From an uncultured Acidobacteriota bacterium (GTDB taxonomy: Bacteria > Acidobacteriota > Thermoanaerobaculia > Multivoradales > UBA5704), in NCBI GenBank assembly GCA_963718645.1, contig OY970373.1, positions 2,855,900-2,919,899 on the forward strand: a stretch of 64,000 nucleotides of DNA, in the 5' to 3' direction. Shown piece by piece: positions 1-64,000 of this stretch. Position 1 is the stretch's first letter, and each line of letters opens with the position of its first letter. The notes below the pieces were generated by a model that saw only the letters and a program-made list of their open reading frames with translations, had not been told where the DNA came from and ran no database searches. Position numbers and translations under genes: made by a program.

Positions 1-1903
1 GCAGACCTCACAAGCCATTGTTCTCATTGATAACGCCGAATCTCTTGACAAGGAATGGTTGTCCCGCTTCCTTGATAACTGGCTCTCGGGGATCTCTACA
101 GCTCAGCTCATCGTCACTTCGACGCTCTCTCTGAGATTAAGCCATCCAGGTTATCGAATATATCCACTCGGCGGTCTCTTACCTGCCAAAGTGGATGCAA
201 TTTTCTCTTTCCTTGGCTCTGAACTACAGGACCGCTTTAGTTCGGTAGAACTCCTGGCCGCAGCTAAGCAACTTGGCTATCTGCCACAAAGGCTTCTCTA
301 CATGCGTTGGCTGAATCCGGAAGGCCAGCAACAACTGGCTGAAGTCGCAACTGAACTCGCCGCCAATACAGACTCAGTGTCTGTCGCCAGCATTCGGAAA
401 AGGAGTGACGGATTTGTTGGCCATTATCTCGCGTTGGGTCATGTAAGGACCCTTCAATTTGACGAAGAGCTGTTAGCCGCGCTTTGGGATAGCTTAGGTG
501 GTGGTTCAGCTGCGCCATATGTAGCCATTCGCGATCGTCTGCTGAGGGAAGGCCTCCTAGTAAAGACATCGGAAAGCGCCAACGTAGGGAGCCTCCGCAT
601 TAACCCCGGAGTGCATTTACAGCTCGAAAAACTATTGGCAAGTAGCGTGGGCGTATCTCATCTACCGCATATAGATTATTTTTTGTCGGGTTATTTTAGA
701 CAGCGTTTCGAGAAATCTTCAATGCCTGACCTCCAAGACTTGGGGCATTACATATACCACTCTGCTCGCTGCGGTAATCTGCCGAACGCTGCGGAATATG
801 TCCTATCTGATAGGCGCCTTGAAACCCTGCGTGGGCAAGGTCTGACTTTGGCTTTGCGCCGAGTTCTGATAATTCTCGATGAGGAGCTAGATACAGTTCG
901 GTTGAAGACTTCTCGACCGGCGGAATGGAGGGATGAGGCGCTTTTGCAGGTGCGGTGTCGCACTCTTCTTGAGCTTGCTAGATGCCAATGCGAACTGAGC
1001 GAATATGTTGAGTGCCTAAACTCTCTCTCCGCTCTAGACGAGGTAAAGCAGACTCTTGCTCCAAACCTTTTGGAGGCGGAGCTGAGACGGAAGATGAATA
1101 TCCTTCGTGGGATCAGTTTCGGTTGCTTGGGGAGATTGGAGGAATGCATTCGCTCTTATGTTGCGGTGGTATCTAATGCACTCGACAGTAAAGGGCTTGA
1201 TCCTGGTTCCATTGAAGCTCTAGGATACGCTGCAATGGTGACAGGATATATTGACATGGAGAGAGCGCTAAGCTTGGGAGAATGTAGCCTAACCTTAGCA
1301 GAGAGTTTGGGAGATGAATTGATACTTACAAAGAATCGATGCAGCTTGGGCCAAACAGCTTTATATTCTGGGCGCTTTGGCCAGGCTGTTGAGCTTCTCG
1401 GAGCGGCTGAAGAGTGGTGCCGGGGCAGTGAAGAACGCAAGGGCGACCGACGAGAGTTGGGCCGCGTGCTCATTCCCGCAGCAATGGTTATGATGATGGT
1501 AATCAGGGATGGCGAGAAGTCTTTATCTCTTGCGAAAGAGGCTCTAGCTATTAATCTTTCGGTTGGCGATAGACGGAGGTACGCGAGGGCTAAGATCGTA
1601 GAAGCGTTAGCTACGATTTGTGCAGGCATGCGGGAGAAGGGGGCGTCTTTGCTAGATGAGGGCCTTGACCATTTGTACACAAGCCGTGATTGGCTTAACC
1701 TAGTGCTTGGCGCTTTAACCTCAGGCTACCTTCAGGGGGCTAGTGGCCTTGATGAGATTGTAAGGTTGGCGACAGTTAGCTCTGATGATCAGCTCTGGGC
1801 AAAATTTCTCAAGGAAGCTCGCGGAGACCACGAAATGGTACCTACATTGGGGAGGTTTTGGGAACGACATTATCTCCCCTTGCTGCAAGGCGCAGGAATT
1901 TAG
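1..1903 (+). CDS. STAND (NB-ARC-like) NTPase, 5'-truncated at the window edge, with a long helical/TPR-like C-terminal region
   Basis: The reading frame is open from nt 2 and continues through the ORF-track start at 59 (TTG). The N-terminal fragment reads ..IVLIDNAESLDKEW (Walker-B-like hhhhDD) followed by AQLIVTSTL (sensor-I-like hhhTTR), then ~550 aa of helical repeats. GC is lower than in the rest of the window. Confidence 0.55.
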   Translation, partial: QTSQAIVLIDNAESLDKEWLSRFLDNWLSGISTAQLIVTSTLSLRLSHPGYRIYPLGGLLPAKVDAIFSFLGSELQDRFSSVELLAAAKQLGYLPQRLLYMRWLNPEGQQQLAEVATELAANTDSVSVASIRKRSDGFVGHYLALGHVRTLQFDEELLAALWDSLGGGSAAPYVAIRDRLLREGLLVKTSESANVGSLRINPGVHLQLEKLLASSVGVSHLPHIDYFLSGYFRQRFEKSSMPDLQDLGHYIYHSARCGNLPNAAEYVLSDRRLETLRGQGLTLALRRVLIILDEELDTVRLKTSRPAEWRDEALLQVRCRTLLELARCQCELSEYVECLNSLSALDEVKQTLAPNLLEAELRRKMNILRGISFGCLGRLEECIRSYVAVVSNALDSKGLDPGSIEALGYAAMVTGYIDMERALSLGECSLTLAESLGDELILTKNRCSLGQTALYSGRFGQAVELLGAAEEWCRGSEERKGDRRELGRVLIPAAMVMMMVIRDGEKSLSLAKEALAINLSVGDRRRYARAKIVEALATICAGMREKGASLLDEGLDHLYTSRDWLNLVLGALTSGYLQGASGLDEIVRLATVSSDDQLWAKFLKEARGDHEMVPTLGRFWERHYLPLLQGAGI

Positions 1904-1999
1904 GGGGGACAATGGACCCAAGCGACGAGGAGTTTTGTTTGAGGAAATGGCGCGCTAAACCGGCTCGGGTCGACGGTCTTCTATAATGGAAATGACATT

Positions 2000-2677
2000 A
2001 TGGACACGGTTAAGCTTATCAAAACGTACATAGAACAGATCAAGCGGCCCAATATTCTCTTGGGAATAGACGGAGGCCAGGGATCCGGAAAAACAAGCTT
2101 TATTGGTAAACTGAGTACAGCATTGGATCGCTACAATGTTGTAAACATTGAGACTGATGACTATTTACTTGATCGAGATCAACGCGAGGACTTGCCAGTC
2201 TCGTTCTTTGAATCCTTCGAGAACCTATCAGATCTATATGATTTCGAGAGGTTCTCCGAAACGGTCAGGACTTTGGCTGTATCGGTGCAAACTGAGATTA
2301 TCTTGGGAGGGCTCTACGATAGGAAGACCGGAAGACGCGATCGTTCAGAAAAAATAAAACTGAGTGATAAGAACATTGTTATTGTGGGTGGGCCATATTT
2401 GCTGTCGGCGCTATTGCCGAGATTCGATCTGACGATTTTCCTTGATGTCGATGAGGCGGTCCGCTTGGACAACACGCTGCGGCGCACACTAGATAACAAT
2501 AATAGATCGATAGAATCGCAGAACGCGGTCTTCGGCAAATTCGAGAAGTTCTTCTATCCTTACTATTCCGACAAACTGGCTGAGTTCGACGTAATCATTG
2601 ATAACAATGATTGGTCGAATAATTATATAACAAGAGATCGTGTCGGAGTACATAGCCCCGCGGTCGGCAACCCTTAA
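2000..2677 (+). CDS. P-loop NTPase, uridine kinase/phosphoribulokinase-like nucleoside/nucleotide kinase fold
   Basis: Walker A GIDGGQGSGKTSF lies near the N-terminus; the protein is 225 aa and sits in the low-GC block. Confidence 0.6.
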   Translation: MDTVKLIKTYIEQIKRPNILLGIDGGQGSGKTSFIGKLSTALDRYNVVNIETDDYLLDRDQREDLPVSFFESFENLSDLYDFERFSETVRTLAVSVQTEIILGGLYDRKTGRRDRSEKIKLSDKNIVIVGGPYLLSALLPRFDLTIFLDVDEAVRLDNTLRRTLDNNNRSIESQNAVFGKFEKFFYPYYSDKLAEFDVIIDNNDWSNNYITRDRVGVHSPAVGNP

Positions 2678-2717
2678 GGCCACGTTTAAAATAACTACAA
2701 TTTACAATATTTAATCT

Positions 2718-3401
2718 ATGACACTTAAGGACAAGGCTGTGGTAATCACCGGAAGTAGCAAGGGGCTTGGAAAAGCTCTTGCTGCAGCGTTTATCCATGA
2801 GGGCTCAAGGGTAGTTATCAGTGCACGATCGATAAGTGAATTGGATAATGCGGCCCGCGAAACTGGAGCAACTCCTTATCTTGCGGATGTGACTAAAGAA
2901 AGGGAGGTCGTGAAGCTCGCCCAATTCAGCAAGAGGCAATTTGGGACGATTGACGTCTGGATCAACAATGCGGGTACCACCATTTCCCATTCATCAATTG
3001 AAGAAATTGACGATAGGGCGGCTCATCAGGTCATGGAGGTGAACTTCTTCGGCACGTTCTATGGTTCGCGAGCGGCGATCTCAATAATGAAAGGGCAAAA
3101 GTATGGCGTCATTGTGAATATTGTCTCGATGAGCGCCTTTGTTGGCCGTCCTCAGTCATTGGTGTACTCCGCGAGCAAATGGGCGGCCCGTGGATTCACG
3201 AAAGGTCTTCGTATGGCTCAAGAGCCAAACCATATCTCTGTGATTGCAGTGCATCCAGGAGGCATCAAGACTACGATGTTTGGCGATCAACTTCCAGTGG
3301 GTTACGAAGACTGGATGGAGCCGTCTTTTGTTGCGAAAAGCATAGTACGAAACTTGAGGCGCAGCTCACCAAAAGAAGAGTTGGTAGTGCGCAAAAAGTA
3401 A
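2718..3401 (+). CDS. short-chain dehydrogenase/reductase (SDR)
   Basis: Has the VITGSSKGLGKA (TGxxxGxG) motif, NNAG, and the YSASK catalytic YxxxK. Confidence 0.85.
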   Translation: MTLKDKAVVITGSSKGLGKALAAAFIHEGSRVVISARSISELDNAARETGATPYLADVTKEREVVKLAQFSKRQFGTIDVWINNAGTTISHSSIEEIDDRAAHQVMEVNFFGTFYGSRAAISIMKGQKYGVIVNIVSMSAFVGRPQSLVYSASKWAARGFTKGLRMAQEPNHISVIAVHPGGIKTTMFGDQLPVGYEDWMEPSFVAKSIVRNLRRSSPKEELVVRKK

Positions 3402-3533
3402 TTGCGACCTACTCACCTCGATCAGGTAAAGCTAGATCACCTTAAGGAGGTTCTAGTTGCCCAGTCGCTGGAGCGATTCTCGGAATATGCAGAAGGACAC
3501 GACTTTTGAGATATGGCATAGGAGAGTCAGTTC

Positions 3534-4103
3534 ATGACAAATTTCTTGGATAAGCTAACTGCGATTAGTACCATGTTGACGGCTATTGCTGCGGCGGCGG
3601 CGGCGTTCATCGCTTTCTTCCAGACACGGGCAGCATCAAAAATCGCAAAATCAACTGCTGATCAAGCGATGGCACTCGCCAAGTTTAACGCTGAATTGCA
3701 ATCCGTCCAGCATTTTGACACTCAATGGCAGTCGGACCGTATGATCAAAGTACGCCGCGGCGCAGCAGCGGCGCTGCTGCGCGAAGAGCCGAGCGTAGAT
3801 GTCGATGAGGTCCTTGATTTCTTCGAAGAGATCGCACGCCTCGTAAAGCGTGGTATCTTGCCGATAGAGACGGCCTGGGATGCCTATTATTGGCCGATTG
3901 CGAATTATTGGGCGAAGTCCGCGGCCTACGCGCAGGAGGCTCGCGACGATGAGGGTGCGTCGTGGACAAACTTGCCCGAGGTATTAACGCGGCTACAACA
4001 AGTAGAATCAAAAGAAAGCGACCGGCCGATCAATGCAGTTTCTCCGCGCGAGGCTCAGACCAGGGTATTCTTAGAAGGTGAAACCAAGCTGGAATTGCTA
4101 TGA
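3534..4103 (+). CDS. membrane-anchored hypothetical protein (N-terminal TM helix)
   Basis: A GGAGAG RBS lies 8 nt upstream. The N-terminal hydrophobic helix is LTAISTMLTAIAAAAAAFIAFF and the rest is soluble. It is the last gene of the low-GC block. Confidence 0.55.
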   Translation: MTNFLDKLTAISTMLTAIAAAAAAFIAFFQTRAASKIAKSTADQAMALAKFNAELQSVQHFDTQWQSDRMIKVRRGAAAALLREEPSVDVDEVLDFFEEIARLVKRGILPIETAWDAYYWPIANYWAKSAAYAQEARDDEGASWTNLPEVLTRLQQVESKESDRPINAVSPREAQTRVFLEGETKLELL

Positions 4104-4310
4104 CCTGACTGCGGAGTTCAACCAAGCGAAGATGAGGTCTCGGGCGTGAGCCGTACGATACTAATGTCCCATAGGCAGGGCAGCCTTGTGACTGCACTGC
4201 AAATACCGTGGTTCCCATGCACCACGGGGATCTGCCCCGGGGCAGGGTGCGAGCCATCATCCGTCAGAGGGGGAGGACCGAGGAGGAGTTCAAGCCGTTG
4301 CTATAATGGC

Positions 4311-5909
4311 TCACGCCGCCTTGCCCTCCTCGGTCGCTTCTCGTCCCCCGGGACTACCCTCCATCAATTGCCTAATGTTTCCAAGCTTCTCTCTTGACTC
4401 CGCCTCAGCCAAAAAGGTTCGAACTTCGTGGAGAAAGGTCCGCAGCTCGATACTGGTCGAAGTTGTTGACCATCGTCTGAACGGTTTTGCCGCGTCAATC
4501 CTGAGTTCCCGGTCTTGGAGCCGAGGGTTCGAACCGGCGATTTGAAGGATGAGCCGTTTTTCATCCGGAGTGCCGGTTCGGAACCGCGAAGCCGCTTCTT
4601 CATTGAACGCAACGAGGAGACGGGCGGGTTCGAACCGGTCCTCATCTTGGCCGAGCTTCGCAATCTCCTGAGCCATCCGGAGACGGTCTCGGGTGATCTC
4701 CTGGCGCTCCTGTAGGAACTCGGCGTCGTCCAAGATGTCCCGGATGCGGAGCTTCTTCAGGTTCGCGAGCTGGCGGTCGAGCGCCGCGGCCTGGTTTTCG
4801 AGCGCCCGCCGTTGCTTTCCGAGGATCTCCTCCTCGTCGGCGGTGAGCCGGCTAAGGCGTTCCATCTCGAAGCCGTGGAACTTTTCGGGGATCGAGATCT
4901 CTTCGAGGAACTGTGCCGCCTGTCCGTCCAGCCGCTCAGCGGAGATGGAGCGTTGGGCGCAACGGTAGTCGAGGCGACGCCAGGAGCAGTGGTAGTAGGT
5001 GTAGTGGGAGCCGAAGCGGTTTGTCTTGTGCTCAGCCGTGACGGCGAAGCCGCATTCCCCGCAGCGGATCATGCCGGTATAGGGGAAGGCATAGGTCTTC
5101 CGCCGCGGTCGCCCCGGGCGGCCGAGAAGCTCCTGCACCCGCTCGAATTCGGAGAGGGTGACCATGGCCTCGTGCTTCCCCGGGTAGATCTTTCCTTCCC
5201 ACTCGATCACCCCCGCATAGAAGGGGCTCTTGAAGATCTTGTAGATGGCGCTCTTCGTGAAGGGAGCGCCGCCGATCCTCTTATGGGTCCGCGTGACGAG
5301 TCCCCATTCCTTTCCCGCCATCTCCCAGATGCGACGGGGAGTCGCCTCCTCGGAGAGGAGGAGCCGCCACATCTTCTGGATCACGTGGAACCGCTCGGGG
5401 TCGGGGATGATCTGCCCACTCTCGCGGTCGTTCAGATACCCCGCCGGCGCGAAGTTCGGGAGCCAGCCCTTTTCCACCTTGGCCCGCATGCCGCGGCGGA
5501 CGTTCTCAGAGAGGGCGTCCACGTAGTACTTGGAGTACCCGAAGATAATTGAGAGCATGAACTTGCCCTGCGAGTTGTTCTCGAAGGTGTGGTTCGCGAA
5601 GCGGAGGTCTTTGAGCGTGCCTTTGTCGAGAAGGTAGATGATCCGGCCGCCGTCGATCGAGTTCCTCGCGAGCCGGTCCGGGTGCCAGGCGATGATTCCT
5701 TCCGCCTTGCCCTTCTCCACCTCGTGGAGCATCTCCTCGAAGACGGGACGCCCCGGAGCCTTCGCGCTCTGCGCTTCCTCGAAGGTCCGGACGATCGTGA
5801 GGCCCGAGCCTTCGGCAAGGCGCTCCATCTCAACTCGCTGCGAATCGATGGAGAGGATCTGCCGATCTTCCGATTCGCTTGACTTGCGGCAGTAGAGAAA
5901 ATATTTCAT
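4311..5909 (-). CDS. large serine recombinase (resolvase/invertase N-domain + recombinase domain + zinc ribbon)
   Basis: The N-terminus YCRKSSESEDRQILSIDSQ carries the catalytic Ser motif and the protein is 532 aa. A Cys-rich segment RCGECGF....CS is typical of the zinc-ribbon region of large serine recombinases. Confidence 0.85.
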   Translation of the reverse strand: MKYFLYCRKSSESEDRQILSIDSQRVEMERLAEGSGLTIVRTFEEAQSAKAPGRPVFEEMLHEVEKGKAEGIIAWHPDRLARNSIDGGRIIYLLDKGTLKDLRFANHTFENNSQGKFMLSIIFGYSKYYVDALSENVRRGMRAKVEKGWLPNFAPAGYLNDRESGQIIPDPERFHVIQKMWRLLLSEEATPRRIWEMAGKEWGLVTRTHKRIGGAPFTKSAIYKIFKSPFYAGVIEWEGKIYPGKHEAMVTLSEFERVQELLGRPGRPRRKTYAFPYTGMIRCGECGFAVTAEHKTNRFGSHYTYYHCSWRRLDYRCAQRSISAERLDGQAAQFLEEISIPEKFHGFEMERLSRLTADEEEILGKQRRALENQAAALDRQLANLKKLRIRDILDDAEFLQERQEITRDRLRMAQEIAKLGQDEDRFEPARLLVAFNEEAASRFRTGTPDEKRLILQIAGSNPRLQDRELRIDAAKPFRRWSTTSTSIELRTFLHEVRTFLAEAESREKLGNIRQLMEGSPGGREATEEGKAA

Positions 5910-6097
5910 GGATGCTGTGTGTCTTCTCCCCTCGAAGGCGACGGGTCCTGATTTCTCGCAGGCTGACGCGAGAGCATCAGATAGAGCGCGTCAAGGCGGG
6001 CGATATGTTCGCGCGCCTCGTCCACGGTGATCTTTTCTTCAAACTCTTCGCGCCAGATCTCCTGGAACCGGCGGATGTCGTCCTCCGTGATGCGCAC
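5906..6097 (-). CDS. small helical protein translationally coupled to the serine recombinase (possible directionality/accessory factor)
   Basis: Its stop overlaps the recombinase ATG (ATGA overlap at 5906-5909). It is 63 aa and acidic/helical. Confidence 0.4.
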   Translation of the reverse strand: MRITEDDIRRFQEIWREEFEEKITVDEAREHIARLDALYLMLSRQPARNQDPSPSRGEDTQHP

Positions 6098-6373
6098 GAG
6101 GACGACGATACTCCGCGATCAGCGGGCGAGGTAGGCGGGAAATGCAGGCGCCCTTTGAGGTGAGAAGTGCAGTTGGGTGAGTGATTCGACCTTGTCTATC
6201 GATGGTACGAAGAAGAGACGGATTCGTCAAAAGGTGATTGGATGGTGTCGATGATCTTCGCCTTTCCTCTCTCGGAAACTTCTTGATTTTCCAATCTCGT
6301 TCTTACCTTGGAAACCCAAAGCAGCGCGCTCGTAAAGGGTGTGTAGATTTCGTCCTTGGTTTGTTTTCTTCAG

Positions 6374-6389
6374 CGGGTATCCTGATACC
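6374..6389. promoter_or_regulatory. perfect inverted repeat GGGTATC-CT-GATACCC in the divergent intergenic region (candidate operator)
   Basis: The palindrome is read directly in the ~400 bp lower-GC intergenic region between the recombinase operon (-) and the RuvC/primase genes (+). Confidence 0.35.
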
Positions 6390-6508
6390 CATCATGAAGA
6401 ACCTCATAACAATCAGGATCAAGGCCGAGCTTCCCGACACGCGTGCCGGCCCGACGACGACTCTTTCTATATCATTCACACTCCGTCGCCCAATTTACCC
6501 TCTTCACT

Positions 6509-7000
6509 ATGGAAAACACCCCAACCCGCATCTTCGCTATTGACCCCACGACCAAAGGCTTCGGCTATGCCGTCTTCGAGCTGCCGTTCCGCCTCGTCGA
6601 ATGGGGGATCGCCCGTGTCGCCGGCGAGAAACATGCGGGCACTGTCCTCCGGTTCGAGCAGCTTCTCGCTCGCTTCCGTCCGGACGCGGTGGTCTTGGAG
6701 GATGCCGAGGCCCCCGGTTCGCGCAGGCAACCCCGCGTCCGGCGCCTGATCGAGGCCCTCACGAGACTAGCCCGCGAGCGCGGCATCGCCGTGTACACGA
6801 TCGCAAGGAGCGCCGTCCTAAAGTGCTTCTCTTCCACCGACAACGTCGCAACGAAGCAGTCCATAGCGAGGAATCTCGCCGGACGTTTCCCGGAGCTTGC
6901 GGAGCAGTTGCCGCCGCCCCGCAAGCTTTGGCAAACCGAGCATGAACGCATGTCGGTCTTCGACGCCCTGGCCCTCGCCGTGACCCACGCGAACTCGTAA
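6509..7000 (+). CDS. RuvC-family Holliday-junction resolvase (crossover junction endodeoxyribonuclease-like)
   Basis: RIFAIDPTTKGFGYAVFE resembles the RuvC N-terminus IxGIDPGxxxxGYGV. VVLEDAE supplies the second acidic residue. The C-terminal FDALALAVTHA matches the RuvC DAxDALAxAxxH motif. Start chosen at the internal ATG (MENTPTRIF); the ORF-track start at 6443 is a GTG. Confidence 0.7.
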   Translation: MENTPTRIFAIDPTTKGFGYAVFELPFRLVEWGIARVAGEKHAGTVLRFEQLLARFRPDAVVLEDAEAPGSRRQPRVRRLIEALTRLARERGIAVYTIARSAVLKCFSSTDNVATKQSIARNLAGRFPELAEQLPPPRKLWQTEHERMSVFDALALAVTHANS

Positions 7001-7116
7001 TCCGGCCCGACATGTTCTCTTCGCGCAAGGCGGCCCCCGAGGCCGCCTTTTGCGTTCCTGCCCCGGCCGCTACCCTGATTCGCAGAACTCCGACAATTTT
7101 AAGAAAGGAGGATGAG

Positions 7117-8052
7117 ATGCCCGAGGGCTTCATCTCGTTTGCGGAGGTAAAGCGTGCAGTCACGATGGAAGCGGTTCTCACCCGCTACGGACTCCTGGAG
7201 GGATTGACCCGCAAGGGCCAGAACCTCGCGGGTCCCTGTCCCTTCTGCAAAGGCAAGTCACAGCGCCAGTTCCAGGCGAATCTCTCGAAGAACGCCTGGT
7301 ACTGCTTCGGATGCAAGGAGGGCGGGAACGTCCTCGACTTCGTCGCGAAGCGCGAGAAGGCGAGCGTGCGTGCCGCGGCCCTGAAGCTCGATTCCTGGTT
7401 CGAGCTCGGACTCGGGGCAGAGTCTCCATGTCCCGAGCAACCCCGGACTCCAACCCCGGCGCCACCGGCCGCGACGGAGGTAGCGCCCACAGAGAACCCG
7501 CCCCTGGCCTTCACCTTGAAGACCCTGGACCCCCGCCATGCGAGTCTCGAGGCCCTGGGACTCGGGGAGGCGACCATCGACCGCTTCGGCGCGGGGTACT
7601 GCGCGAAGGGACTCTTGAAGGGGCGGATGGCGATCCCGATCCACAATCGCTACGGGGAACTCCTCGCCTACGCGGGTCTCGCCCTCGGCGAGGAAGCTCC
7701 CCGCTACCTCTTCCCGCCGAAGTTCCATCCGGCGCTCGAAGTCTTCAACCTGCATCGCCTGATCGAGGTCCCTGAGGAGAGGGGGCCGCTCTACCTTGCC
7801 CCCGATGTCCTCGGAGTCCTCCGGCTCGCCGAGGCCGGGTACGTCTCGGTCCTCGGCCTCTTCGACGGCTCGCTCTCCGAGGCGCAGGAGGAGGCCATCC
7901 GGGGCGCCCTCTCGCTCTACGAGGGATTCCAACTCGTAGGCGAGGGCTTCGCCGACCGCACGATTGCCCGGCTCGCGCGGTATGCGGGTGTCTCCTGGGT
8001 CGCAGAGCTGTCCCAGAACCCCCTTACCGAAGCAGGGAGGGAGTATCAATGA
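7117..8052 (+). CDS. CHC2 zinc-finger DNA primase-like protein
   Basis: AGGAGG RBS precedes the ATG at 7117. CPFCKGKSQRQFQAN...WYCFGCKEGGNVLDFV matches the zf-CHC2 motif of DnaG/phage primases. Confidence 0.7.
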   Translation: MPEGFISFAEVKRAVTMEAVLTRYGLLEGLTRKGQNLAGPCPFCKGKSQRQFQANLSKNAWYCFGCKEGGNVLDFVAKREKASVRAAALKLDSWFELGLGAESPCPEQPRTPTPAPPAATEVAPTENPPLAFTLKTLDPRHASLEALGLGEATIDRFGAGYCAKGLLKGRMAIPIHNRYGELLAYAGLALGEEAPRYLFPPKFHPALEVFNLHRLIEVPEERGPLYLAPDVLGVLRLAEAGYVSVLGLFDGSLSEAQEEAIRGALSLYEGFQLVGEGFADRTIARLARYAGVSWVAELSQNPLTEAGREYQ

Positions 8053-8330
8053 GAACGGCGGAGCCTTTTGCCTTGGGAGGGGTCGTCGCGACTCCCGCCG
8101 CCCTCCAGGCCTTCGCCGACGCCGAGGAGAACTACCTGCCCTATCTCATGCGCCACGCGGGAGGTGATTGGGGCGACGTTTGCCCGGAAGATGCTTCTGC
8201 GAACGACGAAGCGCGCGACGCCGGCGAGCGCATCATCTCCGCATACAACCTTCGCTGCGGCACGAGGGTGTGGATCATTACCGAAGCCGACCGCTCCTCC
8301 ACCTGCATCCTCCTCCCCGAAGAGTATTGA
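8049..8330 (+). CDS. small conserved hypothetical protein (93 aa), translationally coupled to the primase-like gene
   Basis: ATGA overlap with the upstream stop. Notable motifs are GDWGDV...WIITEADRSSTCILLPEEY. A hairpin terminator follows. Confidence 0.5.
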   Translation: MRTAEPFALGGVVATPAALQAFADAEENYLPYLMRHAGGDWGDVCPEDASANDEARDAGERIISAYNLRCGTRVWIITEADRSSTCILLPEEY

Positions 8331-8337
8331 TTCCCCC

Positions 8338-8375
8338 CGCCCCGCGGCACGGCCGTCGGGGCCTTTTCTTTGGCC
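8338..8375 (+). terminator. intrinsic terminator candidate
   Basis: GCCCCG-cggcacggccgt-CGGGGC hairpin followed by cttttctttgg. Confidence 0.5.
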
Positions 8376-8601
8376 GCAGACTTAGGCCCCTACCATCCGC
8401 AGCTCGAAGTCCTGGAGTCTCAGCACGAGGAGGGCGTACGCGAAGGCAAGGGAGGTCGCCGAGGAGTATTCCGAGGCCTTGACCGGGAAGGCCTCTTCCC
8501 GCTCTGCCCGGTCCTTATCTTGGTAGCTCACGGAGGCTCTGAAGTGTCGCACCTTGCGCACGGGAGTGTCTTTCTTTGGGCTGATACTTGGCTAAATGCT
8601 A

Positions 8602-9237
8602 TCACGACCGCCGGGCACCCGGACGATCCGGGCTTTCGCTCACGAGGTCGAGGAGAGCCGACTTCGCCCGCAACTCCTCGGTCCACCGCTCGGGCTCCGT
8701 CCCTATGAGATCGCGGTACGTTTCGACAATGAGCGCCCGGAGATTCATGACCGCCTCTTGCCGGGTGCCTCCCCTCGCGGAGAGCTTCACCTCGATGAGG
8801 TGCGCCGCAAACCCCGGCCCGTCGAATTCGATGAGGAGATCCATGGGACGCCTGAACCGAAAGGTGTTCGGCAGGAGGGTTTGGACTCGAAGAGCGACGC
8901 CGCTTTGATTGTGCCAGAGCGCCTCGTAGGCGCTCTGGATATCCGCCGTGACCTTCTGGGACAAGAGTATTGCCTTTCCGATCAGGTCCATGGCCTTGTC
9001 GGCGGCCGCCTTCTCGCGCGGCTTGCGGCGCAGGGTGCGACCCTGCCGCGCCTTGCTTTCCCGTGCGATTTCCCGCACCGCCTCGATCGCCCGCGGGGGG
9101 AAGAAGCGTCGCCGGCCCCGTCTTTCAAAAGGGATGCGGTCGCCGTGCTTCTTCAGGAAGACGAGGAGCCTATCGTAGGAAACGCCCGCTTGGCTCGCCA
9201 CCTCGGTCATCGAATATCGTTCTTTTCTCTCGCTCAT
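8602..9237 (-). CDS. HTH-domain DNA-binding protein (N-terminal HTH, unknown C-terminal domain)
   Basis: YSMTEVASQAGVSYDRLLVFLKKHG is an HTH-like N-terminus; 211 aa. Confidence 0.5.
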   Translation of the reverse strand: MSERKERYSMTEVASQAGVSYDRLLVFLKKHGDRIPFERRGRRRFFPPRAIEAVREIARESKARQGRTLRRKPREKAAADKAMDLIGKAILLSQKVTADIQSAYEALWHNQSGVALRVQTLLPNTFRFRRPMDLLIEFDGPGFAAHLIEVKLSARGGTRQEAVMNLRALIVETYRDLIGTEPERWTEELRAKSALLDLVSESPDRPGARRS

Positions 9238-9246
9238 GATCCGGGG

Positions 9247-9672
9247 TTACCCCACTGACGAAATGATGGAGACTCCCAGATCGTGCGGATAGAGGCACAC
9301 GCTCTTCGTCTCCCTTTCCCACTCCCTTTGAGGAATGAAGATCCGCCCGCCGTGCCGTCGCACGAGGCATGCCAAGGCGCGGTTCAGGCGCTCCGGGTTT
9401 ACCAGATGATCTGCCTCGACGTGTCCCCAAAGTATGAGGTAGGACGCTTCGGAATTCGGATCGTCATCCCAATCCCGGAAGTACGCTCGCACCAGTTCCG
9501 GGCCGCCCTGCCGCGCGATGCGGAAGGGCGAGTTGCGGATGAGGTCGAGGTCGAGACCGAGTTCGCCGGTGACGATGATGGACACGCGATCGATACCTTT
9601 CACCTGCGGATTGAATGCTCTGACGTGGAGAACCTTGGCGCTATTTTCATGCTTGGTTTTCAGGAGGTTCAT
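9247..9672 (-). CDS. hypothetical protein (141 aa) overlapping the upstream XRE regulator gene
   Basis: It overlaps the XRE gene end by 26 nt, an operon-like arrangement. No family recognised. Confidence 0.4.
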   Translation of the reverse strand: MNLLKTKHENSAKVLHVRAFNPQVKGIDRVSIIVTGELGLDLDLIRNSPFRIARQGGPELVRAYFRDWDDDPNSEASYLILWGHVEADHLVNPERLNRALACLVRRHGGRIFIPQREWERETKSVCLYPHDLGVSIISSVG

Positions 9673-10117
9673 GATGGCCTTGATCCCGATTCATCTTCCC
9701 GTCCGCATTGCCGCCGAGCTCCGACCTTCGCCCCAAGACAACCTCCTCGAAAACCCTCCGGTGAAGGTCCAGGACCTGGATCAAGAGCCGAGAGAATGCC
9801 TCTTCAGTTTCAGCCCGCAGCAGGGAACCACCCTCTTTAGGGGGGAGCATCCACGCGCCGGGACGATCGGACGAATTGAGTGCGGAGGCCCGCTCATCGA
9901 CCAAGCTCAGCGTGTAGAAGAAGTCGCAAACGCCGATGTCCAGGGCGCCGAGCACCTTCTCAAGCGAGTCCAGTCGGGGGAGCTCCTTTCCGTTCTCATA
10001 TTTCGAGAGCTGGCTTTTCCCGATCCTTGCGTCGCGGGCAATGCAAGCCTGGCTCTTGCCCCGAAGCTGTCGAATGAGCGTGAGAGTGTTCCCGACGTTA
10101 TGGAACAAAGATGCCAC
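9647..10117 (-). CDS. XRE-family HTH transcriptional regulator
   Basis: LRQLRGKSQACIARDARIGKSQLSKYENGKELPRLDSLEKVLGAL is a Cro/C1-type HTH. Confidence 0.7.
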   Translation of the reverse strand: MASLFHNVGNTLTLIRQLRGKSQACIARDARIGKSQLSKYENGKELPRLDSLEKVLGALDIGVCDFFYTLSLVDERASALNSSDRPGAWMLPPKEGGSLLRAETEEAFSRLLIQVLDLHRRVFEEVVLGRRSELGGNADGKMNRDQGHHEPPENQA

Positions 10118-10414
10118 CCATCACTCTGGGGTTGGGGCGGTAGGCCGCCACAAATTCCGGGAGCTGGCGGGCGGCACGCTCGAACGAGTCGCCCGAGCGG
10201 TGCGAGAAAAAAAGAGCGGGGCGGCGGGTGTCTCTTGCCGCCACCCCGGGAAAGGAACCACAGCCATCGGCTGGGCCGGAGGACTCTTGCATGCGTCTCG
10301 GGAAGGCCTTCCGGATGATCTCCCTCCGCTCTCGGATCAATCGATGCAATCTCTTCTTCTCCCTGTAGGCAGGTCGGTCGCCGTTTGGCACGCGGGCATC
10401 GTCCCCGAACGGCT

Positions 10415-10636
10415 TCAGAGAGGCGTGCAGGTCCCGAGGGCGCTCGGGCTGCGGAAGGCAAGAGCGCCGTCAAACTCCCAAGCCTGCCGCGTCACCGCCA
10501 CGCACTCCGGGCAGCCGCTCAGGAGATGGCGCACGACCAACTGACTCTCGGCGCGGGAGACCTCGCCGCGTAGGAAGCGCAGGAGAAGCTCCGTCTGGGG
10601 GTGTTCGCAAGGTCGCGTCATGGTCCTTGGAGGCAT
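10415..10636 (-). CDS. small zf-HC2 (anti-sigma-factor-type zinc finger) protein without a TM segment
   Basis: CEHPQTELLLRFLRGEVSRAESQLVVRHLLSGCPEC matches the HxxxCxxC zf-HC2 pattern. It is divergent from HTH-TPR regulator 1. The start may instead be the MTRPCEH Met at 10621. Confidence 0.45.
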   Translation of the reverse strand: MPPRTMTRPCEHPQTELLLRFLRGEVSRAESQLVVRHLLSGCPECVAVTRQAWEFDGALAFRSPSALGTCTPL

Positions 10637-10838
10637 CCGGCTCGGTTCGGCGTCTCCAACGGAGAGGGTAGGGTCATCGCCGGGCGGCAGTTACCCGAAA
10701 GCGGTAAGCGGTCCTCCAAGGAGACCGGAGTATGGAATTTTCTTCTCAGTTCCGCCAACAAGCGGTTGGGAATTCACGTGCGCTTGTCACGCTAAGGCAT
10801 ACTTGAGGTACTTCTATAGTTGAGCCCGGAGAAGGTGC

Positions 10839-12308
10839 ATGCCGCAACCCAACCCCACGCCACTTAGCCTGAGCCTGGCCTTCCTGCGCCTCATCCAGGG
10901 CTGGAGCCAGGCGAAACTGGCTAAGGCCACCGGGATCTCGGTGAAGATGCTCTCGCGGTATGAGACGGGGAGGACCACTCTCTCCCGAGAGCTGCTGGAA
11001 AGGATCGTTGTCGCGATGGGCTTCGGGCCTGAGGCGATCGATTGGAGCCTCTTCTATCTCCGACAGGTCCGCCAGGAGATGGATGCCGCCGCCTCGCCCG
11101 CGGGGCCAACGGCAGCGGAGCGCCGGCTCATCGAACGGGCCACGCTCGCGAAGGCCTTGTCCGGGGCGGATGAAACGCGCTCGGAGCTCACCCGCTCCCT
11201 CCGGAACCTCCGCGCGGAGCAAGACCGCCGGGAGGCACAGCGCCTCTGGGAGTACCTGAAGGGCCGCCGGGCCAGAGACCGGCGGGTGCTTGTCGAGGGC
11301 GGGCGGGAGTACAAGAGTTGGGCTCTCTGCGAGCGGCTCTGCTTTGCCAGCTTGACGGCTGCGGCGGACGACTCCGTCGAAGCAGTGGGATTGGCGGAGT
11401 TAGCCGTGAGGGTTGCCGAGCTGGTGGGGAGGGAGGAGCCCGAGCACATGGGCCTCCAGGGCTATGCCTTCGCTTTTCTCGGGAACGCTCGCCGAGTCCA
11501 GGGAAATCACCCAAGCGCCGAGGAGGCATTCGCCCAATTTGAGCAGTTGTGGAGTGGGGGAAGTCCCGCAGGCCACTGTCTCCTCGATGGAGCGCGCCCC
11601 CTCGACCTCAAGGCGTCGCTACGGAGGCATCAGGGAAGCTTCGACGAAGCCTTGGATCTGCACGCCCGGGCACTCGCAATGGCGAACCCGGCTGACCACG
11701 GTTCGTTCCTACTCAACAAGGCAAAAACTCTGGAGGAAATGGCCCGCTACGAAGAAGCGATCGAGACGCTGAAACAAGCTGAACCCTTATTAGGTGGCGG
11801 ACCGCGCGAGTCACGGCATTGGTTCGCGCTCCGGTGCAACCTTACGGTCAATCTTTGCCACCTGGGGCGCTTTGATGAGGCGGAAGCATTCTTGCCGGAA
11901 GTGCGGCAACTGGTAGACCGGTCTGGCAATCGACTCGACAAATTGCGGGTGCGTTGGCTGGAGGGACGAGTCGCAGCCGGCATGGGACGGTGGGACGAGG
12001 CTCTCGCCGCTCTGTCCCAGGTGCGGGCGGAGTTTACCTCGCGCGGGATCGCTTTCGACACCGCCCTGGTTAACCTGGAGCTTGCGGTAGTCCACCTGGA
12101 GTTGGGGCGCATTGGAGAGGTAAAGACGCTCGCGCGGCAGGTGCTGCCGATCTTCAAGGCGCAAGGAGGGCACCGCGAGGCCTTTGCGGCGCTCTTGCTT
12201 TTTCGCGAGGCCGCCGAAAGCGAGGCGGTCACGGTGGAGTTTACCCAGCGTCTTATCGAATACCTCCACCGCGCCCGCTACGACCCGAACCTCCGCTTCG
12301 AAGCCTGA
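10839..12308 (+). CDS. HTH(XRE)-TPR transcriptional regulator, paralog 1 (RRNPP/AimR-like architecture)
   Basis: GGAGAAGG RBS. The N-terminus LRLIQGWSQAKLAKATGISVKMLSRYETGRTTLSRELLERIVVAMG is an XRE HTH. The C-terminal ~400 aa is helical-repeat and very similar to paralog 2, e.g. RRVLVEGGREYKSWALCERLCFASL...NARRVQGNHPSAE. Confidence 0.75.
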   Translation: MPQPNPTPLSLSLAFLRLIQGWSQAKLAKATGISVKMLSRYETGRTTLSRELLERIVVAMGFGPEAIDWSLFYLRQVRQEMDAAASPAGPTAAERRLIERATLAKALSGADETRSELTRSLRNLRAEQDRREAQRLWEYLKGRRARDRRVLVEGGREYKSWALCERLCFASLTAAADDSVEAVGLAELAVRVAELVGREEPEHMGLQGYAFAFLGNARRVQGNHPSAEEAFAQFEQLWSGGSPAGHCLLDGARPLDLKASLRRHQGSFDEALDLHARALAMANPADHGSFLLNKAKTLEEMARYEEAIETLKQAEPLLGGGPRESRHWFALRCNLTVNLCHLGRFDEAEAFLPEVRQLVDRSGNRLDKLRVRWLEGRVAAGMGRWDEALAALSQVRAEFTSRGIAFDTALVNLELAVVHLELGRIGEVKTLARQVLPIFKAQGGHREAFAALLLFREAAESEAVTVEFTQRLIEYLHRARYDPNLRFEA

Positions 12309-12434
12309 GCATCAGAGCCGCCCGTCAATAGAGCCTCGCTTGCCGCTACGCCTCACGATCCCACCAGGACCAGGCTCGAAACGTCGCGGAGATCATCGCC
12401 TGTCCCTTGGCTTGCAGAGAGGCCAGCCCTGGCT

Positions 12435-12740
12435 TCAGTGCCCGCCCGTACAGCGGCCGTTCGGATCGATGCTGCAACCAGTGTCCGCTTGGGCAGGAGC
12501 GTTTGAACCAGCGCCGGCTTGGCAAGAGGCGCCGTGCGGATCGATCGAACAGCCGGTCTTAAGGAAAACACGGCCGAGCGTCTCCCAGAGGCGGACCAGG
12601 ACATCCGGCTGCATCGCAACAATGCGCGGTTCTCGGCCAAGCTCGATAGCGCGCGGCTGCGCCGCCGCCCAGGGCGACCCGATGGCCATCACTCCAAGAA
12701 CTAGGACGAGGATCACCCGATGAGAGCGGGAAGAGAACAT
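12435..12740 (-). CDS. small secreted cysteine-repeat peptide (102 aa precursor with signal peptide)
   Basis: The internal ATG at 12740 has a GGAG 7 nt upstream. MFSSRSHRVILVLVLGVMAIGSPWAAAQP looks like a Sec signal peptide. The mature part carries two GCSIDP(H/N)G..C repeats, encoded by repeated cGGATCGAT at the nucleotide level. It is divergent from regulator 2 and convergent with regulator 1. Confidence 0.5.
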   Translation of the reverse strand: MFSSRSHRVILVLVLGVMAIGSPWAAAQPRAIELGREPRIVAMQPDVLVRLWETLGRVFLKTGCSIDPHGASCQAGAGSNAPAQADTGCSIDPNGRCTGGH

Positions 12741-12864
12741 AATGAGTCTCCTTTTCACGGGGGCCACACGGCGCTGCCACCGTGGCCGCCGGCGCCTCTC
12801 CAACCAGTATGGTGCCTTGCGGGGAAGATTAGTCTACCCAAGAGGTCTTCAGGGAGGACCGCTG

Positions 12865-14337
12865 ATGACGAGGCAACGGGAGCTAACAGCCAGCGGCGTA
12901 GTCGTAGGCCTTCTCCGCTTGCTCCGTGGCTGGAACCAAACGGAGTTGGCGAATGCCTCCGGAATCGACAAGTCCCTGATCTCCCGCTATGAGCGAGGAA
13001 CCAAGGTGCCGAGCCGTCGAACCTTGGAACGCCTCGCCGCCGCCGCAGGCATCCCCTTTTCTTGGGTAGAGCGGCAACTCCCGGAGATCCGTGCAGCTCT
13101 CGCCGCGATCAAGGAGGGAGCACCCGCCGTGGCCCAAAGCTCCGCCGGCACGACCGATGTGGAACAAGCGGTTCTCGCACAACTCGGTTTCCAACTGGAA
13201 GGGCAGTCTCCTCCCACACCGAAGCAGGCTCGAAGAGAGGCTCAGGGGCTTTGGGACTACTTTAAAAACCGATCAGCTCGGGACCAGCGAGTGCTTGTCG
13301 AGGGCGCACGGGAATATCAGAGTTGGGCCTTTTGCGAGCGTCTCTGCTTCGCCAGTTTAGCGACTGCGGCGAACGACCCCCTGGAAGCGGTGGAGTTGGC
13401 GGAACTGGCCGTCAGGGTTGCCGAGCTGGTGGGGGGAGAGGTCCCCGAGCGCCAACGTATTCAGGGCTATGCCTGCGCTTTTCTCGGGAACGCCCGCCGG
13501 GTTCAGGGGAATCACCCAAGCGCCGAGGCAGCCTTTGGCCTTTCCGATCGGCTCTGGATCGCGAGCGCTTCCGGGAGCGCGGGTCCTCTCGATGAAGCAC
13601 GTCCGCTCGACCTCAAGGCCTCTCTCCGGCGGCACCAGGACCGATGCGCAGAAGCCCTTGAGCTGCACGACCGGGCGCTGAGATTGGCGAACCCGGCTGA
13701 CCACGGCTCGTTCCTGATCAACAAGGCAAAGACCCTGGAAGAAATGGCCCGGTTCGCCGAGGCTGTCGAAGCGCTTACCCATGCCGCGCCCCTGGTCAAA
13801 GCAGGGCGCGAACCGCGGCTCCTGTTCGCACTTCACTGCAACCTGACGGTCAATTTATGCCATTTGGACCGGTATGCCGAGGCCGAAGCCTTGTTGCCGG
13901 AGGTGCAGCGGCTCGTCGGAGGACTCGGAACGCGACTGGACACGGTACGGGTTCGCTGGCTTGAAGGCAAGGTGGCGGCCGGCTTGGGCAGACGCGAGGA
14001 AGGCATCGCCGCTTTGAAGGAGGTGCAGCAGGAATTCAAGGACCGCGGAATCGCCTTCGACACTGCCCTGGTCTCGCTAGAGCTTGCGGTGGTCCACCTT
14101 GAAGAGGGGCACACCTCAGAAGTCAAGACACTTGCGCAGCAGATGACGATCATCTTCAAGGCACAGGGAGTCCATCGGGAGGTTCTGGCGGCGCTCCGGC
14201 TTTTCTGGGACGCCGCTAAACGGGAAACGGCGACCGTGGACTTGGCGCGGCAGCTCGTGAGGTTTCTTCATCGCGCTCGGCATGACCCAGACCTGAAGTT
14301 TGAGCCTGAGAGCCAGCCGCTCCAAGGCAGGCCATAG
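12865..14337 (+). CDS. HTH(XRE)-TPR transcriptional regulator, paralog 2
   Basis: GGGAGG RBS precedes the ATG at 12865; the ORF-track start at 12742 is an upstream extension. The HTH is LLRLLRGWNQTELANASGIDKSLISRYERGTKVPSRRTLERLAAAAG. The C-terminal region is collinear and highly similar to paralog 1; 490 aa. Confidence 0.75.
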   Translation: MTRQRELTASGVVVGLLRLLRGWNQTELANASGIDKSLISRYERGTKVPSRRTLERLAAAAGIPFSWVERQLPEIRAALAAIKEGAPAVAQSSAGTTDVEQAVLAQLGFQLEGQSPPTPKQARREAQGLWDYFKNRSARDQRVLVEGAREYQSWAFCERLCFASLATAANDPLEAVELAELAVRVAELVGGEVPERQRIQGYACAFLGNARRVQGNHPSAEAAFGLSDRLWIASASGSAGPLDEARPLDLKASLRRHQDRCAEALELHDRALRLANPADHGSFLINKAKTLEEMARFAEAVEALTHAAPLVKAGREPRLLFALHCNLTVNLCHLDRYAEAEALLPEVQRLVGGLGTRLDTVRVRWLEGKVAAGLGRREEGIAALKEVQQEFKDRGIAFDTALVSLELAVVHLEEGHTSEVKTLAQQMTIIFKAQGVHREVLAALRLFWDAAKRETATVDLARQLVRFLHRARHDPDLKFEPESQPLQGRP

Positions 14338-14361
14338 GGCATCGCGGAGACCGGCTTCCCG

Positions 14362-14814
14362 CTACTCCACGGCGAGGATCTCGGGAACGATCCGGCCGTC
14401 TGCGACGGTGAGGACGGCGAGGGTGAGGGGATAGGAGAAGCGCCGCGGCCCCACGGCTCCAGGATTGAGGAAGAGACAGGCACCTCGCCACTCAAGCTCC
14501 GGCCGGTGGCTGTGGCCGAAGACCACGAGGCGAGCCTGCTTCGCCCAGAGAGGATCGACGTCCTCCCGGCGGTGGATCATCCGAAAAGGCAGGCCGTCCA
14601 GGTCCCCGGAGGCCATAAGGGGCAGTTCCTCGGCCTCTGGGCCGGAGTCCGTGTTCCCGCGCACGACATCGACCGGCGCGATCTCGCGGAGCTTCTTCAA
14701 GACCTCTGTGCCTCCCACATCTCCCGCGTGGAGAATCCGGTCCGAGCCCGCAAGGAGGGTGAGGACCCGGGGCCGCAGGAGTCCGTGGGTGTCCGAGAGC
14801 ACTCCGACGCGCAT
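14362..14814 (-). CDS. metallophosphoesterase (YfcE/MJ0936-like phosphodiesterase)
   Basis: GVLSDTHG, HAGD, GNTD and FGHSH motifs are present. Confidence 0.75.
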   Translation of the reverse strand: MRVGVLSDTHGLLRPRVLTLLAGSDRILHAGDVGGTEVLKKLREIAPVDVVRGNTDSGPEAEELPLMASGDLDGLPFRMIHRREDVDPLWAKQARLVVFGHSHRPELEWRGACLFLNPGAVGPRRFSYPLTLAVLTVADGRIVPEILAVE

Positions 14815-14860
14815 GGGAGGAACGCTATCCCATGGGGAAGCTCCGGCTCAATGCTCCGGC

Positions 14861-15313
14861 TTACACGCCTTCCCGTGTAATTGCTACAGCCGCCATGAAC
14901 TCTTCGAGCGTTTGCCGCACCCTGTCGTGCCCGTCTCCCACCCGGCCCGCCTCCCATGCCCGCACGGTCGAAGGGTCGAGACCCAGGTGAAGGGCAAGGG
15001 CCTTTTGGGAGAGCCCCATGACCTTGCGCGCCGCCCGGAGGCGCTCGGACAAGGACCGCGGCGCGGGGTTGGGGTCGTGGCCCAGGAAGCGGATGACCCG
15101 GGAGTAGGGCGCCTCGCCGACCTTGGCCCGGCCGTTTTCCCAATTCTTCACGGTGGCCAGGGAGACCCCGAGCGCCCGCGCCGTTTCGCGCAGGGTGAGC
15201 CCGAGTTCCGAGCGCCGCAGCCGCAGGTGCTCCCCCAAAGGCACCTCTGGCACGGGGGGTGCAGAGTCCAGGGCCGGTTTAGACGTAGAGAGGATAAGAT
15301 CGCAAAATGGCAA
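14861..15313 (-). CDS. tandem double-HTH (XRE-type) DNA-binding protein
   Basis: Two HTH_XRE-like segments: LRETARALGVSLATVKNWENGR and LSQKALALHLGLDPSTVRAWEAGR. Confidence 0.6.
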   Translation of the reverse strand: MPFCDLILSTSKPALDSAPPVPEVPLGEHLRLRRSELGLTLRETARALGVSLATVKNWENGRAKVGEAPYSRVIRFLGHDPNPAPRSLSERLRAARKVMGLSQKALALHLGLDPSTVRAWEAGRVGDGHDRVRQTLEEFMAAVAITREGV

Positions 15314-15482
15314 CGCGATTAGGAGCTTGCGGCAACCGGCGCTTCCATCTGCCCCTCACGCTCGCTATTCTCAGGGTGGCCGACTCGTCGGTCGTGCCCG
15401 AGATCCTGGCGGTCGAGTAGGCAGGAGTCAGTCGAGGGCCGGGAGTCGACCGCATCCCATTTGAGACAAGGAGAGAGAGAGC

Positions 15483-16781
15483 ATGCGACACCCACGCCGC
15501 ATCGTCTTGCTGTGCCTGATGACCGCCCTGGGCGGGTCAAGCCTCGCGTCAGCCTCGGGCTTCGGGCTGTTCCAGCACGGCGCCCGCGCCATCGGGCAGG
15601 CCGGTGCCTTCACGGCCCGCGCCGTCGACCCCTCGACCGTCACCTACGACCCGGCGGGGATCACCCAGCTAGCCGGCCTGCAGGCCGAGGCCGGCCTCGA
15701 CATGAACAACCCCACGGTCGACTACCAGAGCTCGACCGGCAGCTTCGCGGCCCGGCACATTATCCAGTTCCCGCCGGCGCTCTACGTGACCTGGAAGCCG
15801 AAGAGCGGGCCACTGGCCTTCGGGCTCGGCTACGACTCCCCCTTCAACGACAGCCTGTTCTGGGATCCCGTGGACTTCCCCGGCCGCTTCGTCAACCGCC
15901 GCACCGAGCTCCGCCTTTATGAGATCCACCCGATCGTGGCCTACGACCTGGGCGAGGGGTGGAGCGTCGGCGCCGGGTTCCGCTACGCCTTCGGCAACCT
16001 CGACCGCGACGTCAACGGCATCGAGACGGTCGACGTCGTCACCACGCCCGGCCCGGCGACGCCGGTGAGCGTCGAGCTCCGGCGCAACGCCACGGCGGAC
16101 ATCAACGGCACGGCTTGGGACGCCTCCGTTCACTACGGCGCGCCGTCCTGGGGTTTCGGTGCCGTGTTCAAGAGCGCCGAGAGCCTGAAGGGGAACGGCA
16201 CCGTGTCGTACGTGACCCGTGACACACCTACCGTCCCGGGCTTCGACATGGCATTCCAGACGCAGTTCGCCAACGGCCGCACCCGGGAGTCCTTCGAGCT
16301 CCCCCGCGAGGTGCGGGGGGGCATCTGGTACGCCCCCTACCCCGAGCTGCGGATCGAATTCGACGCCAGCTTCCAGAGCTGGTCGAGCCTCCAGACGACG
16401 GACATCACCTACTCGCCCAACCCGTTCAACCCGAGCTTCCCGACCGAGAGCACGCCGCGGGACTGGAAGGACACCACCGGCCTGCGGCTAGGCGTCGAGG
16501 GGAACGTCACCGACCACTTCCTGCTCTACGGCGGCGTCGCCCGCGAGCAGTCGCCGGTACCCGACCGCACCGTCGAGCCCGGCTTCCCCTATGGCGATTT
16601 CATGGTCTACGCCGCGGGCTTCGGCTACGAATTCGCCACGATCTCGTTCGACATGGCGTACTCGTACCACAAGTTCGACAGCCACAACGCTCCGCATCAG
16701 GAGCTGCAGAACCCGGCAGTCACCGGGTCCTACAGCGGCCGCGACAGCGTCTTCGGCCTGACGGCGCGCTGGCGGTTCTAG
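15483..16781 (+). CDS. FadL/TodX/OMPP1-family outer-membrane transport protein
   Basis: Signal peptide, GFGLFQHGARAIGQAGAFTA family signature, and a C-terminal ...RWRF aromatic terminus. Confidence 0.8.
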   Translation: MRHPRRIVLLCLMTALGGSSLASASGFGLFQHGARAIGQAGAFTARAVDPSTVTYDPAGITQLAGLQAEAGLDMNNPTVDYQSSTGSFAARHIIQFPPALYVTWKPKSGPLAFGLGYDSPFNDSLFWDPVDFPGRFVNRRTELRLYEIHPIVAYDLGEGWSVGAGFRYAFGNLDRDVNGIETVDVVTTPGPATPVSVELRRNATADINGTAWDASVHYGAPSWGFGAVFKSAESLKGNGTVSYVTRDTPTVPGFDMAFQTQFANGRTRESFELPREVRGGIWYAPYPELRIEFDASFQSWSSLQTTDITYSPNPFNPSFPTESTPRDWKDTTGLRLGVEGNVTDHFLLYGGVAREQSPVPDRTVEPGFPYGDFMVYAAGFGYEFATISFDMAYSYHKFDSHNAPHQELQNPAVTGSYSGRDSVFGLTARWRF

Positions 16782-16783
16782 GG

Positions 16784-16890
16784 CAACACGGACGAGCACG
16801 GACGCACAGGGACCTTCACGGACCGTGAAGAGATCCCCCCTGGTCCGTGCAAGTCCTTTCCTCGTCCGTGGCAGTCTGTGAGGCCCTTAC
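16784..16890. repeat. CACGGAC-type REP-like palindromic element, copy a
   Basis: aacacggacgagcacggacg ... gtccgtgcaagtcc...cgtccgtgg lies between convergent genes. Confidence 0.6.
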
Positions 16891-16892
16891 CC

Positions 16893-18905
<2,013 letters not shown>

Positions 18906-19165
18906 CGAGGGCTTCTCCTTTCGCGCTTTCGCAACGGACGGCGCCCGCCCATCCCGGTGACGGGGAGGTGGCGGAGCGCTGACATTCTATCCAAACGCCG
19001 ACGGTCCCGGGAGGAATTTCGGACTCCGGATCTCGCAGGCCGGATGGGTCTGTCGCTTGCTTCGACGCGGTGCCTGGTGGTATCCTCGACATCAGTTCGG
19101 AGGTTCTAATCGTGTCGAGACATGCAGCAGCGGTATCCCAGAAGGTGCTGTGCTACGATGACCGC

Positions 19166-19387
19166 ATGGCCGGCGTCGTTTCCCCCGGAGTCGCGGCAAA
19201 GCGCGTCAGGGCGAGGACGCCGCACACGAAGAAGCACATCGTGGTCCCCGCCACGGCCGAGCAGATCTCCAGGGGCGTCGGAGTCACCAGGAAGGACGCG
19301 GCCCTGGTCAGGAAGGTTCTGCTCCAGTTGGGGTATATCCAGGCAAAGACTCCCGCGAAAGCCAAGACGAGATCCTCGCAGGATTGA
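19166..19387 (+). CDS. small basic protein, possible DNA-binding (hypothetical)
   Basis: High GC3 begins at MAGVVSPG..., and the C-terminus is KKHIVVPATAEQISRGVGVTRKDAALVRKVLLQLGY. The ORF-track start at 19070 is a low-GC3 extension. Confidence 0.35.
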   Translation: MAGVVSPGVAAKRVRARTPHTKKHIVVPATAEQISRGVGVTRKDAALVRKVLLQLGYIQAKTPAKAKTRSSQD

Positions 19388-19402
19388 CGGCTCCCGCCAT
19401 CA

Positions 19403-20020
19403 GTGCCTCCATCCTCCGTTACATCCCACTACACGGTGTTCCTGAACGTACCCTTCGACAAGGGGTATCGTCCGCTCTTTCTTGCTTTGATCGCGGGACT
19501 GGCGGCCTTGGGCTGCGAGCCTCACTGCGTCCTGGAGATCCCCAGCGGCGGACAGAACCGCTTGGACCGGATCTACGGTCTGATCGAGGCATGCGGGGCC
19601 TCAGTCCACGACCTCAGCCGGGTTTCCTTGTCAGGTCCACTCAGAGTGCCCCGATTCAACATGCCGTTCGAGCTGGGGCTCGCCTACTCCATCGCCCGCC
19701 GCCAAGCGCACGGCTTTTTCGTCCTCGAGGAGCGCCCCCATCGGATCCAGGCCAGCTTGAGCGATTTCAACGGGCACGACACGCACATTCACGAGGGGAC
19801 CCAGGACGGAATCCTGAGCTGTCTCCTGGACTGCTTCGGGCTGCAAGGCAGGCCGCAGCCGGCCTTTGCGACACTGAGGTCGATGACACGCAAGTTGAGC
19901 CGAGCCGTCGCGGCCCTGGAGTCCGCGCAAGGGCTCGATCATCCTTTCCATCCCTATATCTTTCGCCAGGCCGTGAGCGCCGCCGTCCAGCTCGCCCGCG
20001 CTGAAGGCCTCCTCGCCTGA
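19403..20020 (+). CDS. hypothetical protein (205 aa), family not recognised
   Basis: ORF with host-like codon usage. The YTVFLNVPFDKGY ... MPFELGLAY motifs are vaguely Rossmann/TIR-like. Confidence 0.45.
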   Translation: MPPSSVTSHYTVFLNVPFDKGYRPLFLALIAGLAALGCEPHCVLEIPSGGQNRLDRIYGLIEACGASVHDLSRVSLSGPLRVPRFNMPFELGLAYSIARRQAHGFFVLEERPHRIQASLSDFNGHDTHIHEGTQDGILSCLLDCFGLQGRPQPAFATLRSMTRKLSRAVAALESAQGLDHPFHPYIFRQAVSAAVQLARAEGLLA

Positions 20021-20068
20021 CTCCTTCAGGGCCCGCCGGTCTTTCACGGCCATGATATAAGCCCGGCC

Positions 20069-21664
20069 ATGGCAGACGCCGGCAACGTCTACGAAAAAAT
20101 CGTCGGTACTCCCCTTTCGTCGAGCGCCCTGCCGCCGGCGCGGATCTCCGCGGCGGTGGTGCTCTGGCGGCGCGTCGAAGGGGGCGGCCCGGACGAGGTC
20201 GAGGTCTACTGGGTGAAACGGTCCGAGGCCCTCGCCTTCATGGGCGGATGGCACGCCTTCCCCGGCGGCGGGCTGTCGCGGTCGGACGCCGGCCTCCCGG
20301 TCTCCGGCGAGCCTCAGCTCGCGTCCGACGCACCGGCGGCCACGGCGCAGCCGGAGTCGATCGATGTGGGCGACGAGCCGAGCCCCGACCTGCTCCCCGG
20401 GCTCGCCGCCTGTGCCCTGCGCGAGCTGTTCGAGGAGACCGGGATCCTGCTCTCCTCCCCGGCCGTCGATCCCGAGGATCTGCCCGAGCTCCGGCGGGCC
20501 CTGCTGGCCGGCGAGCGGACCTTCGCGGACATCCTCACCGCGCTGGAGGTGAAGCTCCAGGCTTCGCCGCTGGTCTACGCCGGACGGTGGGTGACGCCGC
20601 CGTTCGCGCCGGTCCGCTTCGACAACCGCTTCTTCCTCCTGGAGTGGCCGCAGGACGCCCCGGCCGAGCCCTCCGTCGTCGAAGGGGAGCTCGAGCACGG
20701 CGCCTGGATCCGGCCCGCCGAGGCGTGGGAGGCGTGGCATCGCGGCGACGTGCTGGCCGCGCCGCCGATCCTCCACATCCTCCAGGTGCTGAGCCAGGAC
20801 GGCCCGTTGCGCGGCCTCGCCCGCCTGCGCGACTCGGCCGAGGCCAACCTCGGGCCGTTCCGGAAGGTCGAGCTGCGCCCCGGAGTGGTGATGTTCCCGC
20901 TCCTCACCCACACCCTGCCGCCGGCGGTCACCACCAACGCCTACCTCCTGGGCCTGAGCGACGCCGTGCTGGTCGACCCCGGCGCCTCCGACCCGCGGGA
21001 GCTCGACCGCCTCGAGGCCGCGCTCGCCGCCGCCCGCGAGACGCTCGGCCGCCGGGTGACCGCCATCTGGCTCACCCACCACCACCCGGACCACGTCGGC
21101 GGAGTCGAGCGCCTGCGGGCGACTCTCGACGTGCCCGTCCTCGCCCATCCGCTCACCGCCGAGCGGCTCGCCGGCCGCGGCATCAAGGTCGACGGCGAGC
21201 TCCAGGACGGCCAGCGGGTCGATCTGGGAAGTGGCATCTCGATCCTGGTGCTCCATACGCCGGGCCACGCCCGCGGCCACCTCTGCTTCCTCGAGGAGGA
21301 GCAGGGCTCCCTGCTCTGCGGCGACATGATCTCCGGCGTCAGCATGATCGTCGTCGATCCTCCCGAGGGAGATATGGATGACTACCTCGGATCGCTGACC
21401 AAGCTCGCGTCGTTGCGGCCGGGCATCCTCTTCCCCGGCCACGGACCGGCGATCAAGAACGGCCTCGCCAAGCTCCGCGAGTACATCGATCACCGCCGCT
21501 GGCGGGAGGAGCGGATTTTCGAGGCCTGGAGCGCCGGCCGGAGGACGCCCGCGGAGATGCTCCCCACGGTCTACGAGGACGTGCCGCCGAAGGCCTGGCC
21601 GATCGCCGAGCGGCAGATCCTGGCCCACCTGGACCGGCTGCGGAAGCTGGGGCGGCTCGGCTAG
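20069..21664 (+). CDS. Nudix hydrolase - metallo-beta-lactamase fold fusion protein
   Basis: The N-terminus AVVLWRR...EVYWVKRS...HAFPGG is Nudix-like. The C-terminus has LTHHHPDHVGG and HTPGHARGH MBL motifs. Confidence 0.75.
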   Translation: MADAGNVYEKIVGTPLSSSALPPARISAAVVLWRRVEGGGPDEVEVYWVKRSEALAFMGGWHAFPGGGLSRSDAGLPVSGEPQLASDAPAATAQPESIDVGDEPSPDLLPGLAACALRELFEETGILLSSPAVDPEDLPELRRALLAGERTFADILTALEVKLQASPLVYAGRWVTPPFAPVRFDNRFFLLEWPQDAPAEPSVVEGELEHGAWIRPAEAWEAWHRGDVLAAPPILHILQVLSQDGPLRGLARLRDSAEANLGPFRKVELRPGVVMFPLLTHTLPPAVTTNAYLLGLSDAVLVDPGASDPRELDRLEAALAAARETLGRRVTAIWLTHHHPDHVGGVERLRATLDVPVLAHPLTAERLAGRGIKVDGELQDGQRVDLGSGISILVLHTPGHARGHLCFLEEEQGSLLCGDMISGVSMIVVDPPEGDMDDYLGSLTKLASLRPGILFPGHGPAIKNGLAKLREYIDHRRWREERIFEAWSAGRRTPAEMLPTVYEDVPPKAWPIAERQILAHLDRLRKLGRLG

Positions 21665-24136
21665 CTACTCTGCCCGCAGCGATTCCATCGGATCCACCCG
21701 CGCCGCCCGGGCGGCGGGCAGCAGGCAGGCGAGCAGGCCGGCGGCGATCAGCACGGCCGGCGCGAGGACGAACACCGCCGGGTCCCACGGGCGCACCTGG
21801 AACAGCGACACGGCGAGCAGGCGGGCAAGGGCCGCGGCGAGGAAGAGCCCGAGGGCGACGCCCACCCCGAGCTGGGCCAGCCCTGAGCGCAGCACCAGCC
21901 GCCGGACGTCCGCCGCGCGGGCTCCCAGCGCCATCCGGACGCCGATCTCCCGCGTCCGCCGCGCCACCGCGAAGGCCATGACTCCATAGAGCCCAACGGC
22001 CGCCAGGAGGAGCGCGCAGCCGCCGAGGAGGCCGAACAGCGCGCCCGCCCGGGTATAGGGCTCGGCCACTCCGCGCAACACCTCGTCCAGGGTGGCGACG
22101 CCCGCGAGTGGCACGTCGGGGTCGACCGCGGCCGCCTGGCGCCGGAGGGCCGCCGTCAGCTCCGCGGGCGGACCGACCGTCCGGATCGCGACGGCTCCCC
22201 CCCAGACCGGCACCTGATCCCACGGGAAGTACATCGCCGGCTGCGACGGATCGCCGTCGAGCCCGCCGAGCGCGAGGTCCTGGACGACACCCACAATGGT
22301 GCGCCAGGGGTGGTCCGCGCCGCCGGTGCGCAGCCTCTTGCCCAGCGGGCTCCTGCCCGGGAAGAAGCGCTCCGCGAAGCCATGGCTGACCACCGCGACC
22401 GGCGGCGCGCCCTCGCGGTCGGCGGCGGAGAAGAGCCTCCCTGCCAGCAGCCAGAGCCCGAAGAGCTGGAAATACTGGGGCGAGACCGACGACCAGCGCG
22501 CGCCGGGCCGACCGGCATCCGCTTCTTTCTCCAAACGATCTTCCAAAGTGACCGGCTGGGTGGGAGCCACCAGGCGTTCGAGCGGCAGGACGGAGGCGAA
22601 GGCGACAGTCCGCACCCCCGGCAGTCCGGTGAGGCGGCGCCCCAGCTCCTCGAAGTAGCGGCGCCGGGAAGCCTCGCCGTCGTAGGCCGGGCCGTCCATC
22701 GAGACTCCCGCCGTCAACACCCGGTCCGCGGGGAAGCCCAGGTCGAGCCGGGCCAGCTTCGCCAGGCTCTTGACGGTCAGCCCGGTGGGGACCAGCAGGC
22801 CACAGGAGAGCGCGATCTCGGCCACCGCCAGCAGGCGGCTGGAACGGCCGAGGCGGAGCCCGGTCGAGCCCCGGGACTGATCCTTGAGGATCTCGCCCGG
22901 ATCGCTTCGCGCCGCGTGGAGCGCCGGCAGCGCCCCGGCGACCAGCGCCGCCAGCAGGGTGAGCCCGAGGGCGAACAGGAAGACCGGGAGGTCGAGGCGG
23001 ATGTCGACCCAGAAGGAGACGAGGTCGTTCCCCATCAGGCGGCGGTAGAGGGCGATCGCTCCCCGCGCGATCCCCAGGCCGGCGAGGCCGCCGGCGGCGG
23101 CGAGCACCAGCGATTCGGCCAGGAGCTCCGACGCCACGCGCCAGCGCCCGGCGCCGAGGGCGGACCGCACCGCCATCTCCGGAGTCCGGTCCACGGCCCG
23201 CGCCAGAAGCAGGTGGGCGACGTTGACGCAGGCAATCAGCAGCACGCCGAAGATGGCGCCCAGCATGAGCCACTGCCGCGATCGCAGCTCCCGGTCCACG
23301 TAGGCTTCGACGAAGGGGACGATCCGGACGTGGAAGCCGGGAGCGCCCCCCGGCGGCACGGGGAGCCGGCCGCCGAGAGCGCGGAATTCGGCTCCGGCTT
23401 GCGGCGGCGAGACTCCCTTGCGCAGCCGTGCCACCACCTGGAGAGGATAGTTCTGGCGCTCCGCGAGGTCGAGGCGCAGCGGTTGCCAGAAATACTGGTT
23501 GAGGGGGAAGCGGAAGCCCGGCGGCATGACGCCGACGACCGTCGCGGGGTTGCCGGAGATCCGGACGACGCGGCCGAGCACCCCTGGATCGCCGCCGAAG
23601 CGCTGATGCCAGAGCTCGCCGCTCAGCACGACGACCGCCGGCGCGCCGGGCCGCTCGTCCTCCGACCGGAAGGCGCGGCCCAGCACCGGCTGAACCCCCG
23701 TCATCCGGAACAGGTCGGCGGTCGCATACCCGGCGTTGTAAGACTCGGAGGACGCGCCCGGCACGCCCAGGTTCAGCCGGAAGCCGACCCAGGAGGCGAA
23801 GGCGTCGCAGGAGGCCTGACCGTCCCGCAAGAGACGCACGTCGGCCGCCGTGAACGCCGCGGCGGGGGTGCCGTCGGCGGCGACCCGTTCTACGCGGACG
23901 ATCCGGTCCGCATCCGCGAACGGCAATCCGCGCAGGAAGGTCCCCTCCACGATCGCGTACATCGCCGTGGTGAGGCCGATCCCCAGCGCCAGCGTCAGCA
24001 CGGCGACGGCCGAGAGCGCGGGGTATTTCCAGAGGCGGCGGAAGCTGGAGCGCAGGGATTCCAGAAGAGATAGCGCGCTCACCGGCGCCAAGTTTTCACA
24101 CCGCGGGGAACCCTGTCCAGAGATCGAGGGACTCAC
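21665..24136 (-). CDS. ADOP-family duplicated FtsX/MacB-like ABC permease (orphan permease typical of Acidobacteria)
   Basis: N-terminus ...FRRLWKYPALSAVAVLTLALGIGLTTAMYAIVEG, two FtsX-like halves, 823 aa, and no adjacent ATPase gene. Confidence 0.8.
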   Translation of the reverse strand: MSPSISGQGSPRCENLAPVSALSLLESLRSSFRRLWKYPALSAVAVLTLALGIGLTTAMYAIVEGTFLRGLPFADADRIVRVERVAADGTPAAAFTAADVRLLRDGQASCDAFASWVGFRLNLGVPGASSESYNAGYATADLFRMTGVQPVLGRAFRSEDERPGAPAVVVLSGELWHQRFGGDPGVLGRVVRISGNPATVVGVMPPGFRFPLNQYFWQPLRLDLAERQNYPLQVVARLRKGVSPPQAGAEFRALGGRLPVPPGGAPGFHVRIVPFVEAYVDRELRSRQWLMLGAIFGVLLIACVNVAHLLLARAVDRTPEMAVRSALGAGRWRVASELLAESLVLAAAGGLAGLGIARGAIALYRRLMGNDLVSFWVDIRLDLPVFLFALGLTLLAALVAGALPALHAARSDPGEILKDQSRGSTGLRLGRSSRLLAVAEIALSCGLLVPTGLTVKSLAKLARLDLGFPADRVLTAGVSMDGPAYDGEASRRRYFEELGRRLTGLPGVRTVAFASVLPLERLVAPTQPVTLEDRLEKEADAGRPGARWSSVSPQYFQLFGLWLLAGRLFSAADREGAPPVAVVSHGFAERFFPGRSPLGKRLRTGGADHPWRTIVGVVQDLALGGLDGDPSQPAMYFPWDQVPVWGGAVAIRTVGPPAELTAALRRQAAAVDPDVPLAGVATLDEVLRGVAEPYTRAGALFGLLGGCALLLAAVGLYGVMAFAVARRTREIGVRMALGARAADVRRLVLRSGLAQLGVGVALGLFLAAALARLLAVSLFQVRPWDPAVFVLAPAVLIAAGLLACLLPAARAARVDPMESLRAE

Positions 24137-24541
24137 CCGACGGAACTGGTGAATCGTCCTCTTTCGTGGACGAACCTCCTGGTTTCATCGCTCGAACAGT
24201 ACTTCGCGAAGTCTTGGGTATGGCCTCCCCGGAGGACGGCCTCGTCCTCTCCTCGCCAATCCACAAACGGGCCCGGAGCGGCGGGCTCTTTGCGGATGGA
24301 CCGGTCGGGATTAAGATGTGCGCCCCCGAAGCTCCGGCCGGGAAGTCCCGAAGGTCCGGCACGAGAGGTGCATGGAGTGGGGGACTTGAGAGCGGTGAAG
24401 CTGATTTGCGACCGTTCGCTTGAAGAGCAGCGAGGTGATCCTGGCTGGATGGCGAGTTCCAGGCGGCGATCCCTTGAAAGTCATCAACCCTGGCATGGAT
24501 CGCCGCCGATCGATCGCCACTCTGGAGAGCCGAGGAAGACC

Positions 24542-25366
24542 ATGACACCGCGCAACACACGCGTCCTCGTTTTCGCAACCGCATTGCTGACGGCGCCGCT
24601 TCTCCCGTTGTGGTCGCAGCCGCCGGTCCACCGTCCCCAGCCCGCGAAGAAGGACCCGCCGAAGGGCGAGGTGATCGTCAAGAGCGACACTCCCATCGAC
24701 CCGAACGACCCCCAGGCGGCCGCGGGCCAGACGTCGGATCAGAGCTCGGCTCCCCAGGCACAGACACCTCCAGCTACGCAGGACCAGATGCAGCAGCCGG
24801 CCGCCCCCGGCCAGCCGGCGACGGCTCCCCCGGCCTCCGGCGGCATGACGGCGCCCAATCCGAACGCCGCCAAGGGGATTCCGCCGGACCAGATGGGCCT
24901 GTCGTTCGCTCCGCCGCAGGGTTGGCAGCAGGGCGATCCCACCAAGTTCACGGTGCCGGGGAGCATCTGCTGCGTCTGGTCGCCGGACAACGTCTCCTCG
25001 GTGGCCATCTTCGCCCAGAACTCGGGCAAGCCCTACAACCCCCGCACCCTGCTCGAGCAGAGCGCGACGGGCTTGCAGAAGAGCCTGGGCGCCGAGGTGA
25101 GGACGAAGGAGATCATCAACGTCGGCGGCATGCGCGGCTTCTCGCTGGTGGTGAGCGGCCCGGGCACCGGCGCCGGCATCGACGGCAAGGGCACCGTCCG
25201 CACCGATCAGCACTGGGTGGCCGTGCCGCGGGACAAGGACGTGGTGATCTTCCTGATGACCACCCCCGACGACAAGTTCGCGGCCAACGAAGCGGCCTTC
25301 CAGACCATGCTCGGCTCGCTGAAGATCACCGGCACCCAGACGCCGGACCAGCAGGCCGCCAAGTAA
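24542..25366 (+). CDS. secreted Pro/Gln/Ala-rich protein
   Basis: Internal ATG at 24542 with a GAGG-like RBS. Signal peptide MTPRNTRVLVFATALLTAPLLPLWS followed by a low-complexity PQA-rich segment. The ORF-track start at 24149 is an upstream extension. Confidence 0.55.
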   Translation: MTPRNTRVLVFATALLTAPLLPLWSQPPVHRPQPAKKDPPKGEVIVKSDTPIDPNDPQAAAGQTSDQSSAPQAQTPPATQDQMQQPAAPGQPATAPPASGGMTAPNPNAAKGIPPDQMGLSFAPPQGWQQGDPTKFTVPGSICCVWSPDNVSSVAIFAQNSGKPYNPRTLLEQSATGLQKSLGAEVRTKEIINVGGMRGFSLVVSGPGTGAGIDGKGTVRTDQHWVAVPRDKDVVIFLMTTPDDKFAANEAAFQTMLGSLKITGTQTPDQQAAK

Positions 25367-25369
25367 GAC

Positions 25370-25963
25370 CTACTGAGGCGTCGCGGGCTTGGCCGGCGCC
25401 GGCTGAGCCTGCGGTGCCTCCGCGTGCTCCTCGCCCTCCGGCATCTTCATCCCCGCCTGTTGCACCATCGCCTGGTACTGCTCCGGCGTCAGCTTGCCCA
25501 TCTTGCGGACGAAGGCCACGATCGCCCAGACCTCGTCGTCGGTATGGGTGACGCCGAAGGAGGGCATGCCGGTCATCTTGATGCCGTTCTTGATCACCCA
25601 GAAGGTCTCTTCCGGCGCGTCGTGCCCGACGTCGGAGAGCTCGGGAGGATCGGGGTTCAGGCCCTGACCGATCTCGGAGATCTTGACCCCCGGCGCGCCA
25701 TGGCACGGGGTGCACATCTCGTTGTAGTGGATGAGTCCGGTCCTGATCCGCGTCGCATCCTCGAGGTTCGGCACCGCGATCTTCCCCTTGATCCCGTCGA
25801 CGCCCCGGCGGACCGAATGCTGCTGCGTGGTGACCAGGGCCCAGCGGATCAGCCCTTTGTCCGGGGTGGTGGCCGAAACGTCGTAGAGCCCCGAAAACAT
25901 GAAGGCGATCCCGCCCAGGACGAGGAGCGCGACGACCGCCAGCGCCGTCAACAACGTTTTCAT
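25370..25963 (-). CDS. membrane-anchored c-type cytochrome
   Basis: N-terminal TM/signal plus the CTPCHG (CxxCH) haem-binding motif. Confidence 0.8.
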   Translation of the reverse strand: MKTLLTALAVVALLVLGGIAFMFSGLYDVSATTPDKGLIRWALVTTQQHSVRRGVDGIKGKIAVPNLEDATRIRTGLIHYNEMCTPCHGAPGVKISEIGQGLNPDPPELSDVGHDAPEETFWVIKNGIKMTGMPSFGVTHTDDEVWAIVAFVRKMGKLTPEQYQAMVQQAGMKMPEGEEHAEAPQAQPAPAKPATPQ

Positions 25964-25991
25964 TTGTACCGTCCTCCCGTAGAGTGGTGCC

Positions 25992-27182
25992 GTGACCGAC
26001 GCGGATCATGCCATGGCAGCGGGCTTGCCGGCCAGAGAGGGAGCGCCCGCGCTCGCGCTGGTGCTCTCGGGCGGCGGCGCGCGGGGCGCCTACCAGACGG
26101 GGGTCCTCCGCGGCCTCGCCCGCCGCATCCCCGAGCTCCGCTTTTCGATCATTACCGGCGTCTCCGCCGGGGCGATCAACGCCGCGTTCATCGCCGCCCA
26201 CCCCGGCTCGCTCGCCGAGGCCACGGCGGACCTCTGCGAGGTCTGGGCGAACCTCCAGGTGGAGGACATCTTCCGGATCGACACCCCCTCGCTCGCCCGC
26301 CATTTCACCCGCTGGGCCACCCGGCTCGCCGCCGGGGGATCGCCGATGGCGCCGGCGGTCAGGGGGCTGGTGGACACCCGCCCGCTCCACGGCACGATCG
26401 AACGCGCCACCGCCACCGTCGACGGCGAGCTCATCGGCATCGAGCGAAACCTGGCGCGGGGGAGCCTCGACGCCTTCGCCTTGACGGCCCTCAACTACTC
26501 GACCGGGCAGACGGTCACCTGGGTGCAGGGGCGCGGCTTCCCCACCTGGCGCCAGCCGCGCCACCGGAGCTTCCACGCCCGGATCACCGCCGACCACGTC
26601 ATGGCCTCCGCCGCGCTGCCGATCTTCTTCCCGGCGGTCCGCCTGGGGGACGCCTGGTACGGCGATGGCGGGATCCGCCTGTCGACGCCGCTCGTCCCCG
26701 CCCTGCGCCTGGGGGCCACGCGCATCCTCGCGCTCTCGCCCCACTACGAGCTCAGTTTCGAGGAAGCCGAGCGCACCAAGACCCCCGGCTATCCGTCGCC
26801 GGCGCAGATCCTCGGCCACCTCATGGATTCGATCTTCCTCGACGTGCTCGACGAGGACCTGCGGCGGCTCGAGAGCGTCAACACTCTGCTCGCCGGGATG
26901 CCGCCCGAGAAGCACGGCGGCCTGCGCGAGGTGGCGATCCGCGTCCTGCGCCCCTCCTGCGACCTCGGCCTGCTCGCCGCCGCCTACGAGCCCCGCCTCC
27001 CCACCAGCTTCCGCTACCTCGTCCGCAGCCTGGGGACCAAGGACACCCACACCTCGGACTTCCTCAGCATGCTGATGTTCCAGCCGGACTATCTGCGGCG
27101 GCTGATCGACCTCGGCGAGGAGGACGCGGAGGCGCGGCTGGACACCATCCGCGACCTGGTGGGTGTGCCGGCGGCGGTGTAG
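25992..27182 (+). CDS. patatin-like phospholipase
   Basis: LVLSGGGARGAYQTGVL (GGxRG) and GVSAGA (GxSxG) motifs. Confidence 0.85.
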   Translation: MTDADHAMAAGLPAREGAPALALVLSGGGARGAYQTGVLRGLARRIPELRFSIITGVSAGAINAAFIAAHPGSLAEATADLCEVWANLQVEDIFRIDTPSLARHFTRWATRLAAGGSPMAPAVRGLVDTRPLHGTIERATATVDGELIGIERNLARGSLDAFALTALNYSTGQTVTWVQGRGFPTWRQPRHRSFHARITADHVMASAALPIFFPAVRLGDAWYGDGGIRLSTPLVPALRLGATRILALSPHYELSFEEAERTKTPGYPSPAQILGHLMDSIFLDVLDEDLRRLESVNTLLAGMPPEKHGGLREVAIRVLRPSCDLGLLAAAYEPRLPTSFRYLVRSLGTKDTHTSDFLSMLMFQPDYLRRLIDLGEEDAEARLDTIRDLVGVPAAV

Positions 27183-27300
27183 GCCCTCATCACCCCGGCC
27201 CTCTTCTCCCGTCCCCTCCCACCCTCCCTCACCGGGAGAAGAGGGAGAAGAGCAAGGGAGAAGCCTGGATCATGAGGGAACGGGGCTCCCCACTCAGCCG
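27182..27300. repeat. GGGAGAAGAGGG-type REP-like palindromic element, copy 1
   Basis: ggccctcatcaccccggCCCTCTTCTCCCgtcccctcccaccctccctcaccGGGAGAAGAGGGagaag... lies between convergent genes. Confidence 0.6.
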
Positions 27301-28022
27301 CGCGTTGCGAGCAGGGCCCTAAGACGCGCGATCTCGGCCTCCGCCGCCTCGGCTCGCTCCTCCGCCGCTTCGGCTCGTTCTTCCGGCATCGGCACCAGGC
27401 TGCCGTCGGGACGGAAGAGCCGCACCCAGTCGCCCTCCCTTCCGTCCACGACGCCGTGCCAGGCGCCGAGGAACGCCCCGAGCTGCTCGCTCCAGAGCCG
27501 TCCGTTCTCATCGGGCGGGATCGGCTGGTAGAACCGGCCCGCCAAGCGCAGCCCTTCCAGCGTCCCAGTCTCCGGATCGCACAGGAAGTACTCCGCCGTG
27601 CGAAAGACCCGGGCGTAGAGGTCCCGCTTCTCGGTGCGGTCTTTCCTGGCCGTGGAAGGAGAGAGCAACTCGACGATGACGTCCGGCAGCCGCCCACCCT
27701 CTTCCCAGGCGAGCCAGACCTTGCGCTCGCGGGCCGGGTCGACGCCGCCTACCCAGAAGACGTCCGGGCCGCGGAAGGCCCGCTCCGGCAAGCCCTTCTT
27801 CACCTCGTCCGCGACCTCCCGTGCCTGCTCCAGGGAGTAGTAGACGAACATGTCCCCGCCGGCGTAGAAGTCGGTCCTGCCCTGTTCCGCCATGACCTGG
27901 CGGAACAGCTTTCGCAGGAGAGGGTACTCCAGGGTATGCCACTCGGTCTCCAAGGGCTCTCCGTCGTCGTAGACGAGCTCGAAGGGCAGAGGCGCGAGCG
28001 TGGCGGCAGCGGGCTGGCTCAT
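27294..28022 (-). CDS. Uma2-family (DUF820) PD-(D/E)XK endonuclease-like protein
   Basis: LPDVIVELLSPST..DRTEKRDLYARVFRTAEYFLCDP. Start chosen at the internal ATG at 28022; the ORF-track start 28142 is an upstream extension. Confidence 0.7.
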   Translation of the reverse strand: MSQPAAATLAPLPFELVYDDGEPLETEWHTLEYPLLRKLFRQVMAEQGRTDFYAGGDMFVYYSLEQAREVADEVKKGLPERAFRGPDVFWVGGVDPARERKVWLAWEEGGRLPDVIVELLSPSTARKDRTEKRDLYARVFRTAEYFLCDPETGTLEGLRLAGRFYQPIPPDENGRLWSEQLGAFLGAWHGVVDGREGDWVRLFRPDGSLVPMPEERAEAAEERAEAAEAEIARLRALLATRG

Positions 28023-28117
28023 GGCATGCTTCCTTGCGGAGTCGTTTCTTGCGAGGATCTTATTCCGTATAGCCGGTAAAGGGAAGGGGGCCGGCTCGGG
28101 CGGGCGGCTCCCGCCCG

Positions 28118-29209
<1,092 letters not shown>

Positions 29210-29391
29210 TTCCCTCCGTCTGAGTCTCGATTGGAGTTTTCGGCGCCCTGGAAGAGGCCCCGGCGTATGGTATCGCGGTTAGGCCCCTCCCGCGACCCCG
29301 GAGCACGCCCAGACGGTACCACCGCCTCCGGTGCCGCGGTGATGGACCTCCCGTGGGTGTACCATCATCCGAAGACGGATCGGAGATGAAG

Positions 29392-29613
29392 ATGGCTACG
29401 ACACTGCAGATTGAGCTCCCCTCCAGCCTTTCCGAGGATGAAGCCAGGCTTCTCTTCGCGGTCAAGCTCTTCGAGGTCGGGAAGGTGTCCCTCGGCCAGG
29501 CGGCCAAGATCGCGGAGCTCTCGAAGCGCGCGTTCATGGAGATGCTCGGGCGCTATGGAGTACCGATTTTCAACTACTCCGCCGAGGAACTGCGGAGCGA
29601 GGTCGATTCTTGA
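29392..29613 (+). CDS. UPF0175-family antitoxin
   Basis: GGAG 6 nt upstream of the ATG at 29392. MATTLQIELPSSLSEDEARLLFAVKLFEVGKVSLGQAAKIA is typical of UPF0175. Confidence 0.7.
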   Translation: MATTLQIELPSSLSEDEARLLFAVKLFEVGKVSLGQAAKIAELSKRAFMEMLGRYGVPIFNYSAEELRSEVDS

Positions 29614-30059
29614 CGGAGCCCGTCGTCGTCGACAGTACCTGCCTGATAGGTCTCGACCACATCGACCGCCTTGATCTTCTCCCCAGACTCTTCGAGCCCG
29701 TATTCGCCCCTCCCGAGGTTGCCCGCGAATCCGGCCTCTCTCCTGAATGGTTGAAGATCGAGAAGCCCTCTAATCCAGCCCTCGTGGCCGCCCTCAAGGT
29801 GGCCGTCGATGACGGTGAAGCTGAAGCCATCGCGCTGGCGGCCGAGCATAGGTGGCGGATCGTTCTGGATGACCGGCGGGCTCGCGATGTGGCGCAGCGG
29901 ATGGATCTCAAGATCATAGGCACGGTAGGAATTCTGGTTCGCGCCAAACGAGCGGGACTCCTGCCGTGGGTCAAACCTTTGCTCAACGAGCTGACGGAGA
30001 AGGGCTTCCATCTCAGCGAAAGCCTGAAGAGGGAAGCGCTCCGCTTGATCGGCGAATAG
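29610..30059 (+). CDS. DUF3368-family PIN-like toxin (partner of UPF0175)
   Basis: TTGA start/stop overlap with the antitoxin. VVDSTCLIGLDHI...DDGEAEAIALA resembles a PIN-like acidic-residue pattern. Confidence 0.65.
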   Translation: MTEPVVVDSTCLIGLDHIDRLDLLPRLFEPVFAPPEVARESGLSPEWLKIEKPSNPALVAALKVAVDDGEAEAIALAAEHRWRIVLDDRRARDVAQRMDLKIIGTVGILVRAKRAGLLPWVKPLLNELTEKGFHLSESLKREALRLIGE

Positions 30060-30388
30060 AGCGCCCGATACCGCCGAACGCGAGCGGCGACCTCATTGAG
30101 CACCGCCGAATCAGTGGTCACCACCGCCGCGAAATAAGTCACGGCCGCCGGGAGCTGTGCTTTGACCGATCCGGCGGTCTGTCCACCGCCGAGGCCTGCG
30201 TGAGCACCGCCGAATCCGTGGTCACCACCGTCGCGGCGGTGGCGACTCCCGCCGGTTCCGCGCGTTCGACCGAACCGGCGGTGGTAACACCGCCGCGGCG
30301 GTGGTGACCGCCGCTGGATCCGCGCTCATCGCCGCCGCGCCGGTGGAGACGCACGGGGAGACCCTCTCGCTCGGTATGGCCGCGCCCC

Positions 30389-31039
30389 CTACGCCAGCGC
30401 CGCCGCCAGCTCCCCCGCCCGCGCCACCTTGAGGTCCGCCCTGATCCCGTCGAGCTTCGGCGGACGGGGGAAGCCCCATTCGACGAGAGCGAAGGCGCAG
30501 CCGGCGTTGTGGGCGGTCTCGGCGTCGATCCAGGTGTCCCCCACCAGGAGCAGCCGCGCGAGGGGGACGCCGAGCCGCTCGGCGAGGACGCGGAGGCCGG
30601 CGGGGTCGGGCTTGCGGGTGGGCAGGCTGTCGCCCCCCAGGATCTCGACGAAGAAGCGGGAGAGGCCGAGGCCGTCGAGGATCCGCCGGGAGAGGGCCTC
30701 TCCCTTGTTGCTCAGCAGGGCGAGCGGATAGCGCGGAGCCAGGGCCACCAGCATCTCCTCGATTTCCGGGTAGGCCGTGGTTTCGTCCAGGCAGACCTCA
30801 CCGTAGTGCCCAAGGTAGCGGGCGAGGGCTTGGTCGACCTGGTCCGGCGGGAACCCGGGGCCGAGCGCCCGCTCGACCAGCAGGCGCGCGCCCTCCCCCA
30901 CCATCGTCACCACGGTCTCCAGTGGGAGGGGAGGGAACCCGAGCTCCCCCCGCATCCGGTTGATGGCGGTGGTGATGTCGCGGCGGGAGTCGATCAGCGT
31001 GCCGTCGAGATCGAAGACGAGGGCGGCGGGGCGCTCCAT
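30389..31039 (-). CDS. HAD-family hydrolase (phosphoglycolate phosphatase-like)
   Basis: LVFDLDGTLIDS motif I and LLVGDTWIDAETA motif IV. Confidence 0.8.
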   Translation of the reverse strand: MERPAALVFDLDGTLIDSRRDITTAINRMRGELGFPPLPLETVVTMVGEGARLLVERALGPGFPPDQVDQALARYLGHYGEVCLDETTAYPEIEEMLVALAPRYPLALLSNKGEALSRRILDGLGLSRFFVEILGGDSLPTRKPDPAGLRVLAERLGVPLARLLLVGDTWIDAETAHNAGCAFALVEWGFPRPPKLDGIRADLKVARAGELAAALA

Positions 31040-31047
31040 CGCCCGGC

Positions 31048-31905
31048 TCAGGCGTCCAGGATCTCGGCCTTGACGTGGCTCTTCAGCACGCCCGCCTCGA
31101 AGCCGCGGTCGAGCAGGAGCTGCACGGCGCGGCGGCCGGCCTCGCCATAGTCGCGGGTCCAGTCGTTGACGTACATGCTCACGAAGCGGTCCGAGCGCAC
31201 CGGGTCGTCCTCGAGCCCCCGGGCGTAGCGGGTGGCGTAGCCGAGCGCCTCCTCGCGGTGATCGAGAGCGTAGTTAATGCTCTGGCTGAGCAGCCGGCAG
31301 AGGCGCAGCTTGAGATCGGGGTCGAGGTCCCGCTTGATGCCGTTGCCGCCCAGCGGCAGCGGCAGGCCGGTGTCCCCCTTCCACCACTCGCCGAGGTCCA
31401 CGACCTTGCGCAGGCCCATGTCGGCGTAGGTGAGCTGCCCCTCGTGGATCACCACCCCGGCGTCCGCCTCGCCGGCGAGCACCACGTCGAGGATGCGGTC
31501 GAAGGGGACGATCTCGGTCGTGACGTCCGGCTGCCAGAGGCGCAGGGCGAGATGGGCGGTGGTCAGCTCGCCGGGGATGGCGACCTTCAGGCCCGGCAGA
31601 TCGGCGCGGCCGAGAGGCTCGCGGGAGACGACGATCGGCCCGTAGCCGTCGCCGAAGCTGGCCCCCGAGGGCATGATCTGGTAGCGGTCCGCCAGGTGGG
31701 CGTAGCCGTGGAAGGAGAGGGCGGTGATCTCGTAGGTGCCCTGAAAGGCGGCCTGGTTCAGGCTCTCGATGTCCTGCAGGACGTGGCGGATCTCGAGCCC
31801 CTCGGTATCGAGCAGCCCCTGGGTGAGGGCGTAGAACATGAAAGCGTCATCCGAGTCCGGGCTGTGGGCGATGCGGATGGTGGTCGTGGTCGTCTCGGTG
31901 GTCAT
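31048..31905 (-). CDS. MqnA/MqnD-family menaquinone (futalosine pathway) enzyme, likely 1,4-dihydroxy-6-naphthoate synthase
   Basis: IRIAHSPDSDDAFMFYAL resembles the MqnD N-terminal signature; 285 aa. Confidence 0.6.
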   Translation of the reverse strand: MTTETTTTTIRIAHSPDSDDAFMFYALTQGLLDTEGLEIRHVLQDIESLNQAAFQGTYEITALSFHGYAHLADRYQIMPSGASFGDGYGPIVVSREPLGRADLPGLKVAIPGELTTAHLALRLWQPDVTTEIVPFDRILDVVLAGEADAGVVIHEGQLTYADMGLRKVVDLGEWWKGDTGLPLPLGGNGIKRDLDPDLKLRLCRLLSQSINYALDHREEALGYATRYARGLEDDPVRSDRFVSMYVNDWTRDYGEAGRRAVQLLLDRGFEAGVLKSHVKAEILDA

Positions 31906-32121
31906 GGCCCGGGAGGGTATCAGAATCGAGCGCCGCGGAATCGAGGACGCCCGCGCCCCCGGCAGAGGCCATCCGCCGGAGCCGAGGCCCGGAGGCGTCT
32001 CGCCAGGAATCAGGTAACTCCTTTGAATTCATCGCATTGAAGCCGTGGCACGCACCTTGAATTATATCTCCCGCGAAGGGCCCGATGGACGGTCTCCCCT
32101 TCAGTCATCAGGAGATACCCC

Positions 32122-32274
32122 ATGAAGACCCGCATCCTCGCGAAGATTTACGGGCCGGTCCTGCTGCTCACGGCGGCCCTGGCTCTGTCGTCCTGTATCA
32201 TCGTCGACCGCGGAGGCCATCACCGCCGCCATTGGGAGGCACCGGCCCCGTACAGCCAGGGGGTTCGCCCCTGA
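32122..32274 (+). CDS. small lipoprotein (50 aa), absent from the ORF track
   Basis: AGGAGA RBS 6 nt upstream of the ATG. Sequence MKTRILAKIYGPVLLLTAALALSSC| with an LSSC lipobox, then IIVDRGGHHRRHW... Confidence 0.5.
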   Translation: MKTRILAKIYGPVLLLTAALALSSCIIVDRGGHHRRHWEAPAPYSQGVRP

Positions 32275-32346
32275 GGCTCTGGCACATGGCTTGAATCGAT
32301 CCACCTGGGCGGGACGGTCCCGCGCCGTCCCGCTTTCAACCAGGAG

Positions 32347-33219
32347 GTGCCCGCCATGCCATCCAGTCTCGCTCAAGGGTCCCGACTCGCCCTGCTCCTC
32401 GCGGCGGCGCTGTCGCTCCCCGCCTGCTACGTCGGCCCGCCTCCCGGACATCCCTATCCTGACCGCTCGTACGACGACGACCGCGCCGAGAGCGGCCCGC
32501 CGGATCGGCCGGTGGATCAGATCGACGGCTTCGTCACGTTCGAAGGGCGCTGTCCGACCCTGCGCGAGCACGGCTCGGACGAGGTGTTCGCGCTGACCGG
32601 AAACACTCGCGCCCTGCGGCCGGGGGATCACGTCCGGTTGAGCGAGCGCGAGGCCGAGGGGAACCCCTGCGGCGGCGACGCGCCGGCCCTGGAAGTCACG
32701 AGGATCGAGGCGATCTGGCAAGGCGACGGGCACCGCGACGCCTACTTCGACGCCCGCCGCGACGGCGACTTGGACCGCTTCCTGGCCGCGAGTCGCGACC
32801 GCGGCGGCTGGTACGCCGAGCGCTATGCCTACCTCGCCGGCAACGTCGACCGCCCTGGTGAGGATCGCCGCTATCAGAGCCCGCCGTACGTGCCCAACAT
32901 CCCAAACGCGCCCAATCCGAACGAGCCCGACGATCCGAACGGCCGGAGCGCCGAGCCGGACCGCCCGCCCGGGGCACCGGACCGCCCGGACATGGAGTCT
33001 GACGACGACGAGGAGCGGGAGCAGCTCAGCGTCACCGGCCGGCTCGAGCTCGGCGGCCAGTGCCCGGTGATCCGCACTCCGCAAGGGGACTCCTGGGATG
33101 TGCTCGGAGATCTCGGCGATTACCGGAACGGCGACCGGGTGAACGTGATCGGCGTGGCCACGGGGCGCTCCGCCTGCGGCGGCAGAGCGCTCACGATCAG
33201 CGAGATCCGGGGACGCTAG
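32347..33219 (+). CDS. lipoprotein with two internal repeats (DUF5818-like G.CP...G..Y.L.G....GD.V.V.G modules)
   Basis: Signal peptide with an LPAC lipobox. Repeats GRCPTLREHGSDEVFALTGN...GDHVRL and GQCPVIRTPQGDSWDVLGDLGDYRNGDRVNVIGV. Confidence 0.6.
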   Translation: MPAMPSSLAQGSRLALLLAAALSLPACYVGPPPGHPYPDRSYDDDRAESGPPDRPVDQIDGFVTFEGRCPTLREHGSDEVFALTGNTRALRPGDHVRLSEREAEGNPCGGDAPALEVTRIEAIWQGDGHRDAYFDARRDGDLDRFLAASRDRGGWYAERYAYLAGNVDRPGEDRRYQSPPYVPNIPNAPNPNEPDDPNGRSAEPDRPPGAPDRPDMESDDDEEREQLSVTGRLELGGQCPVIRTPQGDSWDVLGDLGDYRNGDRVNVIGVATGRSACGGRALTISEIRGR

Positions 33220-33221
33220 GG

Positions 33222-33405
33222 CGCCCCCGCCCGGACCCTCACCCCTGGCCCCTCTCCCTTCCCCTCCCGCCCTCCCTCACAGGGAGAGGGGAACCCCCGC
33301 CCCCTCAGGATCCAGGCCTTTCTCTTGCCTTTCTCCCTCTTCTCCCGGTGAGGGAGGGTGGGAGGGGACGGGAGAAGAGGGCCGGGGTGATGAGGGCCGC
33401 AACTT
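33222..33405. repeat. GGGAGAAGAGGG-type REP-like element, copy 2 (reverse orientation, plus a related CCCCTCTCCC/GGGAGAGGGG hairpin)
   Basis: 33343-33399 is the exact reverse complement of the core of copy 1. It lies between convergent genes. Confidence 0.6.
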
Positions 33406-33409
33406 AGAA

Positions 33410-34861
33410 CTACTCGTACTGGATGAATCCCGGCGCCATGATGCCGTCGGGATCGAACTTCCGCTTGGCCTCGAGGATCATCGGCCAGCGGTCGCCGAAG
33501 TGCTGGGCCCACTTCTCGACGGTGTTGAAGGTGACGAAACCCGAGAGGTAGCGCTTGCCGCCATAGACGATCGACAGCTCGCTCGCCATGTCGAGCTGGG
33601 CGAGGGCGCGGTCGAGGAACTTGAACGGCACGCCCGGCAGGATCCCCCAGCCCATTACGTAGTCGCCGCCCGGGTGCATGAACAGCGGCACGTCCGAGGT
33701 GCGGGTGTAGGCCGGCCAGAGGAGGACGTGGCCGCCCGGCCCCAGCGCCTGCGGCGGGGTCTGGCCGAGCACCGACTCGATGAAGTCGCGCGCGGTGTCC
33801 CAGGGCAGGGTGGTCTCCATCCACGGGTGGGCCATGTCCCAGTAGCCGCTGCGGCGCCAGAGCTCGAAGACGGGGTCCATGCGGTTGGCGAACTCGAACT
33901 GGGTGAAGTCCTCGGTATGGACGTGCCGGTAGGGCTTGAGGCCGGCGAGCACCGCCTGATCGTCCGGCTCCTCGCCGGGGTCGAGCTCGACGGTGACGTG
34001 GACCGGGTAGAACCACTGGGCGAAGGTCTGCATCCCCTCGCCGAGCTCCATCCCCTCGCCGATCTTCTTGATCCCCTGGAGGCAGGGAGTGCACCACGAC
34101 TCGATCGAGGAGAAGGTGGAATTCTCGGGGTCCATCACCTTCTTCGCGTCCTCCATCACGGCGCTGAGCTCGTCGTAGAGGAGGAAGTACTTGCGGACGG
34201 TGCTCTTGACCGGACGCAGGCGAATCCTGGCGCGGGTGATGACGCCGAACTGGCCGAGGCCGCAGCGCACGACGTCGAACAGGTCGCGGTTCTGCTCGCG
34301 CGAGCAGGTGACGATCTCGCCGGTGCCGGTGACCACCTGGAGCTCGTCGACGTTGTCCGCCTGGGTGCCGTAGCGGAAGCTCGCCACGCCGAGGCCGGCC
34401 ATCGACAGGGTGCCGGAGATCTGCACGCCCAGGTTGTTGGTCAGCACGCGGGGGATCAGCCCCTTCTCCAAAGTCGCGGTGACCAGATCGCGCCAGACGA
34501 CGCCGCAGCCGACGGTCGCCGTCTCGCCCGCCTCGTCGATCTCGTGGATGGTGTTCATCACCGAGGTGTCGAGCAGCACTCCGCCATCCGTGGTGGCCTG
34601 CCCGCTCTGGGTGTGCGCCTGGCCGCGCGCCGTGACGGCGATCTTGCGCTCGCGGCAGAAGCGGACGACCTCGGCGACCTCCTCGGCCGAGGTGCAGCGC
34701 GCGACGGCGCCGGGCCGCCGGTTCACCGTGCGGCCGAAATCGGAACGATAGAGGTCGCGGACTTCGTCGTCGAGCAGGATGCGGTCGCCCAGGATACCCT
34801 TGAGCTCGCGCAGGGCGTCGGCGACGCGGACCTCGGTATCGGCACTACTATGGACAGTCAT
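33410..34861 (-). CDS. FAD-binding oxidoreductase (PCMH-type FAD-linked oxidase)
   Basis: N-terminal FAD-binding domain pattern (RGQAHTQSGQATTDGGVLLD, GCGVVWRDL); 483 aa. Confidence 0.7.
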   Translation of the reverse strand: MTVHSSADTEVRVADALRELKGILGDRILLDDEVRDLYRSDFGRTVNRRPGAVARCTSAEEVAEVVRFCRERKIAVTARGQAHTQSGQATTDGGVLLDTSVMNTIHEIDEAGETATVGCGVVWRDLVTATLEKGLIPRVLTNNLGVQISGTLSMAGLGVASFRYGTQADNVDELQVVTGTGEIVTCSREQNRDLFDVVRCGLGQFGVITRARIRLRPVKSTVRKYFLLYDELSAVMEDAKKVMDPENSTFSSIESWCTPCLQGIKKIGEGMELGEGMQTFAQWFYPVHVTVELDPGEEPDDQAVLAGLKPYRHVHTEDFTQFEFANRMDPVFELWRRSGYWDMAHPWMETTLPWDTARDFIESVLGQTPPQALGPGGHVLLWPAYTRTSDVPLFMHPGGDYVMGWGILPGVPFKFLDRALAQLDMASELSIVYGGKRYLSGFVTFNTVEKWAQHFGDRWPMILEAKRKFDPDGIMAPGFIQYE

Positions 34862-34882
34862 CGGGTTCTCTCCCTGGTTTGG

Positions 34883-35500
34883 TCAGAGCTGGTTGGTCAA
34901 CGCTGGTAGGTCAACGACCGGGCCGGCCGGCGGCGGCGGGGGCTCGGCGGGATCCGGCGCCGGAGGCGGGACCGGCGGTTTCACCGGCACCTCCCGCTTG
35001 GGATCGTTCCGGCTCTCTCCCGGCCGCTCGGGCATGACGTGCGACTTGTCTTCCTCCGCCCGGCCGGCCTGGCCGGCGATGTTGGCGGGCAGTACGGTCT
35101 TGAAGCCCCTCTTGATCCACTGGTCGATGCCGCCGTCCATCAGGACGATGCTCTCGAAGCCGCTGGCGCCGAGCACCTTCGTCCCCTTCTCGGCGCATTC
35201 GTTGCTCTCGCAGTAGATCAGGATCGTCTCCTCGCGGAAGGGGATGATCTCGAGCAGCCGGTACGGGAGCCGCGCCAGGGGGATGTTGGTCGCCCGCTGG
35301 ATGTGCCCGGTCTGGCCGTTGAACTGCTGCGCCGTGCGGAGGTCGAGGACCAGCATGCCGGGGCTGTCCCGGATCATCTCGTAAGCCACCTGCGGCGAGA
35401 GCTTGCGGTAGGGAGGCCGCGGCTTCGACATCCACGCGCGGACGTGCGCGCACCCGCCGACGGCGAGGGCGAGGATCAGCAGCGGCGCGAACCGGCGCAA
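34883..35500 (-). CDS. rhodanese-domain lipoprotein (sulfurtransferase)
   Basis: LAVGGC lipobox, rhodanese active-site loop IYCESNECAEKG, and a Pro-rich C-terminal tail. Confidence 0.7.
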   Translation of the reverse strand: MRRFAPLLILALAVGGCAHVRAWMSKPRPPYRKLSPQVAYEMIRDSPGMLVLDLRTAQQFNGQTGHIQRATNIPLARLPYRLLEIIPFREETILIYCESNECAEKGTKVLGASGFESIVLMDGGIDQWIKRGFKTVLPANIAGQAGRAEEDKSHVMPERPGESRNDPKREVPVKPPVPPPAPDPAEPPPPPAGPVVDLPALTNQL

Positions 35501-35503
35501 ACC

Positions 35504-35842
35504 CTAGCGCTCCGCGGCGATCGCCGCGGCGACCGACTCGTAGGTGGGGAACAGGTCGCTCAGGCGGGCGACCTGCAGGAGCTTGCGGATGCGCTCGGAC
35601 GGATTGACCAGGATCAGCTCGCGCTTGGAGTTGCGGAAGCGCCCCAGGTACCCCACCAGCTCGCCGATGCCCGTCGAGTCGATGAAATTGATCTTGGAGA
35701 AGTCGATGAGCACGTGCCCGCGGTCGTCCGAGAGGGTCCGTTCGAGGGTCTGGGCGAAGAACTGCGCGCTCTCCCCGAGCTTGATGACCCCTTCCACGTT
35801 GAGGAGGGTGAAGCCGTCCAGGTGCCGTTTCTCGACGATCAT
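35504..35842 (-). CDS. STAS-domain anti-sigma-factor antagonist (SpoIIAA-like)
   Basis: LIDFSKINFIDSTGIGELV STAS signature; 112 aa. Confidence 0.75.
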   Translation of the reverse strand: MIVEKRHLDGFTLLNVEGVIKLGESAQFFAQTLERTLSDDRGHVLIDFSKINFIDSTGIGELVGYLGRFRNSKRELILVNPSERIRKLLQVARLSDLFPTYESVAAAIAAER

Positions 35843-35932
35843 TGGGCCTTGGGTCTTGCCGTTGCGGCGGAGCGCAGTCTAACACGCCGGAGCGCCGGGC
35901 TTCACCTGTAGAATGGAGCGCGGGGAGAGCCG

Positions 35933-36589
35933 ATGAAGATCCTGATCGCCGATGACCAAGCGCTCTTCCGCTACAGCCTGCGCAGCCTGCTCGAAGCCCA
36001 CGGTCTCGAGGTGCTCGGCGAAGCCAGAAACGGCCGCGAAGCCGTCGACCTCTCCCGCAAGCTCAAGCCCGACGTCGTCCTGATGGATCTCTCGATGCCC
36101 GAGATGGACGGCTTCGCCGCCACCCGGCTGATCAGCGCCGGCCAGCCCGAGGTCAAGGTGGTGATCCTCACCGCCTCCGACGAGGACTCCAAGCTGTTCG
36201 AAGCGATCAAGTCCGGCGCTCAAGGGTACCTGCTGAAGAACCTCGAATCGGCGGAGTTCTTCAGCCTGCTCGAGGGGGTCAAGCGCGGCGAGCCGGCGCT
36301 CACCCCCGCGCTCGCCCGCAAGCTCCTCCAGGAGTTCGCCCGTCCCGCCCAGAGCTCGGCGCCGCAGCAGGACCCCGACGCGCTGACCGACCGCGAGCGC
36401 GAGGTGCTCGAGCTGCTGGTCCACGGCGTCACCTCGAACCGCAAGCTCGCCAAGCAGCTCGGCGTCAGCGAGAACACCGTCAAATTCCACGTCCGCAACA
36501 TCCTCGACAAGCTCCACCTCCACAACCGCGCGCAGGTGGTGGGCTACGCCATCCGCCACCGCATGGTGGAGACGGCGACGGAGCCCTGA
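35933..36589 (+). CDS. NarL/FixJ-family response regulator (REC + LuxR HTH)
   Basis: MKILIADDQ...DVVLMDLSMPEMDG in the REC domain. The C-terminus LTDREREVLELLVHGVTSNRKLAKQLGVSENTVKFHVRNIL is a LuxR-type HTH. Confidence 0.85.
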   Translation: MKILIADDQALFRYSLRSLLEAHGLEVLGEARNGREAVDLSRKLKPDVVLMDLSMPEMDGFAATRLISAGQPEVKVVILTASDEDSKLFEAIKSGAQGYLLKNLESAEFFSLLEGVKRGEPALTPALARKLLQEFARPAQSSAPQQDPDALTDREREVLELLVHGVTSNRKLAKQLGVSENTVKFHVRNILDKLHLHNRAQVVGYAIRHRMVETATEP

Positions 36590-36604
36590 GCCGGGATCGA
36601 AGCG

Positions 36605-37804
36605 GTGGCGAACCGATCCAGGAAGACGGAGCGCGGCCCCCTCGCCGGCGTCCGCGTCGTCGACGCCTCGCGCGTCCTCGCCGGCCCCTATCTCGCCATG
36701 CTGCTGGGGGACCTCGGTGCGGACGTGATCAAGATCGAGAAGCCGGACGGCGGCGACCAGACGCGCGCCTGGGGACCACCCTGGGTGGGCGAGGGAGAGA
36801 ACCGCGTCAGCGCCTACTTCGTGTCGGCGAACCGCAACAAGCGGTCGGCGGCGATCGACCTCAAGCGGCCGGAGGGGCGGGCGGCGTTCGTCCGCCTGCT
36901 CGAAGGCGCGGACATCCTGGTCGAGAACTTCCTCCCCTCCGAATGGCGGCGGCTCGGCTTCCGCGGCGGAGGCTTCACGCGCGCCCATCCCCGGCTCGTG
37001 CAGTGCACGGTGACCAGCTACGGCACGGCGGGCCCCGAGGCCGACCGCCCGGCCTACGACGTGGTCCTGCAGGCGGAATCCGGGCTGATGTCCCTCACCG
37101 GCTTCGAGACCGGCGAGCCCGTGCGGGTGGGGATCGCGATCGTCGACGTCCTCTCCGCCCTCTACGGCCTCGCCGCCGTGCTCGCGGCGCTCCGCCGGCG
37201 GGACGCCACCGGCAAGGGGAGCCGCGTCGAGGTCGCGATGGCGGACGCCGGCGCGTCCTTCCTCTCTTACGCCGCGCAGTCGTGGCTCGCCGACGGCCGG
37301 CAACCCGCCCGCCTCGGCTCCGCGCATCCGAATCTCGCGCCCTACCAGGCCTTCCGCGCCGCCGACGGCTGGCTGATCGTCGGCGTCGGCAGCCAGGCGC
37401 TCTGGCGCCGCTTCTGCGCCGCCATCGAGCGCCCCGCCCTCGCCGACGATCCCCGCTTCGCCAGCGGCGAGTCGCGGGTGAGGAACCGCGCCGGCCTCGA
37501 CCGCCTCCTGGGAGAGCTCTTCGCCACTCGCCTGGTCGCGCACTGGGACGCCGCCCTGCGGGCCCACCGCGTCCCCGCCGGACCGCCGGCGACCGTCGGC
37601 GAGGCTGTCGAAACAGCGCGCCGGCGGGGCCAGGTGATGGACCTCCCCGCCGGCGCCTACGGGGTCCTCCCCACCATCGCCGCTCCATTCCTTTTCGACG
37701 GCGAACGCGCCGCTCCCTCGGCCTCGGCTCCGGCCCTCGGCGAGCATACGGAAGCGGTCCTGCGCGAGGCAGGGATGAGCCGCGAGGAGATCGGAAAGCT
37801 GTGA
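36605..37804 (+). CDS. CoA-transferase family III (CaiB/BaiF) protein
   Basis: GVRVVDASRVLAGPYLAMLLGDLGADVIKIE N-terminal signature. Confidence 0.8.
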   Translation: MANRSRKTERGPLAGVRVVDASRVLAGPYLAMLLGDLGADVIKIEKPDGGDQTRAWGPPWVGEGENRVSAYFVSANRNKRSAAIDLKRPEGRAAFVRLLEGADILVENFLPSEWRRLGFRGGGFTRAHPRLVQCTVTSYGTAGPEADRPAYDVVLQAESGLMSLTGFETGEPVRVGIAIVDVLSALYGLAAVLAALRRRDATGKGSRVEVAMADAGASFLSYAAQSWLADGRQPARLGSAHPNLAPYQAFRAADGWLIVGVGSQALWRRFCAAIERPALADDPRFASGESRVRNRAGLDRLLGELFATRLVAHWDAALRAHRVPAGPPATVGEAVETARRRGQVMDLPAGAYGVLPTIAAPFLFDGERAAPSASAPALGEHTEAVLREAGMSREEIGKL

Positions 37805-39105
37805 AGTTCTTTGTCCCCCTGGCCCTGATTCTGGCCCTCGCCGGATGCCTGACCGCCGCTCCCAATGTGCCGGCGGCGGCTCCCGCGGCGGCGACCGGAC
37901 CGGTCGCGCTCAAGGACGGCGACCGCATCCTGGTGCTCGCGCCTCATCCCGACGACGAGGTGCTGGGCGCCGGCGGGGTCCTGCTCGAAGCGGCGCGGCG
38001 CGGGCTGCCCATCCGGGTTGTCTTCCTCACTCACGGCGACAGCAACGAGTGGTCGTTCCTCGCCTACCGCAAGCGCCCGGTGCTGACTCCGGGCGGCGCC
38101 CTGGCCATGGGCGCGATCCGTCACCAGGAGGCCCTGGCGGCGGCGGCGCTCCTCGGGGTTCCCGCCCAGAACCTCAGCTTCCTCGGCTACCCGGATTACG
38201 GCACGCTCGACATCTGGCGCTCCCACTGGGGCTCGCGCCCACCAGCCCGCGGCCGTCTCACCCGCGCCCGCGCAGTCCCCTATGCGAACGCGTTCCGTCC
38301 GGGATCGCCGTACAAAGGGGAGGAGATCCTCGCCGATCTCGAGAAGATCCTGCGCGATTTCCGGCCGACCCGGATCTTCGTCTCACACCCGGCCGATCAC
38401 CACCCGGACCACGCGGCCCTCTACCTCTTCACCCGCGTGGCGCTCTGGGATCTCAAGGATGAGGTGACAGCGACGATCCATCCGTTCCTGGTCCACTATC
38501 CCGGCTGGCCGGCCAAGGGGCTCCGTCCGAATCAGGAGCTGACACCTCCGGACCGCCTGCGCGCCGGCTTCCTCTGGCAATCCCGAGAGCTCGCGCCGGC
38601 CGACGTCGCCGCCAAGCGCCTCGCCCTCGCCGCGCACCGCACACAGTACGGCTACAGTGCCTCGCGGCTCCTCCCTTTCGTCCGCCCCAACGAGCTGTAT
38701 GGAGATCTGACCGTGCCGGATCTGGCGGCGGCGGGCGGAGCCGTCGATTTGCAGGGGCTCAGCCTTCGGAGGGTGGGGAATCAACTGGAGATCGGAATGG
38801 CGCTCCGGGAGCCGCTCGGCGAGGAATCCGCCGTCTCGCTCTCCGCCGTCGGTTATCGCCCCGACGTCAGTTTCGCGGCGATGCCGAAGCTGGAGATCCG
38901 CATCGCACCACACGCCTGGACGGTCCGCGACCAGGGACAGCTCCTTTCACGCACCGCGGCCTGGGGCGGCACTCAGGGTCGAACGCTAGCCGCGCGCATC
39001 CCCCTCGCCTCGCTGAACGATCCCCGCCGCCTGTTCCTCCAGGTGCGCACCGGCTCCCGCCGCTCGGCCTCGGGGCAGACGCCGTGGTGGATCGTGGAGC
39101 TCTGA
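37801..39105 (+). CDS. PIG-L/LmbE-family N-acetylglucosaminyl deacetylase lipoprotein with a C-terminal extension
   Basis: GTG start overlapping the upstream stop (GTGA). Lipoprotein signal VKFFVPLALILALAGC. LVLAPHPDDEVLGAGG is the HPDDE motif. Confidence 0.7.
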   Translation: MKFFVPLALILALAGCLTAAPNVPAAAPAAATGPVALKDGDRILVLAPHPDDEVLGAGGVLLEAARRGLPIRVVFLTHGDSNEWSFLAYRKRPVLTPGGALAMGAIRHQEALAAAALLGVPAQNLSFLGYPDYGTLDIWRSHWGSRPPARGRLTRARAVPYANAFRPGSPYKGEEILADLEKILRDFRPTRIFVSHPADHHPDHAALYLFTRVALWDLKDEVTATIHPFLVHYPGWPAKGLRPNQELTPPDRLRAGFLWQSRELAPADVAAKRLALAAHRTQYGYSASRLLPFVRPNELYGDLTVPDLAAAGGAVDLQGLSLRRVGNQLEIGMALREPLGEESAVSLSAVGYRPDVSFAAMPKLEIRIAPHAWTVRDQGQLLSRTAAWGGTQGRTLAARIPLASLNDPRRLFLQVRTGSRRSASGQTPWWIVEL

Positions 39106-39132
39106 CGAGCCGCCTCACCGCCAGCGGTGCAC

Positions 39133-40173
39133 CTACCTCCGGATCCACCCCGCGATGTCGGCGATCACCGCCTCGTCGACGTGCCCGGGCTTCTCGTACT
39201 CCGCGGGCAGGCTCTTCCCCTCCCCTGTCATGAACAGGTGGTTGAGCTTGGGGTAAGTCTTGAAGGTCACGTCCGGCCGGCCGGCGAGGGCTTTCTGCCA
39301 GGCCGCAAGGTTGTCGAGGGTGACTTGGTAATCGCGCTCCCCCTGAAGGATCAGCAGCGGCTGCTTCAGCGCCCTGGCGGCAGTTGGGGGGTCGTAGCCG
39401 CGCAGATCGAGCCAGTAGGAGTCGGGAGCGCCGAGCGCGGTGCCGGTCTCGCCGGGCTTCAGCGCCTTGACCCGCGCGACCTCGGCCTTCACGGATTCGA
39501 AGCGGCTCTTCTCCGCGTCGGTGACGGTGCCATCCGCGGCGTCGAGGTAGGCGATCTGCTCGAGGATGATGTCCTCCAGGGGCTTGGCCGCGCCGGCCAT
39601 CACGATCAGCCCGGCGAGCTGGGGATCGCGGGCGCCGATGCGCGGGATCAGCATGCCCCCCAGGCTGTGGCCGAGGACGAAGACGCGCTTGGGATCGATC
39701 CTCTCGGTGTGGCGGAGCAGCTCGGCGGCGGCGAGGGCGTCGTCCACCGTCTCCTGCTGGACGGTGAAGTCCTTCACCCCGGCGAGCTGGGCGCCGTGCT
39801 GCCGGGTCCGCTTCTCGTAGCGGAGCACGGCGACGCCGCGCGAGGCGACCCCCCAGGCGAGATCGCGGAAGGGCTTGTTCTTCTCCACTGTCTCGTCGCG
39901 GTCGTTGGGGCCCGAGCCGTGGACCAGCACCACGGCGGGGAAGGGGCCCTGCCCCACCGGTACCGACAGGGTGCCGGGGAGCGCCCACTCGCCGGCGCCC
40001 ACCGTCACGTCGCGCTCGCGGAAAGCGTCCTTGTGGACGTAGGCGGCGGGAGGCGCGGTGTCGGGCGCCGCGGCGGCATCCCGGGAGGGGGGCGCGGCGA
40101 GGAGCGGAGTCTGGGCCGGCAGGAGGGAGGGCAGGAAGAGCAGAGACAGGAGAAGACCGGCGGCGCGTTTCAT
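39133..40173 (-). CDS. secreted alpha/beta-hydrolase
   Basis: Signal peptide, GHSLGG nucleophile elbow, and VVLVHGSGPNDRDE. Confidence 0.75.
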   Translation of the reverse strand: MKRAAGLLLSLLFLPSLLPAQTPLLAAPPSRDAAAAPDTAPPAAYVHKDAFRERDVTVGAGEWALPGTLSVPVGQGPFPAVVLVHGSGPNDRDETVEKNKPFRDLAWGVASRGVAVLRYEKRTRQHGAQLAGVKDFTVQQETVDDALAAAELLRHTERIDPKRVFVLGHSLGGMLIPRIGARDPQLAGLIVMAGAAKPLEDIILEQIAYLDAADGTVTDAEKSRFESVKAEVARVKALKPGETGTALGAPDSYWLDLRGYDPPTAARALKQPLLILQGERDYQVTLDNLAAWQKALAGRPDVTFKTYPKLNHLFMTGEGKSLPAEYEKPGHVDEAVIADIAGWIRR

Positions 40174-40196
40174 GCCGGCGATCCTATAATGCCCTC

Positions 40197-42716
40197 ATGG
40201 AGTACGAACCGCTTCCCGAGCGCCGCCCCCCCACCGTCTCCGAGCCGCCCCCCCGGCGACCCTGGCGCCTGCTGCGCTGGACCTGGCCGGTGGTCGCGGC
40301 GCTGCTGGTGGGCGCGGTCAGCGGCGTCGCCATCGCGGCGGCTATCCACATGCCGCAGGTGGACACCCTCGCGACCTATACGCCGCGGATGGTGACCCAG
40401 CTCTTCGACAAGAACGGCCACGTCTTCACCACCTTCGCCCGCGAGCGCCGCGTGATGCTGAAGGAGGGGGAGATGCCGCGGGTGATGGAGCAGGCGCTCG
40501 TCGCCTCCGAGGACTCCAACTTCTTCCAGCACGGCGGGATCGACGCCCTGGGCATCGCCCGCGCGGCGCTCACCGACGTCCGCGCCCACCGGGTGAAGGA
40601 GGGGGCGTCGACGATCACCATGCAGCTCTCCCGCACCCTCTTCCTCTCCCGCGAGCGCACCTGGCGCCGCAAGGTCGAAGAGGCGTTCGTCGCCGTCGAG
40701 TTGGAGAAGAACTACACCAAGCAGCAGATCCTTACGCTCTACCTGAACCTGGTCAACCTCGGCCATGGCAACTACGGCGTCGAGGCGGCCTCCCGCTACT
40801 ACTTCAACAAGCCGGCTTCCAAGCTGACTCTTCCGGAGGCGGCGATGCTGGTGGGGATCATCCCGGCGCCCAGCCACTACAGCCCCTACCGCACGCCCGA
40901 GCTAATGGAGCGCCAGCGCAACCGCGTGCTGCGCCGCATGCTCGAGGAGCGCTACATCCAGCAGCCGGAGTACGAGCGGGCGCTGGCGCAGCCGATCCTG
41001 GTCGAACCCCAGGAGCCCGAGGAGAGCTTTGCCCCCTATTTCGCCGAGGAGGTGCGCAAGGGCCTGGAGAAGGACTACGGCGCGATCAGCCTCTACGAGG
41101 GGGGCCTGCAGGTGCAGACCACCCTCGATCCACAGATCCAGAAGTCGGCCGAGAGCGCCATCCACGCCGGGCTGCTGAAGATCGACCACCGCCGCGGCTG
41201 GCGCGGCCCGATCGCCGAGATCAAGGAAGCGGACATCGACAACCAGCAGCTACCGACCTGGGGGCAGTTCAAGGTCGTGCCCGGCCGCTGGTATCAGGGG
41301 CTGGTGCTCGACTCGGGACCGAAGAGCGCCACGGTCAAGATCGCCAAGGAGACCTTCACCCTCGGTCCCGAGGGGATCGCCTGGACCGGAAAGCATCAGC
41401 CGGGCGACCTGGTCAAGCGCGGCGCTATCGCCTGGTTCCGCTTCGAGCTTCCGGAGACGAAGGTGGCACCGGGAAAGAAGGGGGCCGCCGCTCCGGCGAC
41501 TCCCCCGCCCACGCCCGCGGCCGGGCCGCTACGGCTGATGCTCGAGCAGCAGCCGAAGATGGAGGCCGCCGCGCTGGTGCTCGAGAACAGCACCGGCGCC
41601 ATCCGCGCCATGGTGGGCGGCTGGGACTTCGACCGCAACAAGTTCAACCGCGTCACCCAGGCGCGCCGGCAGGTGGGCTCGGCGTTCAAACCGTTCGTCT
41701 ACGGCGCCGCCCTCGAGGCCGGATGGACCCCGGCCGACACGCTCCTCGACGCACCGACCTCGTTCATCGGCGCCGACGGCAAGCTCAGCTACCGCCCCGA
41801 GAACTACTATCACAAACACTACGGCATCGTGACGCTGCGGCGGGCGCTGGAGCAGTCGATCAACGTCCCGGCGGTGAAGCTATTCGAGCTGGTGGGAGGC
41901 AAGCGGGTGGTCGACTTCGCCCATCGCGCCGGTGTGCAGGACCCGATCCCGACCTGGCCCAGCGTGGCGCTCGGCTCGACCGACCTGACGCCGATCGAGA
42001 TGGCCTCTGCCTATTCCACCATCGCCAATTCCGGGACCCACATCGAGCCGTTCCCGCTGGAGAAGGTCTCGACTCCCGACGGCCAGGTGCTGTTCCAGCA
42101 CTTCCCCGCCACCTACATCGCCACCACACCGCCGGTGGCCTACGTGCTCACCCACATGATGGAAGGGGTGATCGATCACGGCACGGCGTACGACATCCAC
42201 GACCTGCCGCTCGACATCGCGGGCAAGACCGGCACCACCGACGACTACTCCGATGCCTGGTTCATCGGCTTCACGCCGCACTACACGATCCTCACCTGGA
42301 TCGGCTACGACGTGAAGCGCTCGCTCGGCGCCGGCATGAGCGGCGCCGTGGCCGCCCTGCCGATGTGGCGGGCGATCGCCGAGGACGGCCTCGCCACCGG
42401 CTGGCTGGTCAAGGGGGACAGCTTCCAGGTGCCGCCGGGAGTGATCCAGCGCGACGTCGAGTACTACTCGGGGTTGCTCTCGGGGCAGGAGGGGCGGGTG
42501 ATCAAGGAGGCCTTCGTAGCGGGCACCGAGCCCAACCGGCAGTACAACTCGCAGTGGTCGACGATCAGCAGCCTCCCCTGGTACCAGCAGAAGGCCTTCT
42601 ACATTCCGAAGCAGGGCGAGAACATGCCGAACAAGACCAACGGCGCGCAGACCCAGCCCGAGCCGCCGTCGACCCCCGGACCGCAGGAGGCGCCGGCCGA
42701 GCCGCCGCCGCCGTAA
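40197..42716 (+). CDS. mrcA: class A penicillin-binding protein 1A (transglycosylase + transpeptidase)
   Basis: The N-terminal TM and GT51 motifs (EDSNFFQHGGID, RKVEEA) are followed by a transpeptidase domain; 839 aa. Confidence 0.85.
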   Translation: MEYEPLPERRPPTVSEPPPRRPWRLLRWTWPVVAALLVGAVSGVAIAAAIHMPQVDTLATYTPRMVTQLFDKNGHVFTTFARERRVMLKEGEMPRVMEQALVASEDSNFFQHGGIDALGIARAALTDVRAHRVKEGASTITMQLSRTLFLSRERTWRRKVEEAFVAVELEKNYTKQQILTLYLNLVNLGHGNYGVEAASRYYFNKPASKLTLPEAAMLVGIIPAPSHYSPYRTPELMERQRNRVLRRMLEERYIQQPEYERALAQPILVEPQEPEESFAPYFAEEVRKGLEKDYGAISLYEGGLQVQTTLDPQIQKSAESAIHAGLLKIDHRRGWRGPIAEIKEADIDNQQLPTWGQFKVVPGRWYQGLVLDSGPKSATVKIAKETFTLGPEGIAWTGKHQPGDLVKRGAIAWFRFELPETKVAPGKKGAAAPATPPPTPAAGPLRLMLEQQPKMEAAALVLENSTGAIRAMVGGWDFDRNKFNRVTQARRQVGSAFKPFVYGAALEAGWTPADTLLDAPTSFIGADGKLSYRPENYYHKHYGIVTLRRALEQSINVPAVKLFELVGGKRVVDFAHRAGVQDPIPTWPSVALGSTDLTPIEMASAYSTIANSGTHIEPFPLEKVSTPDGQVLFQHFPATYIATTPPVAYVLTHMMEGVIDHGTAYDIHDLPLDIAGKTGTTDDYSDAWFIGFTPHYTILTWIGYDVKRSLGAGMSGAVAALPMWRAIAEDGLATGWLVKGDSFQVPPGVIQRDVEYYSGLLSGQEGRVIKEAFVAGTEPNRQYNSQWSTISSLPWYQQKAFYIPKQGENMPNKTNGAQTQPEPPSTPGPQEAPAEPPPP

Positions 42717-42895
42717 AGGCCCTCATCACCCCGGCCCTCTTCTCCCAGCCCTCCACCCACCCTGCCAGGGAGAAGAGGGAGAAAGGCAAAAGCAAAAGTG
42801 CCCTTTTTGAGGGTGGGGGTGCCCCTCTCCCAGGCCAGGGCGGGCGGAGGGCTGGGAGAGGGGTCAGGGGTGAGGGCTTTTGCCCTTCCGCCCCA
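42717..42895. repeat. GGGAGAAGAGGG-type REP-like element, copy 3 (plus a CCCCTCTCCC/GGGAGAGGGG hairpin)
   Basis: ggccctcatcaccccggccctcttctcccagccctccacccaccctgccagggagaagagggagaaag ... cccctctcccaggcc...gggagagggg lies between convergent genes. Confidence 0.6.
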
Positions 42896-44093
42896 CCATC
42901 CCGAAGTCCTGAAAGCCGAACAGCATCTCGTCCAGCCGGTCGCGCAGCCGATTCACCTGATCGGCCAGAACGCGCTGGTCGGCGGAGAGCGTCGCGAGGT
43001 CGATCTCTGGAAGCGCCTGCTCCGCGGGAAAGGGGCGGAGGTCGAGGCGCTCGATGGGGTCGAAGCCGGCGAGCTCGTACATCAGCTTCAGGCTGTCGGG
43101 GTGGACCGGCCGCACGTGCGTCGGGTCGAGCCAGAAGTTACGCGCGGCGACCACCACGGAGAGCGGGTTCGGGGTCTCCAGGATCAGCACGCCGCCGGGG
43201 CGCAGGGCCCTGTACGCCAGTCGCACCAGGCGGTCGAGGGCGGCCGCCGGGAGGTGCTCGATGACGTGGAAGGAGACGACGCCGCCGAGACTGGCTTCCG
43301 GCACTCCGGCGAGCGCCGCGAAGAGATCTCCCGCCGCGGCCTCCAGCCCGCGCTCGCGGCAGAGTTGGACCATCCGCTCGCTCGCATCCACGCCGCGGCC
43401 GGCGATACCGTGATCGCGCAGCAGGGCGAGCGCCTCGCCGCGGCCGCAGCCGAGGTCGAGCACCGGTCCGGGAAGGCCCTGAAAGTACGGCAGATAGGCG
43501 GCGATCCGCTCGCGGATCTCCTCCTCCGTGCCGCGGTAGCGCCGCTCCAGCTCGACGTAACCGATCTCCTCGTGGGCACGGGCGATCGCCTCGATCGCTT
43601 CGGCGGGAGGGGCCTCCGGCGGCGCCGAGCGGACGGCGGCGAGCGCGGCGCCGAGCCCGCCGAGCAGGTCACGCACCTCGCGCCGGTAGCGATCCAGCTT
43701 CTGGTCGGCGCGGGCGAAGAGGGCGTCGTTGTGGCGCATCACCTCGTGGATCCCCTCGGAGTCGAGGGCCTCCTGGTATTCGATGCGCCGCAGGTGGTCG
43801 GCGCGCGCCGCTTCCAGGCGTGCCAGATGCTCGATCAGGATGAGGTTGAAGGTGCGCTGCCGCTCCCAGAGGTCGTTCTGGGGGGTCTTGACCAGCGGAC
43901 GCAGGAGGCGCTTGAAGCCGACCAGGAGCCGGCCGAGGACGCCGCGATGGCTCCGGATGGGGAACGGGTGGTCCCCCGCCCAGAGCCATCGCCAGTCGTC
44001 GAGGTCGCGGGTGGGCTCGACGAGGAAGTCGCCGAGCGCCGGGGAGCGCTCGGGAGCGGGACGCCCGGCGGAGTCTTGTGGCTTCGCCTCCAT
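42864..44093 (-). CDS. class I SAM-dependent methyltransferase with a long N-terminal helical region
   Basis: VLDLGCGRGE motif I; 409 aa. Confidence 0.7.
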   Translation of the reverse strand: MEAKPQDSAGRPAPERSPALGDFLVEPTRDLDDWRWLWAGDHPFPIRSHRGVLGRLLVGFKRLLRPLVKTPQNDLWERQRTFNLILIEHLARLEAARADHLRRIEYQEALDSEGIHEVMRHNDALFARADQKLDRYRREVRDLLGGLGAALAAVRSAPPEAPPAEAIEAIARAHEEIGYVELERRYRGTEEEIRERIAAYLPYFQGLPGPVLDLGCGRGEALALLRDHGIAGRGVDASERMVQLCRERGLEAAAGDLFAALAGVPEASLGGVVSFHVIEHLPAAALDRLVRLAYRALRPGGVLILETPNPLSVVVAARNFWLDPTHVRPVHPDSLKLMYELAGFDPIERLDLRPFPAEQALPEIDLATLSADQRVLADQVNRLRDRLDEMLFGFQDFGMVGRKGKSPHP

Positions 44094-44129
44094 GCGCCGG
44101 CGCTCCCGAGCCCAGGAGAAAAAGGCCGC

Positions 44130-44576
44130 TTACTCTTCCTTGACCACCGAGACGGTCACTTCCGCGACCACCTCGGGATGGATCTCGATGCGCACCTGGT
44201 GATCGCCGAGGGTCTTGATGCCCCCCTCGAGATCGATGCGCCGGCGGTCGATGGAGAAACCCTTCTTCTCGAGGATCTCCGCGATGTCGCCCGCGGTGAC
44301 CGAGCCGTAGAGCGTGTCGGTCTCGCCGACCCGCTTGGGGATCTCGATCTTCAGCCCCGCCATGCGGTTGGCGACCTCCTGGGCGCCCTCCCGCTCCTTG
44401 GCGTGCTTGGCGTCGATCTTGGAACGCTGGTGCTCGAAATACTTGATGTTGGCGCCGGTGGCCTCGAGCGCCAGCCCCTGCGGCACGAGGAAGTTCCGGC
44501 CGTGCCCCGGCTTGACGTCCACCACCTCGCCACGGCGGCCGAGGTGGCGCTGATCACTGAGCAGTATGACTCTCAA
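44130..44576 (-). CDS. rplI: 50S ribosomal protein L9
   Basis: MRVILLSDQRHLGRRGEVVDVKPGHGRNFLVPQG. Confidence 0.9.
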   Translation of the reverse strand: MRVILLSDQRHLGRRGEVVDVKPGHGRNFLVPQGLALEATGANIKYFEHQRSKIDAKHAKEREGAQEVANRMAGLKIEIPKRVGETDTLYGSVTAGDIAEILEKKGFSIDRRRIDLEGGIKTLGDHQVRIEIHPEVVAEVTVSVVKEE

Positions 44577-44585
44577 CGTTCCCTC

Positions 44586-44819
44586 CTAGTCCGTGGTGAA
44601 CGGGATGAGCGCCAGGTGGCGTGCCCGCTTGATCGCCTGCTGCAAGGGGCGTTGATGGTTGGCGCAGGTCCCCGAGATCCGCCGCGGCAGGATCTTCGAG
44701 CGCTCCGGGATGAACTGCTGGAGGAGCTTGACGTCCTTGTAATCGATGTAGTCGATCTTGTCGGCGCAGAACTTACAGACCTTGCGCCGGCGGAAGAAGA
44801 CTTTTCTTGCGCGTGCCAT
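44586..44819 (-). CDS. rpsR: 30S ribosomal protein S18
   Basis: [23 protein letters not shown]...[21 protein letters not shown]. Confidence 0.9.
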
Positions 44820-44822
44820 GGT

Positions 44823-45227
44823 CTAGACCTCCTCCTGGGATTCCGGCTCGCGGCCGCCACCCACCGGGGTTTCCCGCTCGCCACCGGACGCGGCGGCACC
44901 CTTCGCGGGCTGCCGGCGGGCGGCCCGCTTGAGGGCCTCGTCGGTGCGCACCGTCAGGTAGCGGAGGATCTTGTCGTTCTGACGCATCCGGTGCTCCACC
45001 TCGGGCAGGGCGGTTTTGCCGACCTCGCTCTCGACGAAGAACAGGAAGTACTTGCCCTCGTTGACTTTGTCGATCGGGTAGGCGAGCTTGCGCCGCCCCC
45101 AGTTCTCTTCGCCGGTGATCGTCGATCCACCGGCCGTGATCATGTTCCGGTAATCCTGCGCCATGGTGACCACTTCCTCGTCGGAGACGCGAGGGTCGAC
45201 CACGAACATCAGCTCGTACGTACGCAT
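44823..45227 (-). CDS. rpsF: 30S ribosomal protein S6
   Basis: MRTYELMFVVDPRV...ENWGRRKLAYPIDK. Confidence 0.9.
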   Translation of the reverse strand: MRTYELMFVVDPRVSDEEVVTMAQDYRNMITAGGSTITGEENWGRRKLAYPIDKVNEGKYFLFFVESEVGKTALPEVEHRMRQNDKILRYLTVRTDEALKRAARRQPAKGAAASGGERETPVGGGREPESQEEV

Positions 45228-45377
45228 GGGTAGTGTGCTTCCTCCCTATGGCCTGGGGTCGGTCCCGCCGAAAGGGGCGGAACAGAGAGGTGAACGAATC
45301 GGCGGCGCCTGCGGCCCGCCCGGTGACAAGGGGAGCGATTTTACACGGCTTGGCGGAAAAGGCAAGCGGAGGGGGTA

Positions 45378-45470
45378 GAACACGGACGCTCAGGGACTGA
45401 CACGGACGAGCACGGACCGGCTCTGCTCGATGTCCGTGTTCGTCCGTGTTCGTCCGTGTTCGTCGGTCCT
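45378..45470. repeat. CACGGAC-type REP-like palindromic element, copy b
   Basis: gaacacggacgc...gacacggacgagcacggacc ... gtccgtgttcgtccgtgttcgtccgtgttcgtcgg lies between the pth stop and the rpsF start. Confidence 0.6.
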
Positions 45471-45472
45471 GC

Positions 45473-46090
45473 CTAACCGTTGAACCCGCGCATGGCCATC
45501 TCCACGCCGTCCCGCGCCCAGACCTCGCAAGCGTCCGCGGCGCGGAGGATCATCGCCTCGACGGCCTCGCGCTGGTCCGCGGCGAAGGCGCCGAGGACGA
45601 AATCGGCGAGGTGCTCGCCCTCGACCTTCTCCTCGCCGGCGATGCCGAGGCGCAGCCGAGGCACCTCGGCGGAGCGCAGGTTCTCGATGATCGATTCGAG
45701 GCCGCGGTGGCCGGCGGGGCTCCCCGCCCGGCGCACGCGGAGCTTCCCCAGCGGCAGGTTGATCTCGTCGTAGACCACCAGCAGCGACTCCGGCACGAGC
45801 TCGTAGCGCTCGGCGAAGCAGCGCGCCGCGTAGCCGCTCCGGTTCATGTAGGTCTGGGGCTTGGCCAGCAGGACGTCGGCCGGGCCGGCGGCAGGGCCCT
45901 CGCCCTCGCCGGCCGCCGGATCCGCCCCGACCGCGGCGATCGCGGCGCGGCCGGTGAGGGCGTTGCACTCCAGCCGATCGACGGGGACCCGCCAGCGCCG
46001 GGCGAGCTCCTCGACCACCCGGAAGCCCACGTTGTGGCGGGTGTCGCGGTACTCCTCGCCCGGGTTGCCCAACCCGAGGATGAGGCGCAT
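45473..46090 (-). CDS. pth: peptidyl-tRNA hydrolase
   Basis: MRLILGLGNPGEEYRDTRHNVGF. Confidence 0.9.
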   Translation of the reverse strand: MRLILGLGNPGEEYRDTRHNVGFRVVEELARRWRVPVDRLECNALTGRAAIAAVGADPAAGEGEGPAAGPADVLLAKPQTYMNRSGYAARCFAERYELVPESLLVVYDEINLPLGKLRVRRAGSPAGHRGLESIIENLRSAEVPRLRLGIAGEEKVEGEHLADFVLGAFAADQREAVEAMILRAADACEVWARDGVEMAMRGFNG

Positions 46091-46105
46091 GCGGGGGGGG
46101 CTGCC

Positions 46106-46732
46106 CTACTCGCCCTTGGCCTTCTTGATGACCTCGGGCTCAGGCGTGGCGCCGGCCGCCGCGGCGTCCTCGGTCCGGCCGTGGCCGAGCGAGGCGAGCA
46201 CCTTCTCGGGCTCGTCGAGCAGCACCACGCCCTCGGGGAGCTTGACGTCCTTGGCCTCGACGTGCTGGCCGACGTGCAGCTCGGTGACGTCGACCTCGAG
46301 GTGCTTCGGGATCTGGCCCGGCAGGCACTCGATGTGGACCTCGCGGGTGACGAAGTCGAGCATCCCCCCCTCGACCTTGACGCCGACGGCGACGCCGGTC
46401 AGCTCGACCGGCACGGCAACGCGGATCTTCTGATCCATCAGCACGCGCTGGAAGTCGATGTGGATCACGTGGCGGGTGAGCGGGTCGACGTCCGTGTGGC
46501 GGATCATGGCGTGCCGCTCCTTGTCGCCAAGCTTGAGGAGGAAGATCGGGTTCTCCCCGGAGTGCCCCTTCATCAGGTCGACGAGCGTCTTGCGGTCGAC
46601 CTCGATGGCCACGCTCTCCTTGCCGCCGCCGTAGACCACGGCGGGGATCTTGCCGGCTACGCGGGCCCGCCGGTTGGCGTTCTTCCCGGTCTCGTTCCGG
46701 GGGTGGACTTCGATCGTCATCGTGTCACTCAT
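46106..46732 (-). CDS. rplY: 50S ribosomal protein L25 / general stress protein Ctc
   Basis: L25/Ctc N-terminal pattern (RARVAGKIPAVVYGGGKESVAIEVD) with a C-terminal extension. Confidence 0.85.
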   Translation of the reverse strand: MSDTMTIEVHPRNETGKNANRRARVAGKIPAVVYGGGKESVAIEVDRKTLVDLMKGHSGENPIFLLKLGDKERHAMIRHTDVDPLTRHVIHIDFQRVLMDQKIRVAVPVELTGVAVGVKVEGGMLDFVTREVHIECLPGQIPKHLEVDVTELHVGQHVEAKDVKLPEGVVLLDEPEKVLASLGHGRTEDAAAAGATPEPEVIKKAKGE

Positions 46733-46764
46733 AACTTGTCCTCGCTTCTATTTTTTGGAGCAGA

Positions 46765-47709
46765 TTATACGAACAGGGAGCTCACCGAGCTGTTCTCGTG
46801 GATGCGGCGGATCGCCTCGCCGAGCAGCGGCGCCACCGACAGCGGGCGCAGCTTGGCGGGCAGGCGGCGAAGCTTGTCCTCCACCGGCGTCGTGTTGGTG
46901 ATCAGCACCATCTCCAGGGGCGAGGCTGCGATACGCTGCAGGGCGGGTCCGGAGAGGACGCCGTGGACGCCCGCCGCGAGCACCCGGTTGGCCCCCTTCT
47001 CCTTGAGGGCGTCGACCGACTTGGTCAGCGTGCCCGCGGTATCGATGATGTCGTCGACGACCAGCGCGTTGCACCCCTCGACGTCGCCGATCAGGTGCAT
47101 GACCTCGGCCGTGTTGGGGGCGGTGCGGCGCTTGTCGATGATCGCGAGGCCGGCGCCGAGGCGCTTGGCGATCGCCCGCGCCCGCTCGACGCCGCCGGCG
47201 TCCGGCGAGACGACGACGAGGTCCGGGATGTTCAGGTCGCGCACCGCCTCGAGCAGCACCGGCGCGGCGAACAGGTGGTCGACCGGGATGTCGAAGAAGC
47301 CCTGGATCTGGTCGGCGTGGAGGTCCATGGTCAGTACCCGGTCGGCGCCGGCGCGGGAGATCAGGTCGGCGACCAGCTTGGCGGTGATCGGCACCCGCGG
47401 CTTGTCCTTCTTGTCCTGCCGCGCGTAGCCGTAGTAGGGAATGACCGCCGTCACCCGCGAGGCCGAGGAGCGCTTGAAGCTGTCCAGCATGATCAGCAGC
47501 TCGACCAGGTTCTCGTTGACCGGGGTGCAGGTGGGCTGGACCAGGAAGACGTCCGAGCCGCGGACGTTCTCCTCGATCTGGCAGAAGGTCTCGCCGTCGG
47601 AGAAGTTGAACGCCGACACCTTGCCGGCCTCGAGGTTGAGGTATTCACAGATCTCAGTCACCAGCGCCGGGTGCGCCCGTCCTCCGAAGATTTTCAGCTC
47701 GCCAGCCAT
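46765..47709 (-). CDS. prs: ribose-phosphate pyrophosphokinase
   Basis: MAGELKIFGG...YYGYARQDKK...PDAGGVERAR. Start set at the internal ATG 47709; the ORF-track extension to 47922 overlaps the tRNA-Gln. Confidence 0.85.
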   Translation of the reverse strand: MAGELKIFGGRAHPALVTEICEYLNLEAGKVSAFNFSDGETFCQIEENVRGSDVFLVQPTCTPVNENLVELLIMLDSFKRSSASRVTAVIPYYGYARQDKKDKPRVPITAKLVADLISRAGADRVLTMDLHADQIQGFFDIPVDHLFAAPVLLEAVRDLNIPDLVVVSPDAGGVERARAIAKRLGAGLAIIDKRRTAPNTAEVMHLIGDVEGCNALVVDDIIDTAGTLTKSVDALKEKGANRVLAAGVHGVLSGPALQRIAASPLEMVLITNTTPVEDKLRRLPAKLRPLSVAPLLGEAIRRIHENSSVSSLFV

Positions 47710-47833
47710 GGCTCCCCTCTGAACGACAAAAACGACGGTCGAAATCAGCGACACGTCGAGGCCCGCCGCGGAGCGGGGCTCACGCGATCGAAGCGTTGGG
47801 ACCTTTACACCATACCCCGCGGTTGAGTCCGGA

Positions 47834-47908
47834 CTGGTTGGGGCGGGAGGATTCGAACCTCCGGTAGCCAGATTCAAAGTCTGGTGCCTTACCGCTTGGC
47901 GACGCCCC
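47834..47908 (-). tRNA. tRNA-Gln (anticodon UUG)
   Basis: Reverse complement: TGGGGCGTCGCCAAGCGGTAAGGCACCAGACTTTGAATCTGGCTACCGGAGGTTCGAATCCTCCCGCCCCAACCA. Cloverleaf with GGTTCGAATCC T-arm and anticodon loop CUUUGAA; close to E. coli tRNA-Gln. Confidence 0.85.
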
Positions 47909-47953
47909 AGCGTGGGGTTCACCCTTTCGGGCGACCGGCACGGGACCGCAAGC

Positions 47954-48382
47954 TTACACGGTCCAGAAGGAGTCGCGGAGGTGCATCTCCTCGACCTCTT
48001 CCAACGACTTCTCCGGCGCGGCGGCGATGGCGTGCGGCTGCTCGTCCGCGGGCTCCTGCGCCGGCACCGGCACCGGCGAGGGCGTGCGGAGCGCCCGCTC
48101 CCCCCGGTCCGCCGGCGCCTCGCCGCGCTCCCCGAGGGCGTGGTCGTACTCGGCCAGCACCTTCTCCTCGATGATCCGCCGCGTCTCGTTGTTCAGCGGG
48201 TGGGCGACGTCCTTGAACTCGCCGTTCTTCTTCTTCCGGCTCGGCATGCTGATGAACAGCCCGTCCCGCCCCTGGATGATCTTGATGTCATTGACCATGA
48301 AACACTGGTCGAAAACGATCGAGACGAACGCCTTCAGCTTCTCTTCCTGAATCGGAAAGACCTTGACCTCTGTGATTTCCAT
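47954..48382 (-). CDS. spoVG: SpoVG-family protein
   Basis: MEITEVKVFPIQEEKLKAFVSIVFDQCFMVNDIKIIQGRDGLFISMPSRKKKNGEFKDVAHPLNNETR. Confidence 0.85.
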   Translation of the reverse strand: MEITEVKVFPIQEEKLKAFVSIVFDQCFMVNDIKIIQGRDGLFISMPSRKKKNGEFKDVAHPLNNETRRIIEEKVLAEYDHALGERGEAPADRGERALRTPSPVPVPAQEPADEQPHAIAAAPEKSLEEVEEMHLRDSFWTV

Positions 48383-48677
48383 TGTCCGCGTCCTCTCCGG
48401 GTCAATCCCTGGTCGCCGACCTTGCGCTACCGGAGCATGGGCTCCGGACAGCTACCTTTCCGGCGACGTTCCCCTGCGGCGCTCGCGGACCACATCCGCG
48501 CTGCCGCAAGGAGAGCCGCTCTATATACGCGTCGGCATCAATCCACGCATTATATACTGGCGGGAACCTCCGGAGAGCACTCACCTTGGCAGTTGCCCAC
48601 GCGGGAAGGACCTTCCCCCGCGCGGGCACTCATGGTAAGGGCGCCGGACGGGGCGTGTCAAATTCGCGGTCCGGGGG

Positions 48678-49571
48678 CTACTCGGGCGGCGTCTCGGCCG
48701 GGCCGTCGGAGAGGTCGGGATCGCCGCAGGCGGTCTCGTGGTAGCCCGCGGGGACGGAGAGCGCCGGCGGCTCCCGGTTGAGGTCCTCGCGCAGCACCTC
48801 GCGCCAGCGCACCTGCACGCCGCGGTCGCGGTCGGAGAGGATCGAGCCATCGTCTCGGCGCATCCACCAGACCTTGGGGGTGCTCCCGTCGGCCAGCGTC
48901 CAGCTCGTCACCAGCCCCTGCTCGCCGAGCGTGCCGTACCAGTGGCGGCCGGTTTCGTCCTTGAAGTCGAAGGTACGGCCGCGCGGCTGCGCCGTGGCCG
49001 AGCCGGGCGCCGGCTCGGTCGGCACGCGGTCGAGCAGGAGCGAGGGTAGCGACAGCAGCGGGAAGGGGCCCAGCAGGGCGCCGGTGATGTCGAAGCGGCC
49101 GTCGAACTTGCAGAAGGTGCGGTTGCGGTGGTTGAGAGAGAGGCCCGAGTCGTTGACCACGTCCAGGCTCCAGAGGGCTCGGCCGAGCGGGTCGACCGCC
49201 TGCACCTGGTAGCGGATCGGTGACACCAGCCGCAGGGTGACGCGGAACGACCCCTCCCCTTCCGGCCCCGAGTAGCTGACGCGGTAGAGCCGTTGCGAGC
49301 CGTAGGCGGCCTGCGGGATCTCCCAGGGGGCCAGGGAGCTGGCGGGCTGCAGACGGGGGGGTGGCGCGCTGGCACAGCCGGCGACGAGCAGCGCGAGCCC
49401 GAGCAGCGCGGCCCTGGTAACGGTGATGGCGGCGGCCCTAAGAGTGGGGGCTCGCCGTGCCGAGGTCGCCCAGCTTGCGCCGGACCTTGTCGGCGTTGTC
49501 TCCTCCGAGCTCGAGCGACCGCTGATAGGCCTGCCGCGCCCTCTCCTTCTGCCCCAACGCAACATAGACAT
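48678..49571 (-). CDS. putative outer-membrane lipoprotein (LolB/LolA-like?), start uncertain
   Basis: The hydrophobic signal ends in an LVAGC lipobox about 55 codons into the ORF. No canonical start lies between the upstream TPR-gene stop (49438) and the signal, so either the ORF overlaps the upstream gene by 134 nt or it uses a non-canonical start. Confidence 0.45.
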   Translation of the reverse strand: MSMLRWGRRRGRGRPISGRSSSEETTPTRSGASWATSARRAPTLRAAAITVTRAALLGLALLVAGCASAPPPRLQPASSLAPWEIPQAAYGSQRLYRVSYSGPEGEGSFRVTLRLVSPIRYQVQAVDPLGRALWSLDVVNDSGLSLNHRNRTFCKFDGRFDITGALLGPFPLLSLPSLLLDRVPTEPAPGSATAQPRGRTFDFKDETGRHWYGTLGEQGLVTSWTLADGSTPKVWWMRRDDGSILSDRDRGVQVRWREVLREDLNREPPALSVPAGYHETACGDPDLSDGPAETPPE

Positions 49572-51477
49572 CCCCCAGGTGCTCCTGCAACGTCGCGTCC
49601 TCGGGCTCGAGGCGCGCGGCCCGTTCGAGGTAGCCGCGAGCCTGCTCCGGACGGCCGATTCGATAGTAGGCCCAGCCGAGCGAATCGACGTAGGCGCCGT
49701 TGTCGGGGTCGAGCGCCACCGCCCGGCTCACCAGCCTCACCGCCTCGTCGAGGTTGATCCCCGCCTCGGCGAAGGTATAGCCGAGGTAGTTCAGCGCGGC
49801 ATGGAAGTCGGGATCGATCGCCAGGACGCGGCGGAACTCCGCCACCGCCTTGTCGCGCTGGCCGGAGCGCTCGTAGGCCGCCCCCAGCAGGAAGCCGGTG
49901 GGCGCCTGGTCCGGGTGGGCGGCGGCGAGCTTCTCCAGCACCGGGATCGACTCCTGGTACTTCTCCAGCCGCTGGGCGGTCTGCGCCGCGAGGCTCTGCG
50001 AGCGCTCGTCGCCGGCGGCGAGGTCGCCGAGGATCTTCTCGGACTCGGCGTCGCGGCCGGCCTTGCTCAGCACCTCGGCCCGCTTGGCCAGTACCGGCGG
50101 CGTCTCCTTTTCCTTGCCGAGCAGCGCCAGCGCCTCGTCGTACCGCTTGTCTTTGGCGTAGGCGTCGGCCTGCAGCGACACCGCCTGGAGGCGGACGGCG
50201 TCGTCGGTGGCGGTGAGCAGGGGGCGCAGGGAGGATTCGACCTTGTCCCACTGCTTGCCGTCGTAGAAGACCTGGGCGGCTTCGAGGCGGGCCTCCTGGG
50301 CCTCCTTGGCCTTGCCGTCCTTCTCCAGGGCGGCGGCGAGGCGGTCGAGCAGCGCCGCCGCGTCGCCACGCCGGCCGGCGCGCTCCAGCACCCGCGCCAG
50401 GGTCAGGGTGACGCCCGGCTCCTTGGGATCGGCGTCGTGGACCTTGGTCAGCAGGGCGATGGCGTCGTCGTTGCGCCCCTGGGCGGTGTAGATCATGCCG
50501 CGCAGGAGGTTCAGGGCGGTCGCGCTCTCGGCCGGGCTCTGTCCCGGCGGCGTCCCGCCGGCGGCGCCGGCGGCACCCGCGGCACCGGCGCTGGGGATCG
50601 CCAGCGCGTCGAGCGCCTTCAGCGCGCCGTCGAGGTCGCCGTTCTGATAGAGCGCCCAGGCGAGCTGGCGCTTCAGGCGGGGATCGTCGCGCACCTCGTC
50701 GGGCGCGCCGCGCAGCGTGTCCAGCGCCGCCGCCGTCCGGCCGCTGCGGCTCTGGAGGTCGGCGAGCGTCAGCCGCGCCTCCAGCGAGGTGGGATCGAAG
50801 CCGAGGATCTCCTGCAGCGCCTTCTGCGCCTCCTCCGGCTTGTTGGCCCGCATCAGCGACTCGACCAGCAGGGCGTAGGCGGTGCGCTGCTGGGGGACGT
50901 TGTCGACCAGCTCGTGGAACACCGCGGCGGCCTTGTCCGGCTGGTTCTGATCGAGGTAGATCCGGCCCAGGGTGAGGAACGACGGCGCGTCCTGCGGATC
51001 GCGCCGGCGCACCGCCTCCAGGGCGTCGCGGGCGGTGGCCATCGCGGCGGGGTCGATGGCCGCGAGGTCGATGTAGACCTCGCCGGTGGCGCGCAGCACG
51101 TCGAGGTTGTCGGGGGCCAGCACGCGGGCGGCGGCGACCTTCTCGGCCGCCTTGCGCAGCGAATCGTCGCGCACCGGCGCGCTGCGCTCATACTGGGCCA
51201 TGCGGTCCAGGAGCTGCGCGTGCTCGACCAGCACGTAGGCGGTGTCCGGCGCCTGCGGAGCGATCTTCTCCGCAGTCTCGAAGGCGGCGAGCGCGTCGTT
51301 CACCGCTCCTTCGACGGCGAGGAGCTTGCCGAGCGCGAACTGGTAGGAGGCCGCCGGCGGCAGGGGCGCGGCGACCGGAGCGGACGCGGCGACGGTTGCT
51401 GCGGCGGTGGCGGCGGGCACGAGAGCGGGCACGAGGGACAGGCTGGCGGCGCAAACCGCAATGCTACCGAGCTTCAC
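49438..51477 (-). CDS. secreted multi-TPR repeat protein
   Basis: Signal peptide MKLGSIAVCAASLSLVPALVPAATAAA. Numerous TPR-like units, e.g. LNYLGYTFAEAGINLDEAVRLVSRAVALDPDNGAYVDSLGWAYYRIGRPEQA. Confidence 0.8.
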   Translation of the reverse strand: MKLGSIAVCAASLSLVPALVPAATAAATVAASAPVAAPLPPAASYQFALGKLLAVEGAVNDALAAFETAEKIAPQAPDTAYVLVEHAQLLDRMAQYERSAPVRDDSLRKAAEKVAAARVLAPDNLDVLRATGEVYIDLAAIDPAAMATARDALEAVRRRDPQDAPSFLTLGRIYLDQNQPDKAAAVFHELVDNVPQQRTAYALLVESLMRANKPEEAQKALQEILGFDPTSLEARLTLADLQSRSGRTAAALDTLRGAPDEVRDDPRLKRQLAWALYQNGDLDGALKALDALAIPSAGAAGAAGAAGGTPPGQSPAESATALNLLRGMIYTAQGRNDDAIALLTKVHDADPKEPGVTLTLARVLERAGRRGDAAALLDRLAAALEKDGKAKEAQEARLEAAQVFYDGKQWDKVESSLRPLLTATDDAVRLQAVSLQADAYAKDKRYDEALALLGKEKETPPVLAKRAEVLSKAGRDAESEKILGDLAAGDERSQSLAAQTAQRLEKYQESIPVLEKLAAAHPDQAPTGFLLGAAYERSGQRDKAVAEFRRVLAIDPDFHAALNYLGYTFAEAGINLDEAVRLVSRAVALDPDNGAYVDSLGWAYYRIGRPEQARGYLERAARLEPEDATLQEHLGDVYVALGQKERARQAYQRSLELGGDNADKVRRKLGDLGTASPHS

Positions 51478-51618
51478 AGCTCGCAGGATAGCAGTGCCGC
51501 TCGGCGCTTTACAAGGCTATCGACCCGCCTCTATAATGTCGCTCTTGCGCTTAAATACAGCAATCAGAATGAGTTACAGACAGCCTTTGAACCGCGTACC
51601 GATCGACCTTTGAAAAGC

Positions 51619-53136
51619 ATGGCCAAGCTCGGACAGCTCCTCGTGGCGCGCGGCTGGATCACCGTCCAGCAGCTCACCCGCGCCCTGAAAACCCAGAACG
51701 TCGGCGGCGGCCGGCTCGGCACCTGCCTGGTAGAGATGGACGCCCTCACCGAGGAGCTGCTGCTGCGCGGGCTCTCGGAGCAGCTCGGCGTCCCCTCGGC
51801 CAGCGCCGACGACCTCTACGGCGTGCCCGAGGAGGTGATCGGGCTGATCCCCGAGAAGCTCGCCCGCCGCTGCCGCGCCGTCCCCTTCCGCGTCGAGGGG
51901 GGGCGGCTCGACCTCGCCCTGATGGACCCGCGCAACCTCTCGGCGCAGGACGAGATCGCCTTCGCCTCCGGCAAGCGGGTGAAGGTCTTCGTCGCCGAGG
52001 AGGTGCGCATCCTGGAAGCCCTCGAGCGCTACTACGGCGAGGAGTGCCCCTCCCGCTTCGGGCTGGTGCTCGACCGCCTGAACCGCGCCCGCTTCCTCTG
52101 GGACAAGCCAGCGGTGGTCCCCTCCGAGCCGGCCGGCGAGCTGCTGCCGTCGGTGGACAACCCGTTCGCGCCGCGCGACAGCCCGCTGGCGCCGCCGCCG
52201 AAGATCTTCCTGCCGCCGGCCCTCCCCGAGCTGGAGCCGCCTCCGCCGCCCCCTCCCGCGCCCCGGCTTCCGGAGGTCGCGCCGGTGTTCAGCGCCGAAA
52301 CCGCCGCCGCGCTGCCGGCCAGCGCCTTCGGGCCGCTGAGCCCGCCGCCAGCCCCGGAGCCGCCGCGCGCCGAGCAGCCGACCCTGCCGATGCCGATCCC
52401 GATCTCCCCGATGCCCCCGATCGCGATCACGCGGCCGGTCCCCCCCACCCTCCCGGTGCCGGCGCTGGCCGCGGTCGCCGCGGATGCCGCAGATGCCGCG
52501 GTCGCCGCCGCGGCTCCAGCGGCAGCTCCGGCCGGGCCGCCGCCGCGCTCGCAGAGCGTGTCGCTGACGCCGGAGGAGCGGGCCGACCTCGGCGCCGTGG
52601 CCTGGATCGAGACGGCCGCCGCCGACCGCTCGCTGCCGATGCCGGCCAGCCTCGATGAGGCCGAGGCCGAGCTGGCGAAGGCGACCGACCTCGAGGAGGT
52701 GGCGCGCCTGCTCCTCGGCTTCCTCGGCCGCGACCACCGGCGGGCGGCCATCTTCCAGGTCACCCGCGAGCGGATCAACGGCTGGCGGGTGCACGGCACC
52801 GGGATCGACCGCGAGGCCTTCGCCGCCTTCTCGATCGGCTTCGACCAGCCCTCGCTCTTCCTCAACCTGCGCCACGGCCACAGCCTCTATCTCGGGCCGC
52901 TGCCGCCGATGCCTGCCCACCGCCAGCTCGCCCGCACCTGGGGGGGCGACCTGCCGCGCGACTGCGTGATGCTGCCGGTGCGCATCAAGGACCGCCTGCT
53001 GATGGTGATCTACGCCGACGGCGCGGCGCAGGGGCCGGTCGATTTGCAGGCGATGCAGCGCCTGCTCGACGCCGCCACCGCCGCCGTCGAGCGCTGCATC
53101 CTTGCCAACCGCCAGCGCGCCGGGGCTAAATCCTAG
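51619..53136 (+). CDS. T2SSE_N (MshEN-like) domain protein with a Pro-rich linker and a C-terminal domain of unknown function; candidate c-di-GMP receptor
   Basis: Two tandem MshEN-type motifs: LGQLLVARGWITVQQLTRALKTQ and LGTCLVEMDALTEELLLRGLSEQ. Start at ATG 51619; the ORF-track 49423 start is an antisense extension. Confidence 0.6.
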   Translation: MAKLGQLLVARGWITVQQLTRALKTQNVGGGRLGTCLVEMDALTEELLLRGLSEQLGVPSASADDLYGVPEEVIGLIPEKLARRCRAVPFRVEGGRLDLALMDPRNLSAQDEIAFASGKRVKVFVAEEVRILEALERYYGEECPSRFGLVLDRLNRARFLWDKPAVVPSEPAGELLPSVDNPFAPRDSPLAPPPKIFLPPALPELEPPPPPPPAPRLPEVAPVFSAETAAALPASAFGPLSPPPAPEPPRAEQPTLPMPIPISPMPPIAITRPVPPTLPVPALAAVAADAADAAVAAAAPAAAPAGPPPRSQSVSLTPEERADLGAVAWIETAAADRSLPMPASLDEAEAELAKATDLEEVARLLLGFLGRDHRRAAIFQVTRERINGWRVHGTGIDREAFAAFSIGFDQPSLFLNLRHGHSLYLGPLPPMPAHRQLARTWGGDLPRDCVMLPVRIKDRLLMVIYADGAAQGPVDLQAMQRLLDAATAAVERCILANRQRAGAKS

Positions 53137-53165
53137 TAGGATCTCGTTTTGTGGACGTCCTTCGG

Positions 53166-53195
53166 TTGACACCCGTCAAAACCCGTTGTTAGACT
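53166..53195 (+). promoter_or_regulatory. sigma70-like promoter candidate (TTGACA - 18 nt - TAGACT) upstream of the HU/IHF gene
   Basis: Hexamers read directly from the sequence; no other support. Confidence 0.3.
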
Positions 53196-53216
53196 CGCCG
53201 CCGTTTCGGAGCCGCA

Positions 53217-53483
53217 ATGATCAAGTCGGACATCGTCGACCGCGTCGCGGAAATCACGGATGTACCCCGGGTGAAGGCGGCGCAGGCCGTCGACACCATC
53301 ATCGAGGCCATGAAGGGCGCGCTGTGCGAGGGTAAGCGCATCGAGCTCCGGGGCTTCGGCGTCTTCCAGGTGCGCGACCGCAAGAAGGGCGTCGGGCGCA
53401 ATCCCAAGACCGGCGTCGAGGTCGCCATCTCCCCCGGCAAGACGGTGCGCTTCAAGCCGGGCAAGGATCTCAAGAACCTTTGA
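53217..53483 (+). CDS. HU/IHF-family DNA-binding protein
   Basis: MIKSDIVDRVAEITDVPRVKAAQAVDTIIEAMKGAL...GFGVFQVRDRKKGVGRNPKTGVEVAISPGKTVRFKPGK. Confidence 0.85.
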   Translation: MIKSDIVDRVAEITDVPRVKAAQAVDTIIEAMKGALCEGKRIELRGFGVFQVRDRKKGVGRNPKTGVEVAISPGKTVRFKPGKDLKNL

Positions 53484-54502
53484 GCCCCGACGGGCAGCCC
53501 GGGACGCCCGCTCCCTCCCCCCTCATCGAGCTGCTGCCGGCTCCGGGCCCTCCCGGCAGCTCCGGCAACGTCTTCGCGGCGGCGCCGCGGCCGCGCGGGC
53601 GCACGCTCTACGGCCGCGCCGGCGTGCTCTTCGCGCTGACCTTCCTGTGCACCACGACGCTCAGCCCGGTGATGGTGCTGGCGGGCCGGATCGGCGTCAT
53701 CACCCCGCTCGATCCGTTCCTGACCCCCACCGTCGTCGCCGCCGTCTGGCGCAGCCCGGAGCTGCTGCGGATCGGGCTCGCCTTCTCGATCCCGGCGCTG
53801 CTGATCCTGCTCTGCCATGAGATGGGGCACTACATCGCCTGCCGGATCTACCGGATCCCCTGCACGCCGCCGTTCTTCCTGCCGGTGCCGATCAACTTCG
53901 GCACCTTCGGCGCGTTCATCCGGATCAAGGCGCCGATCCGCGACAAGCGGCAGCTCTTCGACGTCGGCGTCGCCGGTCCGATCGCCGGCTTCGTGGCGCT
54001 GATCCCCTTCCTGCTCTACGGGATCGCGAACTCGCGGCCGGTGCCGCTGAGCGCCGCCGGCCACGGCATGGCCCTGCTGGTGACCGGCCGGCCCCTGGTG
54101 GTGCAGTTGGCGACGCGCCTCTTCCACGGCCCGCTCGCCGCCGGGACGGTCCTCGAGCTCCACCCCACCGCGCTCGCCGCCTGGCTCGGCCTGTTCGCCA
54201 CCGCGCTCAACCTGCTGCCGCTCGGCCAGCTCGACGGCGGCCACATCCTCTACGCCGCCGCCGGCGGCCTGCAGCGGCGGCTGGCCCTCCCCTTCTGGCT
54301 CGCCCTGGGGCTGATGGGTTATCTCTGGAAGGGGTGGCTCCTCTGGTGCGCGATCGTGCTGGTGATCGGCCTCCGGCATCCGCCGGTCTACGACGAGGAC
54401 GTGCCGCTCGACCGCAAGCGCCAGGCGCTCGCCTGGGTGGCGCTGCTGATCTTCGTGCTGACGTTCATGCCGGTGCCGATCGACTACGTGGCGGTGCGGT
54501 AG
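53480..54502 (+). CDS. M50 (site-2 protease) family membrane metalloprotease
   Basis: HEMGHYIACR (HExxH) in a TM helix, LNLLPLGQLDGGHIL downstream motif, and multiple TM segments. Confidence 0.75.
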   Translation: MSPDGQPGTPAPSPLIELLPAPGPPGSSGNVFAAAPRPRGRTLYGRAGVLFALTFLCTTTLSPVMVLAGRIGVITPLDPFLTPTVVAAVWRSPELLRIGLAFSIPALLILLCHEMGHYIACRIYRIPCTPPFFLPVPINFGTFGAFIRIKAPIRDKRQLFDVGVAGPIAGFVALIPFLLYGIANSRPVPLSAAGHGMALLVTGRPLVVQLATRLFHGPLAAGTVLELHPTALAAWLGLFATALNLLPLGQLDGGHILYAAAGGLQRRLALPFWLALGLMGYLWKGWLLWCAIVLVIGLRHPPVYDEDVPLDRKRQALAWVALLIFVLTFMPVPIDYVAVR

Positions 54503-54504
54503 GG

Positions 54505-54650
54505 CAAGGGAACACGGACACAGCGACGAACACGGACTTTCACCGACCAACACGGACACCGAAGAAAGGCCCTTTCCGCTGTCCGTGCTCGTCGGTGCAA
54601 GTCCATGTTCGTCCGTGTGTCCGTGTTCCGCGGTTCCGCGGTTCCGCGCC
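54505..54650. repeat. CACGGAC-type REP-like palindromic element, copy c (long imperfect hairpin followed by CGCGGTTCCG x2)
   Basis: gaacacggacacagcgacgaacacggac ... gtccgtgctcgtcggtgcaagtccatgttcgtccgtgtgtccgtgttcc lies between convergent genes. Confidence 0.6.
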
Positions 54651-54652
54651 TC

Positions 54653-55105
54653 CTAGAAGTCCGCCACCAGCGTCACCGGTCCGTCGTTGACCAGCTCCAC
54701 CTCCATATGGGCGCGGAAGCGGCCGGTCTCGACGGGGAAGCCGCGGGCGCGGAGGTCCTCGACCAGCGCCGCCACGAGCGGCTCGGCCTCGTCGGGAGGC
54801 GCGGCGCGGTCGAAGGAGGGCCGGCGGCCGCGCTCGATCGAGCCGGCGAGGGTGAACTGGGAGACGATGAGGAAGGCGCCGCCGACGGCGGCGCTATCCA
54901 GGTTCATCTTCCCCTCGGCGTCCTCGAAGATCCGCAGGCCGACCAGCTTGGCGGCGGCGGCGCGCACCGCCTCCGGGCGGTCGCCGCGCTCGATCCCCAC
55001 CAGGACGAGCAGGCCGCGGCCGATCTCGCCGACCGTCTCTCCCGCCACCGTTTTTCCCGCCAATCTGACCGCGGCCGAGCTCACCCTCTGTACGACGAGG
55101 CGCAT
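54653..55105 (-). CDS. dtd: D-aminoacyl-tRNA deacylase
   Basis: MRLVVQRV...IGRGLLVLVGI...RIFEDAEGKMN...VSQFTL...NDGPVT. Start at the internal ATG 55105; the ORF-track extension to 55333 is rejected. Confidence 0.85.
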   Translation of the reverse strand: MRLVVQRVSSAAVRLAGKTVAGETVGEIGRGLLVLVGIERGDRPEAVRAAAAKLVGLRIFEDAEGKMNLDSAAVGGAFLIVSQFTLAGSIERGRRPSFDRAAPPDEAEPLVAALVEDLRARGFPVETGRFRAHMEVELVNDGPVTLVADF

Positions 55106-55214
55106 TTTTGATCCTATGGGGAGGACATTTGTTCCGCCCGGCCGCTCCCTCCCCGTCCGCCCGGGCGCCGGAACGCTGTGATACCGTAACCGATTCGAGA
55201 GGAGAAACGGACGC

Positions 55215-55673
55215 ATGGTCAACAAAGTGATCCTGGTCGGCAATCTCGGCCGTGACCCCGAGGTGCGGTCGACGCCCTCGGGCCAGCCGGTCGCGACCTT
55301 CACGCTGGCCACCAGCCGCCGGTGGCGCGACAAGAGCGGTCAGAAGCAGGAGCAGACCGAGTGGCACACGGTCGTCGTCTGGGGCAAGCAGGCGGAGATC
55401 GCCGGCCAGTACCTCACCAAGGGCAAGCAGATCTACGTCGAGGGGCGCCTGCAGACGCGCTCCTGGGACGACCGGCAGACGGGCGAGAAGAAGTACAAGA
55501 CGGAGGTCGTCTGCGACAACTTCCAGATGCTCAGCGCGCGCGGCGGCGGCAGCGACTTCGAGTCGCACGGCGCTCAAGCCGGCGGCGGCCAAGCCGCGGC
55601 TCCGGCCGCCGGACCCTCCTATGACGAGGGGGGCTACGGGGGCGAGCCAGAAGAGGACGACATTCCCTTCTAG
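55215..55673 (+). CDS. ssb: single-stranded DNA-binding protein
   Basis: [18 protein letters not shown]...[14 protein letters not shown]... with a Gly/Gln-rich tail ending in DDIPF. Confidence 0.9.
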
Positions 55674-55694
55674 AGCGCTCGCGGCGGCGATCCG

Positions 55695-55830
55695 GCCTGA
55701 AGCGGCGGCGGTCCCGCCGGAGAAGGCGGACCTTCCGCCTCTGGCGGCGGCGCTCCCGCCGGAGAAGGCGAAGCTTCCGCCTCCCGCGGCGAAGCTGCCG
55801 CCGCCAGAGGCGAACGTCCCGCCTCCCGCG
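55695..55830. repeat. ~43-bp tandem direct repeat (about 2.5 copies) in the ssb-downstream intergenic region
   Basis: gcggcggcgGtcccgccggagaaggcgGaCcttccgcctcTg / gcggcggcgCtcccgccggagaaggcgAaGcttccgcctcCcg / partial third copy. Confidence 0.55.
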
Positions 55831-55916
55831 GCGGCAGCGGGATCCGCCTTGGACGGTCCGCCGCCGGCGTCCGTAGAAGGAACAGGATGCTTCCGTTCCT
55901 CGCCAGGAGACCCGCC

Positions 55917-57935
55917 ATGACCCGCCTGTCCGCCGCCCTGCTCGCCGCCGCCGTGGCCACCGCCATCGCTGCCCCGGCGGCCTCGGCCGCCACGTCCTGG
56001 ACACCGCTCGGCCCCTTCGGCGGCTCGGTCCAGACGCTCACGGTGGCCGCGAGCGATCCCCGGACGCTCTATGCCTCCCTGAACGCCGCGGGCCTCTTCC
56101 GCAGTGCCGACGGCGGGCTCACCTGGACCCCCATCCACGCCGGCACCGCTCTCAGCAACGTAGCGGTCGATCCGAGCCGGCCCGCCACGATCTATACCTA
56201 TTTCGATCCCGGCGGGCTGCAGAAGAGCACCGACGGCGGCGGTCACTGGACACCCCTGACGATCCAGGTCTCCGCGGTGACGGCGCTCGCCGTGGACCCG
56301 GCGCGCCCCACCCGCGTCTATGCCGGCACCAGCGCTCAGGGGGTGTGGCGCAGCACCGACGCCGGCGCGTCCTGGCAGCCGGCGCGCGTGAACCTGTCGC
56401 CGGGGGATGCCCGCGTGGTCTTCCAACTGGCCGTTCCCAAGGCCGGCGGCATCGTCTACGCCGCCACCGACGCGGGCGTGTTCAAGAGCACCGACGGCGC
56501 CCTCACCTGGCGCTCCGCGAGCCAGGGGCTGCCGGCGGGCACCGTTTTCGTCCTCGCCGCCGCGCCCTCGGACCCGAAGCGGGTCTACGCCAGCCTGCTC
56601 AACAGCCGGACCGTTTACCGGACCACCAACGGCGGCGCCTCCTGGCAGCGCGCGGCGCTCCTCCCTCCGGCGCCGCCGGGCGCGGGCAACCGCGACAAGG
56701 TGACCGCGCTGGCGGTCTCGCCGGGCTCTCCCGGCACCGTCTGGGCGGGCACCCTCCTGAGCGGACTCTTCCGGACCGCGGACGGCGGCGCGCACTGGAC
56801 CGGCGCGGGGCTGCCGCCGCAGGAGGCGGGGGTCCCGGCGGTCGCCGTCGCGCCCTCGTCACCGCGCACCATCTACGCGGGGGTGACGGCGGCGGGAGCC
56901 GACCTCGGCGGCGTCTTCGCCAGCGCCGACGCCGGCGCCTCCTGGAGCCGCCGCAACCAGGGGCTCGACGGCCTGGACGCGCACGCGGTGGCGGCGCCGC
57001 CGGACTCCCAGGCCGTCCTCTACGCCGGCCTCGAGAACCAGGGGCTATTCCGCAGCGGCAACCAGGGCAGGAGATGGGCGCGCGTGGCGCTCCCCGGCGC
57101 TCCGGCGAGCGGCACACCCCTCGCGGACGTCGAGATCGCCCCGTCGTCCCCCGCCACCGTCTACGCTCTCGCCCTCTCCTGGCTCTGGCGGTCCACCGAC
57201 GCCGGCGCCTCCTGGATCGAGGCCTACGCCTACCCCGACGGACCGGACCTCCAGTTCCTGCGGGTCGATCCCGCGGACCCGTTCAGGCTCTGGGGGAGCA
57301 CCGGCTTCAGCCCCTTCGGCAGCGCCGGGATCCCTCTCCTGAGGAGCACCGACGGCGGGGACACCTGGAGCATCGCGGCGGCCCCGAACCTGGGATGCGT
57401 GGTCGCCGATCTCCAGTTCGCCCCCTCCTCCCCTTCCACCCTGTACGAGGGCGGCGCGAAATCGGACAGCTTCTCCTGCCAGTCCACCCAGGCCTCCCTG
57501 TTCCGCAGCACGGACGGCGGTGCCACCTGGACCGAGGCCGATGCCGGCCTCGCCGCCCACAGCGTGACCGCGCTCGCCGTCGATCCCCTCGATCCGCAAG
57601 TCGTCTACGCCGGCACCGGCCACGACTACTTCCCGAACTCCGGGGACGGTGTCTGGAAGACCACCGACGGCGGCGCTTCCTGGAGCCGCGCCGGCGAGGC
57701 CCTGCAAGGGCGGACGATCACCGCGCTCGCCATCTCGCCCGTGGTCGGCGTGGTCTGGGCTGCCGCCGGTGGCGCGGTCTTCCGCAGCCAGGACGGCGGC
57801 GCGACCTGGAGCGACCGGACGGACGGGCTCCAGGCCGCCACGGTCTACCAGTTGCGGATCGATCCGGCGGAGCCGCAGCGGATCTACGCGGCGACCTCGG
57901 GTGGGGTCTGGGTGCTGGAGGACGACGCGCCATGA
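55917..57935 (+). CDS. secreted BNR/Asp-box repeat protein (sialidase/Ycf48-like beta-propeller)
   Basis: Signal peptide MTRLSAALLAAAVATAIAAPAASA. More than 10 repeats of S.DGG.TW / STDGGASW. Confidence 0.75.
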   Translation: MTRLSAALLAAAVATAIAAPAASAATSWTPLGPFGGSVQTLTVAASDPRTLYASLNAAGLFRSADGGLTWTPIHAGTALSNVAVDPSRPATIYTYFDPGGLQKSTDGGGHWTPLTIQVSAVTALAVDPARPTRVYAGTSAQGVWRSTDAGASWQPARVNLSPGDARVVFQLAVPKAGGIVYAATDAGVFKSTDGALTWRSASQGLPAGTVFVLAAAPSDPKRVYASLLNSRTVYRTTNGGASWQRAALLPPAPPGAGNRDKVTALAVSPGSPGTVWAGTLLSGLFRTADGGAHWTGAGLPPQEAGVPAVAVAPSSPRTIYAGVTAAGADLGGVFASADAGASWSRRNQGLDGLDAHAVAAPPDSQAVLYAGLENQGLFRSGNQGRRWARVALPGAPASGTPLADVEIAPSSPATVYALALSWLWRSTDAGASWIEAYAYPDGPDLQFLRVDPADPFRLWGSTGFSPFGSAGIPLLRSTDGGDTWSIAAAPNLGCVVADLQFAPSSPSTLYEGGAKSDSFSCQSTQASLFRSTDGGATWTEADAGLAAHSVTALAVDPLDPQVVYAGTGHDYFPNSGDGVWKTTDGGASWSRAGEALQGRTITALAISPVVGVVWAAAGGAVFRSQDGGATWSDRTDGLQAATVYQLRIDPAEPQRIYAATSGGVWVLEDDAP

Positions 57936-58079
57936 CCTTCCGGCCGCCGCGCCGTGGTAGAGTTCCGACCCTGATTTCTCTGGAGTGATTCGGCGCCGGG
58001 CGGCCGACCGCGGTCCGCCCTCCGCTTCGGTTGATTTCGAGAAGAGAGCCGGCCCTGGCGAGCAGGAGGCTCGTCGCGC

Positions 58080-59267
58080 ATGAGCTCTGAGCAGATACCC
58101 GCGCCGGAGCCGCCCCTGTGGCGGCGCATCTGGAGCCCTCCCGAGGCGGAGGTCTCGTCGGTCGGCTATGGCGGCGAGATGCTGGTCGCCAGCGTGCGCC
58201 TGGCGATCGTCTTCGCCCTCCTCTACTTTCCCATCCACGAGCTGCGGCTGAAGCGCGGCAGCTTCGATCCGTTGGCGCTGCTGACCACGGCGACGGTCGG
58301 GCTGGTGCTGGCGCTCGCCATCTACTCCGCCACCAACCGGAGCTGGGGGCGGAGCTGGATCGGCTTCGTCAGCGGCGTCCTCGACGTCAGCCTGGTGAGC
58401 GCCATGCTCGGCGTCTTCCTGGTCCTCGACCGGCCGCTGGAGGCGACCAACAACCTCGCCATCTACCCCATCTATTTCCTGGCCATCGCCGCCACCAGCC
58501 TGCGCTACGACGCGCGGATCTGCATCGTCACCGGCGCGCTGGCGCTCGTCGAGTACGCCGCCCTGATCGCCTACGCCGACTGGCGCTGGCACCTGCACGC
58601 CCTCACCTTCGCCCCGCTCGCGCAGCTCGCCGGCGCCACCCTGGTGGCGGCGACGATCGTGGTCCGCGCCCGCGAGCTGCGGCTGCTCTCCACCCGCGAC
58701 CGCTTCACCGGCCTGCTCAACCGCGCCGTGTTCAACGAGCAGCTCGAGCGCGAGGTGGCCTTCGCCCGCCGCGAGGACGGCCGCTTCGCCGTCGCCATGC
58801 TCGACATCGACCACTTCAAGAAGTTCAACGACACCTACGGCCACGCCGGCGGCGACCAGGCCCTGCGGGTGGTGGCGAAGATCCTGCGCGACACCTGCCG
58901 CTCGACCGACGTGGTGGCCCGCTACGGCGGCGAGGAGTTCGCGCTGATCCTCCCCGGCGTGATGAGCGGCCGCGCCACCGATCTGCTGGAGCGCTTCCGG
59001 CGGGTGATCGCGATCAAGCCGATCCACCTGCCGAACCGCCCGCAGCCGGCGAGCGTGACGGTGAGCATCGGCGTCGCCATCTGGCCGGACGACGGCGACA
59101 ACCCCGCCGAGATCCTGCGCTGCGCCGACCAGCGCCTCTACCAGGCCAAGGAGCAGGGGCGCGACCGCGTCGTCGGCCCCACTCCGCACCACCTCCCGCG
59201 CCCACCCGGGGAGGGCCCGCGGGCGACCGGGGAGATGCGGCTGCCGGTGCTGCCGCCGGTGCCGTGA
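58080..59267 (+). CDS. membrane-associated GGDEF-domain diguanylate cyclase
   Basis: The N-terminal multi-TM sensor region precedes RFTGLLNR...MLDIDHFKKFNDTYGHAGGDQAL...RYGGEEFALIL (GGEEF). Confidence 0.85.
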   Translation: MSSEQIPAPEPPLWRRIWSPPEAEVSSVGYGGEMLVASVRLAIVFALLYFPIHELRLKRGSFDPLALLTTATVGLVLALAIYSATNRSWGRSWIGFVSGVLDVSLVSAMLGVFLVLDRPLEATNNLAIYPIYFLAIAATSLRYDARICIVTGALALVEYAALIAYADWRWHLHALTFAPLAQLAGATLVAATIVVRARELRLLSTRDRFTGLLNRAVFNEQLEREVAFARREDGRFAVAMLDIDHFKKFNDTYGHAGGDQALRVVAKILRDTCRSTDVVARYGGEEFALILPGVMSGRATDLLERFRRVIAIKPIHLPNRPQPASVTVSIGVAIWPDDGDNPAEILRCADQRLYQAKEQGRDRVVGPTPHHLPRPPGEGPRATGEMRLPVLPPVP

Positions 59268-59400
59268 AAAAGGAACACGGACGAACACGAACCTGCACGG
59301 ACGAACACGGACACAGAAAAAAATCCCCCAGGGTTGGCCGCTGGGGCCCTTCGTGTTCGTCCGTGTTAGTCCGTGTCCGTCCGTGTTCCTTTGTCCTTTT
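59268..59400. repeat. CACGGAC-type REP-like palindromic element, copy d (A-run / long hairpin / T-run, bidirectional-terminator-like)
   Basis: aaaaaggaacacggacgaacacgaacctgcacggacgaacacggacacag ... cccccagggttggccgctggggc ... gtgttcgtccgtgttagtccgtgtccgtccgtgttcctttgtcctttt lies between convergent genes. Confidence 0.6.
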
Positions 59401-59401
59401 C

Positions 59402-60454
59402 CTACCCCAGGCTCGCCTGGAGCTGCTCCAGCGTCTGGCGCACCCGCTCCAGTTGCTCGCCCTGGCTGTTGTTGCGCATGAAATCGACGTACTCGCGCGC
59501 CGAGCGGAGGGTGATCAGCCGCTGGCGGTAGGTGTCGAGGCGGCGGTTGGCCTCGGCGACCCGCGCCTCCAGCGCGGGGTGGGCGAGCCGCTCGACGATG
59601 GCGGGGAGCGCTTCCAGGGTGTGGCAGACGAGCAGCACGTCGCAGCCGGCGGCGAGGGCGATCTCGCAGCGCTCGGGGAGGTCCCCCCACTCGTCGAGCG
59701 CCTTCATCTCCATGTCGTCGCTGAAAGCCACGCCGTCGAAGCCGAGGCGGCCGCGCAGGATGCCGCCGATCACCGACGGCGAGAGCGTCGCCGGCCGCAT
59801 CGACAAGTCGTAGGCGGGATAGAGCGCGTGGCCGACCATCACCGCCCCCGCCAAGCGGCCGAGGGCGGCGAACGGCTCCAGGTCCGCCCGCAGCTCCTCG
59901 GCGGGGAGGTAGACGGCGGACCTCTGGAAGTGGGTGTCCTCCCCCGCCGCGCCGAGGCCGGGGAAGTGCTTGAGGCAACCCCCCGCGCCGCCGGAGTGCA
60001 GGCCGCTCAGAAACGCCTGGGCCCGCGGGATGACCTCCTTCGGGGTGGCGCCGAAGGTGCGCTCGTCGAGGGCGTTGCCGGCGATCCCGCGGTCGAGGTC
60101 GACGACCGGCGCGAGGTCGAGGTCGATGTCGAACAGCCGCAGCGACTGCGCCACCCAGCGCCCGGCCTGGAGCGCATAGCTCGGCGGCTTCCTCGCCAGC
60201 GCCGCCGCCGCGGGCGCCGGCCCCACGATCTCCTTCAGCCGGTCGACCCGCCCCCCCTCGGCGTCGATCCCCACCACCGCGTCCGGGAGGATGCGGCGCA
60301 GGGCCGTCATCAGGCGGTTGAGCTGGTGCTCGTCCTGAAGGTTGCGCTTGAACAGGATCACGCCGCCGGGCTGATGGGCGGCCAGGATCTCGGCGGAAAC
60401 CTTGTCGAGCTCGGGACCGGGAAGGCCCACGAAGACCTGATCGGCTGGCTGCAT
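59402..60454 (-). CDS. nagZ: beta-N-acetylhexosaminidase (GH3, NagZ-like)
   Basis: GH3 NagZ signatures: KHFPGLG and VMVGHALYP...FSDDMEMKAL. Confidence 0.8.
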   Translation of the reverse strand: MQPADQVFVGLPGPELDKVSAEILAAHQPGGVILFKRNLQDEHQLNRLMTALRRILPDAVVGIDAEGGRVDRLKEIVGPAPAAAALARKPPSYALQAGRWVAQSLRLFDIDLDLAPVVDLDRGIAGNALDERTFGATPKEVIPRAQAFLSGLHSGGAGGCLKHFPGLGAAGEDTHFQRSAVYLPAEELRADLEPFAALGRLAGAVMVGHALYPAYDLSMRPATLSPSVIGGILRGRLGFDGVAFSDDMEMKALDEWGDLPERCEIALAAGCDVLLVCHTLEALPAIVERLAHPALEARVAEANRRLDTYRQRLITLRSAREYVDFMRNNSQGEQLERVRQTLEQLQASLG

Positions 60455-60479
60455 GGGCGGGATCTTATCGGAGTCGGGC

Positions 60480-63131
60480 CTACCCCAGCCGCGATTTCAG
60501 GCTGTGGATCAGGTTCAGCGCCGCCAGCGGCGTCAACTGGTCGGCGTCGACGCTGCGCAGCACTCCGGCCACCACCTGCTCGGGGGGCGCGAAGAGAGTG
60601 AGCTGGGCGGGCTGGCCGTTCTCCGGAGCGTTGCCGCGGGCCAGGCGGGGCTTGCCGGTGGGGTCGTACTCGGCCGATTCGAGGTTCGCCAGGATCTCCC
60701 CGGCGCGGTCGATCACCGCCGGCGGCAGCCCGGCGAGGCGCGCCACGTGGAGGCCGTAGGACTTGTCGGCGCTCCCCGGCACGACGCGGCGGAGGAAGAC
60801 GATCCGCTCGTCCCACTCCTTCACCGCCATCGTCCGGTTGACCACGCGCGGCAGCAGCGAGGCGAGCTCGGTCAGCTCGTGGTAGTGGGTGGCGAACAGC
60901 GTCTTCGGCCGCCGGTGCTCGTGCAGGTACTCGACGATCGCCCAGGCGAGCGACAGGCCGTCGAAGGTCGCCGTGCCGCGGCCGACCTCGTCGAGGACCA
61001 CCAGGCTGCGCTCGGTGGCGTGGCGCAGGATGTTGGCGGTCTCGATCATCTCCACCATGAAGGTCGACTCGCCGCGGGCCAAGTCGTCGGAGGCGCCGAC
61101 GCGGGTGAAGATGCGGTCGCAGACGCCGATCACCGCCTCGTCGGCCGGCACGAAGCTGCCCGCCTGCGCCATCAGGACGATCAGCGCCACCTGCCGCAGG
61201 TAGGTCGACTTGCCCCCCATGTTCGGACCGGTCAGCAGGACGATCTGCGCCACCTCGCCGTCGAGCTCGGCGTCGTTGGGCACGAAGGCGTCGCGGCTCG
61301 CCTGCTCGACCACCGGGTGGCGACCCTCGCGGATGACGACGGGCGCGCCGGCCAACCCCATCTTCGGGCGCGTGTAGCGCTGGCGGGCCGCCACCTCGGC
61401 GAAAGAGGCGAGGGTGTCGAGGGCGCCGATCGCCCTGGCCAGCTCGATCAGACCGGCGGACTCGGCGGCGATCCTCGACGTCAGCTCGCGGAAGAAGCGC
61501 TGCTCGAGCTCCACCTGCCGCTCCTCGGCGGAGAGGATCTGCTCCTCCAGCTCCTTGATCTCGGGGGTCACGTAGCGCTCGGCGTTGACCAGCGTCTGCT
61601 TGCGGATGTAGTCCGCCGGCACCCGCTCCTGGTTGGCGCGGGTGACCTCCAGGTAGTAGCCGAAGACCCGGTTGTAGCGGATCTTCAGCGAGGAGATGCC
61701 GGTGCGCTCGCGCTCGCGCACCTCCAGCGCCAGGATGTGCCGCTTGCTGTCGCGGGTCAGCGAGCGGTAGCGGTCGAGGTCGGCGTCGACGCCGGCGGCG
61801 ATCACCCCGCCGTCCTGGAGGTTGGGCGCCGGCGCCGCCTCCAGCATCCGCGCCAGCTCGGCGGCCAGCTCGGGGAGCGGATCGGTCGCGGCGAGGCTCG
61901 CCAGGAGAGCGGACTCAGCCCTGGCGATCGCCGCCAGCTCGTCGAGGATCGCCGGCGCTTCGGCCAGCGAGTCGCGCAGGGCCGCGGCCTCGCGGGGGTT
62001 GAGGGTGCCGAGGACGGCGCGGGCCACCAGCCGCTCGGGGTCCGCGACGCGCGCCAGGCGCTCGCGCAGCCGCTCGCGCCGCGGGTTGTCAGCCACCAGC
62101 GCGCCGACCGCGCGGTGGCGCTCGGCGATCTCCTGGGGATCGACGAGCGGCCGGCGGAGCCATTCGCGCAGCGTGCGGCCGCCGGGGGCGGTGACGGTGC
62201 GGTCGAGCACGGCGAGGAGCGTGCTCCGCTTCCGCCCCGAGCCCGCGACGGTCGCGCGCTGGCTGGCGAAGACCTCCAGGTTGGCGAGGGTCGAGGCGTC
62301 GAGCACCAGGCGGTCGCCGGCCTCGCGCACGGCGAGACCGCGGATGTGGGCGAGGCCGCTCTTCTGCGTCTCCTGGGCGTAGGCGAGGGCCGCCGCCGCC
62401 GCCTTCACCGCCGGCTCCCCCTCGTCCAAGCCGAAACCGCGCAGGGTGCCGGCGCCGAACTGGCGCAGCAGCAGCTCCCCCGCCCGCTGCGGCTCGAACA
62501 GGCGGTCGCCGGCGAGCGGCGTGCGGCAGGGGCACTCGCGCTCGGCCCACTCGACGATCTCGACCGGGAACCCCGCCTCGCCCCGTTCGGCGTGGAACAG
62601 CACCTCGCGCGGCCGGAGCAGGGCGAGATCCTCCACCGCCTCCTCGGGGCTCCGCCAGCGGCGGACGAAGAAGGTGCCGGTCGAGAGGTCGAGGAACGCC
62701 CCCGCCCCCGCCTCGCGCTCCCAAACCAGACCGGCGAGGAAGTTCTCCTCCTTGCCGTCGAGCAGCGCCGGGTCGGAGACCGTGCCGGGGGTGACGACGC
62801 GCGTCACCTCGCGCTTGACCAGCCCCTTGGCCTGCGCCGGATCCTCCACCTGGTCGCAGATCGCCACCTTGAGCCCGGTGGCGAGGAGCTTGGCGAGGTA
62901 CCCCTCCAGCGCGTGATGGGGGACCCCGCACATCGGCACCTCGCTCTCCGTCCCCTTGTGGCGAGCGGTGAGCTGGACCTCCAGGATCGGCGCCGCCTGG
63001 CGGGCGTCGTCGAAGAACATCTCGTAGAAATCGCCCATGCGGTACATCAGCAGGGCGTCGGGGTGCTGCGCCTTGACCTCCAGGTACTGGCGCATCATCG
63101 GCGTCAGGGTGGTGACGGGGAGAATCGACAT
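60480..63131 (-). CDS. mutS: DNA mismatch repair protein MutS
   Basis: Start at internal ATG 63131 (MSILPVTTLTPMMRQYLEVKAQHPDALLMYRMGDFYEMFFDDA). Walker A GPNMGGKSTYLRQ and the C-terminal HTH region are present; 883 aa. The ORF-track extension to 63806 is antisense to tsaB. Confidence 0.9.
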   Translation of the reverse strand: MSILPVTTLTPMMRQYLEVKAQHPDALLMYRMGDFYEMFFDDARQAAPILEVQLTARHKGTESEVPMCGVPHHALEGYLAKLLATGLKVAICDQVEDPAQAKGLVKREVTRVVTPGTVSDPALLDGKEENFLAGLVWEREAGAGAFLDLSTGTFFVRRWRSPEEAVEDLALLRPREVLFHAERGEAGFPVEIVEWAERECPCRTPLAGDRLFEPQRAGELLLRQFGAGTLRGFGLDEGEPAVKAAAAALAYAQETQKSGLAHIRGLAVREAGDRLVLDASTLANLEVFASQRATVAGSGRKRSTLLAVLDRTVTAPGGRTLREWLRRPLVDPQEIAERHRAVGALVADNPRRERLRERLARVADPERLVARAVLGTLNPREAAALRDSLAEAPAILDELAAIARAESALLASLAATDPLPELAAELARMLEAAPAPNLQDGGVIAAGVDADLDRYRSLTRDSKRHILALEVRERERTGISSLKIRYNRVFGYYLEVTRANQERVPADYIRKQTLVNAERYVTPEIKELEEQILSAEERQVELEQRFFRELTSRIAAESAGLIELARAIGALDTLASFAEVAARQRYTRPKMGLAGAPVVIREGRHPVVEQASRDAFVPNDAELDGEVAQIVLLTGPNMGGKSTYLRQVALIVLMAQAGSFVPADEAVIGVCDRIFTRVGASDDLARGESTFMVEMIETANILRHATERSLVVLDEVGRGTATFDGLSLAWAIVEYLHEHRRPKTLFATHYHELTELASLLPRVVNRTMAVKEWDERIVFLRRVVPGSADKSYGLHVARLAGLPPAVIDRAGEILANLESAEYDPTGKPRLARGNAPENGQPAQLTLFAPPEQVVAGVLRSVDADQLTPLAALNLIHSLKSRLG

Positions 63132-63237
63132 GCGGAGGGGAGTATAGCGTCGCGGAAAGACGAAAAAAGACCGAGCCCGCCCGCGCGTCCGGGCCGCGGC
63201 TTGGAATCCGCCGATCGCGAAAGGATATATTCCCGGC

Positions 63238-63933
63238 ATGGCCGCGACCTTCCTCGCCCTCGACACCGGTTCCCCGCGGGTCAGCGTGGCGCTGGCGCGG
63301 GACGGCGCGCTGGTGGCGTCGCGGTGGGTCGAGCAGGAGCGCTCCTCGGCGCGGCTGCTGGCGATGATCCGGGAGGTGCTCGACGAGGCGGGGATCGGCG
63401 TCGCCGGCCTCGGCGGGATCGACGGCATCGCGGTCCTGCGCGGGCCGGGGAGCTTCACCGGCCTGCGGATCGGCCTCGCCACCGTGCTCGGCCTCCACCA
63501 GGCGACGGGCGTGCGCGCGACGGCGATCCCCACCCTGCCGGTGCTGGCCGTCGCGGCCGCCGGTGAGGCCCCGCTGGCGCCGATCGTGATCGCCGCCGTC
63601 GACGCCCTGCGCGGCGACTGGAGCGCCCAGGCTTTCGCCGCCGGACGTCCATTGACCGGCATGGAGCTGGTCGCCGGCCCCGAGTTGCAGCGGCTGGCCC
63701 GTGGCGGTGCCGCGGTGGTGATCGGCTTCGGGGCCTCGCGGCTGGCGGCGCTGCCGGACTGGCCGGCGGCGATCCGCCTGATCGAGCCCGGTCCGCTGGC
63801 GCCCACCGCCGCCCTGCTCGCCGCCAGCCCTGAGACCGACTGGGACCCCGCTCACCTCACCACCGCCATCTACTCGCGCCCGCCGGCGATCACCCTCCCC
63901 CGCCCGCGCGCCGCGCCGACCTCCGCGCCGTGA
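63238..63933 (+). CDS. tsaB: tRNA threonylcarbamoyladenosine biosynthesis protein TsaB (YeaZ)
   Basis: FLALDTGSPRVSVALARDG...VLRGPGSFTGLRIGLATVLGL. Confidence 0.8.
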   Translation: MAATFLALDTGSPRVSVALARDGALVASRWVEQERSSARLLAMIREVLDEAGIGVAGLGGIDGIAVLRGPGSFTGLRIGLATVLGLHQATGVRATAIPTLPVLAVAAAGEAPLAPIVIAAVDALRGDWSAQAFAAGRPLTGMELVAGPELQRLARGGAAVVIGFGASRLAALPDWPAAIRLIEPGPLAPTAALLAASPETDWDPAHLTTAIYSRPPAITLPRPRAAPTSAP

Positions 63934-64000
63934 CGGCTCCGGCTCCCACCCTCTGCGTCCGCCCCGCCCGCCAGGGGGACCTCGACGTGATCGCCGGCCT
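63930..64000 (+). CDS. rimI: ribosomal-protein-alanine N-acetyltransferase RimI-like, 3'-truncated at the window end
   Basis: GTG overlapping the tsaB stop (GTGA). VTAPAPTLCVRPARQGDLDVIAGL resembles the RimI N-terminus, and rimI commonly follows tsaB. Confidence 0.4.
   Translation, partial: MTAPAPTLCVRPARQGDLDVIAG

Follow-up and report, generated by a model that had tools for sequence, protein, structure and literature searches.

The window, a stretch of 64,000 nt from an uncultured Acidobacteriota bacterium (Thermoanaerobaculia, UBA5704; GCA_963718645.1, OY970373.1 positions 2,855,900-2,919,899), contains three copies of a palindromic repeat family that is real and widespread in Thermoanaerobaculia. 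The repeated unit is an inverted heterotypic doublet, in which a hairpin arm of type A is paired with an arm of type B or C. The class of element is a known one (REP/BIME/REPIN-like), and the family itself is new. We estimate a probability of roughly 0.7 that this is a dispersed, non-coding, BIME/REPIN-like family whose doublets, as single-stranded DNA hairpins, are mobilised in trans.

The three intergenic elements of the window contain five arms in total, three of type A and two of type B. Their positions are as follows.

27164-28117: 954-nt segment that comprises a new C-terminus of patatin (VPAAV*), copy 1, Uma2 on the - strand (27294-28022), and a small GC hairpin
27182-27291, + strand: copy 1, an A arm, a linker, and the beginning of the partner arm
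27184-27245, + strand: A arm of copy 1, with flank CCCTCATCACCCC (27184-27196), pyrimidine stem (27199-27210), C-rich loop (27211-27233), and purine stem (27234-27245)
27246-27291: linker/remnant of copy 1
33221-33398: copy 2, a complete heterotypic doublet with its B arm on the + strand and its A arm on the - strand
33236-33291, + strand: B arm of copy 2, with flank (33236-33245), stem (33249-33258), loop (33259-33281), and stem (33282-33291), preceded by an outer extension (33221-33235)
33292-33334: spacer of copy 2
33335-33396, - strand: A arm of copy 2
42718-42878: copy 3, a complete heterotypic doublet with its A arm on the + strand and its B arm on the - strand
42720-42779, + strand: A arm of copy 3, with flank (42720-42732), stem (42735-42746), loop (42747-42767), and stem (42768-42779)
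42780-42821: spacer of copy 3
42822-42876, - strand: B arm of copy 3

Copy 1 is a doublet truncated at 27291, 2 nt short of the Uma2 stop codon, and the G at 27182 with which it starts is the final base of the patatin TAG stop codon. The methyltransferase stop codon TGA (42864-42866) falls within the B arm of copy 3, whose flank and linker encode the terminal SPHP and TGA of the methyltransferase gene (42864-44093, - strand). An earlier note had placed three copies here, and their sequences were confirmed at those positions. It had also described the core of copy 2 as the exact reverse complement of copy 1; the two copies are indeed reverse complements (91% over 110 nt) and share an identical 67-nt core from GGCCCTCATC to GGGAGAAGAGGGAGAA. 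The extra hairpin that it assigned to copies 2 and 3 is present, but it is the second, inverted arm of the doublet and not an extra. GGGAGAAGAGGG occurs exactly six times in the window, as three inverted pairs (27199/27234, 33335/33370, and 42735/42768); when one mismatch is allowed there are eight matches against 0.91 expected, and none of 100 shuffles reaches eight. There are four occurrences of GGGAGAGGGG, which form two inverted pairs (33249/33282 and 42822/42854; 0.72 expected), and three of GGCCCTCATCACCCCGGCC (0.16 expected).

A hairpin-pattern scan of one genome per species yielded at least 113 loci in at least 28 assemblies among the matches listed, and the family-wide counts of arms, loops, doublets, and contexts given below rest on these matches. 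The family is thus not confined to the window; such confinement is what the earlier note had named as counting against its own reading. Almost all of the assemblies are Thermoanaerobaculia/Acidobacteriota species representatives, up to 14 loci occur in a single assembly among the matches listed, and only one viral contig matched. As in REP families, the copies are extragenic and dispersed, many to a genome. At gathering score, Rfam returned no match to the elements (the only match in the window was a tRNA) and none for four related loci; in E-value mode, only eukaryotic miRNA-hairpin matches far under threshold appeared. This repeat family of Thermoanaerobaculia is apparently so far undescribed.

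Each arm is ~60-65 nt long and contains, in order, a C-rich 5' flank CCCTCA(x)CCCC, 2-4 nt, a homopyrimidine stem CCCTCT(y)CCC, a C-rich loop of 18-23 nt, and the complementary homopurine stem. Among the matches listed, stems are 9-13 bp and loops mostly 18-21 nt, with 3-nt loops in a minority of five arms. Three arm types can be distinguished by their matched x/y insertions, which are TCA/TCT in A, none in B, and CT/CT in C. The stem type is strictly tied to the flank type across the arms among the matches listed, and the loop classes are common to all three types. At nearly all positions of the 15-nt flank CCCTCATCACCCCGG, conservation reaches at least 90% (n=133 copies among the matches listed), and this conservation lies outside what the search pattern imposed. 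The consensus 3' flank of the arms is AGAAcAGCAAGAA. In most copies the 4 nt ahead of the 5' flank read AAGA; CGGA, GAGG, TTGG, and others occur as well, and GTAGG before the flank is restricted to one subfamily that includes copy 1. Neither a GT[AG]G nor a CGTC tag at the hairpin foot was found as a family feature among the matches listed, and the arms are not short palindromes of 20-40 nt with 2-5-nt loops. The earlier description of these elements as REP-like extragenic palindromes had the class right, but the classical tag and short palindrome are absent and no RAYT was found nearby.

The ~70-bp core that had been proposed as the unit gives way to a heterotypic inverted doublet with a flank-to-flank length of ~140-165 nt, and outer modules make some copies longer. 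Among the matches listed, 46 of 62 doublets are A+B, 15 are A+C, and one is A+A. Spacers are most often 27-29 nt long, and the linker AGAAcAGCAAGAAC... is conserved. Two different repeat types in alternating orientation with conserved linker motifs are what defines BIMEs. Entire doublets at separate loci are 93-98% identical, both within and between assemblies, with unrelated outer flanks. Loops are more similar within a doublet than between doublets (0.79 versus 0.66, with none of 1000 permutations as high), and in one relative, L118, the loops have been lost from both arms of a doublet. In line with the hairpins described in the earlier note, the doublets are predicted to fold as one hairpin (z -4.8 to -6.8). 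Copy 2 is predicted to form, as DNA, one long bulged hairpin of -62 kcal/mol (z -5.4), and the predicted fold of copy 3 has a z of -4.8 as DNA and -6.8 as RNA. The modelled single-strand fold of the doublet is a long hairpin with two small bulges, both on the A side. Single arms, with z from +0.2 to -4.0 against shuffled sequence, show no clear gain in stability. As in REPINs, what is copied as a unit is an inverted doublet with the predicted fold of a long hairpin.

The family is gained and lost at orthologous sites, and the presence/absence polymorphism that the earlier note had suggested looking for was seen in relatives. The closest relative found (~91% DNA identity) lacks the element at each of the three window sites, and one of these sites has been filled by a separate event in another species; no insertion event between near-identical genomes was caught in comparisons whose closest relative stands at this distance. 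The 954-nt segment with copy 1 and the Uma2 gene is missing from two relatives (L116 and L048) that share both flanking genes. The FAD-oxidase/DUF5818 junction spans 189 nt in the window, whereas L116 (96% aa) has 6 nt there and L117 has 9 nt. In L118 the arms are present in the order opposite to that of the window, and the palindrome at this junction in L119 is unrelated. The methyltransferase/PBP1A junction is reduced to 4 nt with a B-flank remnant in L123. In L124 it is filled by a doublet orthologous to that of the window, whose A stem has changed in a compensatory way (CCCTCCTCTCCC/GGGAGAGGAGGG) and in which two inter-arm G.T pairs are now Watson-Crick. Methyltransferase orthologues with 85-86% identity have the C-terminus ..PHP*, which would be encoded by CCCTCACCCCTGA, and this shared end points to an old, vertically kept insertion. 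The doublet can thus persist by vertical descent and donate the last codons and the stop codon to a gene. Long residence at one site through mostly vertical descent is likewise typical of REPINs. At the methyltransferase site the element has long been passed on in this way, so some of the polymorphism stems from loss and not from transposition.

These properties can be compared with those of known systems. BIMEs/REPINs of E. coli and Pseudomonas (with RAYT, or TnpA-REP) are likewise extragenic, multicopy, inverted hairpin repeats with a short conserved linker that form one long imperfect hairpin. In E. coli, different REP types (Y with Z2) are paired around the RAYT gene, and the halves are of different types in both systems (Y with Z1/Z2 in E. 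coli, A with B/C here). Both also have singletons that are remnants, no target duplication, and vertical inheritance with occasional gain or loss. The window family differs in its ~60-nt arms (20-40 nt in REPs, which makes the arms about threefold longer), loops of 18-23 nt, homopyrimidine/homopurine stems, lack of a 5' GT[AG]G tag, lack of a RAYT beside any sampled copy, and its occurrence in another phylum. In Acidobacteria and Planctomycetes, class-3 TnpA-Y1 genes have atypical hairpins without a tag on their flanks, with ~600 copies in Solibacter usitatus (PMC6006769), and TIR-associated tyrosine transposases (TIRYT) are carried by Acidobacteria (PMC3733652). Compared by description only, the hairpins beside these genes share with the window family the phylum, the untagged 'atypical' structure, and the high copy number. 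Class-3 TnpA-Y1/TIRYT systems have a status between insertion sequence and REPtron, which is the kind expected for the window family. The 5' foot reported for them is CnGA, whereas only some copies of the window family have it (CGGA before the copy 2 B arm) and most have AAGA. CGTC-tagged REPs (Di Nocera et al. 2013) are also abundant palindromes, often dimers, for which no dedicated transposase gene was found, but the window family lacks the CGTC tag and differs in length and composition. Integron attC sites are alike in working principle only, as imperfect palindromes just past a stop codon that, when folded as a single strand, have one-sided extrahelical bulges and a variable centre; the window family has no R/L core sites (GTTRRRY), cassette arrays, or integrase context, and its copies are dispersed.

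We propose that the doublet would be mobile but non-autonomous, being copied in trans in the form of a hairpin of single-stranded DNA. The agent would likely be host-encoded, probably a single-copy HUH/Y1 transposase of the RAYT, TIRYT, or class-3 TnpA kind, and would insert the doublet without target duplication. Within a 3' UTR the hairpin would probably double as a transcript-end structure, for termination or 3'-end protection. Our searches for a mobilising enzyme covered ~0.9 Mb around the arms (the ORFs of at least 113 loci and of the window), and sampling of this extent makes them a weak test. Within this sample, a phmmer search with E. coli RayT against ORFs of at least 70 aa gave a single low-complexity match only, a scan of the ORFs for the HUH...Y motif gave none, and neither a class-3 TnpA-Y1 gene nor a recurrent protein family adjoining the arms was found. 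A variant that we consider unlikely is REPIN-like without a RAYT. Here an obligately heterotypic, doubly bulged single-stranded hairpin, whose mirror-repeat stems each follow their near-copy, would be recognised strand-specifically by an as yet unfound enzyme or host protein, or would switch between hairpin and quadruplex/i-motif; the matched flank/stem variants (A, B, C, and CCT/CTC of L124) would be the recognition code.

It is rather unlikely that the family is an ordinary TIR-type MITE (Correia, ERIC, or Nezha-like), in which the doublet would be an internally deleted IS with long TIRs used by a DDE transposase encoded elsewhere. A size of 140-230 nt, near-identical dispersed copies, and presence/absence at orthologous sites would suit such an element. 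So would the inverted termini, which (flank plus outer extension) measure 13-45 nt or more, reach ~45 nt outward from the CCCTCA flank, and extend to ~80 nt with the outer CATAGGCGCTAACTT module. Correia/ERIC-type MITEs are also intergenic, 100-200 nt long, with long inverted termini and transcript hairpins, and alter neighbouring gene or transcript ends. Their target duplications (TA for Correia) and homotypic termini, however, have no counterpart in the window family. A target-site duplication was found neither in any of 73 doublets among the matches listed nor at the three filled/empty comparisons, and its absence at the filled/empty pairs fits insertion of the IS200/IS605 type rather than the DDE type. 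Systematic pairing of different types (A with B or C) would be unusual for TIRs, and every arm is itself a hairpin. Moreover, no arm pair encloses a transposase-sized ORF in the loci sampled, and no full-length parent IS sharing the termini was found in the same ~0.9 Mb.

The placement of the arms relative to genes could instead reflect a host-functional transcript-end element (bidirectional terminator, mRNA 3'-end protector, or Rho-loading site) that is kept by selection and spread by recombination instead of transposition, a reading that we regard as quite unlikely. The window arms begin 0-18 nt past stop codons, and many copies elsewhere lie no more than 25 nt past them. The 80 scorable units among the matches listed comprise 47 tandem, 23 convergent, and 10 divergent contexts against a gene-junction background of 297, 92, and 97; arm sites favour gene 3' ends and are scarce at divergent junctions. 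Convergent junctions, where the earlier note had put all copies, are confirmed by Pfam for the three window pairs (patatin/Uma2, DUF5818/FAD_binding_4, and PBP1A (Transgly+Transpeptidase)/methyltransferase) but are no rule for the family. Relatives L120-L122 have plain canonical bidirectional terminator hairpins at the FAD-oxidase/DUF5818 junction, and the arm sense strand is similar to a Rho-utilisation site in its composition (~66% C and 6% G over 50 nt). For E. coli BIMEs, attenuation of transcription and stabilisation of mRNA are reported. On the other hand, the hairpins lack a U-tract, and tandem contexts hold both orientations (30 antisense versus 17 sense). The 10 divergent units lie in promoter regions. 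The same convergent genes are only 4-9 nt apart in the closest relatives, so the element is dispensable, and 27+12 nt are near-invariant across species, far beyond what a terminator needs. The elements do not have the form of an intrinsic terminator (a short-loop GC-rich hairpin with a U-tract): a terminator scan was empty at all three, and the consensus 3' flank is AGAAcAGCAAGAA.

It is very unlikely that the element would act as non-B DNA rather than as a hairpin, with a G-quadruplex formed by its G-rich strand, an i-motif by its C-rich strand, or a triplex by the mirror-repeat purine/pyrimidine stem. The antisense strand of each arm has four short-looped G-runs (GGGAGAAGAGGGCCGGGGTGATGAGGG in A, GGGAGAGGGGCAGGGGTGAGGG in B, and similar in C), and the five arms hold 8 of the window's 17 canonical quadruplex motifs. 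The three common stems are perfect mirror repeats, and the flank nearly copies the pyrimidine stem. These are purely properties of the sequence, however, and a non-B structure would compete with hairpin/cruciform pairing for the bases involved. Four C-runs of their own occur in only 12 of 136 loops among the matches listed, and the T-to-A changes between flank and stem would mismatch in a pyrimidine-motif triplex; C+-rich triplexes are unstable at neutral pH.

A protein-coding repeat or a chance low-complexity match can be dismissed: spurious ORFs do run across the elements, as the earlier note had reported, and the B flank is truly translated in a conserved frame as the last 3-4 residues of the methyltransferase, but loops of 18, 19, 20, 21, and 23 nt and arms in both orientations leave no common frame, which refutes coding for the element as a whole, and the copies sit between genes with proper GC3 signatures, with chance excluded by the shuffles.

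The BIME/REPIN-like family described here is a clean, well-delimited repeat family for a large, abundant, uncultured soil bacterial group, and we know of no catalogue of intergenic repeats in Thermoanaerobaculia. These repeats break assemblies, as several contigs end in them, and they both give spurious ORF calls and change real gene ends (methyltransferase ..PHP* in many species). Between close relatives, they serve as markers of gain and loss. Should a cognate transposase come to light, the 'domesticated replicator' biology of the REPIN-RAYT type would reach past Proteobacteria and Cyanobacteria. If no transposase exists, the family would, like the CGTC repeats, be evidence for another route by which hairpin repeats spread.

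The repeats that the earlier note had described at three stretches of the window are present as described. The sequence GGGAGAAGAGGG and its complement form exactly three inverted pairs in the window, and GGGAGAGGGG makes up two more. If one mismatch is accepted, GGGAGAAGAGGG has 8 matches in the window (0.91 expected), and the 19-mer GGCCCTCATCACCCCGGCC occurs 3 times (0.16 expected). There are five arms in the window, and a relaxed scan of its 64 kb found no further ones. Each arm has a C-rich 5' flank, which is CCCTCATCACCCC in A arms and CCCTCACCCC in B arms. After a gap of 2-3 nt comes a homopyrimidine stem (CCCTCTTCTCCC for A, CCCCTCTCCC for B), and a C-rich 21-23-nt loop separates it from the complementary homopurine stem. 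The elements and the gene next to copy 1 are as follows.

27182-27291: copy 1, at the patatin/Uma2 junction, with the doublet structure of copies 2 and 3, cut off 2 nt before the Uma2 stop codon
27294-28022, minus strand: Uma2-family endonuclease gene, within a 954-nt segment (27164-28117)
33221-33398: copy 2, at the DUF5818/FAD-oxidase junction, an A arm and a B arm, inverted, ~42 nt apart
42718-42878: copy 3, at the PBP1A/methyltransferase junction, an A arm and a B arm, inverted, ~42 nt apart

Copies 1 and 2 are reverse complements, 91% identical over 110 nt and fully identical in a 67-nt core, and the homology ends exactly at the 27291 cut-off. The flanking genes and their convergent orientation were confirmed by Pfam.

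The repeats are not restricted to the window. We scanned a species-representative genome collection with the A hairpin pattern, allowing any loop of 15-30 nt, and at least 113 stretches matched, from 28 assemblies among the matches listed (matched loci, and relatives sharing the window's junctions, carry L-numbers below). Nearly all labels among the matches listed are Thermoanaerobaculia, Thermoanaerobaculaceae or Acidobacteriota, and the best matches of the window proteins (75-100%) are in Thermoanaerobaculia MAGs. The odd labels are probably not true exceptions: the Polyangia- and Gemmatimonadales-labelled contigs are short, the former has a flank identical to a Thermoanaerobaculaceae locus, and the Pirellulaceae match is a different palindrome. 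A phage origin was rejected, as the single viral contig matched bears a different palindrome. Across 136 A units, conservation reaches at least 90% at nearly all positions of CCCTCATCACCCCGG, the 15 nt before the searched pattern, and is moderate in AGAAcAGCAAGAA, the 13 nt after it; the loops, with 68% C, belong to a few classes common to different species. Type B accounts for 61 further hairpins in the listed loci, and a third type, C (flank CCCTCACTCCCC, stem CCCCTCTCTCCC), for 24. No Rfam family matches the repeats in the window and related loci. In the literature, the motif strings match unrelated eukaryotic papers only, with no bacterial context found, and we found no description of Thermoanaerobaculia repeats. 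We conclude that the family is real and lineage-wide, and consists of non-coding palindromic repeats.

In the A, B and C arms of these loci, flank type is strictly tied to stem type. Type A carries a TCA insertion in the flank (CCCTCA-TCA-CCCC) and TCT in the stem (CCCTCT-TCT-CCC), type B has neither insertion, and type C has a CT insertion in both. The flank thus nearly repeats the pyrimidine stem in direct orientation, with A in place of T. All three common stems are perfect mirror repeats. In a fourth arm variant, at L124 2880-2925, flank (CCCTCACCTCCCC) and stem (CCCTCCTCTCCC/GGGAGAGGAGGG) are both unlike type A.

The dispersed unit is a doublet of two unlike, inverted arms. Among 62 doublets, 46 are A+B, 15 are A+C and one is A+A, with none lacking an A arm; their spacers cluster at 27-29 nt, and the median flank-to-flank length is ~145 nt. 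Loops are more similar between arms of the same doublet than across doublets (0.79 vs 0.66; 0 of 1000 permutations reached the observed value), and in one doublet of L118 the loops were lost from both arms together. Whole doublets are 93-98% identical at separate loci, within one assembly and between assemblies, with unrelated outer flanks. Secondary-structure prediction bears out the hairpin claimed earlier and extends it: copies 2 and 3 are predicted to form a single long hairpin, as DNA or RNA (z -5.4, -4.8 and -6.8), in which the A arm (flank, stem, loop) pairs with the B arm (loop, stem, flank), and small bulges remain at the A-specific TCA and TCT. Single arms folded alone are not clearly better than shuffles (z +0.2 to -4.0). 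The same inverted-doublet architecture, with unlike REP types paired, is described for E. coli BIMEs and for REPINs (PMC6006769, PMC3116915).

Further outer modules are common to many copies, namely ..CCCCCGCCCAAGA and, beyond it, CATAGGCGCTAACTT.., which makes the family a mosaic. In one subfamily, a conserved outer module (CATAGGCGCTAACTT..GAGAG..CCCCCGCCCAAGA) adds ~40 nt to the arms, giving elements of ~220 nt; the module lies on the outer side of the arms in L001, L010, L018, L040, L053, L062, L078, L086, L087, L091, L094 and L099. Other arrangements were also seen. L066 (1367-2126) has five head-to-tail 180-nt repeats, each of one B arm and ~100 nt of other sequence, and the orthologous site in L022 has one A+B doublet. 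At L020 3139-3617, L110 4976-5379 and L040 6993-7505, two A arms stand in inverted orientation with ~400 nt between them, and their outer flanks match. The interiors of these pairs are either a non-coding segment repeated in the same chromosome (80% identity) or 21-24-nt tandem repeats, with no Rfam match; in L020 and L040, non-coding repeats and no genes are enclosed.

Comparison of orthologous sites revealed presence/absence polymorphism, which the earlier note had proposed as a sign of mobility, at all three window junctions. A JGI contig (L116 and L123) is collinear with window 21917-42466 at a DNA identity of ~86-93%, mostly 88-92%, and has no arms at all. The FAD oxidase/DUF5818 junction takes the following states.

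Window: 189 nt, with copy 2
L116 (96% aa): 6 nt between stop codons
L117 (87%): 9 nt between stop codons
L118 (87%): B+A doublet, order opposite to the window, short loops
L119 (90%): unrelated 270-nt palindrome
L120-L122 (83-86%): plain A-tract/GC-hairpin/T-tract, classical bidirectional intrinsic terminators (L120 2941-2997, L121 2941-3003, L122 2953-3046)

These states indicate that the junction was filled independently at least twice. At the patatin junction, the segment at window 27164-28117 gives patatin a new C-terminus and also holds copy 1, the Uma2 gene and a small hairpin. The whole segment is missing in both relatives that have both flanking genes: in L116 the two genes overlap by 4 nt, and L048 has a GTAGGG..CCCTAC repeat instead. 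The patatin C-terminus is VPAAV* in the window vs P* and DS* in L116 and L048.

At the methyltransferase/PBP1A junction, L123 has 4 nt between stop codons, and its AAGCCTTCCTGACCCC followed by TTACGG aligns with AAGCCCTCACCCCTGACCCC, the B arm's first 20 nt, a remnant that looks like a deletion footprint. L124 (92% aa) has an orthologous doublet with a B arm 97% identical and a duplicated linker. Its A-arm stem is altered on both sides, from CCCTCTTCTCCC/GGGAGAAGAGGG to CCCTCCTCTCCC/GGGAGAGGAGGG, and where the window has two inter-arm G.T pairs, L124 has A-T and G-C. In methyltransferase orthologues with identities as low as 85%, the protein ends in ..(S/N/G)PHP*, the residues that CCCTCACCCC and a following TGA encode, and more distant ones end in ..GRK(P)*. 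From these protein ends, with DNA from the window and L124, the B flank appears to have long provided the methyltransferase with its final codons and stop codon. Between genes, at orthologous sites, copies of the family come and go, and some have stayed in place and become joined to gene ends. We saw no target-site duplication at the compared window junctions or in 73 doublets, and a DDE-type MITE is a less well supported account of this gain and loss.

To define gene context, we predicted genes by a crude GC3-based method that recovers those of the window, and considered the 80 A units with both neighbours called.

Tandem: 47 A units; background 297
Convergent: 23 A units; background 92
Divergent: 10 A units; background 97

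Tandem units are antisense (30) or sense (17) to genes, and singletons show the same context pattern as other units. Placement at convergent junctions, as claimed earlier, holds for the three window copies and does not hold as a family rule (23 of 80). Gene 3' ends are favoured; a convergent junction or a fixed orientation is not obligatory. All five window arms are sense to the adjacent gene end, a trivial consequence of a doublet at a convergent junction; a sense-strand 3'-UTR RNA element was rejected as a rule, given the mixed orientation family-wide. The hairpins lack a following U-tract, and the terminator scan found nothing at the three window elements. A mainly functional role as a terminator or Rho site, to which the preference for 3' ends would be owed, is less well supported. 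So is a quadruplex or i-motif element: stem and flank together contain a canonical quadruplex sequence motif in every arm (8 of the 17 motifs in the window are in arms), and a conserved structure of the loop was rejected, with four C-runs in only 12 of 136 loops. A triplex involving the flank is unlikely, given its A.A-T mismatches and its need for protonated C.

Instead, we favor a non-autonomous element that would spread by way of a single-stranded hairpin on which an HUH/Y1-type enzyme acts in trans, with possible secondary effects of the doublets on transcript ends. We infer this spread from the hairpin architecture and its asymmetric bulges, from the lack of duplications, and from precedent in the phylum. 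In Acidobacteria and Planctomycetes, class-3 TnpA-Y1 genes have atypical untagged hairpins at their flanks, with ~600 copies in Solibacter (PMC6006769), and TIR-associated tyrosine transposases are reported in several Acidobacteria (PMC3733652); CGTC repeats have no transposase at all (PMC3733652). Likened by description, the class-3 TnpA-Y1 type is a plausible candidate enzyme class. A phmmer search with E. coli RayT against all ORFs of at least 70 aa in the 113 loci listed and the window gave one low-complexity match (E = 0.012), rejected as a RAYT, and no HUH...Y motif of the kind known from Y1 classes turned up in a scan. Clustering of 663 gene-like ORFs of the loci found no recurrent family beside the arms except ordinary paralogous ones. 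The Uma2 endonuclease was rejected as the cognate enzyme, with homologues in only 4 of the 113 loci listed. We note that this negative result is weak, since RAYTs are typically single-copy and only ~0.9 Mb around the arms was searched.

Other repeats accompany the arms. The CACGGAC family that the earlier note had mentioned (window 16764-16843, 45378-45480, 54509-54629 and 59266-59407) consists of blocks of 10-nt-period repeats (GAACACGGAC) in inverted pairs. Analogous 10-mer arrays (GGGACAnnAG) lie just 3' of A arms in L068, L070, L077, L092, L096 and L104, so such arrays and A arms are physically linked elsewhere. A GTAG-tagged REP-like palindrome family starting with GTAGGGG or GTAGGGA (GTAGGGGCGGCC...GGCCGCCCCTAC) is distinct from the arms; it occurs at L048 7141-7170 and L119 2965-3225, the latter being the 270-nt palindrome at the copy-2 junction, and adjoins A arms in L002, L023, L047, L055 and L066. 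The window also contains a 300-nt direct repeat (11215-11514 and 13220-13519, 2 kb apart, 77% identity), a coding repeat at 56090-57815 (..ACCGACGGCGGCGCCTCCTGG.., S/T-x-D-G-G-x-x-W, BNR/Asp-box-like, at least 8 times), and a tRNA gene (47838-47909, minus strand), the sole window Rfam match at gathering score. Positions 1-2000 have a GC of 0.51 vs ~0.65-0.74 in the remaining window and may be foreign or non-coding DNA.

The REP-like reading of the earlier note holds as a general kind, in the BIME/REPIN-like doublet architecture. Unlike classical REPs, the family has no tag and the wrong size, which places it outside the formal definition. By analogy, it would work like BIMEs and REPINs, and we file it as a new family of that general kind and not as a proven REPIN-RAYT member, because of the missing tag, the size, and a RAYT search made only around the arms. 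The family is not categorically new. It is useful for annotation of this clade, and is a possible entry to REPIN-like biology outside Proteobacteria.
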